Shown here: positions 1-64,000 of the stretch, piece after piece
How the letters are laid out: every line of letters starts with the position of its first letter
Numbering within the stretch: the stretch's first letter is position 1
Sequence record: PQ356295.1
Direction: 5' to 3' (one strand)
Length of the DNA stretch: 64,000 nt
Source: Escherichia phage KKE7M
Notes under the pieces: generated by a model
What the model was told of the DNA's origin: nothing
The model's input: the letters and a program-made list of their open reading frames with translations, nothing else
Database searches by the model: none
Program-made: the position numbers and the translations under genes

Positions 1-14
1 CACAAGAAAAAGTA

Positions 15-43
15 TTGACAGTCTCTGAAAAACTTGATAAAGT
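15..43 (+). promoter_or_regulatory. sigma70-like promoter (TTGACA-17 nt-TAAAGT)
   Basis: TTGACA at 15-20, 17-nt spacer, TAAAGT at 38-43, about 55 nt upstream of first ORF. Confidence 0.45.
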
Positions 44-99
44 ATCCTCTGATAATTAATCTATCATAAACCCCCTCAAGGGGGTTATTAGGAGGAGAT

Positions 100-528
100 A
101 TGTTACCAGTACCTGTAATATTTGTAGAAAAAGCCTACTACTCTTTAGAACAAAACTGTAAAAGAGCTAAAAATTTTATTGAAAGTTTAGCAGAACAACG
201 TTACACTGTATCTAAAAAGGGATGGTTTAGAAATTCACAATATTTAGTCAACCCTTTCGGAGAAGTTCGTGTGTTGTACGGCAACACAGAAAACATCTTA
301 GAAAGAATGTTAGAACTAGATAGGATCTCCTCCTGTGATTATCAACTGTTGAAATTTTACGATGTGTCAGAAAACATTAAAAACTTTCTTGACGATTTGT
401 CTAAACGAAAAACAGAAGAAGATACAATACCAGTATCTATGGAAGAATTAACGTTCTTAAGAGATATTATGGTTTTTGAAGAAAACCCTGAAATTACAAA
501 AGAGGAGATTTTAAGTAGTGGCAAATAA
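100..528 (+). CDS. hypothetical protein (142 aa)
   Basis: ORF with AGGAGG RBS 6 nt upstream of ATG; no recognisable motif. Confidence 0.6.
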   Translation: MLPVPVIFVEKAYYSLEQNCKRAKNFIESLAEQRYTVSKKGWFRNSQYLVNPFGEVRVLYGNTENILERMLELDRISSCDYQLLKFYDVSENIKNFLDDLSKRKTEEDTIPVSMEELTFLRDIMVFEENPEITKEEILSSGK

Positions 529-1027
529 GTATGATCGTCCACCAACTGATTACTATCCTACTCCACAAAAATGTATAAATGCATTATTTAGTGTAATAGA
601 TTTTAATAACCTTAAAGAAGAAGGTTTTATTTTTGCAGAACCGTGTAAAGGCGCTGCTGCTGCAATTTATCAACATTTTCCAGAAGGATCAGAATATTGT
701 GAGTTAGAAGAAGGGAAGGATTATTTTAACCACGAATGGCATACTAAGCCGGATATTATAATCACAAATCCACCATTCAGACTTGCACTTGAGTTCTTGC
801 AAAAGAGCTTAAAAGAAGCAGACGTTTGCATATACTTGTTGCGTCTTGGGTTCCTAGAGTCTATTAAACGAAGGGAATTCCATAAACAGAATCCACCAAC
901 AAATTTGATTGTTCTCTCTGAACGACCATCTTTTGTTGCAGGTGGCACTGACAAGACAGCATATGCTTGGTACGTCTACGACCCAAAAAACAGGCTGGGT
1001 TTAACTCAACCTTTCTATTTTGTTTAA
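518..1027 (+). CDS. putative phage DNA N6-adenine methyltransferase (small Dam-like)
   Basis: GTG start overlapping upstream stop with GAGGAG RBS; DYYPTP near N-terminus and IIITNPPF (motif IV-like NPPF) preceded by EPCKGAAAA. Confidence 0.5.
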   Translation: MANKYDRPPTDYYPTPQKCINALFSVIDFNNLKEEGFIFAEPCKGAAAAIYQHFPEGSEYCELEEGKDYFNHEWHTKPDIIITNPPFRLALEFLQKSLKEADVCIYLLRLGFLESIKRREFHKQNPPTNLIVLSERPSFVAGGTDKTAYAWYVYDPKNRLGLTQPFYFV

Positions 1028-1040
1028 GAGGAGCATTTTT

Positions 1041-1271
1041 ATGACCGAGAAATTTATTGTTACTATGGAACTCACCTTTGATGAAGAAGATTTTGATCTT
1101 CACGTATCAACTAAAGCAGATAACATTCACACAACACAGAGTGTTGCAATCGCTATGTTCTTTAAACAAGCAATTGCAAAACAAGCTGAAGTGTGTGCTG
1201 GTTTAGCTGTAGAGTATGCAGAAGTTGTCAAGGTTCTTGAAAATGCTCGTAACAACGATTGGGAAGAATAA
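1041..1271 (+). CDS. hypothetical protein (76 aa)
   Basis: ATG 21 nt inside listed ORF, preceded by AGAGGAG RBS. Confidence 0.55.
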   Translation: MTEKFIVTMELTFDEEDFDLHVSTKADNIHTTQSVAIAMFFKQAIAKQAEVCAGLAVEYAEVVKVLENARNNDWEE

Positions 1272-1474
1272 TGGCATACAATTACTATCTGGTATATTTT
1301 AACGAAACTAAGAAAAAAGACACAGGGACTAATGTTTATGCGGAATCCGAAGAACACGCAAAAGCTATTGGTTCAGTGCTTCTTTCTAGAATAGCAGGTG
1401 AAGAAATTCCTGTAGAAGCTATCTTTGCAGAAGTTGATCCTGGTATTCAAGAAGATGATATTACCACTACTTAA
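1271..1474 (+). CDS. hypothetical protein (67 aa)
   Basis: ATG overlapping upstream stop (TAATGG); coupled translation. Confidence 0.5.
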   Translation: MAYNYYLVYFNETKKKDTGTNVYAESEEHAKAIGSVLLSRIAGEEIPVEAIFAEVDPGIQEDDITTT

Positions 1475-1531
1475 CTGTTGACTTTAACGTTAAGGTAGTG
1501 CATACTTCCTGTAACAGAACAGGAGGGTATT

Positions 1532-2194
1532 ATGAAGTTTGTACTGTATCATCGACTTTCTAAGAAGAAACAACAAGGCAACCAGTATGGTATAGAATCA
1601 CAGGAAGCAGATATCCAACGCTTCCTGGATTCACAAGAAAATTATACTATTGTAGGTAGCTTTGCAGAGTTTTATTCTGGTAAAGGCGATTGGAAGCAAC
1701 GTAGAGAGCTTGTAAAAGCTGTTAATCTTTGCAAAGAAACAGGTGCTACACTTGTTGTTGCTAAGGTTGACCGTCTTGGACGTAACACAGCTTCTGTTGC
1801 AACCTTGTTAGAGATGATTAATGTACGAATAGCAACGATGCCCTCCGCTGAAAATATGATAATAAATATTTTAGCAGTTCTGGCAGAAGAAGAGGCTCGT
1901 GCAATATCGGATCGTGTTAAGAAGAGCCTTAAGGTAGCAAAAGCGAAGGGAACGCTTCTTGGTGCAGCAAACCCTAAATACAAAAGAACAGATTATACGA
2001 AAACGGAAGAAGCAAAACGCTCAAAAGAGTTTGCGCTTTCTTTAAAAGATTCTTTAGTTGCATACAGGGCTTGTAAAACGCCATATATGACGATTGCAAA
2101 GCATCTGAATGAATCAGGAAAGAGAACTATTCGTGGGAGTTTGTTCGATGCCAAAGCGGTACAACGTCTTTGTGCAAAATTGAATATTAAATAA
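1532..2194 (+). CDS. small serine recombinase (resolvase/invertase family)
   Basis: N-terminal YHRLSKKKQ with candidate catalytic Ser, VVAKVDRLGRN resolvase core motif, C-terminal HTH-like segment; AGGAGG RBS. Confidence 0.75.
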   Translation: MKFVLYHRLSKKKQQGNQYGIESQEADIQRFLDSQENYTIVGSFAEFYSGKGDWKQRRELVKAVNLCKETGATLVVAKVDRLGRNTASVATLLEMINVRIATMPSAENMIINILAVLAEEEARAISDRVKKSLKVAKAKGTLLGAANPKYKRTDYTKTEEAKRSKEFALSLKDSLVAYRACKTPYMTIAKHLNESGKRTIRGSLFDAKAVQRLCAKLNIK

Positions 2195-2203
2195 GGAGGA
2201 AAC

Positions 2204-2407
2204 ATGGCAGTTCAATCTTTTGAGGAGACTGTTAAAAAACAATTCCTATCGAAGCGAGCGATGGTTGAATTTTTGCATTTTCTCGAAGTAGATAGGGTAC
2301 TTATTGAGACTACACCAGATGGTAACTGGCAAGTCTCGTATATTGCCACCAGGCATATCGTAGACAGTACGAAAGAAGAAATTTCGGAAGTTACGGTTGC
2401 TAGTTAA
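2204..2407 (+). CDS. hypothetical protein (67 aa)
   Basis: AAGGAGG RBS 5 nt upstream. Confidence 0.55.
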   Translation: MAVQSFEETVKKQFLSKRAMVEFLHFLEVDRVLIETTPDGNWQVSYIATRHIVDSTKEEISEVTVAS

Positions 2408-2418
2408 AGGAGTTAAAT

Positions 2419-2991
2419 ATGCGTTTAGCTTTTAACGGGAAGATAAGCACAGCAAACATATTATCAGCAATAGGATTATTAGGTAAAAAATTCACACCTT
2501 TCAGTTTACCCGTTTGTGTAGATTTTGATCATGTATTTGATATTAATAATCCTTCACGTTGTATCGCCAGAAGTAATATTGATAACCCAAGTGAAAATCT
2601 GTTTTATATTACTAAACCATCCCAAGCAATTTTGAATCAATGGGAAGCAGGTCTGATTAAACCAGGTAAATATTTTGCATTACTACCTTGTAAATCATTG
2701 GCTATAGAGGACAGTCTAAACTATGCAAACAATCTTATTGTTACAGCATTCATTGTCTCAGAAAAAGAAGAAACTGCGGCACTTGCAAACACTGTTAAAT
2801 CTTTGTATGATTCTTTGGGTGTTACTTACACTACATTCGTTTGTGAAGATATTCCTCATTGCGTTGAATTTGTAGTAAATGGTGTAACTGTATGTCGTGT
2901 AGAAACAACGCAAGATGAGGACGTTTTTATTACTGTAGCCGATGTAATATCTGAACCTGTGTTTAGTTACGCAGTTTCATTAACACATTAA
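2419..2991 (+). CDS. hypothetical protein (190 aa)
   Basis: AAAGGAG RBS; no motif recognised. Confidence 0.6.
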   Translation: MRLAFNGKISTANILSAIGLLGKKFTPFSLPVCVDFDHVFDINNPSRCIARSNIDNPSENLFYITKPSQAILNQWEAGLIKPGKYFALLPCKSLAIEDSLNYANNLIVTAFIVSEKEETAALANTVKSLYDSLGVTYTTFVCEDIPHCVEFVVNGVTVCRVETTQDEDVFITVADVISEPVFSYAVSLTH

Positions 2992-3001
2992 GGAGAAGGG
3001 G

Positions 3002-3328
3002 ATGAAAATAACGACAGAACAGGCTTTAATAGACAAAGGAAGGGAAATCTTAGAAAGTCATTTGGAGGATATTCAAAGGACTCCAGGGTATCTCGGCTGG
3101 CGTATACAAGAAGCCGTCGATTTTCTACCCCGAAAAAATAAAGAGATTGAGGTAAGATCTCTATTCCTCCTTGTTAAAGTAGATGGTGACGCTATATACA
3201 AAGATGTAGCGTCTCACATTGAACAAATAGAAGAAAAAGCCTACAAAGAATTTGCAGATCTTGTTGTAGAACATAATATAGAAGGTAAAGTTAATATCTT
3301 TATACTTATGGATTTTGAGGAGAATTGA
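3002..3328 (+). CDS. hypothetical protein (108 aa)
   Basis: AAGGAGAAGGGG RBS directly upstream. Confidence 0.6.
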   Translation: MKITTEQALIDKGREILESHLEDIQRTPGYLGWRIQEAVDFLPRKNKEIEVRSLFLLVKVDGDAIYKDVASHIEQIEEKAYKEFADLVVEHNIEGKVNIFILMDFEEN

Positions 3329-4071
3329 TGCTAGTATATCAAGAAATTAGTGTAAAAGATGATCAAGACCTGTTTATTATTGGTGATTTACATGGTTGCT
3401 TTGATTTGTACCAGAAAGGTGTTAATACTTTAGGTATCCGAGATCAAGATGTTGTTGTATCTTTAGGAGATCTTACAGATCGCGGCAAGCAGAATTTTCG
3501 TTGTACCGTTGAATTCACCAGAAAGCTAAATCGCTATGGTATTCGTGGAAATCACGAAGATATGATGATTAAAGGGTTGCTAGAAGGTGATAGACGATAT
3601 TACGAATGTTGGTTTCAGAACGGAGGCCATACAGTTCTAAATGAGTGTGGAGAAGAAGGTGCAACTGCTCTTGCTTTGATGCTAGAAGACTTACCTGTTG
3701 TACTTGTTGTCAATTATCGTAATATGAAACTAGGCTTTATTCACGGAGGATATCCTTCAGTTTTGGAACATCTGCCAGTGACGGAAGTTTTGCCATTTTG
3801 TTCGAATATGAATAAAGAACAAGTATCTCGATTCACAGAATCTTTAATGTGGGATCGTGATATGATAGATTGCGCCCTTGAAGGGATTCTTCTTCCTAGA
3901 GTTTCAGGAGTAGATTATGTATTTCACGGGCATTCTTATGTTCCTAAACCTGTGATTAGCAGTAATAGGGTATATATGGATACAGGATCTTGCTTCAATG
4001 GTAATTTAACCTTTGCATATTTTGATGATTCAAATACGTTACAATTTTATTCTACTTTAGAGGAGGACTAA
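3328..4071 (+). CDS. calcineurin-like metallophosphoesterase (Ser/Thr phosphatase-like)
   Basis: GDLHG, GDLTDRG and GNHE motifs in canonical order; GAGGAG RBS. Confidence 0.8.
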   Translation: MLVYQEISVKDDQDLFIIGDLHGCFDLYQKGVNTLGIRDQDVVVSLGDLTDRGKQNFRCTVEFTRKLNRYGIRGNHEDMMIKGLLEGDRRYYECWFQNGGHTVLNECGEEGATALALMLEDLPVVLVVNYRNMKLGFIHGGYPSVLEHLPVTEVLPFCSNMNKEQVSRFTESLMWDRDMIDCALEGILLPRVSGVDYVFHGHSYVPKPVISSNRVYMDTGSCFNGNLTFAYFDDSNTLQFYSTLEED

Positions 4072-4391
4072 TGTATAAAGTCACAATTAAAGAGACGGTA
4101 GGGAATATTACGAAAGAAACTACTATTGAAACAGAAGATGTTGAGTTAGTCAAAGAGCTTTTATTTCCAAAACCAGAAATAAAAGATAATGACGAACAGT
4201 TGGATGAAGATAATGAGACAGCAAGGGATAAATGGAAGAAACAACTAGCGGAGATTTGGAAAAAGCCTCAAGTAACGCCTCCATTTGATCCTCGTACACC
4301 TTATAATCCCTGGGAAATTGGAAGCCCTTGGTATACGTATCCTATTACTCCAATTGTTACTCCTAATATTATTCCCAATATTACTTGTTAA
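4071..4391 (+). CDS. hypothetical protein, Pro-rich C-terminus (106 aa)
   Basis: ATG overlaps upstream stop (TAATG); GGAGGA RBS. Confidence 0.55.
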   Translation: MYKVTIKETVGNITKETTIETEDVELVKELLFPKPEIKDNDEQLDEDNETARDKWKKQLAEIWKKPQVTPPFDPRTPYNPWEIGSPWYTYPITPIVTPNIIPNITC

Positions 4392-4401
4392 GGAGAAAAC
4401 C

Positions 4402-4980
4402 ATGAGCGATTTATTCTACACAGGTGTTGGTAGCAGAGACATTACAGACGAAGAATGGGACACTATGGTAGCTGTTGCAAAATGGTTATCTACATGGTTC
4501 ATTTTGCGATCTGGTAAAGCAGAAGGTGCAGATTCCGCATTTGAATGCGGGGTATATGATAGTGGAAACAATACAAAGAAAGAAATATACATTCCTTGGC
4601 CTTCGTTTAAAGGTAATGAGATAGAGGGAGAGGTTATTGTTCTTGACAGACCCGATAGTGTAAACTATGCTCTAACTTTGCAATATGCAAAAGAATTGCA
4701 TCCAGCTTGGGACAGATTATCTCAAGGTGCTAAAAAATTACATCAAAGAAATATCCACCAAGTTCTTGGCAGAGATCTTGAGAATCCAAAACCATCTTGT
4801 TTTCTTTTAGCTTGTGCAAATACAGATAAGAATGGAGATCCTTTAGGTGGTACAAGAACAGCTTGGATGTTGGCTAAAAAGTTTAATGTTCCTTGTTTTA
4901 ATATTCGAGGTAAAAGTAAAAAACAAATCTTCGAATTTATTAAACCTATTTTAGAGGAGAATGGTCTTGTCCAGAAATAA
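4402..4980 (+). CDS. SLOG-superfamily (DprA/Smf-like Rossmann fold) protein
   Basis: GVGSRDIT ... LRSGKAEGADSAFE resembles the DprA/SLOG nucleotide-binding motif; AAGGAGAA RBS; start trimmed from listed ORF to internal ATG. Confidence 0.5.
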   Translation: MSDLFYTGVGSRDITDEEWDTMVAVAKWLSTWFILRSGKAEGADSAFECGVYDSGNNTKKEIYIPWPSFKGNEIEGEVIVLDRPDSVNYALTLQYAKELHPAWDRLSQGAKKLHQRNIHQVLGRDLENPKPSCFLLACANTDKNGDPLGGTRTAWMLAKKFNVPCFNIRGKSKKQIFEFIKPILEENGLVQK

Positions 4981-5485
4981 TATAAGTGTCATTAAAGATA
5001 GCTTTATTGATGTAACAAACGATATTGTACCTACAATACAATATATAGTTGAGGCACAAGGTTTAAACTTCATACGTGATAAAGTTAAGATTGTTTTTCA
5101 TAACACTCCAGGTTTTGTAATAGTAGGTTCAACAGAAACGATGTATCCTACAGATCTGATCACTTTAGACAAAAACTTAACACAAGAAGAAGTAGAAATT
5201 CTTAACCTCTATTGGTTAGGTTTTAAAAGATATGAGGATACAGCTTTATCCCGAATGTCAACTATTTTAGCTAATATTCTGGTGCGGAAAATTTCTAAAA
5301 TATGGGATGAAGAAAACCCAGATGAAATAATTTTACACTTTGCTAAACCGGAAGACGGGGCATATGATATAGACACATCTGAAATGGCTTATGGGTTTAT
5401 TATTTCTGGTAATGTATTACAGATGGAATCTTTATTGTATGTTGAGACAGTAAAACACAATAACAATTACGAGGAGGTTGTATGA
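4961..5485 (+). CDS. hypothetical protein (174 aa)
   Basis: ORF overlapping upstream 3-prime end; GAGGAGAA upstream. Confidence 0.55.
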   Translation: MVLSRNNISVIKDSFIDVTNDIVPTIQYIVEAQGLNFIRDKVKIVFHNTPGFVIVGSTETMYPTDLITLDKNLTQEEVEILNLYWLGFKRYEDTALSRMSTILANILVRKISKIWDEENPDEIILHFAKPEDGAYDIDTSEMAYGFIISGNVLQMESLLYVETVKHNNNYEEVV

Positions 5486-5739
5486 AAGGTTTAGAGTTTA
5501 ACTTTGTAGATGCGTGGGAAGGATGGGATGAACTAGGAGTAGGGGATTTATGTTTTTATGATGTTACCTTGAAGGAAGAATACAAACATCTAGCTCCTAG
5601 TGAAGATTGCGATGTGATTCTATCTATTCTATTAAGTCAGTCTATAGTGCAATTCGATTTCTTAAAAGGTAGTGAATGTATTGAAAGTAAAGCATTCCGT
5701 TTGGAAGTTTCTCTTGGTGAAGAAATTCCTGTAGAATAA
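5482..5739 (+). CDS. hypothetical protein (85 aa)
   Basis: GAGGAGG RBS; ATGA overlap with upstream gene. Confidence 0.55.
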   Translation: MKGLEFNFVDAWEGWDELGVGDLCFYDVTLKEEYKHLAPSEDCDVILSILLSQSIVQFDFLKGSECIESKAFRLEVSLGEEIPVE

Positions 5740-5743
5740 TATA

Positions 5744-5766
5744 AACCCGCTTCGGCGGGTTTTTTG
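5744..5766 (+). terminator. rho-independent terminator
   Basis: ACCCGC-TTCG-GCGGGT hairpin followed by TTTTTG. Confidence 0.7.
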
Positions 5767-5795
5767 TTGACAACACCAGTTTTTTCGAATAAACT
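5767..5795 (+). promoter_or_regulatory. sigma70-like promoter (TTGACA-17-TAAACT)
   Basis: TTGACA immediately after terminator, 17-nt spacer, TAAACT; 26 nt upstream of next RBS. Confidence 0.5.
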
Positions 5796-5821
5796 ACAGA
5801 AAAACAGAAGAGGAGATTAGC

Positions 5822-6235
5822 ATGTACTATAGTGACTATTTTGTAAACCCAACAAAAGAACAACTTCAATCGGCAGTGGATAAGATGCAGATTGTAGTTA
5901 AAGAATGTGAGAAAATAAGAAAACAACTACAAGAAGAAACTGTTGTTGTTAATAAATGGTTTGGTCTTAGAAAGAAGGTTGTTAGTAAACACAATATCAT
6001 CCTTGAAAAAGCAAAAACGACAGGGACTAGTTACGCCTTACAAGGCTTGTTGCTAAATTACATTGATATAGAACAACATTCTCTTCTGCACTGTTGGCTT
6101 CACAGTCCTAGTATTGAGGATCTCTTGTTCTGGTTGTCGTGTGAATCTGTACTTTTAAACGAAAATGAGGCTTACCGTTTAAACTTCTGCCTTAAGGCAG
6201 AGTTACCAGCTAGTGTTAAGGAGAAGAAGCAATAA
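5822..6235 (+). CDS. hypothetical protein (137 aa)
   Basis: AGAGGAG RBS 6 nt upstream. Confidence 0.6.
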   Translation: MYYSDYFVNPTKEQLQSAVDKMQIVVKECEKIRKQLQEETVVVNKWFGLRKKVVSKHNIILEKAKTTGTSYALQGLLLNYIDIEQHSLLHCWLHSPSIEDLLFWLSCESVLLNENEAYRLNFCLKAELPASVKEKKQ

Positions 6236-7224
6236 TGAAAGTTTTAAGTCTTTTTGATGGTATGTCAGGAGGAATGCTTGCACTAAAAAGCGCAGGTATT
6301 GAAGTAGATAAGTATTATGCCTCAGAATTGGACAAATTTGCCATAGCTGAAAGCCAAGCCAATTTTCCAGATATTATTCAATTAGGTGATGTTACAAAAT
6401 GGAGAGAATGGGATATCCCGTGGGGAGAAATTGATCTTTTGTTAGGTGGTAGCCCGTGCCAAGGCTTCTCTTCTTCTGGTAAGGGTTTGAACTTTCAAGA
6501 TCCGCGATCTAAACTGTTCTTTGAATATGTTGAAATTCTTGAACATATTAAAAAGTTTAACCCTAATGTTAAGTTCATGCTTGAAAACGTTAAGATGAAG
6601 GTGGAGTGGGAAAACGTGATCACAAGTTACTTAGGTGTTGATCCCGTATTCATTAACTCCGCAGATTTCACGGCACAGAATAGGCAACGTTTATACTGGT
6701 GCAATTGGGAAATAAAACCTTGGGATATTACCAATGAAGTGTTGCAAGATATCATTGAAGATGATAGTATCGTAGACAGAGATAAGGCTTATTGCATAGA
6801 TGCAAATTATGCCAAAGGTGGTAATATAGAACAGTATTTTGAAAAGAGTCGCAGACAACTGGTTTTTTATCCGGCAGCAATATATGGGCGTAGAATTAAT
6901 GAAAATGGCAAACGTAGTACATCTAAAACTGATCGTTTGGTACATTGTTTGGAAGTTCAGGACAGTGAAAAAACTCGTTGCCTCACGACTGTGCCTAAAG
7001 ACGTACTACTAGCTTACATTCCACCTGGAAGATATCTAGATGCCTTTGAAAAATTGAGTGAAGGCGTACATTATAGAAAGTTAACGGTTAAAGAGTGTTG
7101 CCGCTTACAAGGTGTTCCAGATGATTACTTTAAAGTGAGTAGTAACACACAAGCATATAAGATGTTAGGCAATGGTTGGACTATACCTGTCATTGCGCAT
7201 ATTCTTAAATCTATGGAGGAATAA
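6235..7224 (+). CDS. DNA (cytosine-5)-methyltransferase
   Basis: Motif I LFDGMSGG, motif IV GGSPCQGFS, motif VI FMLENVK in canonical order; AAGGAGAAG RBS. Confidence 0.9.
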   Translation: MKVLSLFDGMSGGMLALKSAGIEVDKYYASELDKFAIAESQANFPDIIQLGDVTKWREWDIPWGEIDLLLGGSPCQGFSSSGKGLNFQDPRSKLFFEYVEILEHIKKFNPNVKFMLENVKMKVEWENVITSYLGVDPVFINSADFTAQNRQRLYWCNWEIKPWDITNEVLQDIIEDDSIVDRDKAYCIDANYAKGGNIEQYFEKSRRQLVFYPAAIYGRRINENGKRSTSKTDRLVHCLEVQDSEKTRCLTTVPKDVLLAYIPPGRYLDAFEKLSEGVHYRKLTVKECCRLQGVPDDYFKVSSNTQAYKMLGNGWTIPVIAHILKSMEE

Positions 7225-7346
7225 TGGAAACATTGTGGAAAGGCTGGAAGACTGCTCTGATAGCTTTTATAATTCCATTAACTTTTCTTGGTTGGTGTTT
7301 TTGGGAATTTATCTTTTGGGTAATTTCCCATATACATTGGGGGTAA
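7224..7346 (+). CDS. small hydrophobic protein (40 aa)
   Basis: ATG overlapping the methyltransferase stop (TAATGG), single predicted TM helix, stop 1 nt before next ATG; not in ORF track (<60 aa). Confidence 0.35.
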   Translation: METLWKGWKTALIAFIIPLTFLGWCFWEFIFWVISHIHWG

Positions 7347-7347
7347 T

Positions 7348-7959
7348 ATGACTCAAAAAGTTGCATATCAAGTAGATCGTGAAGATGGTGAAGGTAGCGT
7401 TGTAGTTTTTGATACACATGGTCTTGCAGCAAGACGCAGAGGCGCTTGTCTATTGGACATTGGTGGTGAAGATGAATACTGCACTGTACGTAGAGTAAAA
7501 GAATTTGATCAATACGCTGAAAAAGGTTTTGTACCTGCAAAAGCACTATTAGAAGCTGGATGGTGGATACCTAGTGCACATGATTATGATATTTTGGAAT
7601 CAGATACAGACGAGTTTAACAGTGAAAATTTTGTTTTCTCTCTGGATGAAAAATGCGTTTGGAAAGATTGGGATGAAATGGAACGCCATGCTTATTTTAT
7701 AAACGAAGCATTAGATCGTAAAACTTGGTTTGAAAATACAGTTAAAGCAGCGTATCCTCAATTTACTTTTACAGAGTTTTGGGGTGGCCCACACCATATT
7801 ACTCATGTGGCATACTTCGAGTTCCCAGGCTCACGCTATAAAGGTACTGTCTACTGGGATTGGGACGAGGACAAAGAACCTTCTGCTCAAGACTTCCGTT
7901 GCTATGTTTGTCAAGGTGATCAAGAAGCCCTTGACAAGTACCTTAAAAGTCTGGTATAA
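7348..7959 (+). CDS. hypothetical protein (203 aa)
   Basis: ORF tightly packed after upstream gene; no motif recognised. Confidence 0.6.
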   Translation: MTQKVAYQVDREDGEGSVVVFDTHGLAARRRGACLLDIGGEDEYCTVRRVKEFDQYAEKGFVPAKALLEAGWWIPSAHDYDILESDTDEFNSENFVFSLDEKCVWKDWDEMERHAYFINEALDRKTWFENTVKAAYPQFTFTEFWGGPHHITHVAYFEFPGSRYKGTVYWDWDEDKEPSAQDFRCYVCQGDQEALDKYLKSLV

Positions 7960-7976
7960 TCCGTAAAACTTAACCA

Positions 7977-8000
7977 AAGCCCCAAGCAGGGGCTTTATTT
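7977..8000 (+). terminator. rho-independent terminator
   Basis: AGCCCC-AAGC-AGGGGCT hairpin followed by TTATTT. Confidence 0.65.
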
Positions 8001-8013
8001 GTCTGGAGGATAT

Positions 8014-8547
8014 ATGGGTTTTGATGACATGTTATTATATGAGGAGGCTTGTGTGAAAGAAGCTATGGCTTTACCAGTTTTATCTATTGATATTACAACA
8101 GTAGACACTTTTTCAGATTGTGAAACGTGTGGATCGTATTCATCTATTGTACATGAAGTCAGTGGGGATTTAGGCACTTACGAAGATGGAGATTATGCAA
8201 GTTGTTTAGGTGATAATCGAGATGGTGAAGTGGCGAATGTTGCAAACTGGATCGCTTCTAAGTTAAAAGAAAGAAATCGTCCGTTCCCTAATCTTCTTAC
8301 ACCAGAATCTATGCTTAAAGCTGAACAAGAGATGGATGACTATGGTTATAAAGTAGATTATGACTATAATGATCCTACTTATAAAAAATTGAGTGACAAG
8401 TATTGGGAACTAGCTAATGCTTATGATAAATACTACTCTACAGAAAACATTGTTAAATTATTTTTAGATTTTGGAGTAGAAATTAATTGGGATTTCGAAG
8501 AGGAAGAGCGTTACGATGCATCTTATTGGGAGGACGAGGGTGAATGA
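8014..8547 (+). CDS. hypothetical acidic protein (177 aa)
   Basis: GGAGGA RBS before internal ATG of listed ORF. Confidence 0.55.
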   Translation: MGFDDMLLYEEACVKEAMALPVLSIDITTVDTFSDCETCGSYSSIVHEVSGDLGTYEDGDYASCLGDNRDGEVANVANWIASKLKERNRPFPNLLTPESMLKAEQEMDDYGYKVDYDYNDPTYKKLSDKYWELANAYDKYYSTENIVKLFLDFGVEINWDFEEEERYDASYWEDEGE

Positions 8548-9284
8548 TAGAACGAAAACCCTTACCAGATAGAGATTACTTGTTATCAAGGTTTAGTGTG
8601 GAGAATGGTCGTCTTGTTTGGAAACCTAAACCTTCTACAACAAAAGAGAACAAAAGGTGGAATAGCAGATACGCAGGGAAGATTGCAGGGACTATTGATA
8701 AAGTTGGTTACTCTCATGTCAAAATAGATGGTATTGTATATTTGGAGCACAGAATTTGTTTTAAAATGTATCATAATTACTGTCCAGATGTTATAGACCA
8801 TGACGACGGCAATAAACTTAATAATGCGGAAAGTAATTTATTGGATAGTAACTATTTATTAAATAATAACAATAGACACGTAGATGGGTTAGAAGGTATT
8901 TATGAAAAGGATGGTGTTTTTCTTTGGGTTATAAACTACAACCAAGAAACTTTCTCTGTTTCAGGTTTCAAAACTAAAGAGGAAGCTACTGTAGCTAGAG
9001 CTTTAGCAAAACAAGAAATTTTGAAAGGATCTTATATCAAAAAAGAAAAGAAGCGTATAGATAACACTTCAGGATTAAGTTGTGTGTTTGTGGCAACAAG
9101 AGAGAGAACATTCTTTTTCAAGTTTGTGTTTGACAAGACCGCTTATTGCAAATATGGTTTCAACGATCCAGAGAGATGTGCTATAGCTCTGGAGAAGTTA
9201 AGGTTGAAGGTGATGAAAGAAAAATATAAACCTGCAAATAAAAGCATTTGCGAAAAATATAAGGAGGAGATTTATGCCGCGTAG
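8544..9284 (+). CDS. HNH homing endonuclease-like protein
   Basis: YLEHRICFKMYHNYCPDVIDHDDGNKLNN matches the HNH_3-type motif (H..DH.DGNK.NN) typical of phage homing endonucleases. Confidence 0.7.
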   Translation: MIERKPLPDRDYLLSRFSVENGRLVWKPKPSTTKENKRWNSRYAGKIAGTIDKVGYSHVKIDGIVYLEHRICFKMYHNYCPDVIDHDDGNKLNNAESNLLDSNYLLNNNNRHVDGLEGIYEKDGVFLWVINYNQETFSVSGFKTKEEATVARALAKQEILKGSYIKKEKKRIDNTSGLSCVFVATRERTFFFKFVFDKTAYCKYGFNDPERCAIALEKLRLKVMKEKYKPANKSICEKYKEEIYAA

Positions 9285-10089
9285 AGTCATATTCATAACT
9301 GGCGCAGGACTATCTGTGGATAGCGGTATCCCAGCTTTTAGAACAGATACTTCTTCAGGGGAGGCGTTATGGTCTTCTTATGATCTTTCTGAGGTCTGTG
9401 ACATTTTCAACTTCCGTGATGGTTATCAGCAAGAACAAGGTGTTCTTGATGCTATGGGTGGTTTAGATGCGGAAGGATATAACCTCTACCGTAAAACTCA
9501 CGACTTTTACAATAAACGTCGCGTGGAATTAGCGAAAGTTGACCCGAATCCAGCACATCTTCAGATTGGAGAATGGTTCAAAAAATATGGCCCAGAACGA
9601 ATTCTTAACATTACTACTAACGTGGATGACCTCCTTGAACGAGCAGGAGTAAATAGGGAAGAAGTGCTACATGTGCACGGTTTTCTTCCTGAAATTACTT
9701 TTCAAAGAAAAGCTGGACAACCTACAATTGTAAAAGATGTTGGTTATCAAGCCATAGATGTAGATGACTACCATTATGTAAAACCTAATGTAATTTTCTT
9801 TGGAGAAGCTGCTCCACTTTACACAGATATGTATCATATTCTTGATACACTAACGGCTCAAGATATGGTTGTAGTAGTAGGATGTTCAAACCAAGTTATC
9901 AATTTTAATTGGGAATTATTCCCTGCACTTAATATGGGTACAAAAATGATCGTTGTTAACCCAGGAATTAATTACGAAGAAACTCTTCTTTACGAAGATA
10001 GAGGAGTCTTTGTTTATCGAGAAAAGGCCGCAGATGCTTTTAGCAATCCTGCTTTCATAAAAATGATAGAAGATCATTTGACTAAATAA
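9274..10089 (+). CDS. Sir2-family NAD-binding protein
   Basis: FITGAGLSVDSGIPAFR Rossmann motif (GAGxSxxSGIPxFR) and downstream HVHG catalytic His; AAGGAGGAG RBS. Confidence 0.8.
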   Translation: MPRRVIFITGAGLSVDSGIPAFRTDTSSGEALWSSYDLSEVCDIFNFRDGYQQEQGVLDAMGGLDAEGYNLYRKTHDFYNKRRVELAKVDPNPAHLQIGEWFKKYGPERILNITTNVDDLLERAGVNREEVLHVHGFLPEITFQRKAGQPTIVKDVGYQAIDVDDYHYVKPNVIFFGEAAPLYTDMYHILDTLTAQDMVVVVGCSNQVINFNWELFPALNMGTKMIVVNPGINYEETLLYEDRGVFVYREKAADAFSNPAFIKMIEDHLTK

Positions 10090-10097
10090 CTTAACCA

Positions 10098-10121
10098 AGG
10101 GGGCGAAAGCCCCTTTTCTTA
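10098..10121 (+). terminator. rho-independent terminator
   Basis: GGGGGC-GAAA-GCCCC hairpin followed by TTTTCTT. Confidence 0.65.
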
Positions 10122-10133
10122 TAGGAGAATATT

Positions 10134-10391
10134 ATGACCACAGAACAAATCGTTAAAGACCATTTTATGATGCACTACGTTTATTACTTCAATAATAATC
10201 AGCAGAAAGGTGAGGGATTTTGTTATCTATCCGCACAACAAGGTTTTGGTATCCGTCAAGCAGATATTAACGGGGCAGTAGCTGGGATTACAAAAGGCTT
10301 GGTTGCAAACCTTAAAGATAATGTTGTTGTTGTCCCAACGTGCATTTCTTATCTCTCAACCTGTCCTGAAGAAGATTTTATGCATTCCTAA
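10134..10391 (+). CDS. hypothetical protein (85 aa)
   Basis: AGGAGAA RBS; last gene of forward block. Confidence 0.5.
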   Translation: MTTEQIVKDHFMMHYVYYFNNNQQKGEGFCYLSAQQGFGIRQADINGAVAGITKGLVANLKDNVVVVPTCISYLSTCPEEDFMHS

Positions 10392-10461
10392 AACCTCCTG
10401 TAACGCATTCTAACGCACTTTTTATTTTAGTAATACGTTTCCCTACCTTATGCAAACAAAA

Positions 10462-10493
10462 GCCCCTAGAAGCGATTCTAGGGGCTTTATTTT
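10462..10493. terminator. bidirectional rho-independent terminator at convergent junction
   Basis: GCCCCTAGA-AGCGAT-TCTAGGGGC hairpin flanked by A-run and T-run, between converging blocks. Confidence 0.7.
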
Positions 10494-10566
10494 AGTCTTC
10501 TGTAAAATATCCTATGACAACAATGATAAAGATGATTAACACTACAATACTCTCTAATAAAGTCAT

Positions 10567-10788
10567 CTATAGATCTCGTTCATATAGTTCAATTATCAAT
10601 TCATCCTCTGCTGTTATCGTACCAATTTGCCAAGTGTGAAGATAAACCTCTGTATAAGAGTGTATCTTACTATCTAACAAGCACAGCCACGTATTGTTGC
10701 TTACCTTTTCTTGAATATGAACCTTAACCACGAAAGGGTGAGGGTTATCTACTAAGAAACCAATACTACCTTCTACAACTACAGACAT
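10567..10788 (-). CDS. hypothetical protein (73 aa)
   Basis: GGAGG RBS upstream on minus strand. Confidence 0.55.
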   Translation of the reverse strand: MSVVVEGSIGFLVDNPHPFVVKVHIQEKVSNNTWLCLLDSKIHSYTEVYLHTWQIGTITAEDELIIELYERDL

Positions 10789-10848
10789 AATACCTCCTAT
10801 TGTTTATGCTAAAAGTGTTTATAACATATAAAGAGCATATATACAAGA

Positions 10849-10872
10849 AAACCCGCCGAAGCGGGTTTATGC
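10849..10872 (-). terminator. rho-independent terminator (minus strand)
   Basis: ACCCGC-TTCG-GCGGGT hairpin with T-run on minus strand after upstream gene stop. Confidence 0.6.
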
Positions 10873-10873
10873 G

Positions 10874-11197
10874 TCATACAATGTGTTTTGTTTTAACGTG
10901 CGAAGATTTAAAAATCTTGTTATGTAATGAAATACGATTATCACGGAACACATAATAGTTAGCAACATCTGGTTTATCAACACAGAGTGTAGCCACAACT
11001 TTCATAGGTATAGATACATTCTCACGAAGAGTAACACTACCTTTCAAACGTTCAGATGAAATGTGAATCAAACCTTCTTTTTCATCAATGATGACTTCTT
11101 TAACATTTTTGAAATTATAACAAGAGTTATCAATATAAGACACCCTTGCTTTTGTTTGCTTCTGTTTAGGACGAGAACCAGTGTTTATTTTTTGCAT
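10874..11197 (-). CDS. hypothetical protein (107 aa)
   Basis: AAGGAAAA RBS upstream. Confidence 0.55.
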   Translation of the reverse strand: MQKINTGSRPKQKQTKARVSYIDNSCYNFKNVKEVIIDEKEGLIHISSERLKGSVTLRENVSIPMKVVATLCVDKPDVANYYVFRDNRISLHNKIFKSSHVKTKHIV

Positions 11198-11205
11198 AGT
11201 TTTCC

Positions 11206-11493
11206 TTATTTGCTTTCACGAGCAAAATAATAATTTTCATATTCATTACGTGTAACGATTTCTGGATGATCAGGTTCACCGTAACTAAGTTTAACTTCAG
11301 GATACACTTTGGTGTTGAATAGACACGTAACACCTCTCATATAATATCCTGTAGGACTTAAAACAACATCATCTTCACTTACACTTGAGAATTTTATTTC
11401 ACCATTAGTATCTTTGACGACAATAAGAGCATGTTCAGGCCAATCAAGATTCTCTTCTTTTAGTTTTTCATAAACTTCTTGTACTAGTTCCAT
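11206..11493 (-). CDS. hypothetical protein (95 aa)
   Basis: GAGGAGG RBS upstream. Confidence 0.6.
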   Translation of the reverse strand: MELVQEVYEKLKEENLDWPEHALIVVKDTNGEIKFSSVSEDDVVLSPTGYYMRGVTCLFNTKVYPEVKLSYGEPDHPEIVTRNEYENYYFARESK

Positions 11494-11503
11494 ATTGCCT
11501 CCT

Positions 11504-11675
11504 CAGATTACAAATTTTTCTTCTTCTGGTTTCTCGTAGTTGGGAGAATAAACGTGGGATGGATTAAAACCTTTAAAGCTACCTCGCCCTTTTCGTGGAC
11601 AATTGAACGTCTTAGCTTGGTGATCACCAAAAGATTTACCACAATGTACACATTTATAATTGGTATCTTTGAACA
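11504..11675 (-). CDS. small Cys-containing (zinc-ribbon-like) protein, about 57 aa
   Basis: Alternative frame to listed ORF 11508..11705; AAAGGAGAG RBS, CVHC...C...C pattern; coordinates approximate. Confidence 0.4.
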
Positions 11676-11724
11676 TTTTACTCTCCTTTGAAAGATAGGC
11701 TGCACAATAGTACAGCCTTTTAGA

Positions 11725-11832
11725 AAATTAGTGTTTAAATTTTTCGATTACTTCGTCAACTTTAGCGATGATAACATCCTGATACTTGTGACCAAAATAA
11801 CCAACAACAACACCAACAATAAACGTCATCAT
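11725..11832 (-). CDS. tiny hydrophobic protein, about 35 aa
   Basis: AAAAGGAGAAG RBS then ATGATG; not in ORF track; coordinates approximate. Confidence 0.3.
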
Positions 11833-12432
11833 TTACTTCTCCTTTTTAACTATAATGGCTTCTTCATTCAGAGTAAACAGCAAGGAAGATGTATCACCAA
11901 CACACCTTGCACCTGGAATGAGTTCTAAAATTTTAGAGGATATAGCAATAGTAGTGTCATCCAGTACGTATTCCCCAGGTAACAATCTTAATGTTATTGG
12001 AAAATCTACAGATGCCAGACCAGAGAACATCCCATCATTCAGAAGAATAACTTCTAAACCGCTATCTTCTTGTTGTGCATTATGCACTTTTTCAGGTAAG
12101 AAGTCAATACATTGATTTAAAATTTCTACATCTAATTCTACACCAGTCCTAGCCTTATAAACTCTAGCCAAATCTATGATCCGAGAATCAATGCTGGCGT
12201 AAGGAGATTCCAAGTGTTTTGGGTCAATAGGAGCAACGCGTAATTTACTATCGAGAGATATCCACGTTACAATCCACATTTCACCAACCCCAGGTTGATC
12301 TCGCGCAGTAAGGAATTCTACTAATGCTCCAGGATTAGGCATTATGTAATCTTGTGTGATCAACATGTTCTTTACTCGCAAAAGCATTCCTGGCTTTAGC
12401 AAGCCCTTCTCACCACTCCAATATTCTTTCAT
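11833..12432 (-). CDS. hypothetical protein (about 199 aa)
   Basis: Internal ATG preceded by AGGAGTAAAA RBS chosen over upstream alternative start. Confidence 0.6.
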   Translation of the reverse strand: MKEYWSGEKGLLKPGMLLRVKNMLITQDYIMPNPGALVEFLTARDQPGVGEMWIVTWISLDSKLRVAPIDPKHLESPYASIDSRIIDLARVYKARTGVELDVEILNQCIDFLPEKVHNAQQEDSGLEVILLNDGMFSGLASVDFPITLRLLPGEYVLDDTTIAISSKILELIPGARCVGDTSSLLFTLNEEAIIVKKEK

Positions 12433-12445
12433 TTTTACTCCTGAT

Positions 12446-12718
12446 TTAATGTCGTAGTTCACTAAACTTACAAACAAAGTGAACGTTAAGAAAAGTTAGT
12501 TTTCGATCTGGTGTAAACTCTGTTACTGTTTTATACACCTGTGCAATACCGAACCTGTTGACAGCAGGTACTGACAATTGGCTTATACACTTTATAGCTG
12601 ATAGTTTTGCCTCTTCTTCAGATGCAAAATAAGTAAACATACCTTCTTCGTCAACTATAATTTCTTGTGTAACGCAATCTACAAAACAAAAGAAAACGTT
12701 AGGTAATTTTTCCGACAT
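12446..12718 (-). CDS. hypothetical protein (about 90 aa)
   Basis: Start trimmed to internal ATG adjacent to upstream gene stop. Confidence 0.5.
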   Translation of the reverse strand: MSEKLPNVFFCFVDCVTQEIIVDEEGMFTYFASEEEAKLSAIKCISQLSVPAVNRFGIAQVYKTVTEFTPDRKLTFLNVHFVCKFSELRH

Positions 12719-12719
12719 A

Positions 12720-12932
12720 TTAGTTGTTCCTGTACTTAGAGAACAAAGTATTGACCAACCAATCAGCAAACAGTAGTCCAAGTGTACCAATACCGTAACC
12801 AATAAGCATAATGTAAGGCACGGCTTTATTTTCATTACCTGTCATTACTTCAGGAAAAATCAAAAATACGATACCGTTACCAACGATAATCCAGAACATA
12901 AGAAACACAAAAATACGAAGCAACATTGTCAT
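12720..12932 (-). CDS. small membrane protein (70 aa, 2 predicted TM)
   Basis: GGAGGAAG RBS; hydrophobic segments. Confidence 0.55.
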   Translation of the reverse strand: MTMLLRIFVFLMFWIIVGNGIVFLIFPEVMTGNENKAVPYIMLIGYGIGTLGLLFADWLVNTLFSKYRNN

Positions 12933-12933
12933 A

Positions 12934-13116
12934 TTATTCTTCCTCCTTCACTTCTTCAACTTTACGAAGCATACGTTTATCAAATGTAGCTTTCTGTAGT
13001 TGCTCATTAACATCAAACCACACTACTTCGCAAGTATCATAAGTAGATACCATTACAGTCATTAACATTTCTTCACTGGCAAGACGTACAATATCACCTG
13101 TTTTAATATTTACCAT
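12934..13116 (-). CDS. hypothetical protein (60 aa)
   Basis: GGAGGAG RBS upstream. Confidence 0.5.
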   Translation of the reverse strand: MVNIKTGDIVRLASEEMLMTVMVSTYDTCEVVWFDVNEQLQKATFDKRMLRKVEEVKEEE

Positions 13117-13520
13117 AACTCCTCCAGAAGTTTACCAAGTTTAGTTTTAAATTCATTATCCCACGCTGTGCTAACTATGTCAAGATTACCTTGTGAATTA
13201 CGTTTTGTCTCTAAATAGTAACCACCACGCTCATAGCGATGTTTTATATGCTCGATCAGACGTTCTTTATCACTCTTAGATAAATAATCATCAAACTCCC
13301 CATTGAAAAGATCTAAGATTGTTTGTCTATTATCTCCTAATTGAGTGATTCTAAAACTAATCAAACATCCCTGTAAACCTATATCTGTTTGTTTAAGGGA
13401 AAACCCATGACCAAAGCCGCCTGTAACTATAACAAGCGGTTTTCCTGTGATAGAGCTTTTAATAACATCTTGCTTAGGTTCTGCCAAAGATGTTAGAAAC
13501 CCTTTTAACCATTTGAACAT
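13110..13520 (-). CDS. hypothetical protein (136 aa)
   Basis: AGGAGAG RBS upstream. Confidence 0.6.
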   Translation of the reverse strand: MFKWLKGFLTSLAEPKQDVIKSSITGKPLVIVTGGFGHGFSLKQTDIGLQGCLISFRITQLGDNRQTILDLFNGEFDDYLSKSDKERLIEHIKHRYERGGYYLETKRNSQGNLDIVSTAWDNEFKTKLGKLLEELW

Positions 13521-13625
13521 AAACTCTCCTATGTGGCGTGGCTTTGCCTAAGCGCCGAAGGCGCGGATCAAATATAAGCTGAATTTATTACGCCCAGGTA
13601 GCCAGGGCGCATAAATATCAGAAAT

Positions 13626-13874
13626 TTACCATCGAATAACTATTCGAGTAAAGTTTTCATCGTAGTGGGATGTTTCTGTATCAATAAAAGTTGAAAAACC
13701 TTCAGCATCCAAGCTAACTTTTACAAAAGTTGGATAAAGCGTGTAGATAGCAACTTCTCTGTCCCCGTCTTTAGCTGCTCTCTCAATATACGCGTAGATA
13801 TTTTGTAAACTCTCCTTTGCTTTGTTAAGTTCTGCGTTTTCTGCCAGTTCTCTCATTTTATCTGCTACAGTCAT
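13626..13874 (-). CDS. hypothetical protein (82 aa)
   Basis: ATGA overlap with upstream gene; AAAGGATA upstream. Confidence 0.55.
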   Translation of the reverse strand: MTVADKMRELAENAELNKAKESLQNIYAYIERAAKDGDREVAIYTLYPTFVKVSLDAEGFSTFIDTETSHYDENFTRIVIRW

Positions 13875-14134
13875 TTGTCAGTATCCTTTTCAATAAAGCC
13901 TGTGGTTTTACAAGGTACACATTCATACATTTGTCCAACATCTGCAACCACCCAACCCATTCCACTGCAATAAGGACATATTGTTTTGTTCTCTTTAGCA
14001 TACACAGCCAGAAGTCTTTCTTCTAGCTTATTGTAATCAGCAAGAAGAACATAATCCCCTTCTGGATCTGGTACAATATCACATTGACCAGCAGCACCTT
14101 GGCTGTACACCTCTAAACCATATCGTGTAACCAT
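13871..14134 (-). CDS. hypothetical Cys-containing protein (about 87 aa)
   Basis: Start trimmed to ATG with GGAGTGGGAATA upstream; CPYC...CVPC pairs suggest a zinc ribbon. Confidence 0.55.
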   Translation of the reverse strand: MVTRYGLEVYSQGAAGQCDIVPDPEGDYVLLADYNKLEERLLAVYAKENKTICPYCSGMGWVVADVGQMYECVPCKTTGFIEKDTDK

Positions 14135-14352
14135 TATTCCCACTCCGCAATCAGTTTTGGATTTTCTGCACGAGAATAGAATGTTGTAATGTCACCGTAA
14201 GTGTACTCTTGTTCTGACAGCTTTACAAGAGAGATCATTTCACGATCTGGAGTACCAGAGATCCAATCAAATACAGCAACACCTCGTGGTGTTACATAGA
14301 AACCAGATGTATTACCCGTAAACTTATCTTTTGCTTTATATAATTTGTACAC
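14134..14352 (-). CDS. hypothetical protein (72 aa), GTG start
   Basis: GAGGAGTAGAAA RBS then GTG. Confidence 0.5.
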   Translation of the reverse strand: MYKLYKAKDKFTGNTSGFYVTPRGVAVFDWISGTPDREMISLVKLSEQEYTYGDITTFYSRAENPKLIAEWE

Positions 14353-14410
14353 TTTCTACTCCTCATAGATAAAATCTATTAAAAACCTGCTATCAATCAG
14401 TATAAACAGT

Positions 14411-14478
14411 TTTACTTTTCGTAAAAAACATGCTACCCTAATCTTATATACCGAGCGATAGCGAGGTAGAGAATATTC
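14411..14478 (+). repeat. copy A of a ~65-bp element (AAAAACATGCTACCCTAA ... GAGCGA-AGCGAG-TAG)
   Basis: Near-identical to copy B at 42238..42306; lies in a 200-bp gene-free gap. Confidence 0.4.
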
Positions 14479-14559
14479 CATGTTATACATGGAAAGAGTA
14501 TATGTAATGTTACTAACTCTATAACTAACTATATACTCTTTATATCTTACTTACTACTC

Positions 14560-14802
14560 TTATTGCAGTTCAAAGATATCCCCATCTCCATCATATCCAT
14601 ACTCTAACTCTCCTGTATCATATAATACAATAAAGTCTGTATCATCTTCAATAAAAGATTTAGCATAATCTACTAACTCTTCATTATCTTCATAACCTTC
14701 CAGGTACTCAATACGACCATTGATACACTTAGCTGCAACAATTCCTGGGCCATTGCTTGGAGTCCACTCACTGTATACTCGCATCCCTAATTCTTTAATC
14801 AT
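14560..14802 (-). CDS. hypothetical protein (about 80 aa)
   Basis: Start trimmed to ATG with GAGGAGACAAACA RBS. Confidence 0.55.
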   Translation of the reverse strand: MIKELGMRVYSEWTPSNGPGIVAAKCINGRIEYLEGYEDNEELVDYAKSFIEDDTDFIVLYDTGELEYGYDGDGDIFELQ

Positions 14803-15019
14803 TGTTTGTCTCCTCATAATCAATGTAATTGTAACACTTATTCTTTAAGAAATCTTCTGCTTGTTTATTGTGTTTTAGAATGGTGCACTTCTCTATATTG
14901 TGTTCTACATTATTATGTAGCTTGTATAAGTTAGATGCACCATACAGAATACCAATTAACAAAAGCAAAAAGATTGCTGTTGATAACAAAAATTGTTGCA
15001 ACTTGTTTACAGACTTCAT
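14795..15019 (-). CDS. small membrane-anchored protein (74 aa), paralog family B
   Basis: AAGGAGGG RBS; N-terminal TM helix; C-terminal motif shared with 19514..19732. Confidence 0.55.
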   Translation of the reverse strand: MKSVNKLQQFLLSTAIFLLLLIGILYGASNLYKLHNNVEHNIEKCTILKHNKQAEDFLKNKCYNYIDYEETNND

Positions 15020-15072
15020 AAACCCTCCTTATCGTTAGTACATACTGATACTAACAAGAAGTTAAGATCGTG

Positions 15073-15246
15073 TCAACATCTTTGTGTTAATTTTATCCAC
15101 TGTTCACATTCCTCTTTTGTGTCATACTCTACAGGCTTCCCTGTATCATTTCCACAACCATCTCCGAACGTAGCCCACCAGGAGAATAGAAAACAAGTTT
15201 CTCTTACTCTCCACTTATTGGCATAGGGTACAACATAATAACTCAT
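15073..15246 (-). CDS. small Cys-rich protein, about 57 aa
   Basis: ATGA overlap with upstream stop; not in ORF track; coordinates approximate. Confidence 0.4.
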   Translation of the reverse strand: MSYYVVPYANKWRVRETCFLFSWWATFGDGCGNDTGKPVEYDTKEECEQWIKLTQRC

Positions 15247-15494
15247 AAGATTGTGATCCTTAGCTCATTTTCTAAGGTATGTCTCACACACTCTTTGAAA
15301 TTGTTATCAATATACACCACACGTACTCCATGAGGTGTGTCTTTACATTCAAACACATTATATACAGTATCAGATAAGACATGTTGTACGTTTACTTGTC
15401 CAATGCCATCTTTAACCACAACCATTACTTTCAGTAAACTTGTATGGTTTTTAACTTCATCTTCTACGTATGCTACAACATCTTTGATATTCAT
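15243..15494 (-). CDS. hypothetical protein (83 aa)
   Basis: CAGGAGAA RBS upstream. Confidence 0.6.
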   Translation of the reverse strand: MNIKDVVAYVEDEVKNHTSLLKVMVVVKDGIGQVNVQHVLSDTVYNVFECKDTPHGVRVVYIDNNFKECVRHTLENELRITIL

Positions 15495-15790
15495 GGTTTC
15501 TCCTGTTTAAGTACGATATAAGATTGACGAGATTTCCATCGCCCTATCTTAACAAGGCAAATAATGCCTCTCTTTAACAAATATTTCATATCTTCGTCAT
15601 AAGCTGTTTGCAATTGCCACTTACTGTTAACAGGAAGCGAACCATGTACCCTTAAATGAGCTAACAAATACTTTCTTCGCTCTTTTCCATAAGGCAGGTA
15701 TTGCCATTCTTTCTTTGATACAGGTTCATGTACTTTGCGATGCCAGTAAGTAAGGTGTCTTCTTTTATGTAAACCCCTATTCCTTACCAT
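15491..15790 (-). CDS. basic His-rich protein (99 aa)
   Basis: GGAGGTAGAGG RBS; highly basic, His/Arg rich. Confidence 0.55.
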   Translation of the reverse strand: MVRNRGLHKRRHLTYWHRKVHEPVSKKEWQYLPYGKERRKYLLAHLRVHGSLPVNSKWQLQTAYDEDMKYLLKRGIICLVKIGRWKSRQSYIVLKQEKP

Positions 15791-16029
15791 TATACCTCTA
15801 CCTCCGTTACCCCAGGATCTCTAGTCCAGGTGTAGTAGAGCATACCATCTTCTTTCAGTGCAATGCGATCACTTTCGTCTCGAAGATATAGGTCACAAAC
15901 CACACGCAGTTGCGGATCTGATCCTAGTAGTTCGGAAACAATAAAGTCATCACCACTCATACGAGCAACAATCACTGCATATTGACCAGTATCTTCATCA
16001 AAAATTGGTTGTCCGATGTTTAATTGCAT
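15790..16029 (-). CDS. hypothetical protein (79 aa)
   Basis: AAGGAGACAA RBS upstream. Confidence 0.6.
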   Translation of the reverse strand: MQLNIGQPIFDEDTGQYAVIVARMSGDDFIVSELLGSDPQLRVVCDLYLRDESDRIALKEDGMLYYTWTRDPGVTEVEV

Positions 16030-16077
16030 TGTGTTGTCTCCTTATTCAGTACGTTGTTTTGTGCTGCGCACCAGCAC

Positions 16078-16215
16078 TCATAAAAACCTTGGGTTAATGG
16101 CATAGTGTAGTTTCCAGAAGGATCTCTTTCGAGATCCCCCATCTGCATAACAACCACTACCTAAGAACCATTTTTCAAAATCGGATAAATCATCCCAATC
16201 TACACTATGTTTCAT
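16078..16215 (-). CDS. small protein, about 45 aa
   Basis: Internal ATG 1 nt after upstream stop; weak RBS. Confidence 0.3.
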   Translation of the reverse strand: MKHSVDWDDLSDFEKWFLGSGCYADGGSRKRSFWKLHYAINPRFL

Positions 16216-16216
16216 A

Positions 16217-16675
16217 TTATACAGTCTTATACCCGACAATAGCAACCTGATTCGTAGGCTTCCAACGACCAATAATCTCACCAGAAATCTCTGTGCTACT
16301 GTTTATGTATTGGTAATGGGTATCATCATGATTAACCCACGCCATAATGTCAAGGGTAGGGGTTTTCACGTGTACCAGTAGTGTAGCCCATTCTGGGGCT
16401 TCTTTAATATCCACAGAATCTTGCCAATCTTCTTCGATGTGCCAAGTAGGTTCACCATCAACATCTGTAACGAAGAAACGAGCTTTCATACGTTTAAAGA
16501 ACATTGGTGTATACCCATGATCGCACTCTGGGATAAAATCATCCATCGTCTCGTCATAGGTGAAATATTGTCCATCTTTGTAATGAAAAGATGCACAAAA
16601 CAGTTCATTACGAGCAGGAACATGCCATACAGCTACAAAACTACGACCATGTGGATAATGTTTAACCTCTTGCAT
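16217..16675 (-). CDS. hypothetical protein (about 152 aa)
   Basis: Start trimmed to ATG with AAGGAGAAAA RBS. Confidence 0.6.
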   Translation of the reverse strand: MQEVKHYPHGRSFVAVWHVPARNELFCASFHYKDGQYFTYDETMDDFIPECDHGYTPMFFKRMKARFFVTDVDGEPTWHIEEDWQDSVDIKEAPEWATLLVHVKTPTLDIMAWVNHDDTHYQYINSSTEISGEIIGRWKPTNQVAIVGYKTV

Positions 16676-16691
16676 AGTTTTCTCCTTATTT

Positions 16692-17036
16692 TTATTCAAA
16701 AGAATCAATTCGATTTTGTTCTATGTCAATTGCAGCATCTAGGATAAGTTTTAATGCTTCAAATTGCAAGTGTTCTTCTAAAGAGAAGACATATAAAACA
16801 ACGGATTCCAAGTAAGACAGCACCCCAAGACTAAGAGTTGCAATTTCTACTCCTGCATCGGAGAAGCCTGTTTGCAAAACTTCTTTGAAGAAACGTTGTT
16901 TATCAACAATAGCAGATAAAATAAGCGTTTTACGCTCCTCTGCTGATCGTACTGTGCAGTATATGTTGCTAAAAGAGTCCAGCCACATTTTGATCATACC
17001 TTGTCGGTACATAAGGATTTCAATATCAGCCAACAT
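16692..17036 (-). CDS. hypothetical protein (about 114 aa)
   Basis: Start trimmed to ATG with GAGGAGAAATAAT RBS. Confidence 0.55.
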   Translation of the reverse strand: MLADIEILMYRQGMIKMWLDSFSNIYCTVRSAEERKTLILSAIVDKQRFFKEVLQTGFSDAGVEIATLSLGVLSYLESVVLYVFSLEEHLQFEALKLILDAAIDIEQNRIDSFE

Positions 17037-17037
17037 A

Positions 17038-17205
17038 TTATTTCTCCTCTGGAGAGAGATTCGAATTGATTTGATAGTAAAAATCAAAATCCTTGTGTTG
17101 ATTGCACCATTCTTGAGCTTCTTTAAACGACGCAAATTGCATAGTGAATGTTGCCATCCACGTGTTCATATTTTTATTGAACTTGTCGATAAAAAATGTT
17201 TGCAT
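17038..17205 (-). CDS. small protein, about 55 aa
   Basis: GGGAGGAATA RBS before internal ATG. Confidence 0.45.
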   Translation of the reverse strand: MQTFFIDKFNKNMNTWMATFTMQFASFKEAQEWCNQHKDFDFYYQINSNLSPEEK

Positions 17206-17423
17206 TATTCCTCCCATTTTATCCAAAGGCAGTATTCTGGAACATAAACCTCTTTCCCTTTGTTATTCACAAAGGTGTACTCCACAAATTCTGCTTTATA
17301 TGTTTTGTTATATTCCTGTGCTGCTGGCACAGGACATTTTGTAATGCGCGTTTCAGTCCAACGGCGGTGTATAACCGCCTTGTTCTTTGGATCAAACGGA
17401 TGTATAAAGTGTGTTTTACTCAT
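17205..17423 (-). CDS. hypothetical protein (about 72 aa)
   Basis: Internal ATG overlapping upstream gene end by 8 nt. Confidence 0.45.
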   Translation of the reverse strand: MSKTHFIHPFDPKNKAVIHRRWTETRITKCPVPAAQEYNKTYKAEFVEYTFVNNKGKEVYVPEYCLWIKWEE

Positions 17424-17820
17424 GTGCCATTTCCACAAGATTTTTAATCATAGTTTCTCGACAGAGATTCCACATATCTGAAGCAACCATAGAGGCATAT
17501 TCATCGGGGTTGGATTCTGGTAAAATCTCTTTGACTGCTTCTGGTGTCGGATTGCACATAGCAGGTAGTGCTTTAAGTGCATCTTCAATAGAGAGCTTCT
17601 TACCTTCACTGTAAATAATCTCGTAATCATAGTCATTTACATCTTCCGAAATATCCCGATCCAGGTAACGTACAGTGGAGTTATGCATTTTGTTCATAGA
17701 TTCACTAACACCAGCACCACAAAGCTGTGCAACTTCTTTAGAGATACAGTCACAAATAACAACTTCGTAAGGCTTTCCACCATAATACTGCGCATTATAT
17801 TTGATTTTAACAGACCACAT
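17416..17820 (-). CDS. hypothetical protein (134 aa)
   Basis: AAGGAGAG RBS upstream. Confidence 0.6.
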   Translation of the reverse strand: MWSVKIKYNAQYYGGKPYEVVICDCISKEVAQLCGAGVSESMNKMHNSTVRYLDRDISEDVNDYDYEIIYSEGKKLSIEDALKALPAMCNPTPEAVKEILPESNPDEYASMVASDMWNLCRETMIKNLVEMAHE

Positions 17821-17830
17821 ATTACTCTCC

Positions 17831-18517
17831 TTATTTAACGTGTTTTAGCAATTCAATGTTAGCAGAATAGTTTTCACCACAATTAGTAACGCTCAACAGT
17901 GACCATTTACAAGAGAATACACCTTTTAGATGATCTGGAATACACATCAACGGAACATAAACTGTTTCTGAATCTTCTGTTTGCTCTGTTTTGTTAACAT
18001 TGCAACAAAATGGCAATACATCATCATGAATCATTTTACATTCACTCAAATTGTCTAACATATGTGAAACTTGTTCTGAAGTTTCAAACATTTCTGCTTC
18101 ACAAGCCAGTGCACCAACCACTTGATAAGCCTCTCCACACAAATCTTCTAGTTCTAAAATACGTTCAGACATAGTTTCGATGATTGCTGATCGTGCTTTC
18201 ACTTTAGTTTCTGCTTCTTTAATTTTATTCTCAAGTTCGGCAATGTACTTCAGTAGTGCACTAACAACATCTTGAGTATTTTCTTGATCATCTTGGGAAA
18301 TTTTTACCAAAGAAGAAGCTGCTTTGCAGCGCACTTTAGGCTCTACGTAGCCAAAAGTCATATTTTCCGAAGAAGATTGTTGTGAAAACCAGTGTTTGTT
18401 CGAAGAAAACACAGGTTCATCTTCAAACCAGAACACATCCCCAGTAATATCACGAGCCATGAAGTTTGCATTATCTGGAACTTCGTAACGATGCCCTTCA
18501 AACATAATCTCTTTCAT
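17831..18517 (-). CDS. hypothetical protein with coiled-coil segment (228 aa)
   Basis: GGAGGATG RBS upstream. Confidence 0.65.
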   Translation of the reverse strand: MKEIMFEGHRYEVPDNANFMARDITGDVFWFEDEPVFSSNKHWFSQQSSSENMTFGYVEPKVRCKAASSLVKISQDDQENTQDVVSALLKYIAELENKIKEAETKVKARSAIIETMSERILELEDLCGEAYQVVGALACEAEMFETSEQVSHMLDNLSECKMIHDDVLPFCCNVNKTEQTEDSETVYVPLMCIPDHLKGVFSCKWSLLSVTNCGENYSANIELLKHVK

Positions 18518-19101
18518 TACACATCCTCCATTTGGAACATCTCTTTGTGGTTAGAATAGATCTGTTTGAAAATCTTGTCAAGGCGTTCATATGATTCTTT
18601 ATGCTCTTGTTTCCATCCGTGATTTCGGATTTTATCTGCCAGGTCATAAACCTCGCATAAAACTTTGGCAAAGTTGGTATTATTTATAGCACAAGCCTCA
18701 AAACCTTGAACTAAACCCTCTACATCGTACCACGTATAGTCAGAGTCACTAGGAGGCTTTCCTGCATCGGCTAAACGTTGCCTTACCCATTCAATACGTT
18801 TTTCATTCAAATGGCACTTACCTTCTCTGCACTCTTGTTCTAATTCTTCTTTAGATTCATTGAATGGGTGAAGGACAGGAAGTTCTGCTTTTTGCAATTG
18901 CTCCAGGTATTCACCTACAATGCGCATAGCTTCACTGTGTGTACACTTTCTGCCTGTGTGCCAGTAACGGAAGATACTTTCTGTTAAACAGATGTTTTTA
19001 CTAAACATCGCATTGTCTTTAACATTCGATCTAGTAACCCAGTCTATATAATATACATAAAACTGCAATAATTCATAACTGCTTGGTATAATTTTACTCA
19101 T
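18517..19101 (-). CDS. hypothetical protein (194 aa), paralog family A
   Basis: AAGGAGAAG RBS; shares LLQFY ... LHPFN ... motif set with 19725..20093 and 22021..22386. Confidence 0.65.
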   Translation of the reverse strand: MSKIIPSSYELLQFYVYYIDWVTRSNVKDNAMFSKNICLTESIFRYWHTGRKCTHSEAMRIVGEYLEQLQKAELPVLHPFNESKEELEQECREGKCHLNEKRIEWVRQRLADAGKPPSDSDYTWYDVEGLVQGFEACAINNTNFAKVLCEVYDLADKIRNHGWKQEHKESYERLDKIFKQIYSNHKEMFQMEDV

Positions 19102-19110
19102 GACTTCTCC

Positions 19111-19278
19111 TTAGTTGTGCAAAATGTTATCGATCAGTATGACTAGTAGTACGAGGATAGAAGGGAGCAGGAATAGAAATCTTAACATTATGTGATGCGT
19201 GTGAGAAGCGGCTTTAGCTCCAGCCGCCAATAAGCCTACTAGTCCTACAATAAAGAGGAGTTGTTCAGGGACACCCAT
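19111..19278 (-). CDS. small membrane protein, about 55 aa
   Basis: ATG adjacent to upstream stop; hydrophobic; not in ORF track; coordinates approximate. Confidence 0.35.
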   Translation of the reverse strand: MGVPEQLLFIVGLVGLLAAGAKAASHTHHIMLRFLFLLPSILVLLVILIDNILHN

Positions 19279-19279
19279 A

Positions 19280-19504
19280 TTATGGAACACTTGGATACTC
19301 CGTAAGTTTAGCTAACAGTTGAATATGTGGACACGTAAATTGTTGTCCTGGATAGCGTGAGCTAATATCCTCCAGTAAAGCGATCACAGCATTGTGCAAT
19401 GCTTCGTAATCTTCATAATACACCATTTCTCCATTAGGATCTTCAACAATATCGCAGTGACAAGCGTGAGCAGTACACGCATCCCATTCCAGACGTTTTA
19501 CCAT
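19280..19504 (-). CDS. hypothetical Cys/His-containing protein (74 aa)
   Basis: AAGGAGGA RBS upstream. Confidence 0.55.
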   Translation of the reverse strand: MVKRLEWDACTAHACHCDIVEDPNGEMVYYEDYEALHNAVIALLEDISSRYPGQQFTCPHIQLLAKLTEYPSVP

Positions 19505-19513
19505 AAATCCTCC

Positions 19514-19732
19514 TTACTTATACATTTGATATGATACATAACGATTGCAATCAAGTGCGAGAAACTTTTCAGCATCCCTTTGATGCTTGAACACAATACA
19601 CTGTTCTTTTTTAGCTTCACTTTCACGAGCTTCTCTTGCCATATAATCACCTAAACGAACGATATTAGAGAACAATACGTATGCAAGAATAAGACAAACA
19701 GTAATTGCACAGAAAATTTTAAACTTAACCAT
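19514..19732 (-). CDS. small membrane-anchored protein (about 72 aa), paralog family B
   Basis: Start trimmed to ATG with GGAGGGATACA RBS; TM helix plus C...FKH..AE.FL...C..Y motif shared with 14795..15019. Confidence 0.5.
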   Translation of the reverse strand: MVKFKIFCAITVCLILAYVLFSNIVRLGDYMAREARESEAKKEQCIVFKHQRDAEKFLALDCNRYVSYQMYK

Positions 19733-20093
19733 TGTATCCCTCCATATCACGAATACGATCAATCACCCATTGTACACGTTCTTTGTTAAGGTGTGCAGTG
19801 CCTAGCTCTGTTTCCGTAAAGTAATGTGAGAAATCTGTATTAAATGGATGTAAATGGTTCAAACCCGCTTTCTTAAACTGTTCCTTCATTTCCTCTCGTA
19901 CAGAGGATTGGAGTTTTGATACATTTTCAACATCTTTTATCCAAGCGATGTTATATAAGAAGTCTACAAGACACGTGCAAAGACCATAGTGCTTTTTGCT
20001 AAAGTTTGTATCTTCTTGTTCCAACCACCACTCATAAAATTGTAGCAAATAGGGGCTGCTTTTCATGTTACACACTTTATTATTCTCTTGCAT
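19725..20093 (-). CDS. hypothetical protein (122 aa), paralog family A
   Basis: AAGGAGAAG RBS; LLQFYEWW ... GLCTCL ... LHPFN ... QWVIDRI motifs. Confidence 0.6.
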   Translation of the reverse strand: MQENNKVCNMKSSPYLLQFYEWWLEQEDTNFSKKHYGLCTCLVDFLYNIAWIKDVENVSKLQSSVREEMKEQFKKAGLNHLHPFNTDFSHYFTETELGTAHLNKERVQWVIDRIRDMEGYNG

Positions 20094-20102
20094 GGCTTCT
20101 CC

Positions 20103-20402
20103 TTAATGCCAGTCTACGATCACTGAATCTACAAAACCCTCTTTGGTGTTTAAAGCATACACCTTACTAAGTCCACGCTCTCGTAGTGCTTCCATAGCAA
20201 GATCAATCAAATCAACTTGGCGTTTCCTTGCTTGTTCATTTGTCGGGTAGTCATCCAAACCGAAAACAGATGGTTTAAATGCTTTGGAGTATTTACCAGT
20301 CTTAGCCTGATCATAACAGTCCTGAATGACTTCATCAATAGGAAACCACAAGCCTTCTCCACTTTGTTTTGCAATACAACGCAGTTTTTCTGTAACAGTC
20401 AT
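20103..20402 (-). CDS. hypothetical protein (99 aa)
   Basis: AAAGGAGAGGAAG RBS. Confidence 0.6.
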   Translation of the reverse strand: MTVTEKLRCIAKQSGEGLWFPIDEVIQDCYDQAKTGKYSKAFKPSVFGLDDYPTNEQARKRQVDLIDLAMEALRERGLSKVYALNTKEGFVDSVIVDWH

Positions 20403-20611
20403 TCTTCCTCTCCTTTCAATTTACACTCAAAGATACCATTCTTAATGTTATCTGTCAAATAAAGGCTATCTTCTATCTCTTCTTTTGTATACACATAAGC
20501 CTCCTTTTCCACGTCAGTCAGACCTTGCATCGGAGCTAGTAGCCACCAGCCCCGCCAGTCAAACATAGGAGACTTATCAGATACACGAAGAATGTATCTG
20601 TCATTACACAT
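20399..20611 (-). CDS. hypothetical protein (about 70 aa)
   Basis: ATG close to upstream stop; weak RBS. Confidence 0.45.
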   Translation of the reverse strand: MCNDRYILRVSDKSPMFDWRGWWLLAPMQGLTDVEKEAYVYTKEEIEDSLYLTDNIKNGIFECKLKGEEE

Positions 20612-20612
20612 A

Positions 20613-21065
20613 TTATACAATGTTCACATGAACATCTGCAACACCAATAAGAGAATAGACTTCAACTACACTCTGTGTACGATCCAGCTTGTAACGTTTT
20701 GCCTCTTTTTCAACTTCCTCACGGTAGATGGTTTCCACGATTGGAACTCCATCCACTACAAGCAGGTATTTCTCTTCATGCTTACTTTTTGGTGCTTCTT
20801 CTAATACCTCTACAAAGTATTCAAACTCACTCTCTACAAGCAATGTGTAACACTGAAGAAAATCTCCTTCATTTTGAGTGATAATTTCTTGCTCTCCTGC
20901 TAAGGATTGCAAAGAAGTGACACCATACCAGTCATCAATATCTAATACACGAAAATAGGAATCACCTAAGAAAGAAGCAATCCTGCTATTGAACTCAGAC
21001 ACATTAGCAAACTTACGGATATAAGATTCGTTCTTAAAACGATACACTTTACCAATTTCAAACAT
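20613..21065 (-). CDS. hypothetical protein (150 aa)
   Basis: AAGGAG RBS upstream. Confidence 0.6.
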   Translation of the reverse strand: MFEIGKVYRFKNESYIRKFANVSEFNSRIASFLGDSYFRVLDIDDWYGVTSLQSLAGEQEIITQNEGDFLQCYTLLVESEFEYFVEVLEEAPKSKHEEKYLLVVDGVPIVETIYREEVEKEAKRYKLDRTQSVVEVYSLIGVADVHVNIV

Positions 21066-21076
21066 TACACAACTCC

Positions 21077-21259
21077 TTATTGTTCAATAGTAAAAGGAAT
21101 GATTTCACCATAACTGTGTTGCATTTGCATGGCATCCACTTCTGCTTCTGCGCGTTGTGCTAGTTCTAATGTTGCACAGATCTTGTAAGGGACAGTGCTG
21201 CATTGGTTCCAGTCTAGGGTATTCTTTGTTACTAAGTACACAGTAGTTTGTTTATCCAT
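21077..21259 (-). CDS. hypothetical protein (60 aa)
   Basis: AGAGAGGAAAAG RBS. Confidence 0.5.
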   Translation of the reverse strand: MDKQTTVYLVTKNTLDWNQCSTVPYKICATLELAQRAEAEVDAMQMQHSYGEIIPFTIEQ

Positions 21260-21274
21260 CTTCTTTTCCTCTCT

Positions 21275-21490
21275 TTAAACAGTATATTCGTGTGGAAGGA
21301 AAACATAGTCTTCTCCTTCAACAACATCAACTACTTCCCAATTCCAGCCAGGTACTTGGCTCATTGTCTTGAATGACACATAAGCAACTCCGCTGTAAGC
21401 TATATCGGCATCCAATATAAGAGGGAAAGCAACGTGTGTCAACCCCAGATAGCCACAATTATTCTCGATACACACCCTAATGCTTTTCAT
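21275..21490 (-). CDS. hypothetical protein (about 71 aa)
   Basis: Start trimmed to ATG with GGAGCATAAC RBS, 1 nt after upstream stop. Confidence 0.5.
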   Translation of the reverse strand: MKSIRVCIENNCGYLGLTHVAFPLILDADIAYSGVAYVSFKTMSQVPGWNWEVVDVVEGEDYVFLPHEYTV

Positions 21491-21491
21491 G

Positions 21492-21950
21492 TTATGCTCC
21501 ATTAAAGACGGGGCGTGTAGCGTTACGTTCATCATTCACTGTAATAAGGTTTTTCATAACCATAACACCCTGAATATAGCCTAGCCAACGATGGCGTTTG
21601 GTTTCAGACATACCATTACACCCATCCTGAATTTCATTCAACATCCACAGCAAGTGGGAAGCACCTGTTTCACTAGTATCTGGATCTTCTACAGAACTAA
21701 GAATCGTTTCATAGCGTTCACAAATTTCTGGGTAGAATTCATAATCCTGTAGTACATCTCGCATTTCTTGAATGAAGTGACGAGCAATAGGTTTTCCACG
21801 AAAATATTCATTGAGGAAATCAATAACACACATCTCACTGCCTGTCACCACGGAAGGCTTTCCTATGTTAAATTGAACACTCACACCGCATTCTTTTACA
21901 AGATTATGTACACGCTCCGTGTTAGCAAGATACAAAGATACAGTTTTCAT
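21492..21950 (-). CDS. hypothetical protein (152 aa)
   Basis: GAGAGGTG RBS upstream. Confidence 0.6.
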   Translation of the reverse strand: MKTVSLYLANTERVHNLVKECGVSVQFNIGKPSVVTGSEMCVIDFLNEYFRGKPIARHFIQEMRDVLQDYEFYPEICERYETILSSVEDPDTSETGASHLLWMLNEIQDGCNGMSETKRHRWLGYIQGVMVMKNLITVNDERNATRPVFNGA

Positions 21951-22020
21951 TTACACCTCTCATTAGTAGTTTGTTATGCGCGATATTGTATATCTTATGG
22001 AACACAGTGTACAGACATTT

Positions 22021-22386
22021 CTATTCAATGCAAGCATTATTTGCATCTTCGATTCTGTCTTTCACCCACTGCAATCTCTTTGGGTTGGTATGGCAAGAAT
22101 GTGTCTTACCTTCATCTTCATAACACAGAAGATCATAATTAAAGGGTAGGAAGGAGGATAGCCCAGCACACGTGAATTGCAGTTTCATCTCTTCCAGTGT
22201 TTTACTACGAACCATCTTGAAATATTCTATATCTTCTTCCGTAGGTTTTTTCTTTGACATAGTGGTTGCCAGGTAATCCATAAGGCAATTACACAAACCA
22301 ACATTCTCACGATGCATTGAGGAATGATCTTCCATCCATGCTTTGTAAAATTCTAACAGCAGAGGACTGCTAAGAGGAACACACAT
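22021..22386 (-). CDS. hypothetical protein (about 121 aa), paralog family A
   Basis: Start trimmed to ATG with AAAGGAGTC RBS; LLLEFY ... GLCNCL ... LPFN ... LQWVKDRI motifs. Confidence 0.55.
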   Translation of the reverse strand: MCVPLSSPLLLEFYKAWMEDHSSMHRENVGLCNCLMDYLATTMSKKKPTEEDIEYFKMVRSKTLEEMKLQFTCAGLSSFLPFNYDLLCYEDEGKTHSCHTNPKRLQWVKDRIEDANNACIE

Positions 22387-22747
22387 ATCAGACTCCTTTA
22401 TAAATTTACGTTTCATGCTACACATCATACAGCGTCTTTTCATCTATTACAAGAACAGCAACCTAGAAACATCATTAATAGAGGAATTAGTATAGGATTT
22501 CCCTATCAATTATTCTATATATACCTAATATTTTTAACACACCCCTTTGTACATAATATAGACAAATAAATATCTATGCCACAAAAATTTTCCGGTATAC
22601 CCGATTTATTTCGACACACCCCCTTTTCATAAGCGTAAAGCCAATAATATCAATAACTTGCCGCAAAATACTGCTCGCTTGCGAGAGGTGCTTAACGCGA
22701 TTTTTAGCGCCCCCGATTTCTGCCGACCGTCCCCCTCAAATATCAAT

Positions 22748-22776
22748 GAGAATTATTATCATTTGCATTATCATTC
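22748..22776. promoter_or_regulatory. Fur-box-like AT-rich palindrome
   Basis: GAGAATTATTATCATTTGCATTATCATTC resembles GATAATGATAATCATTATC. Confidence 0.3.
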
Positions 22777-22942
22777 AATGACTTATAAGACTTTTGATTA
22801 TTTTCTGAGCAAGAAAGGCACTACTCACAACAAAACAGATAAATTATAAGTAAATCAATGACTTGGCAAGTCTAAACATCTATATACACCTTGCCAAATG
22901 AAATGATCCTGCGTGAAATAGTGCTACCCGTGGAAGATAGCT

Positions 22943-22963
22943 GATAATGATTATCATTTGCAT
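22943..22963. promoter_or_regulatory. Fur-box-like AT-rich palindrome
   Basis: GATAATGATTATCATTTGCAT. Confidence 0.3.
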
Positions 22964-23272
22964 ATTTTCTATACTATAAAACTACCTAAAAATCAAGATA
23001 ATTCTGATTTATTGCGCTTTTAAGAGAATAGGCTCAACAAATAGGCTATAACTATGCTCAACAAATGATAGGTTATATGGGGCAATAGTATGAAAAACCA
23101 TCTATTCAGATATAAATAATTTTGCGCAATAATGGTGATATTTTTCTTGACAAGAAAGATTTCTTTGTGTTCACATAGCGTCCCCTGGAAGGTGGCGCAT
23201 TATGATCATCAATGTCATTGTTCACGATGTTTATTATTGAATAGCTTATTATATGTAGCTTATATTATAGCC

Positions 23273-23456
23273 AATGTTCCAAACATTAGCTAATAATAAC
23301 GCACCGCAACAATGTAAGGGATACAATATACCATGTATATTGTTGCGCTTGCAATTGTTGCAAGCTACATAAGCACAAATAATAACTATCGGTGATGGTT
23401 ATTATGTGGGGTGTGTAGTTGCGTTATTATTAGCCGCCTATGTGTCCGGCATAGGC
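23273..23456. other. nested inverted-repeat (multi-hairpin) structure in gene-free region
   Basis: 15-bp perfect inverted repeat GCTAATAATAACGCA / TGCGTTATTATTAGC encloses three internal hairpins; a fourth GCCTATG / CATAGGC hairpin follows. Confidence 0.5.
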
Positions 23457-23499
23457 TGCTAATGATACGCTTGCTAATTATATTTCTTGTTATAATTAT

Positions 23500-23826
23500 T
23501 GTATGAAATGATTACGGTATGAAATGATTATTTAGGTAATAGATAGTAAGGTAAAGATTAGATCATAAATAGATAGGATATTAATTATTTAGTAATGTTA
23601 CTAACAATTTAATAGTTACTTTGTGCAACAATTCGATAGATTATAGTTATAGTTTTAAAGGTTAGATAGATTATATTTAGCTTGGTAATGATTTATATTA
23701 GTTATTGTTGTTTAATATAAGGTTATCAATGAGATAGTAACAGTAAGTTATAAATAAAGGTGAAATAATTAGCTTTAATTTAGTTAGATAACTTATTATT
23801 TTATAGGTTAGATGGTCATAAGTTAA
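23500..23826. repeat. AT-rich iteron-like short repeats
   Basis: Dense reiteration of TAGATAG / GGTTAGAT / GATTATA words in about 330 bp without ORFs. Confidence 0.35.
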
Positions 23827-23899
23827 GAATGATTATCATTATTGCATTATGCAGTTTATTGCATAAATAATCAGCTATAAATGAGAATGATTATTATTT
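23827..23899. promoter_or_regulatory. pair of Fur-box-like palindromes
   Basis: GAATGATTATCATTATTGCATTATGC and GAGAATGATTATTATTT. Confidence 0.3.
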
Positions 23900-24104
23900 A
23901 AGAGGAAAGACAAGAAAAAGGCTGTTTTTGCCAGATAGTTACATGGAGAAATTAAAAATAAGCGGTCTAAAACACGTTGTAAGCGCCTTATGATCTTCAT
24001 GGTATGGTTGTTCATCTGCTCCTTGATTAGCTCGATACCGCGATCTATTCACTTTTTTCGGTGAACGTTTTTGATAGGTAAAAGCTATCATCTTTATTTA
24101 GGTA

Positions 24105-24130
24105 AAAAGAAAGGGCGCTTTGTGCGCCCT
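24105..24130 (-). terminator. rho-independent terminator (minus strand)
   Basis: GGGCGC-ACAAA-GCGCCC hairpin followed by TTTCTTTTT on minus strand after gene stop. Confidence 0.6.
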
Positions 24131-24145
24131 GGTGTGAAATGTTAT

Positions 24146-24529
24146 TTACTGATAAGCTGGATCGTTTGTTATATCAATCCAATGAGCTAAATTAATTTTA
24201 TTTTTTGCTTTCATTTTCTCGATCAAACGTTCGGCTAATGTCTCGGAACGAATATAAACATGCTCGCTAAAATCTTGCCCCGTTTCCTCGTCGATCATCT
24301 CGCGATATTCAATTTTCCCGATAAACGCATGATTCAGCGCATAAGTTTTACCCGTGTACCAGTTGTGCAAATGAATCTCACATTTATAATCATCGCTATA
24401 ACCTTCGGTTGTTCTAACTTCAACCAGATCGCCTTTAAACACTGATAAGCACCACATAGGATCACGATCTACAGCGCCGTTAAAGTCTTTACCGTTTACA
24501 GTAGCCGCCAGGTTGATGATATTGCTCAT
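24146..24529 (-). CDS. hypothetical protein (about 127 aa)
   Basis: Start trimmed to ATG with CGAGGAAT RBS downstream of a sigma70-like promoter. Confidence 0.6.
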   Translation of the reverse strand: MSNIINLAATVNGKDFNGAVDRDPMWCLSVFKGDLVEVRTTEGYSDDYKCEIHLHNWYTGKTYALNHAFIGKIEYREMIDEETGQDFSEHVYIRSETLAERLIEKMKAKNKINLAHWIDITNDPAYQ

Positions 24530-24575
24530 GGTGATTCCTCGTTTACCGTTTAAAATGATTTGCCCTACGTGATAA

Positions 24576-24604
24576 ATAATAATGTAAGCGCGATCCGGTG
24601 TCAA
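24576..24604 (-). promoter_or_regulatory. sigma70-like promoter (TTGACA-17-TATTAT), minus strand
   Basis: Consensus -35 and good -10 about 45 nt upstream of start codon. Confidence 0.5.
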
Positions 24605-24616
24605 TAAGAAAGTTAA

Positions 24617-24853
24617 TTATTTTGCATAATCAATAACAGCGCAGATTTTATCATTTACATCTTGTAAATCAAAAGCATAGGCGATCTTACCTTGCAATTT
24701 CCCACGGGTGAAACAGATACGATAAACGCCGTTTTTACTATCCTCTTCTGATTTTAGTATTTTTGCAACCGTTGCAATTAACAGATCATCAGAGTAAGCG
24801 ATAAAGCCACCACGTAAAATAGGTGATTTTTTGAGGATCATGACTTCTTTCAT
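24617..24853 (-). CDS. hypothetical protein (78 aa)
   Basis: AGGAAAAAG RBS upstream. Confidence 0.55.
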   Translation of the reverse strand: MKEVMILKKSPILRGGFIAYSDDLLIATVAKILKSEEDSKNGVYRICFTRGKLQGKIAYAFDLQDVNDKICAVIDYAK

Positions 24854-24901
24854 TTTCTTTTTCCTGTTTTCGTTTTGGGTATGTTCTACCCTCTAAAAAC
24901 A

Positions 24902-24930
24902 ATATTAAACTGCTATGATTTATCGGTCAA
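24902..24930 (-). promoter_or_regulatory. sigma70-like promoter (TTGACC-17-TAATAT), minus strand
   Basis: -35/-10 pair about 50 nt upstream of 24853 start. Confidence 0.45.
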
Positions 24931-25275
24931 TAGATGAGATTGTAAAGATTTGATAGTTTATTCCTTTGATGTTTTGTTGTTTGATAGTTATTAGCTATCA
25001 ATATATAGCGGGATCTTCCGGTGATTATCTTCCCCTGTCCCCAGGTGCCGCCCGTTCCATAATAATAATCAAAAGCAGGGTAAAAGGCAAGATAAAAAGC
25101 AAATTATTTCCTATGTGCTTTAAACGCTCTAAACAGCTTTATAACAGCTTTTTCATCCTGGTAAGGGGATTAATCATCCCTACCTTGTTTAAGCGGTTAC
25201 AGTCGGTTTTAGATGGTTTTACGCCACCTTTACGCCTATTCTTTACGTGTTGTTTCCATCGTGAAAAAAGAATAC

Positions 25276-25308
25276 AAAAAAGGGCGCTTAGTGCGCCCCT
25301 TTCTTTTA
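25276..25308. terminator. bidirectional rho-independent terminator
   Basis: GGGCGC-TTAGT-GCGCCC hairpin flanked by A-run and T-run. Confidence 0.6.
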
Positions 25309-25315
25309 CCGTGTA

Positions 25316-25705
25316 TTAATATTCGTTATAATACATCGCTAATTTTTCATCAAAAGCCGATTGACGATCAGCATACTCCCAAAACATTTCCTGATCCTGT
25401 TGGTCATCTTCATCCATCATGTTAAACTGTGCTACTTCCTGGTAAGTGATCGCCATATTATAACGATAGGTGATCTCTTCTGCGATGTTTTCCGGTAAAG
25501 ATGATTCTACACTGTCTAACAGCATATTTAACATCATTTCAGCCGCTTTTTCATCATTATCAAAGCAGTAAGCAGACCATGCCGCATGATGCTTATTCTT
25601 CATCTTTGCAATCAAGCCATTGACTAAAAAAGGCGCTACGTTGTTAACGATACCCTGTAAAGATTGGAATTTTTCAACGTTAGAAACAGAAACCAGGTTG
25701 CGCAT
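25316..25705 (-). CDS. hypothetical protein (about 129 aa)
   Basis: Start trimmed to ATG downstream of promoter-hairpin cassette; AAAAAGG RBS. Confidence 0.6.
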   Translation of the reverse strand: MRNLVSVSNVEKFQSLQGIVNNVAPFLVNGLIAKMKNKHHAAWSAYCFDNDEKAAEMMLNMLLDSVESSLPENIAEEITYRYNMAITYQEVAQFNMMDEDDQQDQEMFWEYADRQSAFDEKLAMYYNEY

Positions 25706-25728
25706 AGTATTTACCTTTTTGATTACCT

Positions 25729-25787
25729 GGCGGGAAACCATTTCCCGCCTACGTGGTAAATAATACCATACTGGGGATCGGTGTCAA
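25729..25787 (-). promoter_or_regulatory. promoter + leader-hairpin cassette 1 (TTGACA-17-ATTATT then GGCGGGAAA-TGG-TTTCCCGCC)
   Basis: On minus strand: consensus -35, -10, then perfect 9-bp GC-rich hairpin, then RBS and ATG. Confidence 0.6.
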
Positions 25788-25793
25788 TACTTT

Positions 25794-26180
25794 TTATTCA
25801 ATATAAATCAAATTATCTTCACCAATGTAAGCATGCACCGATGGCATTAATTTAGCGGCATTTGTTAGGCGGTTCGCCGTGTTAGTGGTGTATATTTCAG
25901 GGCGATCCCAAAAGCCTACGCCGTGACCGTTACGGGTAAAATGTAAATCATTCCCGATCTGGTTTGCTGTAGCGCCGTCGCTCATTGCCTCAGAGATAGC
26001 TGCAACATTGGCATTACAAAAGGCGGTCACATCGCTGGTAATACGTTTCAGGGCGCTAGAAGAAAAATCATAATCGTCTAGATTCTCAATATATTCCCCA
26101 TTGTGATCCGTCGCTGGTTCGGCAAAAATAAAGGCTTCTTTATAGCCGTTGATCATTTCGTTAATGATTTCTGTTTTCAT
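25794..26180 (-). CDS. hypothetical protein (128 aa)
   Basis: ATGA overlap with upstream gene. Confidence 0.6.
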   Translation of the reverse strand: MKTEIINEMINGYKEAFIFAEPATDHNGEYIENLDDYDFSSSALKRITSDVTAFCNANVAAISEAMSDGATANQIGNDLHFTRNGHGVGFWDRPEIYTTNTANRLTNAAKLMPSVHAYIGEDNLIYIE

Positions 26181-26392
26181 GCTGTACGCTCAACAATAAT
26201 AATGGTTTGCGGGATCTCGTTTTCTACTACTATCAAGGCTTTTTTCTGCGTGATAGATATCTTTACCCGCTTCAGCGTGGCGGTAAAGTCTTTCATTTCG
26301 TCACGTGGTGTTTTAGTGCAATACCAGATCTCAGGTTTACCTATTTGCAAGCCGCGTAAAAATTCCGTTTTACCTGTCTTATTCGTGATCAT
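26177..26392 (-). CDS. hypothetical protein (about 71 aa)
   Basis: ATG with AAGGTGA RBS. Confidence 0.5.
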   Translation of the reverse strand: MITNKTGKTEFLRGLQIGKPEIWYCTKTPRDEMKDFTATLKRVKISITQKKALIVVENEIPQTIIIVERTA

Positions 26393-26402
26393 TTGTTTCA
26401 CC

Positions 26403-26507
26403 TTATCCAATACCGTGGGAAGATAGGATCATGTTAGCCATAGTTGCAATCACTCCAACCGATAACGCCAGGCCCACTATTACAACCGTGAAAATTTTCT
26501 CTAACAT
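26403..26507 (-). CDS. tiny hydrophobic peptide, about 34 aa
   Basis: GAGGGTAGC RBS directly downstream of cassette 2; one TM helix; not in ORF track. Confidence 0.35.
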   Translation of the reverse strand: MLEKIFTVVIVGLALSVGVIATMANMILSSHGIG

Positions 26508-26525
26508 GATGCTACCCTCATTAGT

Positions 26526-26587
26526 GGGCGTTGCCTTATTGCCCCGCCCTATGTGATACATATTATCAGCTTATTAGCCGTTGTCAA
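26526..26587 (-). promoter_or_regulatory. promoter + leader-hairpin cassette 2 (TTGACA-16-TAATAT, variant hairpin)
   Basis: Same architecture as cassette 1; hairpin variant GGGCGGGGCAA...GCAACGCCC. Confidence 0.55.
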
Positions 26588-26692
26588 TTACTTTTTTAAA
26601 CTTCTTTCAAAGAGAAGATCATCGATCTCAGAAACAATAAGCGTTATCAAAGGAATAATAACCGCCGCGCACATCATGGTAAGAATAATCAT
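26588..26692 (-). CDS. tiny hydrophobic peptide, about 34 aa
   Basis: ATG downstream of cassette 3; AGAGAGAA ribosome site; not in ORF track. Confidence 0.35.
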   Translation of the reverse strand: MIILTMMCAAVIIPLITLIVSEIDDLLFERSLKK

Positions 26693-26709
26693 TTTAGTTC
26701 TCTCTATTC

Positions 26710-26769
26710 TGGCGGGAAACCATTTCCCGCCCTACGTGGTACACTTTACCAGATAACCGCATATTGTCA
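26710..26769 (-). promoter_or_regulatory. promoter + leader-hairpin cassette 3 (TTGACA-16-TAAAGT + GGCGGGAAA-TGG-TTTCCCGCC)
   Basis: Identical hairpin to cassette 1. Confidence 0.6.
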
Positions 26770-26771
26770 AA

Positions 26772-26966
26772 CTATTTTTTACAAGGGATCAGTAAACTTC
26801 TCGCTACTGCTTCACGAAAACCTTTACTTTTTATTAGATCTATTGTTGCAGGGTGACAAGTAAAAGCCTTTGACCATTTTTGATCACCTGGTTTACGGGC
26901 GAAAATGTATACTTCCCCGTCAATTTCATCCCAACGAGTATTGCTTGTTAGTTTTTTAAGCGCCAT
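26772..26966 (-). CDS. hypothetical protein (about 64 aa)
   Basis: Start trimmed to ATG preceded by AAAGAGAAATC leader downstream of cassette 4. Confidence 0.5.
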   Translation of the reverse strand: MALKKLTSNTRWDEIDGEVYIFARKPGDQKWSKAFTCHPATIDLIKSKGFREAVARSLLIPCKK

Positions 26967-26987
26967 GATGATTTCTCTTTTAGTTGT

Positions 26988-27045
26988 GAGCGGCACTATT
27001 GCCGCCCTACGCAATACATTCTACCCTATTTATAATTGTTGTCAA
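26988..27045 (-). promoter_or_regulatory. promoter + leader-hairpin cassette 4 (TTGACA-16-TAGAAT + GCGGCA-ATAG-TGCCGC)
   Basis: Hairpin variant retains pairing via compensatory changes. Confidence 0.55.
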
Positions 27046-27046
27046 A

Positions 27047-27316
27047 CTATTTTTTCAAGCTCGCCCAGTCAAAACACGGCGGGATCTCGTTAAAACTTGT
27101 GCCCTGTAAAGCACATAATTTTTTAGCAATAGCCGCCGTGACCTGGCGCTGTACGCGCGGATCTGCTACTGATTGGAGAAAGTAGGCGGCTTTATATGTG
27201 ATCATGCTTTCGCCTGTTTCCTTGTTAACATGATGCACTATTTTAGCCTTATCATCTTTTACCAGGGTGTAACCGGATTCGATGGCCTTGATTGCAACGT
27301 CCAATGATATTTTCAT
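27047..27316 (-). CDS. hypothetical protein (89 aa)
   Basis: AAAGAGATAAATC leader then ATG, directly after hairpin. Confidence 0.6.
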   Translation of the reverse strand: MKISLDVAIKAIESGYTLVKDDKAKIVHHVNKETGESMITYKAAYFLQSVADPRVQRQVTAAIAKKLCALQGTSFNEIPPCFDWASLKK

Positions 27317-27335
27317 GATTTATCTCTTTATTGAT

Positions 27336-27355
27336 GGCGGGGAATACTCCCCGCC
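27336..27355 (-). promoter_or_regulatory. intergenic leader hairpin without own promoter (GGCGGGG-AGTATT-CCCCGCC)
   Basis: GC-rich hairpin between two same-operon genes; no U-tract. Confidence 0.4.
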
Positions 27356-27362
27356 TTATTAA

Positions 27363-27533
27363 TTACTCTTCATCGTCGCCGTTGTAGTATTCAATGCCGT
27401 TTTCATCGGTTACGGTAATATTAACGCCACCGATAGCAACACGATCACGGGCAAACGTCATGGCTTCATTTAAATCTTCAGACCAAAAAATATTGTGACC
27501 TTTGCGCGATACGTAAAACATAGTCGGGATCAT
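27363..27533 (-). CDS. small protein, about 56 aa
   Basis: AGAAGAGAAACAAATC leader then ATG downstream of cassette 6; not in ORF track. Confidence 0.5.
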   Translation of the reverse strand: MIPTMFYVSRKGHNIFWSEDLNEAMTFARDRVAIGGVNITVTDENGIEYYNGDDEE

Positions 27534-27557
27534 GATTTGTTTCTCTTCTGCTGTGAG

Positions 27558-27616
27558 CGGGAAACCATTTCCCGCCCTATGTGATAAACTTTACTACGTT
27601 GTTTGCCTACTGTCAA
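27558..27616 (-). promoter_or_regulatory. promoter + leader-hairpin cassette 6 (TTGACA-17-TAAAGT + GCGGGAAA-TGG-TTTCCCGC)
   Basis: Same architecture. Confidence 0.6.
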
Positions 27617-27617
27617 A

Positions 27618-27902
27618 TTATTTTTTAATGTTTTGCCCTACAAAATTGATCACATCTTTAAGCTGTTTCTCAGTCATGATCGTGCCTGGTAGTTCCTCTT
27701 TGATTTCTTGCGGTAAATAGATATTACCGCGCCAGGTTAATAAACAACCGTTTTGATCTTCGCAGATAGAATAAGAGAAGATCCACTCATTATCATTCTC
27801 AAGCTCCCAAAAGCACAAAAAATCTTCTTTCCCTAAGTTTTCAACGGTTAAGCATAAGCCGCGACGTGCTGCATAGTTGGAAAGTGCTTTTGTGATCTTC
27901 AT
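27618..27902 (-). CDS. hypothetical protein (94 aa)
   Basis: AGAAGAGATAAGAT leader then ATG downstream of cassette 7. Confidence 0.6.
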   Translation of the reverse strand: MKITKALSNYAARRGLCLTVENLGKEDFLCFWELENDNEWIFSYSICEDQNGCLLTWRGNIYLPQEIKEELPGTIMTEKQLKDVINFVGQNIKK

Positions 27903-27921
27903 ATCTTATCTCTTCTGTTAA

Positions 27922-27985
27922 GGCGGGAAAACCATTTCCCCGCTCTATGAGATACAATATACCCCTTATCAGGTGTGCTGTCAAT
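27922..27985 (-). promoter_or_regulatory. promoter + leader-hairpin cassette 7 (TTGACA-17-TATATT + GCGGGGAAA-TGG-TTTTCCCGCC)
   Basis: Same architecture, 1-nt hairpin variant. Confidence 0.6.
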
Positions 27986-28308
27986 CAATAATCTTTAATA
28001 TTTTCCACATTTACAAAAGTGTGTTTATTTTCTAAGTTTTCGCCGTACCATTGCCCAATGTTGATTTCTGCGGTGCGCAACCAGGACATGCCGCGTTCTA
28101 TCTTTTTGCTTGCAATGTCGATCCGGCTTTTACATAGTGCTTTCGCTTGCAATGTAAAAACACTATTGCCCTGTAATGCTTCCAGGTCATCATGTGCAAG
28201 GCGATACTCTTTAAAGCCTGATTCTATCATTTCAATAGCATCAAGTAAACGCGCGCGATGATAGAAAAAATCAGAGTTATCCAAATAAACACCGATCACA
28301 GATTTCAT
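27985..28308 (-). CDS. hypothetical protein (about 107 aa)
   Basis: Start trimmed to ATG with AAAAGGG RBS. Confidence 0.6.
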   Translation of the reverse strand: MKSVIGVYLDNSDFFYHRARLLDAIEMIESGFKEYRLAHDDLEALQGNSVFTLQAKALCKSRIDIASKKIERGMSWLRTAEINIGQWYGENLENKHTFVNVENIKDY

Positions 28309-28329
28309 AATTTTACCCTTTTGTTTGCG

Positions 28330-28379
28330 GCCTTTGCCGTTTTCAAGATATAGTTTAAAGCATAACAAAAAATTGTCAA
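28330..28379 (-). promoter_or_regulatory. sigma70-like promoter (TTGACA ... TAAACT), minus strand
   Basis: Consensus -35 with plausible -10 upstream of 28308 start; no GGCGGG hairpin. Confidence 0.4.
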
Positions 28380-28408
28380 GCCTTTAAAGCGTACAACTAT
28401 AAAACCTA

Positions 28409-28528
28409 TTAAAACACAATGTATAACAACATGGCTATAGTAGCAATACAACATAAAGCCATGCTTGTTTTCCTTCCTTCCTCGTATGCTGGATTTATTA
28501 CGCTATATTGTACGGGAATAATTTTCAT
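28409..28528 (-). CDS. tiny hydrophobic peptide, about 39 aa
   Basis: AAGGAAACAGC RBS; not in ORF track. Confidence 0.3.
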   Translation of the reverse strand: MKIIPVQYSVINPAYEEGRKTSMALCCIATIAMLLYIVF

Positions 28529-28537
28529 GCTGTTTCC

Positions 28538-28633
28538 TTAATGTCTTAAAACGTGGTTTACAATAGAAACAAGTATACAGAAGAAAAAAGATCCTGACAA
28601 TAAGATCCCGAAAAATAAATGTAAATAGGGCAT
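28538..28633 (-). CDS. tiny hydrophobic peptide, 31 aa
   Basis: AAGGAGTAAAACC RBS 2 nt after upstream stop; codon-by-codon check gives MPYLHLFFGILLSGSFFFCILVSIVNHVLRH. Confidence 0.35.
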   Translation of the reverse strand: MPYLHLFFGILLSGSFFFCILVSIVNHVLRH

Positions 28634-28637
28634 GGTT

Positions 28638-28940
28638 TTACTCCTTAAAAAAATCATTGACAATTAAACTGATAACGCCCAGCACCAGATCACCAGGTAG
28701 CGCCGCGCTTTCGTTGTTGCTTGTTTGCACTTCCTCACTAGTACCAGCATGATAGATTGCATGGTAAGCAATAGTATAATAACCTTTCGTTATTTCTTTA
28801 AGATTAATGATTAGCACGTTATTTGTTTCATCTTGAAACAATTTAGCGGTGATAGTATTGTTTTCTTTTACACTATCGACTTTTATTGATGGATCATTTA
28901 CACCAGAAAAAAGAAAAAACGTTTTAGCTATGCCGTTCAT
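28638..28940 (-). CDS. hypothetical protein (100 aa)
   Basis: AAAGGAGAAC RBS. Confidence 0.6.
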   Translation of the reverse strand: MNGIAKTFFLFSGVNDPSIKVDSVKENNTITAKLFQDETNNVLIINLKEITKGYYTIAYHAIYHAGTSEEVQTSNNESAALPGDLVLGVISLIVNDFFKE

Positions 28941-28962
28941 GTAGTTCTCCTTTGTTGTGTGT

Positions 28963-28991
28963 ATCTTATAACGTGCTTTCTATGTTGTCAA
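28963..28991 (-). promoter_or_regulatory. sigma70-like promoter (TTGACA-17-TAAGAT), minus strand
   Basis: -35 overlaps stop codon of upstream gene. Confidence 0.45.
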
Positions 28992-29389
28992 TCTTTTATT
29001 TCGGTGCATTTTGCTAGGGTATACGTTGCAAGTGCTGACACTAGTTTTTCATTGTTACGATCTGCGGCTGTACTGTGTACTTTTTGGATACTTTTTAACC
29101 ACGGTGTAAAATTTTGAGTAGTGAGCACACTGGTAATAATTTCACATGGCACGTTTTCATTTAAGCCATTAACAATAGATTTATCTATTTTTGCCGTTAA
29201 TTGTGTAACAGCACCATAAGCGATCATGTGTGAATCCTCCATGATTTCATCGGGGATCGCATTATTAATGATCATGACGTTTTCCATTGCATCAACGGCG
29301 CTTAATTCTGCTACTGTGGAGGATATCGCCGCGTGAGATGTTCCAACCATGCCAAAAGAGATTAAACCAGCGATCAATAATTTTTTCAT
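28988..29389 (-). CDS. putative secreted/periplasmic protein with signal peptide (about 133 aa)
   Basis: MKKLLIAGLISFGMVGTSHA signal-peptide-like N-terminus; GAGGCAAGAA RBS. Confidence 0.6.
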   Translation of the reverse strand: MKKLLIAGLISFGMVGTSHAAISSTVAELSAVDAMENVMIINNAIPDEIMEDSHMIAYGAVTQLTAKIDKSIVNGLNENVPCEIITSVLTTQNFTPWLKSIQKVHSTAADRNNEKLVSALATYTLAKCTEIKD

Positions 29390-29397
29390 TTCTTGCC

Positions 29398-29580
29398 TCA
29401 TATATGTTTTATTGAGATTATATTGTCACTATATACAACGTTTTTCAACGTGTCAATAAAAATTTTATTGTCTTCAATCCCCAGGATCACGCCGCTAGTT
29501 ATAAAGCCATATTGATCACGATATCTGGCGCATAACCTTTGCCCCTGGGCTAGTGCCTTGCTTATTTCGTCTAATTTCAT
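29398..29580 (-). CDS. hypothetical protein (about 60 aa)
   Basis: Internal ATG preceded by CAGGAGC RBS. Confidence 0.5.
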   Translation of the reverse strand: MKLDEISKALAQGQRLCARYRDQYGFITSGVILGIEDNKIFIDTLKNVVYSDNIISIKHI

Positions 29581-29667
29581 TTTTAAAGCTCCTGTAAAGC
29601 CGTCTAACGTTGATTTATAGGCTTGCCCTGGCGTTACCATTGCCTATGGGTAACAAGCCTCTATATA

Positions 29668-29700
29668 AGCTAAAAGGGCGCTTATTGCGCCCTTTTTGTT
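29668..29700. terminator. bidirectional rho-independent terminator
   Basis: AGGGCGC-TTATT-GCGCCCT hairpin flanked by A-run and T-run. Confidence 0.55.
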
Positions 29701-29836
29701 ATTCGTTCCAGTGTCTTTTTGTGCTGCGATCTCTTTTTGTTTTGTTCCGCTTATCGCCTTTCTTGGTAATCTCTTCGTTCCAATTTTTACGCGCCTTGCT
29801 GCGGTTGAATTTTTCGATCTGCTGTGATGCGTTCAT
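29699..29836 (-). CDS. small highly basic protein, about 45 aa
   Basis: AAGAGGAAAAAAC RBS; K/R-rich; not in ORF track. Confidence 0.4.
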   Translation of the reverse strand: MNASQQIEKFNRSKARKNWNEEITKKGDKRNKTKRDRSTKRHWNE

Positions 29837-29851
29837 GTTTTTTCCTCTTAA

Positions 29852-30211
29852 TTACGCAACGTTATGCTGTTTTGCCAGGGTTACAATCATGCTTGCAATA
29901 TATAACCAATAATTTTCCCTCTCACGGGTAACGGTTGTTTCTTTGCTTGTTTCTTTTATGTACTTCCATTCAATTAACAAGTGATCGATCTCGTTATAAT
30001 CAAAAGCAATATTGACTTCTGACGGTAAACCTTGTAACCATGAGGCTATTGCCTTGATCACGTTATAATTGTAACGTTTTTGATTATCGGGATACCAGTA
30101 TTCAGAGTTAAAACGGCGCATCAGTTCGGTGATCTTTTCTTTTTCGGTTGTAGTACCATCAAAAGAAATAGCCGACACAATGTAAGTTTTAATTGCTTTT
30201 ACTGATTTCAT
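29852..30211 (-). CDS. hypothetical protein (119 aa)
   Basis: AAAGAGATAAGATT leader then ATG downstream of cassette 8. Confidence 0.6.
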   Translation of the reverse strand: MKSVKAIKTYIVSAISFDGTTTEKEKITELMRRFNSEYWYPDNQKRYNYNVIKAIASWLQGLPSEVNIAFDYNEIDHLLIEWKYIKETSKETTVTRERENYWLYIASMIVTLAKQHNVA

Positions 30212-30231
30212 AATCTTATCTCTTTATTGAT

Positions 30232-30290
30232 GGCGGGAAACCATTTCCCGCCGTTGTTGTTACTTTACTTATAAATGATGCTACTGTCAA
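30232..30290 (-). promoter_or_regulatory. promoter + leader-hairpin cassette 8 (TTGACA-17-TAAAGT + GGCGGGAAA-TGG-TTTCCCGCC)
   Basis: Identical hairpin. Confidence 0.6.
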
Positions 30291-30297
30291 GCGAATA

Positions 30298-30468
30298 TTA
30301 TTTATTTTTTAACGTTAATGTTCCCAGCTTATCAGCGTGACGCAGACCAGGAAAGATCCATTTTCCTGATTCATCTTTCACCGGGGCTTTAAGCGTAGCG
30401 CCCAGGTTGGCGGCGTTAACTTTACGTGCAACGTTGCGAGCGGCTTCACGGGTGGCGAAAGTGATCAT
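30298..30468 (-). CDS. small protein, about 56 aa
   Basis: AGAAGAGGAAACATC leader then ATG downstream of cassette 9; not in ORF track. Confidence 0.45.
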   Translation of the reverse strand: MITFATREAARNVARKVNAANLGATLKAPVKDESGKWIFPGLRHADKLGTLTLKNK

Positions 30469-30491
30469 GATGTTTCCTCTTCTCTTTGTTA

Positions 30492-30554
30492 GGCGGTGGG
30501 CTATTCCACCGCCTTAATGAATATAATTTACTTTATTGATGGCCCTGGAGTCAA
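30492..30554 (-). promoter_or_regulatory. promoter + leader-hairpin cassette 9 (TTGACT-18-TAAATT + GGCGGTGG-AATAGC-CCACCGCC)
   Basis: Variant hairpin with compensatory substitutions; -35 embedded in a second short palindrome. Confidence 0.5.
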
Positions 30555-30572
30555 GGCCATCTAAAAATAAAT

Positions 30573-30914
30573 TTACTCGTTTTCTTCCAGCTCTGAAAGA
30601 TCTTCTTTCACTTCTTCGAGCTCTGTCTGCAATTCTTGGTACTCTTCATCGTCCTCAATATCCAGGCTGCCGATGTAGTCGCTAAATCCGCAGCGGTAAG
30701 CGATAGGATCTAACTCCTTGAGGATACGCGACGGAAGAAAAGAAATGTCTCCGATCATAATTTCGCCGTAGATCTCGTCTAACCATTCATCATAGTTTTC
30801 GTCGTACTTGTCCTCGTCGATTTCAAAGTTATCGATCTTGTTCTCAAGGTCTGCGATCTGTTTTTTCAGCGCGGCGATCTGCATAGCTTTTTCTGCGGCG
30901 GTCATAGTAGTCAT
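30573..30914 (-). CDS. acidic coiled-coil protein (113 aa)
   Basis: AAAGGAGAAAAC RBS; Asp/Glu-rich with heptad-like pattern. Confidence 0.6.
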   Translation of the reverse strand: MTTMTAAEKAMQIAALKKQIADLENKIDNFEIDEDKYDENYDEWLDEIYGEIMIGDISFLPSRILKELDPIAYRCGFSDYIGSLDIEDDEEYQELQTELEEVKEDLSELEENE

Positions 30915-30939
30915 GGTGTTTTCTCCTTTTGTGTATTCT

Positions 30940-30994
30940 GGGAAGTTTTCCCGTTTACGTGTTTAAGTATATCGATTTTAGTTATCTTGTCAAT
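30940..30994 (-). promoter_or_regulatory. sigma70-like promoter (TTGACA-16-TATACT) with degenerate leader hairpin
   Basis: GGGAA-AAC-TTCCC mini-hairpin downstream of -10. Confidence 0.45.
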
Positions 30995-31001
30995 ATTATT
31001 T

Positions 31002-31229
31002 TTAGTTTAACTGATCCAGGCACAACAAGCGATCAACATTTAGATCGGTTAGGCTAATCGTTGGCACTTGGTAGGCTTCGATGTACTCAACGCTCGACCA
31101 TTGCCCAAAGTTAGCGACCGCCCAGCTATTCAAGGAGGAGTGAAGATCATCCCCTTTCTTCTCGGTGATAACTGCTACTACCTGGGATATTCCAACCGTG
31201 CCGGATACGCGAACAATAACGATAGCCAT
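31002..31229 (-). CDS. hypothetical protein (75 aa)
   Basis: AAAGAAAGG leader then ATG downstream of cassette 10. Confidence 0.55.
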   Translation of the reverse strand: MAIVIVRVSGTVGISQVVAVITEKKGDDLHSSLNSWAVANFGQWSSVEYIEAYQVPTISLTDLNVDRLLCLDQLN

Positions 31230-31251
31230 AATGTTAACCTTTCTTTGATTT

Positions 31252-31311
31252 GGCGGGAAACCATTTCCCGCCCTATGCGATAAACTATACCAGATTAAAA
31301 AACGTTGTCAA
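31252..31311 (-). promoter_or_regulatory. promoter + leader-hairpin cassette 10 (TTGACA-16-TATAGT + GGCGGGAAA-TGG-TTTCCCGCC)
   Basis: Identical hairpin. Confidence 0.6.
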
Positions 31312-31320
31312 CTGCTTTTA

Positions 31321-31560
31321 TTACATTCCTACCATAGCGGCGCGGATACTGGTTTTACTGAATTTATAGCCATCTGGCGTAGTATTTTGGCCCATTTCGT
31401 TAAGTAGTGACATCATTTCACGCGCGGCGTTATCTTTATTGTTGTTCACGGCTATAAATTCTTTTGCCATATTATAAAAACCTGGATCGTTATTAATCCA
31501 AAGGCTTACATTCCAATGAGTTTTATTTTTGTGACCGTTGTACATTTTAGATTTAGCCAT
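31321..31560 (-). CDS. hypothetical protein (79 aa)
   Basis: AAAAGAGATTAACATC leader then ATG downstream of cassette 11. Confidence 0.6.
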   Translation of the reverse strand: MAKSKMYNGHKNKTHWNVSLWINNDPGFYNMAKEFIAVNNNKDNAAREMMSLLNEMGQNTTPDGYKFSKTSIRAAMVGM

Positions 31561-31585
31561 GATGTTAATCTCTTTTTCAGTGAGG

Positions 31586-31642
31586 CGGGAACTATTCCCG
31601 CTCTCGATATAAGTATTATATGCTTTTTATTCGTGCTGTCAA
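31586..31642 (-). promoter_or_regulatory. promoter + leader-hairpin cassette 11 (TTGACA-16-TATAAT + GCGGGAA-TAGT-TCCCGC)
   Basis: Perfect consensus -35/-10; variant hairpin. Confidence 0.6.
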
Positions 31643-31648
31643 TGCTTT

Positions 31649-32014
31649 TTATAAATCTTTTTTGCGTTTAACATCGCTTGCATGACTGTATACAGCGATC
31701 CCATTGTCACGGCAAAAACGGGAAAGGTAAGCATAATTTGAAAAGTCTTTACCTTCCAGGTTGATAACCTTGCTAAACTCTTCCAGGGCAACGGTATCAA
31801 AATGATCACCATAACCATATTGAAACGGAACGTTAACGACTTCAATCAGTTTACCGCCGATCTCAACGTCAACCATCAAAGAGAAATAAGTATTACCATA
31901 CGACTTTTGAAACCAGCGACGGGCGCTAATATGTACCGCTTCAATGCTGGATAGCTCAATTTTAGCAGTGTTAGCCAGGGTAGCATAAGCAGAAACATTG
32001 ATATTTTTAGCCAT
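31649..32014 (-). CDS. hypothetical protein (121 aa)
   Basis: AAAAGAGATTAAAGAC leader then ATG. Confidence 0.6.
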   Translation of the reverse strand: MAKNINVSAYATLANTAKIELSSIEAVHISARRWFQKSYGNTYFSLMVDVEIGGKLIEVVNVPFQYGYGDHFDTVALEEFSKVINLEGKDFSNYAYLSRFCRDNGIAVYSHASDVKRKKDL

Positions 32015-32040
32015 AGTCTTTAATCTCTTTTGATTAGTTA

Positions 32041-32090
32041 GGAGTATTCCCGATAAAAGTTATTATGCTTGTGCTATCGTTCGTTGTCAA
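32041..32090 (-). promoter_or_regulatory. sigma70-like promoter (TTGACA-17-CATAAT)
   Basis: -35/-10 upstream of 32014 start; hairpin degenerate. Confidence 0.45.
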
Positions 32091-32109
32091 TAGCACAAGA
32101 CTAAAACTT

Positions 32110-32289
32110 TTAACGATAATCATCATAGGCTTTATTGACCTGGCGAATATAGCATTCAAAAGCTAGATCAATAGATTTATATTCACGGATATAATCACCA
32201 TAGGAAACCACATACATTTCTATAGCTTCCTCATATGCCAGGATGATAGAATCTAAACCTACGATCTCAGTCTTTGCAATAATAGCCAT
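32110..32289 (-). CDS. small protein, about 59 aa
   Basis: CTAAGGAATAAAAGC RBS; not in ORF track; coordinates approximate. Confidence 0.45.
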   Translation of the reverse strand: MAIIAKTEIVGLDSIILAYEEAIEMYVVSYGDYIREYKSIDLAFECYIRQVNKAYDDYR

Positions 32290-32348
32290 GCTTTTATTCC
32301 TTAGTAATGTTTCAATCTATATAAGCATTATAGCTTACTGATTTCAGG

Positions 32349-32432
32349 TGTCAAGTGATTTTTTATTTCACCTTATGGGGCGTTGCCCCGCTTTATGTGG
32401 TACATATTACGGGGCTTATTTGCATATGTCAA
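32349..32432 (-). promoter_or_regulatory. tandem promoters (TTGACA-17-TAATAT and TTGACA-16-TATAAT) flanking a GGGGC-AAC-GCCCC hairpin
   Basis: Two consensus promoters 70 bp apart on minus strand upstream of 32289 start. Confidence 0.5.
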
Positions 32433-32435
32433 GCC

Positions 32436-32990
32436 TTACACAATGCAATTTTCATAATTTTTTAGGGCTTGTCTTTTTTCCTCTTCTGTCGGCATGTATG
32501 GCTGGATCTCTTCCTCTTCCAGAGTAGGCATGATTTCTTCCTCTTCCTCCTGGTCGCCCTGGTCTTCCTCTTGCGCTATGGTAACAAGTTTATTGATCTT
32601 CTCCTGGGCTTTAATCAATTTTGCATCTAGCACCATTTTAGCGGTGTTGTATACAGTCCAGGCCATGCGCTTTTCTTCGTATGCCTTATCTAGTGCGGCT
32701 AATTTAGCGGGATACTCTTCCAACACCTTAAAAGCCGGATCAATGTTGTACAAGGGATTATTTTTAGCGTCATCGCTTGGATCTGCGGCGCTTGCAATGT
32801 CAGCGTTACCATTCGCCAGCCATCCAGGACGAACGGATCGCGTCCTGGTGTTGCCGTTGCTCTTTGCCGCTCGATTTCCTATCTGCTCCCCGCTATACCC
32901 TACCATGTGATCGATCATGTCATCTGGTATTATGCGCGGATCATTTGCGTCATGCTTTACCCAGGACTGGATCACATATTCACGCCCCAT
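32436..32990 (-). CDS. hypothetical protein with acidic C-terminal region (184 aa)
   Basis: AGAAGAGG RBS upstream. Confidence 0.6.
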   Translation of the reverse strand: MGREYVIQSWVKHDANDPRIIPDDMIDHMVGYSGEQIGNRAAKSNGNTRTRSVRPGWLANGNADIASAADPSDDAKNNPLYNIDPAFKVLEEYPAKLAALDKAYEEKRMAWTVYNTAKMVLDAKLIKAQEKINKLVTIAQEEDQGDQEEEEEIMPTLEEEEIQPYMPTEEEKRQALKNYENCIV

Positions 32991-32991
32991 G

Positions 32992-33252
32992 CTAGTTCGC
33001 CTCTTCTGTTAGTAGTTTACATACCTTAAACATGCTTGCAGCGTCTTTTGACGGTAGCCAGCCTATTCGATACACTCCAGGATCTGGATTAGTTACATCA
33101 GTCAGTTGCGCGTTGCGATGATTAAAAATAGTGTAACCGCCGCCAGCACGGGGATAAACATTATCTTTAAACCTGATAGCGTATCTCGCCAGGTCGAACG
33201 TTGTAGCATGTTCAAAAGCGATCACATTATCAAAAACTTTTAGAAAAAACAA
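32992..33252 (-). CDS. hypothetical protein (86 aa), TTG start
   Basis: GGGGAGGA RBS 5 nt before TTG. Confidence 0.5.
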   Translation of the reverse strand: MFFLKVFDNVIAFEHATTFDLARYAIRFKDNVYPRAGGGYTIFNHRNAQLTDVTNPDPGVYRIGWLPSKDAASMFKVCKLLTEEAN

Positions 33253-33254
33253 GA

Positions 33255-33401
33255 TTATCCTCCCCAGCGTTTAAAGCCCGTTGCACGGTTATTTTTTAGC
33301 TCTCGTTTTAGTCTCTTGCAACGGTTTACAAGTGCAAACCGTGCCGGAGTCGTAACAGTAGCGCCGTTTTTGGTATGAATACTCATTACATATTGTTTCA
33401 T
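33255..33401 (-). CDS. small basic protein, about 48 aa
   Basis: AGGATAAAACTTT then ATG downstream of cassette 13; not in ORF track. Confidence 0.4.
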   Translation of the reverse strand: MKQYVMSIHTKNGATVTTPARFALVNRCKRLKRELKNNRATGFKRWGG

Positions 33402-33420
33402 AAAGTTTTATCCTATATAA

Positions 33421-33473
33421 GCGGGAACAATTCCCGCTTTAAGATAGCTTATCAGGTTTTAGTGCAATGTCAA
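33421..33473 (-). promoter_or_regulatory. promoter + leader-hairpin cassette 13 (TTGACA-16-TAAGCT + GCGGGAA-TTGT-TCCCGC)
   Basis: Same architecture, variant loop. Confidence 0.55.
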
Positions 33474-33479
33474 CCGTTT

Positions 33480-33842
33480 TTATTCGTAAATTTTACCGCT
33501 TTCTACCCATACCATAACACGGCGCATGTTATCCCATGCATCTTGTTGCAGATTTAAGGCATGCAATTCTTCCGTGGTGCTCATACCTAGAACGGGCTTG
33601 CTATATGTTACAAAGAGATCGCCAGCATATTCATAAGCCAGGGTAAGATCACATTGAATCATCTTTTTAATCATAGCATCAAGCATCATATTAGCGGCAT
33701 GTTGATCACGTTTCAGCGGTAACGTTGCGATCTGTGTGCGATAGCTTTCGATCCGTGCATCCACTGCATCACGCGAAAGGTTTTTCACGTCATCGCGGAA
33801 AGATACCAGATTAAACATGATAGTATTGATTTGCTTGCTCAT
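33480..33842 (-). CDS. hypothetical protein (120 aa)
   Basis: AAAGAAAGGGTAACACA leader then ATG downstream of cassette 14. Confidence 0.6.
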   Translation of the reverse strand: MSKQINTIMFNLVSFRDDVKNLSRDAVDARIESYRTQIATLPLKRDQHAANMMLDAMIKKMIQCDLTLAYEYAGDLFVTYSKPVLGMSTTEELHALNLQQDAWDNMRRVMVWVESGKIYE

Positions 33843-33864
33843 TGTGTTACCCTTTCTTTGATTT

Positions 33865-33924
33865 GGCGGGAAACCATTTCCCGCCTTATGTGGTATATAT
33901 TACCAGATTATTTTTCAGTGTCAA
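33865..33924 (-). promoter_or_regulatory. promoter + leader-hairpin cassette 14 (TTGACA-16-TAATAT + GGCGGGAAA-TGG-TTTCCCGCC)
   Basis: Identical hairpin. Confidence 0.6.
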
Positions 33925-33927
33925 GCC

Positions 33928-34200
33928 TTAAAACAAAAATGCTATATCTTGCGCTTTTAGTGTAGTGTCGATCATTTTCGGGCTTTTATAATCGACAAAG
34001 CGCGCGGTTTTTTCAATAACGAAGCCGAGGTAATCTTGTTTATTGAAATCACATTCTTTTTTAAATGTTTCCCGTGCCACTGTGATCGCTGCGTCCAGGG
34101 ATAAACGTCCATCAATATTGATGTTAGCGAAAGATCCGCCACCGCGCATAGGTTTACCAGTGATACCCTTTACGATCATTGATGCGCTATATGATGCCAT
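33928..34200 (-). CDS. hypothetical protein (90 aa)
   Basis: AGAAGAGAGAAATAATC leader then ATG downstream of cassette 15. Confidence 0.6.
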   Translation of the reverse strand: MASYSASMIVKGITGKPMRGGGSFANINIDGRLSLDAAITVARETFKKECDFNKQDYLGFVIEKTARFVDYKSPKMIDTTLKAQDIAFLF

Positions 34201-34224
34201 GATTATTTCTCTCTTCTGTTATGA

Positions 34225-34280
34225 GCGGCACTATTGCCGCCCTATGTGATACATCTTATCAGATTAAAAAACGTTGTCAA
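34225..34280 (-). promoter_or_regulatory. promoter + leader-hairpin cassette 15 (TTGACA + GCGGCA-ATAG-TGCCGC)
   Basis: Same variant hairpin as cassette 4. Confidence 0.55.
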
Positions 34281-34289
34281 GAATATTTT

Positions 34290-34385
34290 TTAGAAAATAA
34301 CAACCGCTACTACAATCCAAAATGGAACGGCTAGAATGATAGCGTTAATCGTTCCAACCGTCAAGCTGTTTTCTTTCTTGATCAT
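34290..34385 (-). CDS. tiny hydrophobic peptide, 31 aa
   Basis: First ORF after the outermost promoter of the array; weak RBS; not in ORF track. Confidence 0.25.
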   Translation of the reverse strand: MIKKENSLTVGTINAIILAVPFWIVVAVVIF

Positions 34386-34512
34386 CGTTATCAACCTTTT
34401 ATAAGTAATGTTATTGTGACGGTGGATTGTGGAGATCCTCACCTTTGCCCGTCCTGCATTGCACCCGCCTTTTATTTATTGTCGTTGTGCCTTGCCCCCC
34501 TCGACAAGATGA

Positions 34513-34541
34513 ATAATATGTTATTACCCTGGTAACGTCAA
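34513..34541 (-). promoter_or_regulatory. sigma70-like promoter (TTGACG-17-TATTAT), outermost promoter of reverse array
   Basis: -35/-10 pair followed by about 120-nt GC-rich leader. Confidence 0.4.
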
Positions 34542-34651
34542 CCATTTTTTTAATCTTTTTTCATTTCTTTTTTGCTTGCTATCTATAAAGGAAACGGCTA
34601 TTATCTTTCTACCGCGCCAACCAGGGCGCACATCAAAGAAAGGGCGATACC

Positions 34652-34918
34652 ATGACAAATACTCCTTTACATCTCATGCACTCATTGGGCTGGCAAGGCG
34701 GCACGGTGCACCAGGTAGCAAGCGCAACGGGCTTAAAGGTTGAAACCGTTCTCAACCTGGGCGATCATAAGGTGGAAGAGATAGATCATTTTGATACGTT
34801 CGCAAATGGTTATCTATGGGCTTGCAGTGGCGGCGGGGAAAGCAAGATCCCACCAGGGGCGCGGGGCGACATGTATTTTTGGTTAGGTGTCCTATCCTGG
34901 CAAGAAAACAAAAAATAA
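34652..34918 (+). CDS. hypothetical protein (88 aa), GC-rich codon usage
   Basis: Forward ORF in otherwise gene-free region; weak RBS; composition differs from neighbours. Confidence 0.4.
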   Translation: MTNTPLHLMHSLGWQGGTVHQVASATGLKVETVLNLGDHKVEEIDHFDTFANGYLWACSGGGESKIPPGARGDMYFWLGVLSWQENKK

Positions 34919-34921
34919 TCT

Positions 34922-34950
34922 TGACAAGCCCAGGGATCGGGCTTATACTG
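34922..34950 (+). promoter_or_regulatory. sigma70-like promoter (TTGACA-17-TATACT) driving GC-rich non-coding transcript
   Basis: Consensus -35/-10 with no credible ORF downstream for more than 700 nt. Confidence 0.45.
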
Positions 34951-35180
34951 TTTTACATACAGAAGAGGAAGCGCCACCCCCACGGCGTAAAGGCGGGGCT
35001 AACATACCAGGGGGGCACTGGTTGGAAGGTTGATCGCCGGTAGCTCGTCTAAAATAAATTTGTAAAGAAATGTAAAGATAAAAATAATCGCTTGCTTTTG
35101 TTGTTGGTTATGCTATTCTTATTGTATGGCGAGGGGACACGGGAGCGCGAGACAAACACCACCCCTGCGCGTTATTCTCT

Positions 35181-35292
35181 AAATGAGAAAAATTCTCATT
35201 TGCTAACGATTCTCATTCTCTTACTGAGAATGATTATCACTTACATAATTAAATGATAATGATTCTCATTTACAAATGAGAATGATTATCAT
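35181..35292. promoter_or_regulatory. cluster of Fur-box-like palindromes
   Basis: AAATGAGAAAAATTCTCATTT, GAGAATGATTATCAC and AAATGATAATGATTCTCATTTACAAATGAGAATGATTATCAT. Confidence 0.35.
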
Positions 35293-35313
35293 ACGCACAC
35301 CTATAAAAACACG

Positions 35314-35520
35314 AAATTGAACTTTTCATTTTTGATTTTTCTACGGAAAAAGGCAAAAAAACTTTAAATAAACTGGGGAATTTTTAAAAAATTGAAGTTT
35401 TCATTTTCAAAATCTGGATAGAAATACATACAAAAACTTTAAATAATTTTGACCAAACTTGAACTTTTCATTTTCTAAATTTGTACCCAAAAATCTGTAA
35501 AAACTTTAAATAATTTTGTA
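35314..35520. repeat. three tandem direct repeats of about 67 bp
   Basis: Units start at about 35314, 35387 and 35455; each is AAAtTGAAcTTTTCATTTT ... AAAAACTTTAAATAA. Confidence 0.6.
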
Positions 35521-35732
35521 CTTTTTATAAAAATGATTTTACTGTTCTGTTATAAGTAGTAGTTAAGAGATAGTATGTCTTTTAAAGATCAGATACCATA
35601 GTCCAACAAACAAATTAAATACTTTATTAACAGGGTATAGAATACTACTTACTCTGGATATATTATTCAGAGGGTGAATTTCCGTACATGAAACCCACAC
35701 CCCTTTTTATAAAAATAAAAATTTTCAAAATA

Positions 35733-36284
35733 TCAGGAAATATCAGATTGTGCTTTTAGATAAACAGCAAGGTCTGTATGCCATTTTCCTAAAAGATTTT
35801 GTCCTTTCCAACAATCCTTATTTTCCACGTCACGATCCCACATCCCCATTTTGATACCATAAATAGAATCATAAGGGCTTGCCTCTACGAACTCCTTATC
35901 TGCGTAAGCGATAAGTTTATTTTTGAGATCTTCATTTTGTGTGTATTTAAGATACAAACCACGCTTGACAATCTTCTCCCGTAAAGAAGCCCAAGTATCT
36001 TCATCGTAATCTTTAACTAATCTACCTAGTCGCTTATAATATGCCTGTTCTTTTTCTCCTGTATATCTTAGATCTCCGGTTAAAATAGAAGATGCAATGT
36101 TGTAATCATAAAACAAACATGCTTTTCTCCACATCATATATTGTTCCACACAAGTAAATTCAACAGAACTTGTAATAGAATTATTATACTTGGGTGCTAA
36201 AGGTTCAATAAAAGATGATAGATACCAGTTGCTAAATTCATCTTTTGCTGAAAAGAAGAACACATACTTATCAGTAATCCGCAT
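35733..36284 (-). CDS. NADAR (YbiA-like, DUF1768) domain protein
   Basis: FFF...FSNWY.S.F ... EQYMMWRKA.LFYD pattern of the NADAR family; AAGGAG RBS. Confidence 0.7.
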   Translation of the reverse strand: MRITDKYVFFFSAKDEFSNWYLSSFIEPLAPKYNNSITSSVEFTCVEQYMMWRKACLFYDYNIASSILTGDLRYTGEKEQAYYKRLGRLVKDYDEDTWASLREKIVKRGLYLKYTQNEDLKNKLIAYADKEFVEASPYDSIYGIKMGMWDRDVENKDCWKGQNLLGKWHTDLAVYLKAQSDIS

Positions 36285-37274
36285 TTACATCTCCTTACTG
36301 TATACTAATTTGCCACCATATTGTGTAATAATTTTTTGAAGATTTTCCAAATCAGAAACACTTACTGTTTCTGTATAACCGTCTTTCAACTCTCTTTCCG
36401 TTAAAATACCAGTTTTTAATTTTTTCTTTATAGCTCTTTCAGCAGCCTTACATTGTTTTACTGTGCTAAAATCATATAAACAAATACGCTCCATAGGAAA
36501 CATATTACGGCTATTTTGAATTTTTAATCGTCTATCACTATCTTTAGCTATACCAAACTTAAGAGCAACTATAATATTATCATCCTTAACAATATTAATA
36601 TATAACTGCTGCTGACTATGACCAGCACACATAGGACAACCTCGACCGAGGCTTAATAAATTATGAGCACTCCCTATCTGCTCACCATGCACAAGACAAA
36701 AATATTTAAACTTACCTATAGAAGAGGGTTTGGTAATCCAATCTACCCAGACATACCCTTTCCCTTCTACTTCCTTTTTTACCCTATAGGTGATCTGGTC
36801 TTCTGTATACCGATAGTTCCCACAACGACACGGAATATACCCTCGTTTAAGGTTATCTCCTTCAGAGTAAAATTTACCATCACAAACACCTGCTTGAACA
36901 TATTCATCATGAGAGCAAACAGGACATTCAACCATCCAGATAATATTCCTACATCCTTTACCCCGTGTTCCTGTGTTAGTGAAGATAGTGCCTTCCTTAA
37001 ATTCCCCTGTAGAAAAGAAATCTGCAATATGTTGATCGTCGGACATTGTTTGTGACTTCCTTATATTCTTCCTCCTACATTGTGGACAACCGCTACCACA
37101 TTTAAAACTGTTAATACTTGTAGTATCCCATTTATAACCACAATGGCACAACAAATCAAGTTTTGTGTGGACCCCTTTCCATTGTCCCGTCCATCCTAAG
37201 ATTTGGATTTGCTTACTCTCTGCTATTGGTATACACTCTTCTTTATATTGTTCCCATGATTTTGGTGCTGCCAT
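36285..37274 (-). CDS. Cys-rich zinc-ribbon repeat protein with C-terminal T5orf172/GIY-YIG-like domain
   Basis: Four or more CxxC pairs (GSGCPQC, ECPVCSHDEY, IPCRCGNY, GRGCPMCAG) then KFGIAKDSDRRLKIQNS ... AERAIKKKL ... DGYTETV; AAGAGGAG RBS. Confidence 0.55.
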   Translation of the reverse strand: MAAPKSWEQYKEECIPIAESKQIQILGWTGQWKGVHTKLDLLCHCGYKWDTTSINSFKCGSGCPQCRRKNIRKSQTMSDDQHIADFFSTGEFKEGTIFTNTGTRGKGCRNIIWMVECPVCSHDEYVQAGVCDGKFYSEGDNLKRGYIPCRCGNYRYTEDQITYRVKKEVEGKGYVWVDWITKPSSIGKFKYFCLVHGEQIGSAHNLLSLGRGCPMCAGHSQQQLYINIVKDDNIIVALKFGIAKDSDRRLKIQNSRNMFPMERICLYDFSTVKQCKAAERAIKKKLKTGILTERELKDGYTETVSVSDLENLQKIITQYGGKLVYSKEM

Positions 37275-37313
37275 CTACTACTCCTCTTATTAAATCTGGC
37301 ATTAATGCAAGAA

Positions 37314-37337
37314 AACCCGCCGAAGCGGGTTTTTATT
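37314..37337 (-). terminator. rho-independent terminator (bidirectional-capable)
   Basis: ACCCGC-CGAA-GCGGGT hairpin with flanking T/A runs after AAA ATPase gene. Confidence 0.65.
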
Positions 37338-37348
37338 TGCTGGCTTAC

Positions 37349-38476
37349 TTAAAACACACTTGCCAAAGTTGCACCATTGGTGATAGTTGGTTCCAGAACA
37401 ATACGGAAAGAATCTTCTGGATCATCACTAAACACAACGATTTTACCGCCTGTGATAAGATCTGCTTTCATTTTTGTCGCATTCAATGGAATTCGAGCAT
37501 CGCCTTCATCATCAAAAACCACGTAAGAGCTATTAGCAAGGGCTTCTTTAGAGTCTGCATCACTTGGAGATGACAAGTACACGTCTAGTGTGCACGAACC
37601 ACCTAAAAAGATTGCAGGTGTAAAGTTATGCCAACTAGATACCCAGCTAACTTTCTGAAGTTTTCCATTAATAACAACGCTGCTGATATCCCATTTATTA
37701 CCACCACCTAAAGAAACGCCCATCATAGAGATGCATTCTTTAAAGGATAAATCAGGGTAGAAATTAAGTTCTTCTACTATACCTTGGATCACATCAAAGG
37801 ACAACTCTAAACTTACATCCCAAAGTCTTTGGAAATTATCAAAGTGTGCTTTGTTATCCAGGTTTTTATCTAAATAGTCAATCATAGTTTCTAGTGAGAT
37901 TTTATCATAATTAAAATTATAAAACACACGACTAGGACGATTTAAAAAGAATTCAGAGATAAAACCACTGTTTTTAGTCAGAATAAACAGTTTATTACCA
38001 CTGCCAGTACCATCTAACAAAGTGAGAAGTGCTTCTTGATCTTGTTTCTTCTCATATACTTTATCAAACTCGTCAAAAATAATCACTGCTTTGTCGGTGA
38101 TCTTGCTAATAAGTTCAATGAAATTAGCATCACTGTAGGCTTGAGTAACCATAATAGTTGGAATACCTTCTTCTACAAGATCACGACTAATGAGTTTGGC
38201 TAACATAGTTTTACCACTACCCTTAGTTCCTGTCAGAAGCAAGCCTGTATTTTTACCTTGTGCACTCCGGCGATGGAATGTACGGATAACGTGATTTGCT
38301 CGTTTTTCTGTTTCACCATACAGAACATCCGGTACACCTGTTAGATTACCACGGCTTAAAAAATAATTGCCAAGGGGATCACGACTAACAGTATAGAATC
38401 CAGGTGGAAGATAGTTAGATTCCACGCCCATATCTTTATTTACACTTACAATATCACCATAAATCGTGTATTTCAT
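37349..38476 (-). CDS. AAA-family ATPase (paralog 1)
   Basis: Walker A GTKGSGKT, Walker B IIFDEFDK, downstream LLTLLDG ... LFILTKN; about 45 percent identical to 52455..53615. Confidence 0.8.
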   Translation of the reverse strand: MKYTIYGDIVSVNKDMGVESNYLPPGFYTVSRDPLGNYFLSRGNLTGVPDVLYGETEKRANHVIRTFHRRSAQGKNTGLLLTGTKGSGKTMLAKLISRDLVEEGIPTIMVTQAYSDANFIELISKITDKAVIIFDEFDKVYEKKQDQEALLTLLDGTGSGNKLFILTKNSGFISEFFLNRPSRVFYNFNYDKISLETMIDYLDKNLDNKAHFDNFQRLWDVSLELSFDVIQGIVEELNFYPDLSFKECISMMGVSLGGGNKWDISSVVINGKLQKVSWVSSWHNFTPAIFLGGSCTLDVYLSSPSDADSKEALANSSYVVFDDEGDARIPLNATKMKADLITGGKIVVFSDDPEDSFRIVLEPTITNGATLASVF

Positions 38477-38487
38477 TTTAACCCCTT

Positions 38488-38925
38488 TTATTTTTGTTGA
38501 GATGAACGAATTAAATCAGCAGCAAATTCAATCAGATACACTTTTGGTGCAATAATGATTTTTAGCCAATCAAAATTCGAAAAGAAAATAACAAATCCTA
38601 AAAAGAAAAAGAAAGCACAGACAACAAGACCAACAATAGGTAAAGCAGATACTTCACCATAACGATCTCGTGACCACAGGCATTCTTTATCTTTAATTGC
38701 TTTTACGATGTTCCGCACAGCAATAAAAGTAATAAACATAAAGCAAATACTAAAAAGTTGCCATAAACCTGCGGATACTGCTTTCCACACTAATAATTGA
38801 TGGATTACTTCTGGAATTTGTTGTTTTCCAAACTCTACAACATCACTCATTGTTTGAATAGTGACGTTAACCATGTTCAGAAGTACATCCGTTGCTTTAT
38901 CTGCGATTACGTTTGTTTTACTCAT
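38488..38925 (-). CDS. membrane protein (145 aa)
   Basis: GAGGAATAAAGA RBS; several hydrophobic helices. Confidence 0.6.
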   Translation of the reverse strand: MSKTNVIADKATDVLLNMVNVTIQTMSDVVEFGKQQIPEVIHQLLVWKAVSAGLWQLFSICFMFITFIAVRNIVKAIKDKECLWSRDRYGEVSALPIVGLVVCAFFFFLGFVIFFSNFDWLKIIIAPKVYLIEFAADLIRSSQQK

Positions 38926-38940
38926 TCTTTATTCCTCACT

Positions 38941-39113
38941 TACCTTTTAAGGAAACCAATCATAATGAAGAACCACATCCAGGCAGGAGAGATAATAAAG
39001 CCAAAGAAACCGCAAATAACCGCTTTCTTAATCTCTTCCAGACAACCCACTAGGAAAAGAACGAGTGAGACTACAATCCAAATAGCCATAAATACTGTAA
39101 CAAAGAAACTCAT
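38941..39113 (-). CDS. small membrane protein, about 57 aa
   Basis: ACGGGAGAAAGGT RBS; hydrophobic; not in ORF track; coordinates approximate. Confidence 0.35.
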
Positions 39114-39133
39114 ACCTTTCTCCCGTCTGTATT

Positions 39134-39385
39134 TTAAAATTCAACCACCACTTTATCGAGGTGCTCTGCTTCAACTTGATCTAATGTTAACACCTCAACT
39201 AAACCCTTGTCAATACCTAATTTAATAACATCAACATATTGTCCAAACAGATCCTGGATAGATATCTTGTGTTCGACAACAACAACCACTTCATTCCCTT
39301 TTGTGAATTCTCTCCATACACGTCCACATTTGAAAATAAAGTCTGCTTCATCTGCTGTTATCATTTTAGGTTTGATACTTAACAT
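39134..39385 (-). CDS. hypothetical protein (83 aa)
   Basis: ATGA overlap with upstream gene. Confidence 0.55.
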   Translation of the reverse strand: MLSIKPKMITADEADFIFKCGRVWREFTKGNEVVVVVEHKISIQDLFGQYVDVIKLGIDKGLVEVLTLDQVEAEHLDKVVVEF

Positions 39386-39936
39386 TATAAAACTCCGTAT
39401 TCCGGCTCAAAATCATATTTTTCACAAATCATGTCCCAGCGTTCGTTACCGAAGCTGCGACCACAAATTGCATCGTAAGCATAATGCTCTGCTAACCATT
39501 TTACAACAGTGTCTACATCATTATCAAGTGGTAATCTGAATTCTTTGCCATAGCGCATACGAAGAACAAATTCACCCCCTTCTTCAAACAAGTGCATATG
39601 GCTTTTTGCATAAGAAGCCAGGTTGAAAAAAGATACCTCTTCCCAGCATTCTTTTTCCACTGCAATCCCGTGATCAACAACTAAAGCACCGATGACGCGA
39701 TACATAATAGGGCTAAACAGTGCGCTTGAGTTAGGCTGATCTTCAACTATAGACCAACCTGTTCCCTGCCAAATTTCATTTTTGAACCATTGTTCCATGT
39801 TATTTCCTTTTTCGTCTACAAGGGATTGGTTACGCATTTCAAACCATTCCCCTTCGCAAAAGTATGTATGTTTAACACGTTTGCCTTTTAACATTGCTTC
39901 TTTGGCTTCTACCCAAGTCAGATCGGTGTTTTGCAT
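39385..39936 (-). CDS. hypothetical protein (about 183 aa)
   Basis: Start trimmed to ATG with GAGGAGATAAACGA RBS downstream of promoter. Confidence 0.6.
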   Translation of the reverse strand: MQNTDLTWVEAKEAMLKGKRVKHTYFCEGEWFEMRNQSLVDEKGNNMEQWFKNEIWQGTGWSIVEDQPNSSALFSPIMYRVIGALVVDHGIAVEKECWEEVSFFNLASYAKSHMHLFEEGGEFVLRMRYGKEFRLPLDNDVDTVVKWLAEHYAYDAICGRSFGNERWDMICEKYDFEPEYGVL

Positions 39937-39968
39937 TCGTTTATCTCCTCTCATTTGTGTATGCATTA

Positions 39969-39996
39969 AGATTAGCACAATAAAACAGTATGTCAA
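39969..39996 (-). promoter_or_regulatory. sigma70-like promoter (TTGACA-16-TAATCT) at divergent junction
   Basis: -35/-10 pair about 30 nt upstream of first gene of reverse operon. Confidence 0.45.
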
Positions 39997-40052
39997 TACT
40001 TGATCTGAAATTAGTTTCTGGTACTCTGTGTGTATCGTAACAAAAGAGGTAG

Positions 40053-40346
40053 ATGATGAACATTACTTTAGCAACTAAGAATATTTCTGAAACAATTAAC
40101 GGTTTTGGTGTGATTGTAGCCTTGCACGGTAACAATGAGAAATGGTTGGCTTCTTTTGAAGAGGATCGTCAGCACAACATCATTTTAGATGCTCCTATAA
40201 AAGTTATGCATATTGTTGGTGAAAGCAAAGTGCTCACTTCCTCCCGTTCAAGGGAACAAATTACAAATGAATTAGTAAAACTGCTTGACAATGTTCTTAA
40301 CATGTTTGATGATGCTCCCATCAACACAAAACGTGTCTTAATGTGA
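40053..40346 (+). CDS. hypothetical protein (97 aa)
   Basis: AAAGAGGTAGATG RBS; first gene of forward block. Confidence 0.6.
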   Translation: MMNITLATKNISETINGFGVIVALHGNNEKWLASFEEDRQHNIILDAPIKVMHIVGESKVLTSSRSREQITNELVKLLDNVLNMFDDAPINTKRVLM

Positions 40347-40358
40347 GAGGAGAACCAA

Positions 40359-40646
40359 ATGTATTATTCACAAGACGAAGTAGCAAACATTAAACTGGCA
40401 GTGGGCGATCTTATTGTGTCACCTAACTACTATTGGGATAACACAGACTTGGTTGAAGTAGTAACCTATGTTGGAGTTGAAGGTATTGTGCTCTACACAC
40501 TAGGTGGAGGTGTTGTTGGGGAAATGGAACGTTATACGACAACGAAGAAACTGGTAAGCTCTTATCACATGTTTTTACACCAAGGTTCGGAAGAGTATAC
40601 AGATTTCTTGTTGAAATTAGATGCAGATCGGGAGAAGGCACGATGA
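40359..40646 (+). CDS. hypothetical protein (95 aa)
   Basis: GAGAGGAGAACC RBS. Confidence 0.6.
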   Translation: MYYSQDEVANIKLAVGDLIVSPNYYWDNTDLVEVVTYVGVEGIVLYTLGGGVVGEMERYTTTKKLVSSYHMFLHQGSEEYTDFLLKLDADREKAR

Positions 40647-40996
40647 AAATTGTACACGATGAAATTCAATTTGAAGAGAGTGATCTTCTTGATCTGGATG
40701 TGACACTAAGTAAACTGATCTACAATGCACTTTCTGCGTATCGTGCAAAAGTGATAGCCACAAACAATGTTAAAATTCCTAGTGGGTTACTTCGTCGGAT
40801 GTACCCACACGCTAAAGGTGACTATCTACCTTATATGGAAGAACGAGCAGCAGAACACTGGTTAGAAATTCTTGAAAAAATGGAGTCTTCTTTTAAGGAC
40901 TCAACTCCACCAGAAGAAGTTAATGAAAAACAACGGCAAGATCGTTTAGAAGGTCGTATTTTGTTTGCTAAGTATTTTCATAACCTGTGGATGTAA
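40643..40996 (+). CDS. hypothetical protein (117 aa)
   Basis: ATGA overlap; GGAGAAGG upstream. Confidence 0.6.
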   Translation: MKIVHDEIQFEESDLLDLDVTLSKLIYNALSAYRAKVIATNNVKIPSGLLRRMYPHAKGDYLPYMEERAAEHWLEILEKMESSFKDSTPPEEVNEKQRQDRLEGRILFAKYFHNLWM

Positions 40997-41008
40997 CAAG
41001 GAGTAAAG

Positions 41009-41164
41009 ATGGTTATCTACAAAAATAAGTTCACTGGCTGTCTGCGTAAATTTATTGACAAAAAAGGGTATGTTTCTGTTGACAATGGTGTTACGTGGGT
41101 GCAAAATGGCACTTCAGAACAACTGATCAGGGCTTTACCTTACTACGAGGAGTCTACAAAATGA
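41009..41164 (+). CDS. small protein, 51 aa
   Basis: ACAAGGAGTAAAG RBS; stop overlaps next ATG; not in ORF track. Confidence 0.5.
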   Translation: MVIYKNKFTGCLRKFIDKKGYVSVDNGVTWVQNGTSEQLIRALPYYEESTK

Positions 41165-41361
41165 CAGAATGGGTAAAAGTAGAAGATCCATACGATATCC
41201 CACTAGGTGAGTATGTGGTGGTAATGGAAGATGGTGGAAAAGGGTATTGTGAAGTGCATAAAAGTATGTCTGGTAAGATTATTGTGGTGAACCATCATTT
41301 TCACTTTGATTACCCTCCCATTGTGGCATATATGCCTTTACCTAAATATGAAGGGGATTAA
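41161..41361 (+). CDS. hypothetical protein (66 aa)
   Basis: CGAGGAG RBS before internal ATG of listed ORF. Confidence 0.55.
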   Translation: MTEWVKVEDPYDIPLGEYVVVMEDGGKGYCEVHKSMSGKIIVVNHHFHFDYPPIVAYMPLPKYEGD

Positions 41362-41508
41362 ATGTTATTCTTTAGACTTAATATTGCTTTTTGTTTGTTT
41401 GCAAATATTGCATTCTGGGTATTGGGTAGTGTAAAATTAGGCTACTTCTTTATTGTACTACAAGCTATTTGTTTAGCTGGTCAAATAATCACTAAGGGGC
41501 GAGTATGA
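41362..41508 (+). CDS. small membrane peptide, 48 aa
   Basis: AAGGGGATTAA then ATG; hydrophobic; stop overlaps next start; not in ORF track. Confidence 0.4.
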   Translation: MLFFRLNIAFCLFANIAFWVLGSVKLGYFFIVLQAICLAGQIITKGRV

Positions 41509-41933
41509 CACAACAAATCCAAGACAAGTTTAATGAACTCTATCCAGCAAGCGAAAGCGGCACTCATAACGTGCGTAAATCGCTCTATAACGTCTTTAAA
41601 GCAGGATGGGAGGCTTGCCTTCAGGCTCAAGAGGAACCAGCGTCAGGGACGCGTAACGGCTTTTATATCCCGATTGTTGAAAGTGAGGAAGGATGGGGTA
41701 GCAAACATGATGGTTATATGGTAGGATTCACCATAGAAGATCTTGAAGAACGCCGTAAAGTCTTTGAGGCAGCTAATACAGAAAAGTATGGCTACTATTA
41801 TGAACGACCTGTTCGTTACATTCCTGTTGTGCTTAGTCCTAAAGCTGTTGAAACAATGTCTGCAACAGAAAAAGAAAGGACTCGCCATTGTGTATGGTTT
41901 GATGATATTGACGATTTTCGATTTGGAGAATAA
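41505..41933 (+). CDS. hypothetical protein (142 aa)
   Basis: AAGGGGCGAGT RBS. Confidence 0.6.
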   Translation: MTQQIQDKFNELYPASESGTHNVRKSLYNVFKAGWEACLQAQEEPASGTRNGFYIPIVESEEGWGSKHDGYMVGFTIEDLEERRKVFEAANTEKYGYYYERPVRYIPVVLSPKAVETMSATEKERTRHCVWFDDIDDFRFGE

Positions 41934-41936
41934 ATT

Positions 41937-42209
41937 ATGAAAAATAAACACCCTTACTATAAATTATTGCATGTACTGCGCCGATTGCGCAATAAACAGA
42001 TTGAAGATTTCCGTCACTTCAAGCGTGATCGTGTGAATCGTCAATGGATGGATCATCGTTTCTTCTCTCTAACTATACGTAAGTTCCGTGAAGAGATTAA
42101 GAAGACAGACCAGGTAATTGCAGGTGCTAAACGTGCAATCTCTATGTCAAAGATCACAGGTGTAAATCATATGTACGACTTCAAAACAGACTCTGTTGTA
42201 CCTATGTAA
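41937..42209 (+). CDS. hypothetical basic protein (90 aa)
   Basis: GGAGAATAAATT upstream. Confidence 0.55.
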   Translation: MKNKHPYYKLLHVLRRLRNKQIEDFRHFKRDRVNRQWMDHRFFSLTIRKFREEIKKTDQVIAGAKRAISMSKITGVNHMYDFKTDSVVPM

Positions 42210-42237
42210 AAGTATTTTGTAAAGTTTTGTGGAGAGT

Positions 42238-42306
42238 ATTGACTTTTTCAGAAAAACATGCTACCCTAAACCTGAAAGGTGACGAGCGAAGCGAGTTAGT
42301 ATTCTC
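42238..42306 (+). repeat. copy B of the ~65-bp element (TTGACTTTTTCAGAAAAACATGCTACCCTAA ... GAGCGAAGCGAGTTAG)
   Basis: Matches copy A at 14411..14478; here begins with TTGACT and precedes a forward gene. Confidence 0.4.
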
Positions 42307-42373
42307 TATAGATATTGTTCCTGTCACTCATGGAGGGGCAGGAACAGAGTATATTACTGTATAGGAGAATACT

Positions 42374-42640
42374 ATGGATGTTACTACACTAAGGTTTATA
42401 CTTCTCTTCTTACTTATAGTTATAGGATTAATTGTTATACCCTATCTATATGTCTACATGTTATCTTGTAAGTATGGTTATGATCGTATACCATTTTACT
42501 ATTTAATACCTGTCTTAATTATCTATCTATTTCTCTTTTGTAGATATTGCCCTGAATTAGTCCCTGAACACTGGAAGTTAGAACCTGTTGAAGTTTACTA
42601 TTGTGAATGGAAGACAGAATACAGATCTAACAGTAATTAG
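42374..42640 (+). CDS. membrane protein (88 aa)
   Basis: ATAGGAGAATACT RBS; two hydrophobic helices. Confidence 0.55.
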   Translation: MDVTTLRFILLFLLIVIGLIVIPYLYVYMLSCKYGYDRIPFYYLIPVLIIYLFLFCRYCPELVPEHWKLEPVEVYYCEWKTEYRSNSN

Positions 42641-42700
42641 TTATTGACTCTATCTACTAAATAATCTAGACTCTATGTAAAATTTACTAAGGAGACTACT

Positions 42701-42865
42701 ATGCAAAACATTTCTATCACTAAAACAAAAAGATCTGTACCTAAACTTACTCACTCTACATATCCTGTTATCATCCGTAAAGGAAAAGAATGGATTAAAG
42801 ATGATCATGGTGGTTATGTAGAAGTGTCAAAGCTGAAAGAAGCAGAAGTTAACTTTGTACGCTAA
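42701..42865 (+). CDS. small protein, 54 aa
   Basis: CTAAGGAGACTACT RBS; not in ORF track. Confidence 0.5.
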   Translation: MQNISITKTKRSVPKLTHSTYPVIIRKGKEWIKDDHGGYVEVSKLKEAEVNFVR

Positions 42866-42875
42866 GGAGTAGACT

Positions 42876-43157
42876 ATGACTGAAGAATTTAAGCAATGGT
42901 TTGATAAAACCTTCCCACCACATATGTGGCCTAACGAAGAAGAACGTCAAGAAGTGATGATCTACACTTGGCTTGCCTGGCGGGATGGTATCCGTAGCAA
43001 AGAAGCACAGGAAGAGGAACCTATTGCCTACATCTTTAAACATCCAGCAGGTAAGTTGTTTTGGGCTTTAACAGATGAAAGTAATAAAGATCAACACGAT
43101 GTTATTCCTGTGTATACCAAGAGCAATGTAAAGGATCAATCAGATGACAAGGTATAG
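42876..43157 (+). CDS. hypothetical protein (93 aa)
   Basis: GCTAAGGAGTAGACT RBS. Confidence 0.6.
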   Translation: MTEEFKQWFDKTFPPHMWPNEEERQEVMIYTWLAWRDGIRSKEAQEEEPIAYIFKHPAGKLFWALTDESNKDQHDVIPVYTKSNVKDQSDDKV

Positions 43158-43626
43158 CATATGGGGTAGAATGGGCGAAGACCATGATTACTATTGCTTG
43201 AAAAGTAATGTTGAACAGGCAGATGTTGATAAAATTATAAAGCACTACCTAAAAACATGGCGTGAAGTGGAGTTTAGAGAGTTCGCTATCCTCCATAGTC
43301 AAGAAGGAGAAAAGGAGATAGACATGAGTACACTAACTAAAGCAGTACAAACGCATAAGGAGTATGAGGAAGCAGTTAAAGATGAAGTGAACCCTACTTC
43401 ACTGACGTTCGAAAACCTCACCCCTTTGTTTTGGTCATATGATGGTAATGAAATTTTTACACATGATACACCAGAGGCTGTTAAAAATTGGGAAGGCTGT
43501 TGTAATTCCTATGAGGTGTTATATGTTGTAGAAGAAGATGATACGTACATTATGTTCCGCATAGATAACGGTTGTGGTGATCAGTGGGATATTGTTCTTT
43601 CTAAACATTTGCAATTGGGTGGTTAA
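43144..43626 (+). CDS. hypothetical protein (160 aa)
   Basis: ORF overlapping upstream gene end. Confidence 0.6.
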   Translation: MTRYSIWGRMGEDHDYYCLKSNVEQADVDKIIKHYLKTWREVEFREFAILHSQEGEKEIDMSTLTKAVQTHKEYEEAVKDEVNPTSLTFENLTPLFWSYDGNEIFTHDTPEAVKNWEGCCNSYEVLYVVEEDDTYIMFRIDNGCGDQWDIVLSKHLQLGG

Positions 43627-43627
43627 A

Positions 43628-43990
43628 ATGCTAAAGTACCTGATGATCACTTGGTTATGTTTACTTTCATTTGCGGGGCATGCAACAGAAGGTTTTAAAC
43701 TTGGTGCTGACGGTACTAAATTCTTTACATATTGGGGTGGGAAAGCCTTATACCAAGAAGAAAAGAATAGCATAGAATGTACGGTTAGTAAGAAGATTAA
43801 ATCAGTAGATCAATATGGGGATGCCTATACTGGTGTAGGTTTTAACTGTGGAAAAGATTTATTTCTATTTGTTAAGAAGTATTTAGATGTTAACCTTGTA
43901 TTGCTTATTGTTATAGATCCTGCTAAGTTTGAAGAGCGTAAAGCATATCGTGCAGATATGTTCCTAGAATATGATGATAAGGAGAAATAA
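43628..43990 (+). CDS. putative secreted protein with signal peptide (about 120 aa)
   Basis: Start trimmed to MLKYLMITWLCLLSFAGHA signal-peptide-like N-terminus. Confidence 0.55.
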   Translation: MLKYLMITWLCLLSFAGHATEGFKLGADGTKFFTYWGGKALYQEEKNSIECTVSKKIKSVDQYGDAYTGVGFNCGKDLFLFVKKYLDVNLVLLIVIDPAKFEERKAYRADMFLEYDDKEK

Positions 43991-44341
43991 ATGCTTGATG
44001 TAACTATTAATGGTGTTAAATATATTCCTTATGTAGAGAAAAGCAATCCTGATGCCCTGGATGTTATGTTTGAGGATTCAGACCTTGGTACTGTCACTGT
44101 ACGGGAATATTTCCGACAACTACTCTCTACGTTATGGAGAGAAGAAGAGTGTTTTAATGGTAAACGTCCATTTGGTAATTCATGCTGGCAATTTGATATG
44201 ATCCGTGCCTTAATTGAGGCAGGGTATATTGAAGGTACAGTTGTGTACGATGAAGATGGATATCCAGAAGAAACTGATTACGACAGTAAAGAAGCTAATA
44301 AATTTATACAGGGCTTGATTGCACAGATGTGTTTGGGTTAA
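43991..44341 (+). CDS. hypothetical protein (116 aa)
   Basis: AAGGAGAAATAA RBS. Confidence 0.6.
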   Translation: MLDVTINGVKYIPYVEKSNPDALDVMFEDSDLGTVTVREYFRQLLSTLWREEECFNGKRPFGNSCWQFDMIRALIEAGYIEGTVVYDEDGYPEETDYDSKEANKFIQGLIAQMCLG

Positions 44342-44342
44342 T

Positions 44343-44729
44343 ATGAAAGTATTAAATTTCTACCATTTAGGTAAAGTAATACCTGAAGGTGCAGTGTACA
44401 TTGGCAGAGCTATGCCTCATATGGGGTTAAAAGCCTCAAAGTTTGCAAATCCTTTTAAGTTAAAGGATGATGAGCCACGAGGATCAACTATACAAAGATA
44501 TAAAGAGTGGTTGTGGGAGCAAATTCGTTGTGGTAAAATCACTCTTGAAGATTTGTTAGAATTAGAAGGGAAAGACTTAGTTTGCTTCTGCTCACCTCAA
44601 CCTTGTCATGGTGATGTGTTGGTAGCAGCGGTTGCTTGGGCTAGAACAGAGTGGGATAAAAGGCATCCTACTTACACAGATGATTATTGGATTTGGGAGG
44701 ATATTTATGAAGACTACACAAGAAATTAA
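44343..44729 (+). CDS. DUF4326-like protein
   Basis: GRAMPHMGLKASKFANPF ... YKEWLWEQI ... LVCFCSPQPCHGDVL pattern. Confidence 0.5.
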   Translation: MKVLNFYHLGKVIPEGAVYIGRAMPHMGLKASKFANPFKLKDDEPRGSTIQRYKEWLWEQIRCGKITLEDLLELEGKDLVCFCSPQPCHGDVLVAAVAWARTEWDKRHPTYTDDYWIWEDIYEDYTRN

Positions 44730-45072
44730 CGTATTTGATCTGTCAGGTTTAGATATGGAAAAAGCAACCCTGTATCATCACGATAAAGATAACATTACGT
44801 ACATCTACATCGGAGCAGATAAATATAACATTCCTGAAAACTCCCTGGCAGTAATGAAGGAAGGGGATATGCCTTTGCAAGAGAAGATGATTGGTTTTTC
44901 CTTTCGTCAAGATGTTAAGATGGATGGTGTTATTGCTGTCTTCCAGGTGGACGAGTTTTATATGGTTACTTTTGTCACACCAAATTTCACCAATATTAAT
45001 GGGGAAGAGGCAGCAAACGATGTTATTGTTTTAACGTTGGGTAATGCCTTAAAAGATTTAGAAAACGTTTAA
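44707..45072 (+). CDS. hypothetical protein (about 121 aa)
   Basis: GGAGGATATTT RBS before internal ATG. Confidence 0.5.
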   Translation: MKTTQEINVFDLSGLDMEKATLYHHDKDNITYIYIGADKYNIPENSLAVMKEGDMPLQEKMIGFSFRQDVKMDGVIAVFQVDEFYMVTFVTPNFTNINGEEAANDVIVLTLGNALKDLENV

Positions 45073-45093
45073 CAAACCAATAAGGAAAATATA

Positions 45094-45609
45094 ATGTTTT
45101 TTGATGCTCAATCTCCACTTGTTGACTCTGTAAGCAGGGCGGTAATATATCCAGACTTTGATGAAAGAGAAATATGGCTTAAGGAACACCACTATGATCC
45201 AGAAAATGTCAACTGGTGCAATCTGGATGTTGGTAAATATCCGCGAGATAAGGGCATCTTGAAATATTATGCTTGCTATACGGTGGATAACATCTATGAA
45301 TATTATGTGTTTCGTAGTTTGATTATCCATCTAAATAAATTGGGTGCTCTAACAGGGGATTCTCAATTCACTCTAGGCCACTATAAACCATTTAAGAAAG
45401 GTGGAGAGCACTTTCCAAGTAATTGGATTATACAAACATTAAAAGATAATTCTCGTGCTAGTGATGTTATCCCGGACAAAAAAGAAAAGTGGACATGGCA
45501 TGAGCAAATGGAGTATATTATACAACATATGCCACAACGTGTATTGTACGATGAAAAGTTGGTCAACCGTTGTGCCGAGTTAATACAAATTGTTAAGGGG
45601 TTTTACTAG
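45094..45609 (+). CDS. hypothetical protein (171 aa)
   Basis: ATAAGGAAAATATA RBS. Confidence 0.6.
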   Translation: MFFDAQSPLVDSVSRAVIYPDFDEREIWLKEHHYDPENVNWCNLDVGKYPRDKGILKYYACYTVDNIYEYYVFRSLIIHLNKLGALTGDSQFTLGHYKPFKKGGEHFPSNWIIQTLKDNSRASDVIPDKKEKWTWHEQMEYIIQHMPQRVLYDEKLVNRCAELIQIVKGFY

Positions 45610-45617
45610 GGGGAAAT

Positions 45618-46094
45618 ATGTCTAAACGTTTTGGTCGTAATCAAAAAAGAAAGTTAAGTGCTCAACTAGCAGCTTTGCAAAAAGAGGTTAACACTTTACA
45701 AAAAAGTGTTTGTGAACTCAAGGAACAAAACCAGCTTGAAAAAGAGTGTATTCAGCTTACACAGGAAGTTATTGGGGAGTATTTCCCTTCATTAGTGCCT
45801 AAGAAGGTGGCTCTTAGGGAAAATCTACCTTTTGCCTTATCCTTGATGCAAACAAGGGATAGATTCCAAACTGAAACTGATGATTTGATGTTTGCAATGC
45901 ATCAATTACGTGGTTTAGAATATACAGCACGAGTGGATAAACTTCGTAACATGTTATATGTGCGGGTAGAAACACCTAAAGGTGAGACAGTAGCATTTAA
46001 TTATAATTTCCAACAGCTACCTGATCACATTATTGAACAAATTTTAAAACGAGATTTTGTTCCTATGCTTGTTAAACAAATTAAGAGAGGTTGA
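45618..46094 (+). CDS. hypothetical protein (158 aa)
   Basis: GGGGGAAAT RBS. Confidence 0.6.
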   Translation: MSKRFGRNQKRKLSAQLAALQKEVNTLQKSVCELKEQNQLEKECIQLTQEVIGEYFPSLVPKKVALRENLPFALSLMQTRDRFQTETDDLMFAMHQLRGLEYTARVDKLRNMLYVRVETPKGETVAFNYNFQQLPDHIIEQILKRDFVPMLVKQIKRG

Positions 46095-46095
46095 A

Positions 46096-47832
46096 ATGGC
46101 TAAGAAAGAGTTGAGTTTTACTCCAACAGAAGAGCAAACAGCTATTAAGGAGGCTTTTCCAGATCATCGGTTTTTAACTATCCAAGCTAAATCTGGATCA
46201 GGAAAAACGTCAACACTTTATTTGCTGGCTAACAGTACAGAAGATCGCATTCTTTACTTAGCTTTCAATAAAAGCATGGCAGAAGAAGCACGGCGTAAGA
46301 TGCCACCAAATGTAGAATGCCGTACATTGCATTCCATTTGCTATCAATTCCTGGATCATCGTTTACGTGCAAAACTGTCACGACCAGAAGGACAGTATGT
46401 TAACGTTGCAGGTACAGGTAGTGAGATAGCAAAGAAATTTAAGATTAATAATCTTATTGATAAACGAGGGAAAACACTTTTAACTCGTGCTATGATTGGT
46501 TTAATGATCAAGCAAACCGTAGGTAAGTTTGAATTTTCGGATGATCCTTTTATCAGCCGTAAACATTTTCCTGGTGTACATCTTGCAGATATTAAAAGAA
46601 AAGGTATTAACGAACACAAACTAATTACAGAAGTAGTTAAGTATGCAAAACAATTGTGGCGAGAGCGCATTGACCCTAACACAGATACTTTGATGACGCA
46701 CGACACCTATGTAAAATTGTTTGAATTGTCTGGTGCTGACCTTGGTTATGACATTATTTTTGGGGATGAATTCCAGGATGTTAACCCTGCATTCTTGTCT
46801 ATTCTGCGGAATGCTAAATCTGCAAAACAAGTAGTGGTGGTGGGAGATGAATATCAGAGCATCTACCAGTTCCGTGGAAGCCAAAATATGATGAAGGAAA
46901 CCTCTACATATGGGGCAGAGCTTCCATTAACTGCTTGCTTCCGTTTTGGCCCCAAAGTGGCAAATATTGCGAATATGATTTTAAGTGATAAAGAACCTTT
47001 GCGTCATCCTTTGGTTGGTAAAGGCTTTGATACTGTAGTAGGTAGCTACAAATCAGATGTTGTAGACTATACAAAACCTTACACTATCATCTTTCGCAAG
47101 AATTTAACCTTGCTTATGGAGGCAATGGATCGTATTGCAGATGGGGAAGAAATTATTATTAACGTAGATACCAGGGATTTTATCTCTATGGTAGATAGTG
47201 TTAATGCTCTTCGGAGAGGAGATATTGAGAAAGTAAAACATGAAACTGTATTACCTTACGCAGACTGGAATGAATTTGTTGAGTGTGCAGAGGCTGATCC
47301 AGATGCTAAACGCTTGTTAAACATTGTAGTTTCTGGTAAGGCAAACACTATAGCACATACACTTAGAACGCATAGAAATTCTCCTACAGCAAAAGTCACA
47401 CTGACTACAGCACATAAGTCTAAAGGTTTGGAGTGGGATCAGGTTATTGTTGCTAATGATTTTCCTTCCAACTATGATAAAAAGACTGGTGAATGGGTAG
47501 GACTAGAAGAGGCAGAGCGAAACCTACTGTATGTAGCGCATACCCGTTGTGTTAAATGCTTACAATGGAACACAACCGTACAGGAGATTATAGATATCAA
47601 CCGTGTTGCAACAGAGAAAGTACCAACAAGCCCTACTTTACCGATCAATGGTATTAAACTTGGTGTATTTGGCGCTGGCACATCTCGAAAAACTGTAGAA
47701 AAATTTGTTGCAGATTCTTTTGATGGTAACTATAATCATGCACAAGCATATGAGAGTTGGCTAGAGGAAGGTGAAGGTGATTTCTTAGGTGAAATAAATC
47801 TTTTACCAGATATAAATAAACTGGTAAACTAA
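46096..47832 (+). CDS. UvrD/Rep-like superfamily 1 DNA helicase
   Basis: TEEQ then Walker A AKSGSGKTST, Walker B IIFGDEFQD, VVVVGDEYQSIYQFRG helicase motif; AAGAGAGG RBS. Confidence 0.8.
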   Translation: MAKKELSFTPTEEQTAIKEAFPDHRFLTIQAKSGSGKTSTLYLLANSTEDRILYLAFNKSMAEEARRKMPPNVECRTLHSICYQFLDHRLRAKLSRPEGQYVNVAGTGSEIAKKFKINNLIDKRGKTLLTRAMIGLMIKQTVGKFEFSDDPFISRKHFPGVHLADIKRKGINEHKLITEVVKYAKQLWRERIDPNTDTLMTHDTYVKLFELSGADLGYDIIFGDEFQDVNPAFLSILRNAKSAKQVVVVGDEYQSIYQFRGSQNMMKETSTYGAELPLTACFRFGPKVANIANMILSDKEPLRHPLVGKGFDTVVGSYKSDVVDYTKPYTIIFRKNLTLLMEAMDRIADGEEIIINVDTRDFISMVDSVNALRRGDIEKVKHETVLPYADWNEFVECAEADPDAKRLLNIVVSGKANTIAHTLRTHRNSPTAKVTLTTAHKSKGLEWDQVIVANDFPSNYDKKTGEWVGLEEAERNLLYVAHTRCVKCLQWNTTVQEIIDINRVATEKVPTSPTLPINGIKLGVFGAGTSRKTVEKFVADSFDGNYNHAQAYESWLEEGEGDFLGEINLLPDINKLVN

Positions 47833-47842
47833 GGGGGTTAAA

Positions 47843-48094
47843 GTGGCAGGGTATCATTTGAAGGAGATTAGCAAAGAGGAATATGGTTCTGTTGCTAAGA
47901 TTCAAGAAGAGCTTTATGAACTTCAAGATGCTATTGATCAAGATTGCAAGCTGATGCAACTTATTGAGTTATCAGATATTGTAGGCGCTGTTGAAGGTGT
48001 TCTTGAACAGCATTTTCCTGAGATGACGCTTCAAGATTTGATCACTATGTCAAACATTACTAAACGTGCATTCCGCAGCGGAGGTCGATCATGA
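47843..48094 (+). CDS. hypothetical protein (83 aa), GTG start
   Basis: AAGGGGGTTAAA then GTG. Confidence 0.5.
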   Translation: MAGYHLKEISKEEYGSVAKIQEELYELQDAIDQDCKLMQLIELSDIVGAVEGVLEQHFPEMTLQDLITMSNITKRAFRSGGRS

Positions 48095-48663
48095 ATGTTG
48101 CAGTAATAGCTCAAGCTATTGCTTACTATGGTCGGTTTGCACAAATGTTGGAAGTTCCATATCTCGTGGATGCTGATATACTGGCGTACACACTACCAGA
48201 AAATAAAGAGGATCGCCCGTTAGGGCATCCTAACGGTAAATACTATGTAGCTAGTGCAGAACAATCTTTCCTGCAAATGGAGAAGGATGGTTTTGAATTT
48301 GCAGCAGGTAATCCATATATGGCACTAACGCCATGTTACCGTACAGAAGAAAATTTAGATGATACCCATTTTAATATTTTCTTGAAATTGGAGTTGATTG
48401 AGTTCTACCCTGATGCTACAATTGAAGAGTATGCTAACGCTATGCGTTGTTTCTTCTCTACTTATTATGGAGTTAAAACATATTTAGTACCCACTAATAT
48501 TGGGGTTGACGTAGAGGATGAATATGGTTTAGAATTAGGTTCATTCGGTATGAGGGAGTCTCCAAAAGGTCATCCTTATATCTATGCAACAGGTATTGCA
48601 GAGCCTAGGGCTTCACTGGCAATAAACCGTGTTGTAAATAACATTCAAAGCATTAGCAAATAA
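48091..48663 (+). CDS. hypothetical protein (190 aa)
   Basis: GGAGGTCGATC RBS; no confident family assignment. Confidence 0.6.
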   Translation: MNVAVIAQAIAYYGRFAQMLEVPYLVDADILAYTLPENKEDRPLGHPNGKYYVASAEQSFLQMEKDGFEFAAGNPYMALTPCYRTEENLDDTHFNIFLKLELIEFYPDATIEEYANAMRCFFSTYYGVKTYLVPTNIGVDVEDEYGLELGSFGMRESPKGHPYIYATGIAEPRASLAINRVVNNIQSISK

Positions 48664-48675
48664 GAGGAGAATAGA

Positions 48676-49110
48676 ATGTCTATTGTGACACAAATGAAAG
48701 CAGATCGTATCTTAGCACGTACAACCGATAAAGGTGCTTTTGCTTTGTTAACTAATATTATTGGTGAGTTTGACCTTGCTCGTACTCAAAAGGCAAATCT
48801 AAACAAATCAGAAGACGATATTATGATTAACATTGTTAAGATTGGTATTGCACACGCTAAAGAGGAACTAGACTCGCTTAAGAAAGTTAATGCCTCCATT
48901 AGCAAATGTGAGCGAGCTATGCGTGATATCACCACTCTGGAAAAATATTTACCAGAAATGCTATCTGAAGATGATCTTCGCGCTATTGCTGAAGAATTTG
49001 CCTTGACAGGCAAGAAAATGCCAGATATGATGAAACACCTTAAAGCAGAGTATCCGAATCAATATGATGGAAAACTTGCTTCTACCATTGCAAAAGAAAT
49101 TTTAAACTAA
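48676..49110 (+). CDS. GatB/YqeY-domain protein
   Basis: Length and pattern (KADRIL ... EKYLPEMLSEDDLRAIAEE ... MMKHLK) match YqeY-like helical domain. Confidence 0.55.
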   Translation: MSIVTQMKADRILARTTDKGAFALLTNIIGEFDLARTQKANLNKSEDDIMINIVKIGIAHAKEELDSLKKVNASISKCERAMRDITTLEKYLPEMLSEDDLRAIAEEFALTGKKMPDMMKHLKAEYPNQYDGKLASTIAKEILN

Positions 49111-49127
49111 TTTAGAAGGAGAACATA

Positions 49128-50078
49128 ATGATTGCATTTTACGCTAATAAACTGGAAGTTAAAAAAGCAGCAGAAGAGATGGGTATCCTGCATATTCTTA
49201 ACGAAGCAATTCACAAAAGTTTTGGTTACACGTCTGAAGCAGAAATCAATGATCTGATTCACAGTGTTAATGACTTGTTCTTCTACCCTAACTTTCTACA
49301 GCAATTAGATGGTTGTGGATTTGAATATATGGAGCTTCATCCTGAATATACATTTATGGAAGTAACACCTGAAAATTTTCTGGAGATTATTCGTACTGAA
49401 TATCTTGCTAAAGAGGATAAAGAAAAAGATATGGCTGAAAAAGTACAACTGACTGTGCATAATACGTGTTTCCTGGATACTGATGCCACGGAAGAAGATA
49501 TTAGTTATCTGCTTTCCGTTTGTAATCCTCGTTGTCCACAACCACATTGGAAAAATGCAGATCATTATCTAATGTATTCAACTGAAGAAAACATTACTTT
49601 CTTCGATGAAAACAGTGGTATTAATGGTGCACATAAGAATTCTCCATATCGGAAAGATCGGTTTGTAGTTGATGTAAAAACATTTACTAAACTGTTTGAG
49701 GAGTATTATTCAAAAGATGAAAGTAAAACTGAATCTTCACCAAAACCACGTTTTCGCCGACCGCGTAAACCTGTGCCTACTCGTTCTGTAAGTTATGTTC
49801 GTATCATTTACACTACACAGCAGGTATATACTCTTAAGAACGTAAGTGTTCTTACTGTACAAGAAGATGCAATTAATATTGTGCGCAATAATGTTATTAC
49901 AGAGGGTATTGAGGAAAAGATTATGTCTGTTATCGATCCTAAACTTGTTATGGCAATCATTATTAATGAACCAAAAGGTGTAACAACATTGTTCCGAAAT
50001 ATTCACGGTACTTGGGAAACTCAAGTTGACGGTTTGACTTCTGACGGTTGTACACGTATTACCAAAAACCTTGACTAA
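49128..50078 (+). CDS. hypothetical protein (316 aa)
   Basis: GAAGGAGAACATA RBS. Confidence 0.6.
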   Translation: MIAFYANKLEVKKAAEEMGILHILNEAIHKSFGYTSEAEINDLIHSVNDLFFYPNFLQQLDGCGFEYMELHPEYTFMEVTPENFLEIIRTEYLAKEDKEKDMAEKVQLTVHNTCFLDTDATEEDISYLLSVCNPRCPQPHWKNADHYLMYSTEENITFFDENSGINGAHKNSPYRKDRFVVDVKTFTKLFEEYYSKDESKTESSPKPRFRRPRKPVPTRSVSYVRIIYTTQQVYTLKNVSVLTVQEDAINIVRNNVITEGIEEKIMSVIDPKLVMAIIINEPKGVTTLFRNIHGTWETQVDGLTSDGCTRITKNLD

Positions 50079-50126
50079 GATCAAGGACAATCTTACGAAA
50101 AAGATTTAAAATAAAGATCCACCCTA

Positions 50127-50155
50127 AAGCCAGCTTAATGCTGGCTTTTATTTTC
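50127..50155 (+). terminator. rho-independent terminator
   Basis: AAGCCAGC-TTAAT-GCTGGCTT hairpin followed by TTATTTT. Confidence 0.65.
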
Positions 50156-50167
50156 CACGGAGGATTA

Positions 50168-51967
50168 ATGACCCAAAAACTATATGAGGATGTAATCGGA
50201 TTCCTCGAACAAACATCCGAAGAATTTACTCGTGAAAATGCAAACAAACCTGCAATGATTGTTAATACTCACCGAGACTTACTAGCAGGTATCCTAAGCA
50301 AGCACATGGCAATGACCCATATTTTACCGGAAGATCTGGCAGAATGGCATAAAAGTGGGTATGGTCACATTCACGATTTAGATTATTTACTCTCACCTCT
50401 AACTAATTGTTGCCTGGTAAATTACCAAGATATGCTTGAGAATGGTTTCCGTATTGGTAATGCACATATTGAAAAACCAAAATCTATTGGTGTAGCAACT
50501 ACTGTTCTAACTCAAATTATTCAAGCAGTAGCTTCTAGCCAATATGGTGGACAAACTTGTGCACATATTGATACTGGGCTTAGTCAATACGTTAAAGCAA
50601 GTTTTAATAAAATATATGCCGATGTTGGCGATTATGATATTGCTATGCGTATGGTAGATAAACAGGTTTACGATGCAATGCAAACTTTAATCTACCAGGT
50701 GAACACCCTAATGAGTGTAAATGGTCAGTCACCTTTTATAACAATTAGTTTAGGTTTGGATACCTCTGCTTTTGGTAGAATGATCACTAAAAACTACCTA
50801 ATGGTGCACAAACAAGGATTAGGAAAAGATAGGGTAACTCCTGTGTTTCCTAAAGTTATCTTCTTCTTAGAAGATGGTGTTAACATGAAAGCTGGCGATC
50901 CAAACTATGATTTGAAGCAACTGGCAATGGAGTGTTGTGCTGAACGCATTTATCCTGATTTTATCTCTGTACCTTTAAACAAAGAAGTTACAGGATCTTC
51001 AGATGGTCGCGTCACAAGCATGGGTTGCCGTAGTTTCTTGTCATACTATGCAACAGAGCAAGGTGAAAAATATGATGGTCGTTTCAACTTAGGCGTAGTT
51101 TCTTTAAACTTACCTATCATTGCAGCGGAGTCCCGTGAAAAGGGCATCTTATTTACTGAACTGTTGGAACAACATATGGAGATGGCGTATAAGGCACATA
51201 TGCTACGTGTTAACCGTATTAGACATACCAAAGCATCTCAAAACCCTACATTGTTTATGGAAGGGGCTTTAGCTCGACTAGAAGCTAATGAAGAGATTGG
51301 TAAACTATTTGAAGGTGGTTATGCCTCTATTAGTATCGGTTATGTAGGTTTAGCAGAAGCTATGGAGATTTTATACCCAAATAACACCAATCCAAAAGCT
51401 ATGGGTAAAAACATCCTTCAATATATGAAGGATATCTGTTGCACATTTAAAGAACGTTCTGGTTTAGCTTTTAGTTTGTATGGCACACCAGCAGAATCCT
51501 TGTGTTATAAATTTGCCAAAGCATTAAATGATCGCTATCCTGGTTCTATTGATCGTGACTACTTGACAAACTCTTTCCATCAACCTGTATGGATGCACAC
51601 TACCCCGTTCCAAAAGTGGGATTATGAGGAAGGTTTTGCACAAATTAGTAATGGTGGGAACATAGGTTATGTAGAAACACCAAACCTTAAAAATAACTTG
51701 CAAGCACTGGAAACTCTTGTAGATTATGCCTACAATAAAATTCCTTATTTTGGCGTGAACCAACCTGTAGATCAGTGTTTCAAATGTGGTTTTCATGGTG
51801 AATTTAAAGCAACGGCTAAAGGCTTCGAGTGTCCAAGTTGCGGTAATCATGAAGAAGAATCCATATCTGTGATCAGAAGAGTGTCAGGATACCTTTCTGC
51901 CCCTAACTCTCGCCCTTATAATAAAGGTAAAATGCAAGAGGTACTAGAAAGGGAGAAACATTTTTGA
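50168..51967 (+). CDS. nrdD: anaerobic ribonucleoside-triphosphate reductase NrdD
   Basis: Length about 600 aa, C-terminal CxxC ... CPSC zinc site and glycyl-radical motif RRVSGYLS; immediately followed by NrdG. Confidence 0.9.
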   Translation: MTQKLYEDVIGFLEQTSEEFTRENANKPAMIVNTHRDLLAGILSKHMAMTHILPEDLAEWHKSGYGHIHDLDYLLSPLTNCCLVNYQDMLENGFRIGNAHIEKPKSIGVATTVLTQIIQAVASSQYGGQTCAHIDTGLSQYVKASFNKIYADVGDYDIAMRMVDKQVYDAMQTLIYQVNTLMSVNGQSPFITISLGLDTSAFGRMITKNYLMVHKQGLGKDRVTPVFPKVIFFLEDGVNMKAGDPNYDLKQLAMECCAERIYPDFISVPLNKEVTGSSDGRVTSMGCRSFLSYYATEQGEKYDGRFNLGVVSLNLPIIAAESREKGILFTELLEQHMEMAYKAHMLRVNRIRHTKASQNPTLFMEGALARLEANEEIGKLFEGGYASISIGYVGLAEAMEILYPNNTNPKAMGKNILQYMKDICCTFKERSGLAFSLYGTPAESLCYKFAKALNDRYPGSIDRDYLTNSFHQPVWMHTTPFQKWDYEEGFAQISNGGNIGYVETPNLKNNLQALETLVDYAYNKIPYFGVNQPVDQCFKCGFHGEFKATAKGFECPSCGNHEEESISVIRRVSGYLSAPNSRPYNKGKMQEVLEREKHF

Positions 51968-52434
51968 ATTACGCCGGATATGAACCTGTTGACATGCTCA
52001 ACGGTGACGGTGTAAGATGCTCTTTGTGGGTGAGCGGTTGTAGCCACGGCTGTCGTGGCTGCTTTAACCAGAAAGCCTGGTCGTATAACTACGGACAAGA
52101 GTTCACTGCTGAAACATTAGATCTTATCTTGGAAGATTTATCTCGACCTTTCATTAAAGGATTAACAGTTTTAGGTGGTGAACCTCTTGACAAAGAGAAC
52201 ATTGATACTGTAGAGTATGTTCTTGAGAAGGTAAGAGATTGTTTTGGAAACAAAAAAGATATTGTCTTATATACAGGATATCTTTTTGAAGAAATTCCAG
52301 ATAAAATTAAAAAACTGGTTGACATAGTGATAGATGGTAAGTATGATATGAATCAACCAACAACGAAACGTTATAGAGGTTCAGATAATCAACGAATGTG
52401 GGTTAAGAAAGACAACATTTGGGAATCTGACTAA
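51964..52434 (+). CDS. nrdG: anaerobic ribonucleotide reductase activating protein NrdG (radical SAM)
   Basis: MNYAGYEPVDMLNGDGVRCSLWVSGCSHGCRGCFN parallels the NrdG N-terminus including the radical-SAM Cys cluster; TTG start overlapping nrdD stop. Confidence 0.85.
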   Translation: MNYAGYEPVDMLNGDGVRCSLWVSGCSHGCRGCFNQKAWSYNYGQEFTAETLDLILEDLSRPFIKGLTVLGGEPLDKENIDTVEYVLEKVRDCFGNKKDIVLYTGYLFEEIPDKIKKLVDIVIDGKYDMNQPTTKRYRGSDNQRMWVKKDNIWESD

Positions 52435-52454
52435 ATTAAATAGAGGAGAAAACT

Positions 52455-53615
52455 ATGTTTACAGTATTCGGCAATCAAATCTTCCTGCGTCAGAAATCTG
52501 GTACAGATATTGAAGAAATTCCAGCAGGAACTTTTGGTGTAGGTGTTACTCAAAGTGGTGAGTTCTTCTTGTATCCTAAAAACGATATGGAAGTCCCTTC
52601 AGTAACATACGGTGATACTGATGATAAATCAGAACGTATTATCAAAACGTTCCTTAGCCGCAAAGGTAAAAACACAGGTGTTCTCCTTGAAGGTACGAAA
52701 GGTAGCGGTAAAACTTTGCAAGCTAAAATGCTGTCTTCTGCTCTTCGTGAAATGGGTATTCCTACTATTTCTATCGGTAGTGCTTTTAATGGTGAAGGCT
52801 TTATCAATTTTATGTCTAAAACCACACAACCTGTGATGATTATGATCGATGAATTTGATAAACTGTATGCTGAAAAAGATGCACAAGATGGTTTGCTTAC
52901 CCTGCTGGATGGTGTTGGTGGCTACGACAAACTGTTTGTATTGACTAAAAATGATGGTTATGTATCAGAATTTTTGCGTAATCGTCCTAGCCGTATTTTC
53001 TACAGTTTTAGCTATAAGAAACTACCTAAAGCTACTATGGATGATTATCTGGCTAAAAATCTGGAGAACAAAGCCTTCTTACCAGATTTTGAAACGCTTT
53101 ATAATCTCTCCGTGGATTTGAACTTTGATATTGTTCAGTCATTAGTAGAAGAACTTAACCGTTACCCTAATGACAAATTCTCTGATGCACTTGCATTGAT
53201 GGGTATCAGTATTACTGAACACCGCTATGCTGCAAAAGAGGTTAAACTTCTGAAAGTTAACGGTGTAGATCGTACAGGAGATGTTTCGGCAGATACCGAT
53301 ATTGACGGTATGACAGCACAAGGTTTGTTTAGCGGTAATCGTTATGTTGTAGCTGTAGACCATAAACTAGGTGAAGAGCATCTTCCTGAAATGGAAGGGA
53401 TCGTTACCGTAGAAGATAAAGATGAAGAAGGTGACTACTACTGGGGTGTAGACCGTATCTTGCTGACGTATGATGAAAAACACATTCGTACAATGGGTGG
53501 TGACGGTTATCACTTTATGTTCACCGATGATAAAGGTAACAACATTGAAGTTGTTATTAAAAACAAAGAACGTAAAAATTACACAGAGTATGTGTTTGGT
53601 GGTCGTTCTTACTAA
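52455..53615 (+). CDS. AAA-family ATPase (paralog 2)
   Basis: Walker A GTKGSGKT, Walker B IMIDEFDK, LLTLLDG ... LFVLTKN; paralog of 37349..38476. Confidence 0.8.
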   Translation: MFTVFGNQIFLRQKSGTDIEEIPAGTFGVGVTQSGEFFLYPKNDMEVPSVTYGDTDDKSERIIKTFLSRKGKNTGVLLEGTKGSGKTLQAKMLSSALREMGIPTISIGSAFNGEGFINFMSKTTQPVMIMIDEFDKLYAEKDAQDGLLTLLDGVGGYDKLFVLTKNDGYVSEFLRNRPSRIFYSFSYKKLPKATMDDYLAKNLENKAFLPDFETLYNLSVDLNFDIVQSLVEELNRYPNDKFSDALALMGISITEHRYAAKEVKLLKVNGVDRTGDVSADTDIDGMTAQGLFSGNRYVVAVDHKLGEEHLPEMEGIVTVEDKDEEGDYYWGVDRILLTYDEKHIRTMGGDGYHFMFTDDKGNNIEVVIKNKERKNYTEYVFGGRSY

Positions 53616-53623
53616 GTGATAAA

Positions 53624-53650
53624 AGGAGGCGAAAGCCTCCTTTATTTATA
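53624..53650 (+). terminator. rho-independent terminator
   Basis: GGAGGC-GAAA-GCCTCC hairpin followed by TTTATTT. Confidence 0.65.
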
Positions 53651-53661
53651 TGGAGGGTATT

Positions 53662-53853
53662 ATGGATCATTATTTTGTTTTTAAAGATAAAGTTGATACC
53701 GCAGGTGGTCACGTTGCTAAAAATGATCGTGACATTAAAGAAGTATTAGGAGATCTGATTAACATTTTAGAACAAAAAGAGTTGCTTTTAGATAAGGATA
53801 TTGCTAGACTTCTTGGTGTGGGGATAAGTGACATACAAAGATTACCATTCTAA
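53662..53853 (+). CDS. hypothetical protein (63 aa)
   Basis: TGGAGGGTATT RBS before internal ATG. Confidence 0.5.
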   Translation: MDHYFVFKDKVDTAGGHVAKNDRDIKEVLGDLINILEQKELLLDKDIARLLGVGISDIQRLPF

Positions 53854-53864
53854 AGGGGAAGAAA

Positions 53865-54020
53865 ATGCTTACAGATGATGAATATAAAGCTATCCAAGAA
53901 AAACTGACGGAGCTTGAAATTCTTGCTGTCAATATTAAAGATCAATCACATGCTGGAAAGTTACTACGTCAAGAGATTAATAAAATTAAGCAGATGATAT
54001 TCTTTTGGACGGAGGATTAA
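53865..54020 (+). CDS. small protein, 51 aa
   Basis: AAAGGGGAAGAAA RBS; stop 1 nt before next ATG; not in ORF track. Confidence 0.45.
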   Translation: MLTDDEYKAIQEKLTELEILAVNIKDQSHAGKLLRQEINKIKQMIFFWTED

Positions 54021-54021
54021 A

Positions 54022-54678
54022 ATGACTGTTAAGCATATTTCTTTTGATGTATGGAATACTCTTATTACTGCTAACCCTTTGTATGCAGAAGAGCGCAACA
54101 AGGTTATTGCCGAGTATGCCTCTTGTTCTGAGGTAGAAGCAGCTACCGTATATAAAGAGGTAAAAACTCTCCTGGATTTAAAAGCAGAAAAAGGCATTTG
54201 TGGAACATCTAGAAATGCTTGGGAAACACTTTCTGCTCATTTGAACATTGAGCTTGATAAAGTAGATGGGTTAAAAAGAGACTGTTTAGCAATGTTTATA
54301 AAACATCCTCCAACATTAAACCCTGAACTTTGCAAGAAGTTGGAAGAGCTAAGTTCAACCTATTCTTTGAGTATTAAGAGCAATACTAATTTTGTACCAG
54401 GTAGCTTCTTAGCTGTCTATTCTGGCTTGACAAAATTACCATTTGACTTTATGCATTTTTCTGATGAGTTTTGCTTGTGTAAACCAGATCCTAGGTTTTT
54501 TAAACTCTCTTTTGATGAAATGGTAACGTTTGATCTCGCACCAGAGGAGATCTTACACGTTGGAGATAGTTTGATTTATGATGGAAAAGCTGTTGACATA
54601 GGAATGAAGTTCTGTCATATTATTAATCCAGAAGACTTGTTGGCTAAACTTAAAAAAGAGGAACTTATTAATGCGTAA
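54022..54678 (+). CDS. HAD-superfamily hydrolase
   Basis: N-terminal ISFDVWNTLI (motif I with nucleophile Asp) and C-terminal HVGDSLIYDGKAVD (motif IV); GGAGGATTAAA RBS. Confidence 0.7.
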   Translation: MTVKHISFDVWNTLITANPLYAEERNKVIAEYASCSEVEAATVYKEVKTLLDLKAEKGICGTSRNAWETLSAHLNIELDKVDGLKRDCLAMFIKHPPTLNPELCKKLEELSSTYSLSIKSNTNFVPGSFLAVYSGLTKLPFDFMHFSDEFCLCKPDPRFFKLSFDEMVTFDLAPEEILHVGDSLIYDGKAVDIGMKFCHIINPEDLLAKLKKEELINA

Positions 54679-55528
54679 TCAAATTCAACATTTTGCTAAT
54701 ACTTTTACTAACCTGAAGGAAGCAAAATTTAACATTGCAGATTATTCCAAGCTAAAGTTTGGTAGTAACCAGGCAGCAAAAAGAATGGGGCGCATTCTGG
54801 CTGAAAGTTTCTTTTCTAAGTATGAAGAACGACTGGTAAATGAAAGTTTTGTTGTTATTCCATCTCCATATAACTATGTGAAAAATGCAGCTACAGTGTT
54901 ATCTGAACATTTTGTAGATCACCTCAACTACCTAATCTCTATCAAAGGAGGTAAAGCAGTGGAGTGGGATATCGTTCATCGTAAAGTGAGCTACATTAAT
55001 GATTATGGATTTCTTAGCAAAGAAGATCGTAAGGCTTTGATCGATGGTGACACTTTCTCTATCAATCGTGATTTCTGGGGTAATAAAACTCTGATTTTCA
55101 TTGATGATGTTAATATTACAGGAACACACGAAGAAAAACTTATTGAAATTTTAGACAAAGAAGGTGTTGAAAACGATACGTTTTTCCTGTACTTTGCAAA
55201 GTATGAAGGTACAGAAGCCAATACCGAAGCTGCACTTAACTTCAACTATATCAACAATCTGGCAGCTTTTATTAAAATGATTAAGCAAGAAACTGATGCT
55301 AAATGTTTGGTTCGTCCTATTAAGTATCTAATGAGTCAAAGCGAAGTTGATTTTAAAATTGCACTTTCACAACTTCCTTTGTATTATGTAGAACAACTGT
55401 TCTTTGGTTGCCTTGCAGAAGGTTACAATAACGTTGAAAAATACAAAGAGAACTTTGATTTCCTACGTCAATTTTTTGAAAGCAACATTATCAACAAATC
55501 TAATGTTAAAGGGGATTATTATGTCTAA
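54671..55528 (+). CDS. phosphoribosyltransferase (type I PRT fold) domain protein
   Basis: PRPP-binding loop TLIFIDDVNITGTHEEK; overlaps both neighbours. Confidence 0.7.
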   Translation: MRNQIQHFANTFTNLKEAKFNIADYSKLKFGSNQAAKRMGRILAESFFSKYEERLVNESFVVIPSPYNYVKNAATVLSEHFVDHLNYLISIKGGKAVEWDIVHRKVSYINDYGFLSKEDRKALIDGDTFSINRDFWGNKTLIFIDDVNITGTHEEKLIEILDKEGVENDTFFLYFAKYEGTEANTEAALNFNYINNLAAFIKMIKQETDAKCLVRPIKYLMSQSEVDFKIALSQLPLYYVEQLFFGCLAEGYNNVEKYKENFDFLRQFFESNIINKSNVKGDYYV

Positions 55529-56237
55529 TAAAGTAATGACTTTCGGAGATCCTATCACCAATATTACAGAAAAAGATTTTGGGCGTGTAGCAACAGATAA
55601 AGATGGTGTCTTAAGAATTCGTGTGCAAGGTATTACAGCACAGGATGAATACGCTGTGTATGTTTCAGGTCTTAACTATATTGATGATCGCATTACACAA
55701 AACTTTGCACTGATCGGTGGTGTAGAGAAAATGTACTGGGAAGATGAAATTGTAATAAGTTATCCAGCAGGTATCGTTGAGGTATACGGTGATCTTTTAG
55801 CAGCAGCCGAGAGAGGCGATATAGACGCTATAGCACACTGCTGTAACTGTTTTTGCACTATGGGTAGTGGTATTGCACCAAAAATTAAAAGCAAGTGGCC
55901 TGGTGCGTTTAAAGCAGATTGTGCCACTAAACGTGGTGATTATAAAAAATTAGGTACGTTTACCAAATATACAGAAAACAATTTGACAATTTATAATTTA
56001 TATGGACAATATGGTTATAGTAGTCGTGAGGAAGGTAAGCGTGACCTGAATTATGAAGCTATCTACAATGCGCTAGATAGTATGGGAGACGATGTTGTAT
56101 CTTCAGGCGGTAAAATTGTAGGTTTACCAATGCTTGGTTGTGGTTTGGCTGGAGGTTCTTGGAATATTGTAAAACTTATGATCGAAGAAACTCTAGTAAA
56201 CAAAGGTTTAAATGTAATTGTTTACAAACTGAAATAA
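55521..56237 (+). CDS. macro-domain-like (ADP-ribose binding/processing) protein
   Basis: DAIAHCCNCFCTMGSGIAPKI and later GLPMLGCGLAGGSW resemble the two glycine-rich macro-domain loops; about 80-aa N-terminal extension. Confidence 0.55.
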   Translation: MSNKVMTFGDPITNITEKDFGRVATDKDGVLRIRVQGITAQDEYAVYVSGLNYIDDRITQNFALIGGVEKMYWEDEIVISYPAGIVEVYGDLLAAAERGDIDAIAHCCNCFCTMGSGIAPKIKSKWPGAFKADCATKRGDYKKLGTFTKYTENNLTIYNLYGQYGYSSREEGKRDLNYEAIYNALDSMGDDVVSSGGKIVGLPMLGCGLAGGSWNIVKLMIEETLVNKGLNVIVYKLK

Positions 56238-56246
56238 GGAGAAAGT

Positions 56247-56453
56247 ATGGCAGGTGTTTTAGCAGTATTAGGTTGTTTTATTGTTGTGTTCTTGATTGTG
56301 TTAATCCCTAGTTGGCTACTGCTTTTAGCATACAATTATATGATTGACATTATCGGCTTAGACTGGCATCATGTTCCTGTAACGTTTTGGAGTGTAGTCT
56401 GTGTGACGTTCATTCTTGCGGTACTCCGTGGTATCTTTCAATCTAACAAATAA
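56247..56453 (+). CDS. small membrane protein (68 aa)
   Basis: AAGGAGAAAGT RBS; two TM helices. Confidence 0.55.
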   Translation: MAGVLAVLGCFIVVFLIVLIPSWLLLLAYNYMIDIIGLDWHHVPVTFWSVVCVTFILAVLRGIFQSNK

Positions 56454-56467
56454 GAGAGGATCTTTAT

Positions 56468-56716
56468 ATGCGTAAAGTAAATGTTGAAGTGCTTGAAAAA
56501 TTTATAAACACTCGTGATTGTACTATCGGCAAGGTTTACGAGGCTATTCTCATTGAAGATGGAGATGAAGTTCCTGCTCCGTATCATGCCTTTAATGGTC
56601 AGGTTAGCAAAGTGGAAGGTGGTCTTGCTATTTGCTTTATTGATGATGTAGGTGATGCTGTAGCTTTCCCTATCATTAACAAAGAAGATAAACTTAAAAT
56701 TACAGAACTGAACTAG
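56468..56716 (+). CDS. hypothetical protein (82 aa)
   Basis: AGAGAGGATC RBS. Confidence 0.55.
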   Translation: MRKVNVEVLEKFINTRDCTIGKVYEAILIEDGDEVPAPYHAFNGQVSKVEGGLAICFIDDVGDAVAFPIINKEDKLKITELN

Positions 56717-56793
56717 TTGACTTTCTTTAAAAACAGTTTATAGTATAAGACATAGAGCGGAGGATTGTCCTCCGCATTAAAGAGGAGAAGAGA

Positions 56794-57771
56794 ATGCAAC
56801 TGGGTTTCCCAATTATTGATGTGGTTGTTTTAGTGGGTATTTTAGTGTTGTCGATTTGTATTGATTTCTTTGGACACAGAGAAAACAAAGAGATTTCATT
56901 TAAATCGGCAGTTGGTTGGTCAATTTTCTGGATTGGGGTATCATTAGCCTACTATGGTTTTGTATACTTCCAACACGGTGCTGATTTTGCGAGCTTGTTC
57001 TTGAGTGGATATGTGTTGGAGAAATCTCTTTCTGTAGATAACTTAGTAGTATTTGTGGCAGTATTCGCAAGTTTTGGTATTAAAAGCACACACTTGCAAC
57101 ACAAGATTCTACTTTGGGGTATTGCAGGTGCGATTGTCTTCCGAGGTGTGTTTGTAGCAGTAGGCACTTACTTGTTGAGTTTGGGCTGGTATGTTAATAT
57201 CTTCTTCGGTGCGGTCATCCTTTTCTGTGCAGCTAAAATGGTATTCGCGGGAGATAATGACGCAGAAGTTGATTACTCTAAACACTGGGCTACTCGCATT
57301 GTTCGTAAGCTGTTCCCTGTATCTGATCAGATGGATGGTGAGAAGTTCTTCACAATCAAAAATGGTGTTCGTGTACCAACTCCGGCTCTGGTTTGTGTGT
57401 TTGTAATGGAAATGGTTGACGTAATCTTTGCAGTAGACTCTGTTCCAGCAGTAATTGCAGTGACACAAGAACCTCTGCTTGTATTTTCTTCAATGCTGTG
57501 TGCAATTTTAGGTCTACGTGCTCTGTTCTTTGTCCTTAGTGTTGCACTGAAGTATTTGGTTCATCTGGAGAAAGCAGTTATCGTAGTCCTGGTGTTTGTG
57601 GGTGTAAAACTGATGTATCACCCGTTTGCAGAAACTCTGCACGCAAAAGTCAGTTTCCTGCCAGCACACATTGATCCGACGATCAGTATGTATATTGTGT
57701 TAGGTACTCTTGGGCTGGGTGTTATTGCAAGTTTAATCTTCCCTGAAAAAGAAGACCAGACTGTTGCTTAA
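56794..57771 (+). CDS. terC: TerC-family integral membrane protein
   Basis: Multi-pass membrane protein with EKSLSVDNLVVF and AVDSVPAVIAVTQEPLLVFSSMLCAILGLRALFF TerC signatures; AGAGGAGAAG RBS. Confidence 0.8.
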   Translation: MQLGFPIIDVVVLVGILVLSICIDFFGHRENKEISFKSAVGWSIFWIGVSLAYYGFVYFQHGADFASLFLSGYVLEKSLSVDNLVVFVAVFASFGIKSTHLQHKILLWGIAGAIVFRGVFVAVGTYLLSLGWYVNIFFGAVILFCAAKMVFAGDNDAEVDYSKHWATRIVRKLFPVSDQMDGEKFFTIKNGVRVPTPALVCVFVMEMVDVIFAVDSVPAVIAVTQEPLLVFSSMLCAILGLRALFFVLSVALKYLVHLEKAVIVVLVFVGVKLMYHPFAETLHAKVSFLPAHIDPTISMYIVLGTLGLGVIASLIFPEKEDQTVA

Positions 57772-57777
57772 TTCATT

Positions 57778-57800
57778 AAGCCCCTTCGGGGGCTTTGTTG
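57778..57800 (+). terminator. rho-independent terminator
   Basis: AGCCCC-TTCG-GGGGCT hairpin followed by TTGTTG. Confidence 0.6.
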
Positions 57801-57810
57801 AGGTGATCTG

Positions 57811-58017
57811 ATGGTGGTTTTACGTGTTCTTTGGATTCTGTTTGAAAATATTTGTTTTGCTTTAGGGTTATTTTGTTTGATTTTTATCTTGACAACATAT
57901 ATTGATAACCATACAATTACTATCAACAGGAACGGAGAACAGATGTATTGTTTCTCTAGGGATTTTAAAAATTGTGTTGAGACTTTAAATGAGAGGGTTA
58001 CAAATGAAAAACATTAA
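57811..58017 (+). CDS. small membrane protein (68 aa)
   Basis: GAGGTGATCTG then ATG; hydrophobic N-terminus. Confidence 0.45.
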   Translation: MVVLRVLWILFENICFALGLFCLIFILTTYIDNHTITINRNGEQMYCFSRDFKNCVETLNERVTNEKH

Positions 58018-58594
58018 ATCTTTTATTGTTGCAGTTGTATTAGGTAGTGCATTGCTGGTAGGTTGTGATGATTCTGAAAATGTACAAAATCAACGTTACC
58101 AACAAACACCAAATCAGATGGTAGATGAACAATATGTGAATCAGCCTGCACCTCAAGTTGTTCAAGCAGCACCTGCACAACCTTCAACAGTTGTTGTGCA
58201 AGGAGGCGGCAGTGGTTCTTCTGGTGTAGGTGACTTTGCTACAGGTATGCTTCTTGGTCATATGTTGAGTGGTAACAGTGGCGGTGGTGGTTATAGAGAT
58301 GGTGGTAGCAATACAACCATTATTAATAACAATGCTGCCCCTACAACTAACAGTAAATCATATACAACACAAAAGCGTAGTTTTTATGATAAACCTGTAA
58401 ATACATATACAACCACTAAACAAAACACAATTAAGCAGCAAAGTGTACAAACGTATTCACGCCCATCAACAACAAAAGTGAATAGTGATTACTCTGCTCG
58501 TAAGTCTTACTCAAGTCCTATTAGCTCTTATAGTAAGTCTTCGAAAAGTTATTCTTCGTCGAAACGTAGTTTTAGTAGCTCACGTCGTCGTTAA
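58004..58594 (+). CDS. lipoprotein with glycine-zipper and Ser/Tyr/Lys-rich tail
   Basis: Signal peptide ending in lipobox LLVGC; GGGSGSSGVGDFATGMLLGHMLSGNSGGGG glycine zipper; low-complexity C-terminus. Confidence 0.6.
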   Translation: MKNIKSFIVAVVLGSALLVGCDDSENVQNQRYQQTPNQMVDEQYVNQPAPQVVQAAPAQPSTVVVQGGGSGSSGVGDFATGMLLGHMLSGNSGGGGYRDGGSNTTIINNNAAPTTNSKSYTTQKRSFYDKPVNTYTTTKQNTIKQQSVQTYSRPSTTKVNSDYSARKSYSSPISSYSKSSKSYSSSKRSFSSSRRR

Positions 58595-58629
58595 TAATTT
58601 AATACAGATTAAATAAGAAGGAGAAACAG

Positions 58630-59481
58630 ATGAAACTAGAAGTTGGTAAAGTGTATCGCCTGGAAGGTTGGATCTTTAATCAAGAAATTCTTGAGAAGAA
58701 TAAAGATGGTTTTGAGTTTGTTGGTACTACCAAAGAAAGTATGCACGATGACGAATATTGTAAATTCGTTGGTAAAAATACAGGTCAAGAACAATTTTGC
58801 TTTAAAAGCGCAATCGGTGATTATGCTTCTGTAATGCCAACACCAGAAAAAACTTCGAAGCCATATACTGTCTTTGGTGTAAAACTTGAAGAACTGGTAG
58901 AACACCCACGTTTTGAAGAGTTTAAGGTTGCTGCAATGTGCAAGCATTCTGAAATTAAGATACATAATTTGTTTGATTTAGAAGATCGTTTTGATATCTT
59001 TATGTATGATCGCAGGGGAAAGCATTTTGATGCAACGACTTCAAAATTTGCTGCAACAGAGGATATTAAAATCCTTGATGTTGATACCTTTCTTGATAGT
59101 GTATCGTTTGTATTCATTCCTAAGTACAAAAAACGTAGTGATCATAAACGTGTGAAAGGAACTCCTCGTAAGAAACGTACTGTAAACAAAGCAACTTTGC
59201 ATTTCACTTCTGGTGATAAGTATACTCTCAAAGGGTTTGAAAGTGTTTTGTATGATGCTGGAACGGGTAATATCAAGTTTATTATTAAGGCAACCTACAA
59301 AGGTACGGTATTGCACGAAGAGGCTGTTACACTGCCTGTATTCGATATCTCTCGTGTTGAGGTACGGGGTGTTAAAGAGTCCTTCGATCTGGATTTCTTA
59401 ACCACTAATGCTACTGGTTATGTTAATCTGGAAGCAGATGGAGCATTTATTACTACAAATTATTTAGATATGTTTGTTTAA
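58630..59481 (+). CDS. hypothetical protein (283 aa)
   Basis: AAGAAGGAGAAACAG RBS. Confidence 0.6.
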   Translation: MKLEVGKVYRLEGWIFNQEILEKNKDGFEFVGTTKESMHDDEYCKFVGKNTGQEQFCFKSAIGDYASVMPTPEKTSKPYTVFGVKLEELVEHPRFEEFKVAAMCKHSEIKIHNLFDLEDRFDIFMYDRRGKHFDATTSKFAATEDIKILDVDTFLDSVSFVFIPKYKKRSDHKRVKGTPRKKRTVNKATLHFTSGDKYTLKGFESVLYDAGTGNIKFIIKATYKGTVLHEEAVTLPVFDISRVEVRGVKESFDLDFLTTNATGYVNLEADGAFITTNYLDMFV

Positions 59482-59549
59482 TACTTAATTTGTGTTATGA
59501 TGGTGGTACAGAGGTATCACCATCTACTAAAGAATATGGAGGAAATTGA

Positions 59550-60653
59550 ATGTCCAGTCCTTTTATCAGTGCCGTAAAAAGCAAACCGTCTGAAATGAGT
59601 GTATTCACGGCAACAACAGAAAAAAGTAAGTCTTTGTTTGCTCCAAGTGCTATGGATGCAAGTCCTGTATATGCCCCTGCTGTTGCACGACCTGTACAAA
59701 TGCTGCCTCCAATGTCTCGTGAAGAGATTGAACAGGTTGGTGCTGATGCAGGACTTACTCTTCGTAACCTTAATGCTGAAGTGCTTAAACACCAGCGTTC
59801 ATCTCAGGGAGATGAAATGAGTGAACGTTTAACTGCACTTATTAAGCAAGCAAAGCAACTTGATCCTAATTCTATTAAACAATCTAAAGGTTTAGGTAAG
59901 TTAGTTAAGAAAGTATTAGGTATGAAAGAAGATTTGTTTGGAGAATTTGACACCATCAATAATCGTATTGAAGGTTTGGTAAAGACACTACAAACAGACT
60001 TGAAAAAAGAAGAAGATTCTTTACGATATCTGCAACGTTTAGAAGAGGCTATTGCAAAATATGCTCTTAGCTTAAACAGGGATATAGAGCTTCTAACAGC
60101 TACTTATGAAAAAGAAGAAGTTCGCCTTAATACACTACCTGAAAATGAAGTAGAAGAGCGTCAACGTACTCGTGATACTATGGATCTGCTTGAAATTCGT
60201 ATTGCAGACCTGAAAGCCTTGCGTTTACTGTGTGTTCAGATGGGGCCACGTGTACAAAGTATGCAGAAAGTATCTGCAAGTTTGATGCGATCAGCACGTA
60301 ACATTGTGAATAATGTTATCCCTGCTTACTCTGCAAACTTTTCTATGTATATTGAAAGTCTACGCCAGAAGAAAGCAGCCGATACGCAGAACAATGTACT
60401 GAATGAGTTTAATGCTGCTATTGCAATGGGTAGTGATCTGGCTGCACAAAACCAAATTGAAGCTACGCAACTTGCTAATCGTCAAGTATTGGATATTGAA
60501 ACATTACGTCGCGATCAAGAAAACTTAGTTAAAATGTTGGAAGAAACTAACCGAATCAACACTGAAGCCCGTGCTGCTCGTATTGATTACATTCAAGAAG
60601 TGCAATCTCTTGAAGATGGTATGATTCAAACTGTTAAACGTGGTCTACTTTAA
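59550..60653 (+). CDS. telA: TelA-like (toxic anion resistance family) coiled-coil protein
   Basis: About 370 aa, largely alpha-helical/coiled-coil, length and pattern consistent with TelA/KlaA; sits between TerC and TerD. Confidence 0.55.
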   Translation: MSSPFISAVKSKPSEMSVFTATTEKSKSLFAPSAMDASPVYAPAVARPVQMLPPMSREEIEQVGADAGLTLRNLNAEVLKHQRSSQGDEMSERLTALIKQAKQLDPNSIKQSKGLGKLVKKVLGMKEDLFGEFDTINNRIEGLVKTLQTDLKKEEDSLRYLQRLEEAIAKYALSLNRDIELLTATYEKEEVRLNTLPENEVEERQRTRDTMDLLEIRIADLKALRLLCVQMGPRVQSMQKVSASLMRSARNIVNNVIPAYSANFSMYIESLRQKKAADTQNNVLNEFNAAIAMGSDLAAQNQIEATQLANRQVLDIETLRRDQENLVKMLEETNRINTEARAARIDYIQEVQSLEDGMIQTVKRGLL

Positions 60654-60666
60654 GGAGAAATATATT

Positions 60667-60873
60667 ATGAATATTAAAATTTACAAACTGTCTGGTTCTA
60701 TGATCGCTGTCCAGTACGACAATGAAGATCGTTATGTTCTCCTCCAGGATGCTTGGTTAGATGATCCTAATGTATTTACTGTCCTGCGAGAACTACGTTC
60801 TGTCTATACCTATTCTTCTAAAGATGGTTTTGATAGTTCAACGATGGAATTGGTAAAAGAGGAGAATGTGTAA
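60667..60873 (+). CDS. hypothetical protein (68 aa)
   Basis: TAAGGAGAAATATATT RBS. Confidence 0.5.
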   Translation: MNIKIYKLSGSMIAVQYDNEDRYVLLQDAWLDDPNVFTVLRELRSVYTYSSKDGFDSSTMELVKEENV

Positions 60874-61073
60874 TGAGTAAAGATATTCACTTAACTCGTG
60901 AAGAGTTACAAACCATTATGGAAGATGCTTTCATTGATGGTTGGAAACAAGGTCAAGAGTCAGATTGGTATGATGCCGAAGATTTTTTGTATTATCATAT
61001 GACTGCACCTGTAGATGAGCAAACACACTCTGAAACAACTTTGGCTATAATTGATCTTAAGGCTGGTGTATAA
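60873..61073 (+). CDS. hypothetical acidic protein (66 aa)
   Basis: ATG overlaps upstream stop; GGAGAATG upstream. Confidence 0.5.
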   Translation: MSKDIHLTREELQTIMEDAFIDGWKQGQESDWYDAEDFLYYHMTAPVDEQTHSETTLAIIDLKAGV

Positions 61074-61636
61074 TGGGATGTTTTAGTTTCTTGTGCAAAG
61101 AATCTGGTCATGCTGCTCTTTCTACCTCTTTCGATGGCTCTCCTTGCTACCTATTTCTTTTGAAAGGTGGTAAAGTTGTTGAAGAGATGTATGGCAATTA
61201 TGATAGCTATGGTAGTGTTTTCTCTAACGAAGAAGATAAACATGGCAATCGTAAAAGATTCAAGTGGTCTATGCCTTGGGAAGAAGTTTGTAATTTGATG
61301 TTCTCTTCCGATCTTGGGGATGGTATTGCTATGGTGTTAGAAGAGCACTTTACAGGTGAGATCCCAACAGAAAGATCTGAAGAAGACCCTAACCAGGGCT
61401 GGGGTGATGGAGAAGAAGATCCAGATTGCTTCTTCAGCACTGAAAATAATAAATTTAAACGTGTTGACAATCCTTACCACAAAGTGCATAATACTTGCAT
61501 TGAGACAGAAGAAGACTCAAAGCTAGAAATTGAAGATGATTTAGTTGTAACTATCTCTTTAAACGAGTTGCAAAAGATCACCAGAGAGGCTTTCTATTTA
61601 GGCTTGAGAGCAGGTAAAGGAGAAGACAGTGCTTAA
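61073..61636 (+). CDS. hypothetical acidic protein (187 aa)
   Basis: TAATGG overlap with upstream gene. Confidence 0.55.
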   Translation: MGCFSFLCKESGHAALSTSFDGSPCYLFLLKGGKVVEEMYGNYDSYGSVFSNEEDKHGNRKRFKWSMPWEEVCNLMFSSDLGDGIAMVLEEHFTGEIPTERSEEDPNQGWGDGEEDPDCFFSTENNKFKRVDNPYHKVHNTCIETEEDSKLEIEDDLVVTISLNELQKITREAFYLGLRAGKGEDSA

Positions 61637-61898
61637 ATTTAATATCAAAGACGACAAATCAGATGAACCTAAATGTTTTGGAGAACTTGACGCAGGTGAT
61701 ACATTCGTATATTATGTTGCCTATCAAGATGCTGGTTTAGATACGTTCAGAAACTTAGTGTTTATTAAGGTTAATACAAACCAAGCAATGTGTCTGAATG
61801 GTTCACAAAGAGGTCAACTTAACTGTATTTTATATGATACAGAAGTAGTAGAAGTGGATTTAGAAGTTACTAACATTACACTCAGAAAGGAGAAATAA
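61629..61898 (+). CDS. hypothetical protein (89 aa), GTG start
   Basis: AAAGGAGAAGACA then GTG. Confidence 0.5.
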   Translation: MLKFNIKDDKSDEPKCFGELDAGDTFVYYVAYQDAGLDTFRNLVFIKVNTNQAMCLNGSQRGQLNCILYDTEVVEVDLEVTNITLRKEK

Positions 61899-61899
61899 T

Positions 61900-62694
61900 A
61901 TGTCCAATAAAATCAGTCTTAAAAAACGTCAAGAAACTCTTACTGTATCTCTGCGTAAGAAAAAGATTAACGATGTTGTTCTTCGTGTCGGTAGCGCCTT
62001 AGATATTTCGGGCAGTATGTGTGAACTGTATCGTGATGGCACTGTTAGTGATTTTGTAGGTAAACTGCTGCCGTTTGGTATGAAGTTTGATGATAATGCA
62101 CAGATTGACATGTGGGCTTTCAATAGTTCTTCTTTTGAACTGCCTCCTGCAACGGCTGATGTGTATGATGATTATGTCGGCTCTTGCATGTCTAATGTTT
62201 GCATCAACGGTGGTACAGCTTATGCTCCAGTAATGCAAGAGATTTATGATACATACTTCGGCAGTGTACCTATGAAAAATATTACACGCGAAGTCGTTGA
62301 GTATGAAGAAGTCCCAGCTAAGGGTTTCCTTGCTAAACTAACTGGTAAAAAAGAACTTGTAGAAGTAACACGTACTGTTGTAGAACAGGTTGTAGATACT
62401 GATGCACAAGTTGATCGTACTCCTGCAATGATTTTCTTCCAAACTGACGGGGAAAACATGGATACTTCAGCAGTACGTAGCTTACTGAACAAACACCGCA
62501 ATACGCCTGTTTACTGGTTTATGGTTGGTGTAGGTAATGCAAACTTTAAATTCCTGAAAGACTTGGCAAAAGAATACGATAATGTTGATTTTATCGGTAT
62601 TGCAGATTTGTCCTTGTCTGATGAAGAACTTTACGATAAACTGTTATCCGAAGAGTTTGGCGAGTGGGTTAAAAAATTTGGAGCAAAAGCGTAA
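61900..62694 (+). CDS. von Willebrand factor A (vWA) domain protein, TerY-like
   Basis: MIDAS motif LDISGSM after a TerD-like ISLKK ... VSL N-terminal segment; AGAAAGGAGAAATAAT RBS. Confidence 0.65.
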   Translation: MSNKISLKKRQETLTVSLRKKKINDVVLRVGSALDISGSMCELYRDGTVSDFVGKLLPFGMKFDDNAQIDMWAFNSSSFELPPATADVYDDYVGSCMSNVCINGGTAYAPVMQEIYDTYFGSVPMKNITREVVEYEEVPAKGFLAKLTGKKELVEVTRTVVEQVVDTDAQVDRTPAMIFFQTDGENMDTSAVRSLLNKHRNTPVYWFMVGVGNANFKFLKDLAKEYDNVDFIGIADLSLSDEELYDKLLSEEFGEWVKKFGAKA

Positions 62695-62766
62695 AAAACG
62701 CTTGACTTTGTAGAAAAGATTAGTAAAATAGACAACGTAAATTAACAACAAAGGAGATAATAAATT

Positions 62767-63363
62767 ATGACTCAGAAAATTTCCCTGAAAAAAGGTTCTA
62801 GCGAAAAAGTTTCTCTGAAAAAGATTGCACCAGCACTGAAACGCATTCGTCTGGAATTCTCTTGGAAATCTAACGAAAAACTGGATCTGGATGTTAGTGC
62901 TCTGATTTGCCGACACAACGCATCTGGTCTGCCGGAACTGTTGTCTCCTCGCCACCTGGTGTGCTACGCACAGAAATTTGATCCTGAACGTTCTACTTTT
63001 GCAGGTGAAGATGTTCGTGACGGTGTAGGACAAATGGAGCAGATTGATGTTACACTGGATAATATCTCTGCTGAAGCACAGGAAATTGCATTCGTAATTA
63101 CTATTGATGACGAAACGGGTAAGAAACGCCTTGGTCACGCTACCGAAGGTTTCCTTAAAATCTTCGATGATGAACGTAATGTTGAACTGCTGGACTTTGA
63201 CTTCTTGGCTCCAGAACTTGCAGGTAACACCATTTGCCACGTTGCCTCCCTGGTACGGGAAGATAGTGAATGGAAACTGAAAGCATATGGTGTAGGTAAA
63301 GCTGGGCTTGACATTTACGATGTAGTTAAAGCGTTTGGCGCTGGCGACGATTGGTTCGAGTAA
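62767..63363 (+). CDS. terD: TerD-family stress protein
   Basis: ISLKKG ... VSLKK start, LDLDVSALI, GEDVRDGVGQMEQIDV, LLDFDFL and WKLKAYGVG match TerD domain blocks; AAAGGAGATAATAAATT RBS. Confidence 0.8.
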   Translation: MTQKISLKKGSSEKVSLKKIAPALKRIRLEFSWKSNEKLDLDVSALICRHNASGLPELLSPRHLVCYAQKFDPERSTFAGEDVRDGVGQMEQIDVTLDNISAEAQEIAFVITIDDETGKKRLGHATEGFLKIFDDERNVELLDFDFLAPELAGNTICHVASLVREDSEWKLKAYGVGKAGLDIYDVVKAFGAGDDWFE

Positions 63364-63371
63364 TAAATCAT

Positions 63372-63395
63372 AGCGCCCTTCGGGGCGCATATTTA
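63372..63395 (+). terminator. possible terminator (weak T-tract)
   Basis: GCGCCC-TTCG-GGGCGC hairpin followed by ATATTTAAAA. Confidence 0.4.
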
Positions 63396-63415
63396 AAATA
63401 AAAGAGGAGAAAACA

Positions 63416-64000
63416 ATGAGTATTACTTTAGAAGGTCAAAAACTTATTCGTAGCGGCAATTTTCTTGTAGATATTGACAACAATGAAGATTATGCTTTAG
63501 AAGTTAGTGATGTGCTGTTTGATGCTTTGCAGTCTGGTTTCAATTTTGAAGTTTATGAAGTAATCCGTGGAACTAAACTCAGAGAAACCCTTGGATCATC
63601 TAGTGATGTTTATTCGGCAATCTGGCAATATTTCGGGTTAATGGAGGGTAAGACATATCTTACTGATAGTTATTCTGAAGATGTTGTTTATCTTGATATG
63701 GAAGAGTTTCGTCGTCTGTTCAAAAGTGAAGAAAATGAAGAAGAGGGCGAACTTTTTGAAGGAATTACTCTTGAAGGTAATGTTGAAATTGTGTATAAAG
63801 CAGGGAAAACATTCCATTTGCGCGAAAACGGTAAAGCAAAAGTTGATTTTGTAAACAAGACAGTGACAACTGAACATAATTATCTTAAAGATGGTCAACC
63901 AGCTTTTGAACGTGTAAAAATTAAATTTAAAGTGTTGTCTGCACTAGTTACGGATCAAGAACGTATTGATTTTGTAGAAGATGGTGTAGTAACTCATACA
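63416..64000 (+). CDS. hypothetical protein, 3-prime truncated by window end
   Basis: AAAAGAGGAGAAAACA RBS, ATG at 63416, open to end of window. Confidence 0.5.
   Translation, partial: MSITLEGQKLIRSGNFLVDIDNNEDYALEVSDVLFDALQSGFNFEVYEVIRGTKLRETLGSSSDVYSAIWQYFGLMEGKTYLTDSYSEDVVYLDMEEFRRLFKSEENEEEGELFEGITLEGNVEIVYKAGKTFHLRENGKAKVDFVNKTVTTEHNYLKDGQPAFERVKIKFKVLSALVTDQERIDFVEDGVVTHT

Follow-up and report, generated by a model that had tools for sequence, protein, structure and literature searches.

Classical-clade AAA ATPases have two hallmarks, a second region of homology (SRH) carrying two arginine residues and a pore loop of the aromatic-x-Gly type, and they include the closest described relatives of the two phage proteins analysed here, which we refer to as A1 and A2. 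A profile of the phage family gives its best matches (E 9e-13 to 1e-8) to the D2 module of p97/Cdc48/VAT (9e-13), then to NSF, AFG2/SPATA5 and NVL/Rix7, followed by Bcs1. The p97-type proteins and the phage family have in common the Walker A and B motifs, the LLxxxDG helix, the sensor-1 Asn, R-P-x-R and, in most of the family, an aromatic-x-Gly pore loop 1 at the same position. However, p97-type proteins carry tandem D1-D2 modules whereas the phage proteins rely on one AAA module, ~200 residues long, with a 3-residue deletion after the pore-loop glycine, a ~12-residue deletion at pore loop 2, an unrelated N domain and an extra C-terminal beta domain, and identity is only ~15–20%.

Bcs1, the mitochondrial AAA translocase of folded Rieske protein, and Bacillus subtilis YjoB are the top Foldseek matches for the full A1 model (E 3e-9, TM 0.43–0.46 on the query and 0.65 for the Bcs1 AAA domain). 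Like the phage proteins, each has one classical AAA module and a comparable length, although identity is 15–18% and the phage proteins have their own N- and C-terminal domains. Pfam and hydropathy show neither a membrane anchor nor a Bcs1-specific domain, and with the AAA module alone being similar we reject identity with Bcs1. Rpt1-6, PAN and Mpa/ARC also give strong Foldseek matches, some of them over more than 320 columns, and their arrangement recurs in the phage family, with a small beta domain at the N terminus, a single AAA module and, at the C terminus, a flexible tail bearing a conserved aromatic residue; the phage proteins nonetheless lack the coiled coil of the proteasomal ATPases and have a ~110-residue beta domain between lid and tail. 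The aromatic residue is penultimate in the HbYX motif of the proteasomal ATPases, but is mostly the last residue, preceded by Ala, in the phage family. Neither the score against the proteasome-activating nucleotidase model (PRK03992, 16.1 bits with a cut-off of 500) nor the tail, which does not conform to HbYX, supports that identity.

Paralogy and distribution of A1 and A2

The source genome is that of a Justusliebigvirus (phi92-like) Escherichia coli phage that carries both paralogues, and the window denotes the whole 64,000-nucleotide stretch that was analysed (Escherichia phage KKE7M, PQ356295.1). The original prediction described two ATPase genes on opposite strands, with ~45 percent identity and the same layout. 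We find the open reading frames at exact coordinates, encoding 375 residues on the minus strand (A1) and 386 residues on the plus strand (A2), and formal alignment by BLASTP gives 118 identities in 254 positions (46%) between residues 3–256 of A1 and 2–253 of A2, with an E value (7e-81) far past chance. BLASTP thus covers the first ~255 residues of the common layout and leaves the last ~120–135 residues unaligned; this C-terminal remainder is matched only by hhalign, in a profile-profile comparison of the A1-clade and A2-clade domains (probability 82%, E 1e-5, 109 columns, 16% identity). The C-terminal domains are therefore homologous at the profile level and the layout shared by A1 and A2 spans the whole protein. 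In a tree, the A1 and A2 clades are each recovered at 100% bootstrap, and A1, A2, a third related clade and the metagenomic sequence P0030 group at 76% bootstrap, apart from other phage lineages. Alignment and phylogeny identify A1 and A2 as real, ancient paralogues.

Both proteins match PHROG 2376 at full length, A1 with E 6.6e-108 (residues 1–367 on profile positions 1–357 of 363) and A2 with E 1.5e-102 (residues 1–376 on positions 2–359 of 363); the A1 N domain alone matches PHROG 2376 positions 1–56 only. This family, labelled 'ATPase' in the category 'other' and without an assigned function, is the only claimant in profile searches, which place neither protein in a well-characterised family. 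By these matches A1 and A2 belong to a single phage-specific subfamily within the classical-clade AAA ATPases. PHROG 2376 is not exotic, being already known as an ATPase family in hundreds of phages: it is spread over ~380 phage records, including Herelleviridae, jumbo phages, crAss-like phages and phi92/rV5-like phages. The literature searched yielded no experimental work on any member, and a comparison with anti-phage defence models (PADLOC) gave no significant match, the best (E 8.5e-4) covering the P-loop region only.

A1 and A2 are not different in kind from other members of PHROG 2376, and what is peculiar in this case is that one genome carries two diverged copies. Several Justusliebigvirus records already label the pair 'ATPase (x2)'. 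Orthologues of A2 come from 54 Justusliebigvirus records plus Klebsiella phage phi1_175008, and both genes are kept in 54 of the 55 Justusliebigvirus records as well as in the Klebsiella relative, whereas Phapecoctavirus and most other phages have only one PHROG 2376 copy.

Genes 100% identical to A1 are annotated in Justusliebigvirus phages as 'ATPase' or as 'FtsH-like protease'. The latter label (in Bas62), together with 'putative ATPase or Zn metalloprotease', implies an FtsH-like membrane protease or Zn metalloprotease, and the AAA module does resemble FtsH-type proteins: a module of the classical clade is common to FtsH and the phage proteins, and FtsH is the origin of the database labels. 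However, the N-terminal transmembrane helices of FtsH are absent, with no hydrophobic segment in either protein (highest 19-residue Kyte-Doolittle mean ~1.0 in both), HExxH is missing, Pfam and NCBIfam give no peptidase family, and the C-terminal beta domain matches no protease fold. These searches establish that neither protein has a recognisable protease domain, and a protease identity is refuted at the sequence level and almost certainly wrong.

Table 1. Positions of the A1 and A2 genes, their protein domains and neighbouring elements in the window.
Feature	Coordinates	Strand	Evidence
A1, 375-aa classical-clade AAA ATPase	37349..38476	-	ORF, PHROG 2376, PF00004, AlphaFold2 model
A1 N-terminal small beta domain, aa 1-55, ends in invariant YG	38312..38476	-	five short strands in model
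A1 AAA large subdomain, aa 56-192	37901..38311	-	motif positions, invariant columns
A1 helical lid subdomain, aa 193-253	37718..37900	-	helices 195-252 in model; conserved columns
A1 C-terminal beta-rich domain, aa 254-367, family-specific, fast-evolving, central acidic loop	37376..37717	-	
A1 flexible C-terminal tail GATLASVF, aromatic last residue	37352..37375	-	pLDDT <50, residues 368-375
Intrinsic-terminator-like hairpin 3' of A1, AAAACCCGC-TTCG-GCGGGTTTT-CTT	37309..37334	-	read directly from sequence
145-aa hypothetical protein 5' of A1, 11-nt gap, same operon	38488..38925	-	ORF; PHROG 3054 (unknown function)
Candidate sigma-70-type promoter of A1 operon, TTGACA, 16 nt, TGc-TAATCT	39969..39996	-	read directly from sequence
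Promoter-like site TTGACA-17-TATGAT, 11/12 matches, candidate by consensus only	52319..52347	+	within 3' end of nrdG
A2, 386-aa paralogue of PHROG 2376	52455..53615	+	ORF, PHROG 2376, PF00004
A2 N domain, AAA module and lid, aa 1-250	52455..53204	+	motifs; 46% identical to A1
A2 C-terminal domain and tail, aa 251-386, ends ...YTEYVFGGRSY	53205..53612	+	profile-level homology to A1 domain
Intrinsic-terminator-like hairpin 3' of A2, AAAGGAGGC-GAAA-GCCTCCTTT-ATTTAT	53622..53650	+	pattern scan

The AAA motor and the terminal domains

Matches to PF00004 lie above the gathering cut-off (21.2 bits) for A1 (38.9 bits) and A2 (30.2 bits), and the model matches all 48 of the aligned family members. The top 50 PDB matches obtained with Foldseek comprise Bcs1, Rpt subunits, YjoB, NSF/Sec18, Ycf2-FtsHi and Mpa (best E 3e-9 to 4e-7), A1 being represented by an AlphaFold2 model with pLDDT 88 and pTM 0.70. 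Profile and fold matches alike place A1 and A2 in the classical clade, with p97/Cdc48 D2, NSF, Bcs1 and Rpt, in agreement with the original prediction of classic AAA ATPases. The motifs on which that prediction drew are all present in both proteins: Walker A (GxxxxGK[ST]) is GTKGSGKT in both (residues 83–90 in A1 and 80–87 in A2), Walker B (132–137 in A1 and 129–134 in A2) falls in VIIFDEFDK in A1 and MIMIDEFDK in A2, where VIIFDE and MIMIDE fit the pattern hhhhDE, LLTLLDG is shared (LTLLDG at 151–156 and 148–153), and the downstream SRH-region motif, with sensor 1 at N169 or N166 and NRPSR at 179–183 or 176–180, reads LFILTKNSGFISEFFLNRPSRVFY in A1 and LFVLTKNDGYVSEFLRNRPSRIFY in A2. This second region of homology, LT(K)N ... 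NRP(S/G)R, contains two arginines and aligns on the 'RPGR' of p97. Residues K89, D135, E136, D155, G156, N169, R180 and R183 (A1 numbering) are invariant across 48 diverse members of the family, and since sensor 1, the glutamate of Walker B and the two arginines of the SRH are among them, hydrolysis that is coupled between subunits is suggested.

The aromatic-x-Gly of most family members aligns exactly on pore loop 1 of p97 D2 (M-W-F-G), and an aromatic residue is retained at this position in nearly all of them. A2 keeps the aromatic-x-Gly pattern (A-F-N-G, 110–113), whereas A1 has A-Y-S-D (113–116), and the A1 clade as a whole, including the single-copy Phapecoctavirus proteins, has Y-[ST]-[DE] and no pore-loop glycine. 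With pore loop 2 also ~12 residues shorter than in p97, threading could be weak or absent, and the proteins might instead be nucleotide-dependent switches or scaffolds, ring-forming or not, in which ATP binding gates partner binding through the N- and C-terminal domains without translocation. The loss of the glycine in the A1 clade, the shortened pore loop 2 and a conserved aromatic C-terminal tail that resembles a docking peptide all point that way, but the invariance of the catalytic residues in the 48 members and the persistence of the pore-loop aromatic argue against it, and we think such a role quite improbable. We favour instead a reading of A1 and A2 as protein-remodelling motors, and regard it as most likely, given their clade and motifs, that they unfold or remodel proteins.

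The motor is flanked by domains particular to the family. The N-terminal domain of A1 gave no match in a PDB sequence search; L40, Y53 and G54 are invariant in its alignment columns (A1 numbering), and G7 and P24 nearly so. The lid has an invariant F227-D228 together with an EE(L/M)N motif. For the C-terminal beta domain, which is modelled confidently, a structure search found no matching solved fold. This domain evolves much faster than the motor, and it is mainly here that A1 and A2 differ: between E. coli and Klebsiella phage orthologues it is 48–60% identical compared with 81–89% for the motor, and for A2 and its Klebsiella phage orthologue the values are only 48% and 89%. The tails end in ...SVF (A1) and ...RSY (A2). 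Of 96 family members retained after an 80% identity filter, 51 terminate in an aromatic residue and 91 have one somewhere in their final six positions, the common ending being [FY]-[ND]-[WYF]-x-x-A-[FLIV]. Both genes are under strong purifying selection, with 12–21 synonymous and 0–2 non-synonymous differences per gene within Justusliebigvirus.

Genomic context of the two genes

A1 is the last gene of a leftward operon (39936 to 37349) in which it follows four small genes, an order also found in Bas62 and alia. The operon begins at a divergent control region. The protein encoded immediately upstream is a putative membrane protein, solely because it weakly resembles PHROG 1486, a membrane-protein family, and the pairing of its gene with A1 is not conserved beyond close relatives. 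A2 sits behind a helicase/nrdDG block, with a promoter-like site 108 nt upstream of its start codon. A terminator had been predicted after each gene, and a hairpin is found 3' of both, at about 37312–37333 for A1 and at 53622–53643 for A2; the one following A1 is not listed by the pattern scan because its T run lies partly inside the stem, and the A1-operon promoter escapes the scan because its -10 hexamer is weak. The promoter-like matches, which are the only indication of timing, suggest early or middle expression.

The location of A1 is unchanged in Phapecoctavirus, and in the Klebsiella phage A2 keeps its placement with respect to the helicase; the genomic contexts compared revealed no conserved neighbour gene hinting at a client or partner. 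In some distant phages the homologue does lie within a replication or recombination module: Staphylococcus phage CF1 has it flanked by primase/RNase H/RecJ-like exonuclease genes on one side and a Holliday-junction resolvase gene on the other, Acinetobacter phage YMC13/03/R2096 has it directly 3' of primase-helicase and DNA polymerase genes, and in crAss-like cr118_1 the end of the primase gene overlaps it, with a resolvase and an exonuclease gene following. The original prediction that these are not standard replication or packaging proteins is supported for A1 and A2, which score below curated terminase, clamp loader and helicase loader thresholds, but given these contexts it does not extend to the family as a whole.

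These arrangements, and the position of A2 downstream of a UvrD/Rep helicase block, raise an alternative in which the ATPases are replication or recombination accessories acting on nucleic-acid-bound complexes, as a loader, an initiator-like switch or a branch-migration helper, with no threading of polypeptides. Weak matches to clamp loader, DnaC-like, Hda and IstB models are in keeping with such a role, but they are far below curated cut-offs (Hda 29.8 bits with a cut-off of 194.8, PRK08116 27.5 with 189, IstB 19.9 with 200), and PHROG matches to clamp loader or DnaC-like families reach only E 1e-8 to 1e-6 as against 1e-108 for PHROG 2376; identity with the DnaC/IstB and Hda/DnaA loaders or with clamp loaders was rejected. 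Moreover, by sequence and by fold the closest matches are without exception protein translocases of the classical clade, a clade also marked by the two-arginine SRH and the aromatic-x-Gly pore loop, and in Stephanstirmvirinae, Bcp1, 7-11, phiL47 and Pumpernickel the gene has small early genes or tRNA genes, rather than replication genes, as neighbours. The replication-module contexts would also suit a protein remodeller that acts on replication complexes, and we consider the accessory role unlikely.

Another arrangement is that A1 and A2 co-assemble into one mixed ring rather than forming two separate machines, as in the mixed AAA rings of Pex1/Pex6, Yta10/Yta12 and the Rpt subunits. The joint retention of the two genes in Justusliebigvirus and the Klebsiella relative is consistent with this, as is the finding that the motor, where the subunit interfaces would lie, is better conserved than the C-terminal domains, and the presence of the pore-loop glycine only in A2 could reflect a division of labour. 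However, the single copy in Phapecoctavirus and most phages implies that a ring of one subunit type must work, the Phapecoctavirus protein belongs to the A1 type, Y-[ST]-D loop included, and the A1 and A2 genes, separated by 14 kb, occupy opposite strands and separate transcription units; a mixed ring seems unlikely.

Proposed role and significance

We propose that A1 and A2 are probably two ring-forming protein-remodelling motors with different clients, originating in an old duplication or exchange. Each ATPase would most likely assemble into a ring that, powered by ATP hydrolysis, pulls on, unfolds or takes apart a protein client, presumably by threading it through a central pore lined by the aromatic loop (F-N-G in A2, Y-S-D in A1). 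Choosing the client or docking a partner would fall to the small beta domain at the N terminus and to the family-specific C-terminal beta domain with its aromatic tail. With nearly the same motor and very different C-terminal domains, the two proteins most likely act on different clients, and distinct substrates would be consistent with the 16% C-terminal identity, the differing pore loops and the purifying selection, although on this point a mixed A1/A2 ring would be as admissible. The two copies probably go back to an old duplication in the ~150-kb Stephanstirmvirinae-like phages, or to exchange among close relatives of that group, and would be transcribed apart from structural genes, from sigma-70-like promoters.

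A broader and decidedly tentative suggestion is that PHROG 2376 is a phage-borne unfoldase or disassembly machine of large virulent phages that takes apart specific host or phage complexes, for instance those of replication, recombination or defence, early in infection, with the fast-evolving C-terminal domain and aromatic tail serving in targeting or docking, and that Justusliebigvirus has two specialised rings or one mixed ring.

To our knowledge, the AAA unfoldases acting in phage infection are host enzymes, such as ClpX on Mu transposase and ClpXP on lambda O; the literature searched gave no counter-example, and we know of no characterised phage-encoded classical AAA unfoldase. The two-copy state is a natural experiment in which the same motor is joined to differing C-terminal domains, such that domain swaps could map specificity, and Bas62 (JohannJBalmer), with E. 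coli K-12 as host, is a tractable two-copy phage. The accepted view of AAA motor action is unchallenged, and the importance of these ATPases rests on the unexplored biology of a family found in hundreds of virulent phages, among them therapeutic Herelleviridae, phi92-like coliphages and gut crAss-like phages; the identity of the clients would correct misleading 'FtsH-like protease' labels and would fill a recurring gap, 'ATPase, function unknown', in large phage genomes.

Two paralogues of one AAA family

The observation of two paralogous AAA ATPases on opposite strands is real, and the open reading frames of both proteins, A1 and A2, lie where the original prediction placed them. BLASTP aligns A1 residues 3–256 with A2 residues 2–253 at 46% identity (E = 7e-81), such that the claimed similarity of about 45% survives formal alignment, and every quoted string is found (Walker A, Walker B, LLTLLDG, LF.LTKN...NRPSR.FY). 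BLASTP gives no alignment over the last third of the proteins. We compared two profiles of the C-terminal domain, one built from 22 A1-type and the other from A2-type sequences (from clades of 24 and 41 members, with duplicates and short fragments taken out beforehand), and hhalign detects homology between them (probability 82%, E = 1e-5, 109 columns, 16% identity). A1 and A2 thus have a common architecture from end to end, and the prediction of a shared layout is right over the whole length. The terminators proposed for both genes are likewise present, each as a GC-rich hairpin with a T run 3' of the gene.

Coordinates of A1, A2 and other features in the window
Feature	Coordinates	Strand	Remarks
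NADAR-domain protein gene	35733–36284	−	two genes downstream of A1
CapR/T5orf172-type endonuclease gene	36285–37274	−	gene after A1
Hairpin and T run after A1	~37312–37333		read directly from the sequence; missed by terminator scan
A1	37349–38476	−	375 aa
A1 residues 201–291	37604–37876	−	weak NS1-like matches
A1 operon	39936→37349	−	leftward; four small genes, A1 last
Promoter-like site, A1 operon start	39996–39969	−	TTGACA, 16 nt, TGc-TAATCT; direct sequence reading
UvrD/Rep helicase gene	46057–47832	+
316-aa protein gene	49128–50078	+	labelled 'ribonucleotide reductase'
Promoter-like sites inside nrdG	starts 51989, 52187, 52319	+	each −35 a perfect TTGACA
Promoter-like site upstream of A2	52319–52347	+	TTGACA-17-TATGAT, 11/12; 108 nt upstream of start codon, inside nrdG
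A2	52455–53615	+	386 aa
Hairpin and T run after A2	53622–53643		detected by terminator scan
HAD hydrolase gene	54022–54678	+	downstream of A2
ComF-like PRTase gene	54671–55528	+	downstream of A2
Macro-domain protein gene	55404–56237	+	downstream of A2
TerC-family integral membrane protein gene	56794–57771	+	annotated Alx-like in Klebsiella relative

A single phage protein family claims both proteins, PHROG 2376, which is named 'ATPase', has no assigned function, and covers A1 and A2 end to end (E = 6.6e-108 and 1.5e-102 respectively). The Pfam AAA model PF00004 exceeds its gathering score in A1, in A2, and in every sequence of a diverse 48-member family alignment. No member of that alignment departs from the Walker A lysine, the aspartate and glutamate of Walker B, the D-G of LLTLLDG, the asparagine of sensor 1 or the two arginines of NRP(S/G)R. 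Searched against solved structures, the family profile matches the D2 domain of p97/Cdc48/VAT (9e-13), NSF, AFG2/SPATA5, NVL/Rix7 and Bcs1, and an AlphaFold2 model of A1 (pLDDT 88, pTM 0.70) has its best Foldseek matches with Bcs1, proteasomal Rpt subunits, YjoB, NSF/Sec18, Ycf2-FtsHi and Mpa. All of these proteins belong to the classical AAA clade and move polypeptides through a central pore.

The region containing both genes (19 kb) is 97–99% identical to that of Justusliebigvirus coliphages (phi92-like, Stephanstirmvirinae), including SD2, BME3, JohannJBalmer (Bas62) and alia, where the two proteins are labelled 'ATPase (x2)', 'putative ATPase or Zn metalloprotease', 'FtsH-like protease' (A1 in Bas62) or 'hypothetical protein'. 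The FtsH-like protease and Zn metalloprotease labels are unsupported, because A1 and A2 both lack an HExxH motif and a hydrophobic segment. Curated NCBIfam models for helicase loaders, Hda, clamp loaders, RuvB and proteasome-activating nucleotidase score far under their cut-offs, and neither NCBIfam nor the PADLOC defence models give a match near threshold for either protein. Part of A1 straddling the boundary of the lid and C-terminal domain has weak sequence matches to the influenza A NS1 effector domain, involving several NS1 variants (E = 8e-4 to 5e-3); with E values of about 1e-3, we judge this likeness to be chance. Five GenBank records named as Campylobacter phages also match the window, of which A110a (MG065689.1, ~146 kb, host C. 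jejuni), the one of the five listed, contains A1 at 100% identity; the Campylobacter host attribution of these records looks questionable.

Pore loops and accessory domains

In the alignment, the family motif (A/P)-(W/F/Y)-x-G falls exactly on pore loop 1 of p97 D2 (M-W-F-G). The phage proteins have a three-residue deletion just after this motif, and p97 has about 12 more residues in the pore-loop-2 region. A2 has A-F-N-G at pore loop 1, and A1 together with its entire clade has Y-(S/T/A)-(D/E), and has thus lost the glycine.

In the A1 model the N domain contains five short strands (residues 1–45), followed by a linker up to an invariant Y53-G54. An N-domain profile has no match among PDB sequences, and long Foldseek alignments of the model to Rpt subunits hint at a possible OB-like fold. 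Residues 254–367 of A1 form a beta-rich C-terminal domain (pLDDT 89.6 when modelled alone), whose profile finds nothing significant among PDB sequences, and a Foldseek search of the predicted viral structures in BFVD matches only the C-termini of the same ATPase family. Among 1.84 billion representative proteins the profile gives 41 matches, essentially family members and fragments; the rest are a few long repetitive proteins, probably matching via an acidic patch only. The last eight residues of A1 are disordered in the model, and members of the family share a conserved C-terminal peptide that is commonly (F/Y)-(N/D)-(W/Y/F)-x-x-A-(F/L/I/V). The last residue is aromatic in 51 of 96 non-redundant members, and 91 of the 96 have an aromatic residue within the final six; we infer that this tail is a docking or latch peptide.

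History and genomic setting

A neighbour-joining tree of 247 conserved columns places A1, together with the single copy in Phapecoctavirus, and A2 in separate clades, each with 100% bootstrap support. The two clades form a larger group (76% bootstrap) with the metagenomic sequence P0030 and a third clade, which comes from metagenomic phage contigs of ~154 kb; jumbo-phage sequences make up the adjacent clade. A1 and A2 are therefore old paralogues within this group of ~150-kb phages rather than products of a recent duplication. Of 55 Justusliebigvirus records, 54 carry the pair, as does Klebsiella phage phi1_175008; in Phapecoctavirus the A1 type alone occurs, with its genomic position unchanged. 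Justusliebigvirus genomes differ by 12–21 synonymous and only 0–2 non-synonymous changes per gene, from which it follows that selection keeps both genes. When the E. coli and Klebsiella phage proteins are compared, identity over residues 1–255 is 81% (A1) and 89% (A2), against 60% and 48% respectively in the C-terminal domain, which identifies the C-terminal domain as the fast-changing part.

Two of the genome-collection matches to the family are on contigs of isolate-genome assemblies, from Magnetospirillum molischianum DSM 120 (L033, 112.8 kb) and Vreelandella venusta NBRC 102221 (L037, 75.9 kb); each may represent a phage contig, a prophage or a phage in the carrier state. Nearly all the remaining matches are MAG contigs.

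The A1 operon begins at a divergent control region, and its gene order is identical in Bas62 and alia. A2 comes after nrdD–nrdG, an association that is not conserved, as nrdDG is not beside the A2 orthologue of phi1_175008. All-against-all BLASTP of the ORFs near the gene, at 18 and then 62 loci (43 of the latter from GTDB genome contigs, the others from annotated phages), revealed no conserved neighbour across the 62 loci. The sole items recurring beyond close relatives are spurious antisense ORFs within the AAA gene, and there is no conserved partnership with the putative membrane protein upstream of A1.

Genes with links to ADP-ribose or NAD chemistry flank both ATPase genes, and the NADAR, HAD, ComF-like PRTase and macro-domain genes may act in counter-defence, for example against DarT-type toxins. 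The 316-aa 'ribonucleotide reductase' (PHROG 15930, RefSeq) has no Pfam match. A stretch of ~80 residues is common to this protein, to the N-terminal half of the macro-domain protein and to the product of the gene two upstream of a third-clade ATPase (L004), and over ~200 residues the 316-aa protein shows homology to the product of the gene immediately upstream of the Klebsiella phage A2 orthologue. Its label looks doubtful. The CapR/T5orf172-type gene is 990 nt in the window, 1173 in Bas62, 1398 in alia and 1203 in Phapecoctavirus, and this length variation among otherwise near-identical genomes points to a homing endonuclease that is mobile or decaying. In Bas62 the UvrD/Rep helicase gene (L001 11281–14055) contains a 1041-nt intein, which is absent from the window and from alia.

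Mechanism and clients

A1 and A2 are most likely ring-shaped protein-remodelling motors, in which accessory domains would choose the client. Since the motor is common to both, and the C-terminal domain and pore loop differ, the simplest reading is that they act on different clients, as the original prediction suggested; the main variant is that both occupy one mixed ring. The proteins may also work on replication or recombination complexes, which would be compatible with a protein remodeller.

Homologues lie within replication or recombination modules in Staphylococcus phage CF1, Acinetobacter phage YMC13/03/R2096 and crAss-like cr118_1, close to the middle-gene RNA polymerase genes of an N4-like Alteromonas phage, amid small hypothetical genes in Bcp1 and 7-11, and inside or beside tRNA clusters in the mutually unrelated phages Pumpernickel (Microbacterium), BF (Serratia), phiL47 (Lactococcus) and 3-521 (Lactobacillus). 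Such locations are consistent with a non-structural function, early or middle, without naming the client. The Alteromonas phage is the only Schitoviridae record among the best 40 of 357 matches listed, and no homologue from E. coli phage N4 is among those 40. Two of the tRNA-cluster phages have RNA ligase genes (RtcB-like or annotated 'RNA ligase') ~1–2 kb away; the window contains no tRNA gene.

We found no functional study of PHROG 2376 members in the literature, including PMC12210895. As the family has been catalogued before and 'ATPase' is a widespread annotation for its members, A1 and A2 are not new as genes.

Follow-up and report, generated by a model that had tools for sequence, protein, structure and literature searches.

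The block of genes at positions 54,022 to 63,363 of the window, the 64,000-nucleotide stretch of Escherichia phage KKE7M (PQ356295.1) analysed here, appears to hold two functionally separate things, a phage Ter membrane module and, beside it, an independent macro gene directed against ADP-ribosylation, and we give this reading a probability of about one half. The module is of the phage type and comprises a HAD-PRTase_3 cassette together with TerC/Alx, TelA, vWA-TerF-like and TerD proteins, with a lipoprotein and small membrane proteins interspersed (Table 1). The macro gene is considered separate because it is far more widely spread than the PRTase, because adjacency of the two genes is limited to Stephanstirmvirinae and a metagenomic relative (L019), and because its product resembles Tk.4/AdfM and DarG. 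Profile searches against Pfam, PHROG and NCBIfam confirmed the HAD, PRTase, macro, TerC, TelA, vWA/MIDAS and TerD assignments of an earlier note on this DNA, as did the lipobox, read from the sequence, for the lipoprotein.

Table 1. Features of the block, its flanks and the NADAR gene (window coordinates).
Feature	Coordinates	Strand	Basis or remark
Terminator-like hairpin after upstream AAA ATPase gene	53622..53643	+	9-bp stem then T-rich tail; consensus match only
HAD-superfamily (subfamily IA) hydrolase, PRTase_3 partner	54022..54678	+	Pfam PF00702, PHROG, alignment
Type I phosphoribosyltransferase, PRTase_3 (ComF-like)	54671..55528	+	PRPP loop LIFIDDVNITGTHE; Pfam 142 bits
Macrodomain protein	55521..56237	+	Pfam Macro 31.2 bits vs cut-off 22
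Two-TM small membrane protein, 68 aa	56247..56453	+	Hydrophobic sequence; adjoins macro and TerC genes
ORF, 82 aa	56468..56716	+	PHROG 17459 (function unknown)
Sigma70-like promoter TTGACT-16-TATAGT, then GC-rich hairpin in short TerC leader	56717..56775	+	
TerC/Alx-family integral membrane protein, putative metal-ion (Mn2+-type) transporter	56794..57771	+	Pfam TerC 134 bits
Small hydrophobic ORF, 68 aa	57811..58017	+	Position conserved; weak DUF6693 match
Predicted lipoprotein	58004..58594	+	Signal peptide, lipobox LLVG/C (cleavage at the slash)
Soluble protein, 283 aa	58630..59481	+	Positional orthologue in all three Stephanstirmvirinae lineages
TelA-family all-helical protein	59550..60653	+	Pfam TelA 118 bits
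Four small ORFs: 60640 (77 aa), 60873 (66 aa), 61073 (187 aa), 61629 (89 aa)	60640..61898	+	
vWA-TerF-like protein	61900..62694	+	Pfam PF10138 134 bits
Sigma70-like promoter TTGACT-16-TAAAAT, gap before terD	62702..62729	+	Consensus match only
TerD-domain protein	62767..63363	+	Pfam TerD 98 bits
GC-rich hairpin GCGCCCTTCGGGGCGC directly 3' of terD, 3' end of block	63373..63388	.	
NADAR protein, AdfN(Bas60) orthologue, outside block	35733..36284	-	Pfam NADAR 125.8 bits

The window belongs to Justusliebigvirus (phi92-like), with 98.8% identity to BASEL phage Bas62 (JohannJBalmer), and the block is located in the early/middle gene region of this virulent E. coli myophage. Since phAPEC8 (Phapecoctavirus) and Klebsiella phage KP13-26 keep the gene order at protein identities of 35-82%, the cluster, whose synteny spans three Stephanstirmvirinae lineages, is not a chance grouping. 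Further ORFs, passed over in the earlier note, are interspersed (56247, 56468, 57811, 58630, 60640, 60873, 61073 and 61629), several of them conserved, and two small ORFs precede the HAD gene; the products directed to the membrane are TerC, one lipoprotein and two small TM proteins. Upstream, the hairpin after the AAA ATPase gene probably delimits the HAD-PRTase-macro transcription unit on its 5' side, and the first ORF beyond the terD hairpin does not encode a Ter protein. The assembly had been thought uncharacterised in a virus; however, fairly complete Ter systems that include PRTase and HAD have been described computationally in phages, with competition against superinfecting phages as their proposed role (Iyer et al. 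2021, PMC7824862), and GenBank records of phi92-like phages already annotate the Ter, PRTase and HAD genes of the block. The arrangement is thus not new.

The HAD gene was directly upstream of PRTase_3 in every one of the 26 homologous contexts examined (16 IMG/VR loci, 8 other phage or metagenomic loci, one MAG-binned phage contig and the Rhizobium plasmid pRL10), and the two genes, which overlap by 8 nt in the window, form an invariant, obligate pair. Conservation of the PRTase is strong, 42 alignment columns being invariant, among them the DDVxITGxHE PRPP loop, and the protein carries an additional C-terminal all-alpha domain; structure prediction, as the earlier note had proposed, returned a confident type I PRTase fold (AF2). 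The structurally nearest protein is ComF, for which nucleotide synthesis is not known. The HAD protein cleared the PF00702 cut-off of 26.4 bits marginally, with 27.5, and matched the PHROG 'hydrolase' family with 396 bits. Its motif I, SFDVWNTL, places a Trp at the usual position of the Asp+2 general acid, the invariant residues being D9, W11, T13, S120, K154, D182 and D187, and FDVWNTL is common to the protein and its nearest PDB entry, 2om6. Because this Trp is invariant and the general acid absent, a simple nucleotide 5'-phosphatase step is not assured.

Genes for TerC, TerD, vWA-TerF or TelA were located within 10 kb of HAD-PRTase_3 in eight unrelated phage contigs, which, together with the invariance of the pair, argues that the link between cassette and Ter genes is real; the connection previously drawn to the Ter-associated PRTase and HAD module predicted to make a nucleoside-like metabolite in bacteria is thereby borne out. 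Alternatively, HAD-PRTase_3 may be a cassette of nucleotide metabolism or counter-defence that works on its own, for instance by consuming or producing a particular base or nucleoside; cassette and Ter genes would then lie close together only because both are early accessory genes, with no mechanistic coupling. The cassette does stand alone on pRL10, and no Ter gene was found within 10-12 kb of it on Rhizobium plasmids or within 10-14 kb in XaC1, CcrColossus, RHph_TM61 and five IMG/VR contigs, so that its product may not be Ter-specific; moreover, Rhizobium phages contribute 11 of the 156 phage records with PRTase homologues and are absent from the ten most frequent genera of the TelA and TerD searches. 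We nevertheless consider such autonomy unlikely, as at least nine independent phage lineages carry flanking Ter genes in differing gene orders, which is hard to obtain by chance, and the Ter association was reported independently for bacteria and phages (PMC7824862). In addition, XaC1, CcrColossus and Brevundimonas phages have a TerD-like gene at another place in the genome or in the phage group (in the genome itself for XaC1, CcrColossus and one Brevundimonas phage), and the same holds for TelA in Caulobacter and Brevundimonas phages.

The macro protein consists of a macro domain of the TARG1/SCO6735/DarG class (residues about 88-238) and an N-terminal extension (residues 1 to about 85) common only to close relatives. 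It matched DarG in PADLOC (5.8e-14) and NCBIfam (3e-13), as well as the PDB structures 5e3b (2e-15), TARG1 (3e-10) and DarG 5m31 (7e-4), although the catalytic Lys/Asp of TARG1 are absent, with GQYG and GCGLAGG in their place. Its identity to Tk.4 of the T4-like phage PP01 is 34% (E = 2e-21); Tk.4 of T4 (AdfM) is reported as an anti-DarTG2 factor, knockout of tk.4 sensitising T4 to DarTG2 (bioRxiv 10.1101/2025.11.20.689424). Bearing on the reading of the macro gene is the NADAR gene outside the block, whose product is 99% identical to the Bas62 protein; AdfN(Bas60), which three phages including Bas62 are said to encode, neutralises DarT1 in experiment (PMC11825919). The macro gene most likely encodes a counter-defence enzyme in its own right, one that frees DNA of ADP-ribose. 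It would remove ADP-ribose from phage DNA modified at thymidine by DarT2-type defence, and would complement the phage NADAR AdfN, which would remove guanosine-linked ADP-ribose.

The HAD, PRTase and macro genes had instead been grouped as a nucleotide-processing trio. They would then form one pathway making or degrading an ADP-ribose-like or nucleotide-derived molecule, acting with Ter at the membrane, for example against NAD-depleting or abortive-infection immunity. The three genes are contiguous, and both junctions overlap as described, by 8 nt each; the overlap of PRTase and macro is found in the genus Justusliebigvirus, and an AAGGGG Shine-Dalgarno sequence lies 7 nt upstream of the macro ATG at 55521. 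Three Stephanstirmvirinae lineages and L019 share the order HAD-PRTase-macro-TM68-TerC, which together with the overlap makes co-function of the macro protein with HAD-PRTase possible, and a PRTase/HAD/macro grouping recurs, since in other phages macro homologues lie close to NAMPT, a PRTase without homology to PRTase_3, as well as to a HAD_SAK_2 phosphatase and a PRPP synthetase. However, a gap in phAPEC8 and another ORF in KP13-26 come between the genes, and no adjacent macro gene was found in the 18 HAD-PRTase_3 loci (about 15 independent lineages) examined outside Stephanstirmvirinae/L019. Homologues of the macro protein outnumber those of the PRTase about 20-fold (about 2,908 phage records against 156), the nearest ones outside the subfamily residing in NAMPT/NUDIX/NADAR/SIR2 islands, and the phAPEC8 annotators place them also in FelixO1-, rV5- and PVP-SE1-type phages. 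As the direct homologue T4 AdfM also has a defined stand-alone phenotype, a three-enzyme pathway seems very unlikely to us. No link to NAD-depleting immunity was found, and no NAD-salvage gene or enzyme was seen in or near the block. Hence, the domain calls and the link of HAD-PRTase to Ter in the earlier note stand, whereas viral novelty, the trio as a unit and the NAD-depletion link are not supported.

Among the Ter proteins, the TelA protein has diverged strongly from bacterial TelA, and its AF2 model is all-alpha with helices of 75-95 residues, at low confidence (pLDDT 58). The vWA protein carries the DxSxS MIDAS motif as ALDISGSM; a TerD-like N-terminus suggested for it was rejected, the resemblance being confined to a 20-residue motif (11/20 identical, E = 0.087). 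The TerD protein is 100% identical to phi92 gp172 and aligns to Klebsiella TerD 2kxt (E = 8.6e-15), keeping the first DxDxS calcium motif, while the acidic GDNxTGEGDGDDE loop is degenerate. Of the accompanying proteins, that of 56247 shares 58-60% identity with the same-position proteins of phAPEC8 and KP13-26 and had no significant Pfam match. The lipoprotein, whose mature part is of low complexity and Q/S/G-rich with a basic tail, has positional orthologues at 35-53% identity and likewise no match in Pfam. Orthologues of the 58630 protein are 30-43% identical, and no family in Pfam, NCBIfam or PADLOC matched it. ORF 61073 is mostly deleted in one near-identical IMG/VR genome and absent from the KP13-26 lineage. 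Promoter-like sites occur in the intergenic gaps upstream of terC, the lipoprotein gene and terD, so that, by consensus, at least part of the Ter module has host sigma70-like promoters; in phAPEC8, the annotators marked a host-type promoter at the site corresponding to the one before terC.

The same genes could serve metal or redox homeostasis and not conflict, TerC/Alx exporting Mn2+ or a related cation and TerD, vWA and TelA buffering Ca2+ or other metals, and they would thereby sustain the metabolism of the infected cell, for instance in an anaerobic gut, a setting to which the neighbouring class III ribonucleotide reductase genes point. For the 'TerC/Alx family metal homeostasis' model (TIGR03718), TerC passes the curated threshold (321 against 246 bits), both TerD and vWA/MIDAS have folds that bind metal, nrdD and nrdG are found immediately upstream, in synteny with phAPEC8, and recent work ties Klebsiella terC to resistance against both zinc and tellurite (PMC12054061). 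On the other hand, the calcium loop of TerD is degenerate as noted, nrdDG are not adjacent to the block in KP13-26, and no Rfam family, including the yybP-ykoY Mn2+ riboswitch, matched the terC leader. Moreover, the obligatory HAD-PRTase cassette, the lipoprotein and TelA are left unexplained, and we regard a homeostatic role as improbable.

For the favoured reading, a Ter membrane module beside a separate macro gene, the domain content and the plasmid ter operons, with their phage-inhibition and colicin-resistance phenotypes, suggest a role in membrane protection or exclusion, the phage module being their would-be viral counterpart. PRTase_3 would couple some base with PRPP, and the product would be turned into a nucleoside-like small molecule by the HAD enzyme. 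TerD, with its Ca2+/ligand-binding domain, the vWA/MIDAS protein and the helical TelA may assemble beneath the inner membrane around the TerC transporter, and this assembly would alter the membrane and ion homeostasis of the infected cell. As a result, competing phages, pore-forming colicins and membrane-depolarising abortive-infection effectors would be unable to stop the infection early. The Ter-bearing phage is tractable and has E. coli K-12 as a host.

Profile searches supported all of the proteins that the earlier note had named from the sequence of the Ter block (forward genes 54022-63363; see the table), and the translational overlaps described there were borne out, with the HAD/PRTase and PRTase/macro junctions sharing 8 nt each; a good Shine-Dalgarno sequence precedes the ATG of the macro gene at 55521. 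The TerD-like N-terminus ascribed to the vWA protein shrank to a motif of 20 residues, 11 of them identical (E = 0.087). Nine interspersed ORFs had been missed, including a two-TM 68-aa protein (TM68), a second small hydrophobic ORF, a 283-aa soluble protein (p283, 58630-59481) and four small ORFs, and these gave no significant family match in Pfam, NCBIfam or PADLOC. A search of ten unassigned ORFs or segments for overlooked Ter domains gave only sub-threshold noise in Pfam (E <= 5) and nothing in NCBIfam or PADLOC. An ORF at 63417, completed from the phage BME3 sequence, was considered as a second TerD 3' of the block and rejected, having neither a Pfam match nor similarity to TerD. The AF2 model of TelA, built with 23 homologues, is helical and of low confidence (pLDDT 58, pTM 0.40). 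A 187-aa ORF (61073-61636) is dispensable to the cluster, as it is largely absent from the IMG/VR genome UViG_2974717474 (L021 16403-16495), in which the PRTase is 100% identical to that of KKE7M. In a metagenomic relative (L019 2037-3005), a protein that combines collagen repeats with a YadA-like membrane anchor is encoded between the macro and TerC genes.

Features of the Ter block and its intergenic gaps, in window coordinates
Feature	Position	Strand	Evidence or context
Terminator-like hairpin	53622-43		Before small ORFs and HAD; motif scan
HAD hydrolase	54022-54678	+	Pfam 27.5 bits, cut-off 26.4 (marginal); PHROG hydrolase 396 bits
PRTase_3 ("ComF-like")	54671-55528	+	Pfam 142 bits
Macro	55521-56237	+	Pfam 31 bits
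Sigma70-like promoter	56717-44		Gap 5' of terC; motif scan
TerC	56794-57771	+	Pfam 134 bits; NCBIfam TIGR03718 TerC/Alx metal-homeostasis 321 bits vs 246
Sigma70-like promoter	57889-917		Gap 5' of lipoprotein gene; motif scan
Lipoprotein	ORF start 58004	+	Signal peptide and lipobox LLVG|C in sequence
TelA	59550-60653	+	Pfam 118 bits
vWA-TerF-like	61900-62694	+	Pfam 134 bits; DxSxS MIDAS motif (ALDISGSM)
Sigma70-like promoter	62702-29		Gap 5' of terD; motif scan
TerD	62767-63363	+	Pfam 98.2 bits vs 25.3; aligns to 2kxt and 3ibz

The carrier of the block is a non-jumbo E. coli myophage of the Stephanstirmvirinae with a size of 145 kb. From end to end, the block matches Escherichia phage JohannJBalmer (BASEL Bas62) at 98.8% identity, and for the other top-scoring Justusliebigvirus records the figure is 97.8-98.7%; 54 phage records cover 80% or more of the block, and the TerD protein is 100% identical to gp172 of phi92. 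GenBank labels for tellurite resistance, TerC, vWA, phosphoribosyltransferase, HAD-like and macrodomain proteins are already present. The block sits in a long forward gene array, 3' of nrdD/nrdG and an AAA ATPase, and the order HAD-PRTase-macro-TM68-TerC-small ORF-lipoprotein-p283-TelA-...-vWA-TerD is conserved in phAPEC8 (Phapecoctavirus) and Klebsiella phage KP13-26, whose counterparts of the block proteins show 35-82% protein identity. Two AAA/nSTAND-like ATPase genes lie on opposite strands, at 52455-53615 (+, 386 aa) and 37349-38476 (-, 375 aa); the former adjoins the Ter block 5' and is syntenic in KP13-26, but phAPEC8 lacks it there. In JohannJBalmer, the UvrD/Rep-family helicase is annotated with an intein (L012 18273-21047, a 2,775-nt gene), and the KKE7M helicase (46057-47832, +) is the short intein-less form, like that of BME3. 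Five "Campylobacter phage" records with C. jejuni as host, including MG065639, MG065645, MG065656 and MG065689 (H28-H30, H33), also match the block, three of them being listed in the DNA search at ~97.8% identity. This host label looks doubtful and points to contamination or mis-assignment.

Candidate promoters and a terminator, named here where they fall in intergenic gaps (see the table), are accompanied by a GC hairpin directly 3' of terD. Genome-wide, such motifs occur at chance level (49 promoter-like vs 46.9 expected, 9 terminator-like vs 7.9 expected), so that these sites are weak evidence; the annotation of phAPEC8 independently places a host-type promoter 5' of terC. TerC/Alx genes are frequently under yybP-ykoY control; the leader 5' of terC is ~50 nt here, and an Rfam search of 53000-64000 at E <= 1 found no riboswitch. 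A metal-homeostasis role of the Ter genes, to which the TerC/Alx family model matched by the TerC protein points, is given a lower probability; in this block TerC stands together with TelA, vWA and TerD proteins and the HAD-PRTase pair.

The arrangement is not without viral precedent, since phage Ter systems with PRTase and HAD have already been described (PMC7824862) and the genes were already annotated. Ter components were reported in jumbo "and certain other related smaller tailed phages", including one relatively complete Ter set with PRTase and HAD (Iyer et al., 2021; PMC7824862); the phi92 group is not named in the accessible part of that text, and a similar remark on phage Ter genes appears in a Klebsiella phage paper. 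The systems of Acinetobacter phage vB_AbaM_ME3 and the Caulobacter jumbo phages (Viruses 13:63) are likewise borne by tailed phages and share with KKE7M the PRTase and HAD "signal biosynthesis" genes, TerD, TerC, a TerF-type vWA protein and TelA, as well as the functional hypothesis of competition with superinfecting phages, whereas the KKE7M cluster belongs to a non-jumbo phage and is interleaved with a lipoprotein, several small membrane ORFs and a macro gene. TerD, a neighbouring TerC, TelA, a TerF/TerY-type vWA protein and linked PRTase and HAD genes place the block among Ter-dependent stress-response systems sensu Anantharaman, Iyer and Aravind (2012 Ter paper PMC4104200, as represented in PMC7824862). 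The cluster is thus an already annotated addition to a known class of phage-borne Ter systems.

Compared to the Enterobacterial ter determinants (terZABCDEF and terWXY; IncHI2 R478, E. coli O157 island), the block shares TerC, a TerD-domain protein, a vWA protein and a PRTase/HAD-type module. However, canonical terZABCDEF combines TerB with multiple TerD paralogues (TerZ/A/D/E/F) in a fixed order, while Pfam and NCBIfam scans found one TerD-domain ORF and no TerB in any block ORF; the block also has TelA and lacks ATP-grasp, kinase and PP2C genes. A TerY-P system, in which the vWA protein TerY goes with a PP2C phosphatase and a Ser/Thr kinase, was not recognised either, as neither the vWA nor any Ter protein had a PADLOC match and the block holds no kinase or PP2C. 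Moreover, the phage TerD has low similarity to Klebsiella TerD (E = 8.6e-15), so that the block was not recently captured from the host. The phenotypes of the Enterobacterial determinants are membrane-linked: they inhibit phages and confer resistance to tellurite and to pore-forming colicins; our literature search found no experiments on any phage Ter gene. The Bacillus subtilis envelope-stress operon yceCDEFGH resembles the block in being TerB-less and in having TerD paralogues, the TerC-like YceF and the TelA-like YceH, but is chromosomal, controlled by stress sigma factors, and without HAD-PRTase_3 or vWA-TerF genes.

The link of PRTase and HAD to Ter genes proposed in the earlier note was confirmed, both in the block and in at least nine phage lineages in which Ter genes lie beside this two-gene cassette. 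PRTase_3 homologues were found in 156 phage records, including Xanthomonas, Rhizobium, Brevundimonas and Caulobacter phages, and a HAD gene lies immediately 5' of PRTase_3 in all 26 homologous contexts examined (16 loci from IMG/VR, 8 further loci from phages or metagenomes, a phage contig binned into a MAG and the Rhizobium plasmid pRL10); HAD-PRTase_3 is hence an obligate pair. In eight phage contigs unrelated to Stephanstirmvirinae (L006, L007, L008, L025, L029, L031, L033 and L034), TerC, TerD, vWA-TerF or TelA genes are located no more than 10 kb from the cassette, with differing gene orders. The association of this pair with Ter genes is strong, yet separable: on Rhizobium plasmids and in five contigs from IMG/VR the cassette has no Ter genes in its vicinity, and in XaC1, CcrColossus and one Brevundimonas phage it stands apart from Ter genes, with TerD-like proteins encoded elsewhere. 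These contexts would suit an autonomous HAD-PRTase cassette, a reading to which we assign a lower probability, and the recurrent proximity of Ter genes in different orders speaks for a functional link. On pRL10 of Rhizobium johnstonii (L011 107669-109142), the cassette is beside repA, with no Ter gene among those listed within 12 kb, and fifteen Rhizobium plasmid records match it, the plasmids being conjugative. Scanning bacterial genome contigs for PRTase_3 gave a single locus, a Phapecoctavirus-like contig inside a MAG; as the peptide patterns were strict and Rhizobium plasmids carry the cassette, we stop short of calling the family phage-restricted.

PRTase_3 is strongly constrained, with 42 invariant columns among 49 sequences, including DDVxITGxHE. 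The structure prediction called for previously gave a confident type I PRTase core (AF2 pLDDT 92) with an extra all-alpha C-terminal domain; structural matches do not discriminate the acceptor base. The protein has the PRPP-binding loop of type I PRTases (acidic pair and T-G-T). Identity to the PRTase domain of ComF/ComFC (PDB 7p0h) is 12%, and PRTase_3 differs from ComF in lacking the N-terminal zinc-finger region, in its C-terminal domain and in always being paired with a HAD hydrolase. In this partner, motif I reads D9-V-W11-N-T13 (SFDVWNTL), so that the nucleophile Asp is kept and the general acid at Asp+2 is absent; the Trp at +2 is invariant across 7 diverse homologues (alignment A2) and also occurs in 2om6, the closest PDB entry. 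Motifs II-IV are present and invariant (S120, K154, G181-D182...D187; GDxxxD). Given this Trp, the label "nucleotide phosphatase" is an assumption.

The macro gene behaves differently from the cassette, and the HAD-PRTase-macro trio proposed previously as a unit was not upheld. Macro homologues occur in ~2,908 phage records, yet only in Stephanstirmvirinae and a single metagenomic relative do they lie next to PRTase_3. The Bas62 orthologue of the KKE7M macro gene is bas62_0068. A true three-enzyme pathway would fit the overlapping junctions of KKE7M; even within the subfamily, phAPEC8 has a gap between PRTase and macro and KP13-26 an intervening ORF, and we give this pathway a lower probability. 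Full-length coverage is limited to 58 records because an N-terminal extension of ~85 residues is confined to close relatives. This extension (55521-55775) is homologous to the N-terminus of the separate KP13-26 ORF (L003 14847-15410), which encodes 187 aa between PRTase and macro and has no family match; the two arrangements reflect the fusion or fission of a gene. The nearest macro homologues beyond the subfamily (~48% identity) are found in phage islands with NAMPT, NUDIX, NADAR, HAD_SAK_2 and SIR2.

The macro domain belongs to the SCO6735/TARG1/DarG class (PDB search; DarG 5m31 7e-4), and the only PADLOC/NCBIfam matches of the protein are DarG models (5.8e-14; 3e-13). It is not a DarG antitoxin in architecture, as the match spans positions 4-147 of a 338-position model with 49.8 bits vs a cut-off of 250, the DarT-binding C-terminal domain of DarG is lacking, and no DarT-like gene was present among the neighbouring genes scanned. 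The protein is homologous to Tk.4 of the T4-like phage PP01 (BLASTP 34% identity, E = 2e-21). In T4, tk.4 (renamed adfM) was shown genetically to be needed for DarTG2 resistance (2025 preprint, bioRxiv 10.1101/2025.11.20.689424). AdfM and the KKE7M protein are both stand-alone phage macrodomains with the variant motifs YNLY(G/T)QY and GCG(L/I)AGG, but AdfM lacks the N-terminal extension and its gene is located in the tk region rather than beside PRTase_3. KKE7M also encodes a NADAR protein (35733-36284, -; 125.8 bits) with 99% identity to the Bas62 protein, and AdfN(Bas60), an anti-DarT1 NADAR protein that its authors describe as encoded by Bas60, Bas61 and Bas62, neutralised DarT1 experimentally (PMC11825919). 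The phage thus carries two ADP-ribose erasers, the macro activity being predicted, and the macro protein would be the thymidine-specific companion to the guanosine-specific NADAR enzyme. Most simply read, the macro gene would be an independent anti-ADP-ribosylation gene lying by chance beside the Ter module, and a counter-defence gene of a kind known in its own right is probably the best account of the "added macro domain". Adjoining the NADAR gene, 36285-37274 (-) encodes a protein in which a T5orf172 domain accompanies a CapR homology domain (the latter at 87.6 bits), and which is called "endonuclease" in BME3. A DUF4326 protein is encoded at 44343-44729 (+; 77 bits), a family predicted to bridge NAD+-utilising signalling systems with DNA modification (Iyer et al., 2021; PMC7824862).

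For the Ter module itself, it has been proposed that PRTase and HAD make a nucleoside or nucleotide signal sensed by TerB/TerD, that TerC alters membrane transport while TelA and TerF-vWA form sub-membrane structures, and, as a suggestion, that phages use the system against superinfecting phages (PMC7824862). We infer that the KKE7M module may work in this way, because the block is membrane-centred (TerC, lipoprotein, two small TM proteins) and has possible host-type promoters; caution is warranted in that TerD has a degenerate Ca2+ loop, the HAD is atypical and the PRTase is ComF-like. We consider it very unlikely that in Stephanstirmvirinae HAD, PRTase_3 and macro cooperate, such that a ribosylated molecule is built and then trimmed or recycled, gating a phage-built TerC/TelA/vWA/TerD membrane complex. 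Under such cooperation, PRTase_3 and the Trp-containing HAD could be the builders and the N-terminally extended macrodomain the trimmer or recycler, and the gated complex could protect the infected cell from superinfection or membrane-targeting abortive infection. If true, this would be a virus-encoded membrane defence under small-molecule control with no characterised precedent.

The role of Ter proteins has been unclear since the 1990s, Ter biology is still unsolved, and we know of no identified product of the Ter-associated PRTase/HAD. The KKE7M cluster is a minimal Ter set, with one TerD, TerC, TelA, one vWA protein and the HAD-PRTase cassette, and its carrier is virulent, belongs to a BASEL collection lineage and plates on E. 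coli K-12, making it a convenient place to solve Ter. Of these proteins, K-12 has only a TerC homologue, Alx, and to our knowledge this host lacks TerD, TelA and TerF, a nearly Ter-free background in which clean deletions and metabolomics are feasible. Setting the macro gene apart from the Ter module keeps a false three-enzyme pathway out of annotation, and predicts a second, thymidine-specific anti-DarT activity beside AdfN(Bas60) in these therapeutic-candidate phages.
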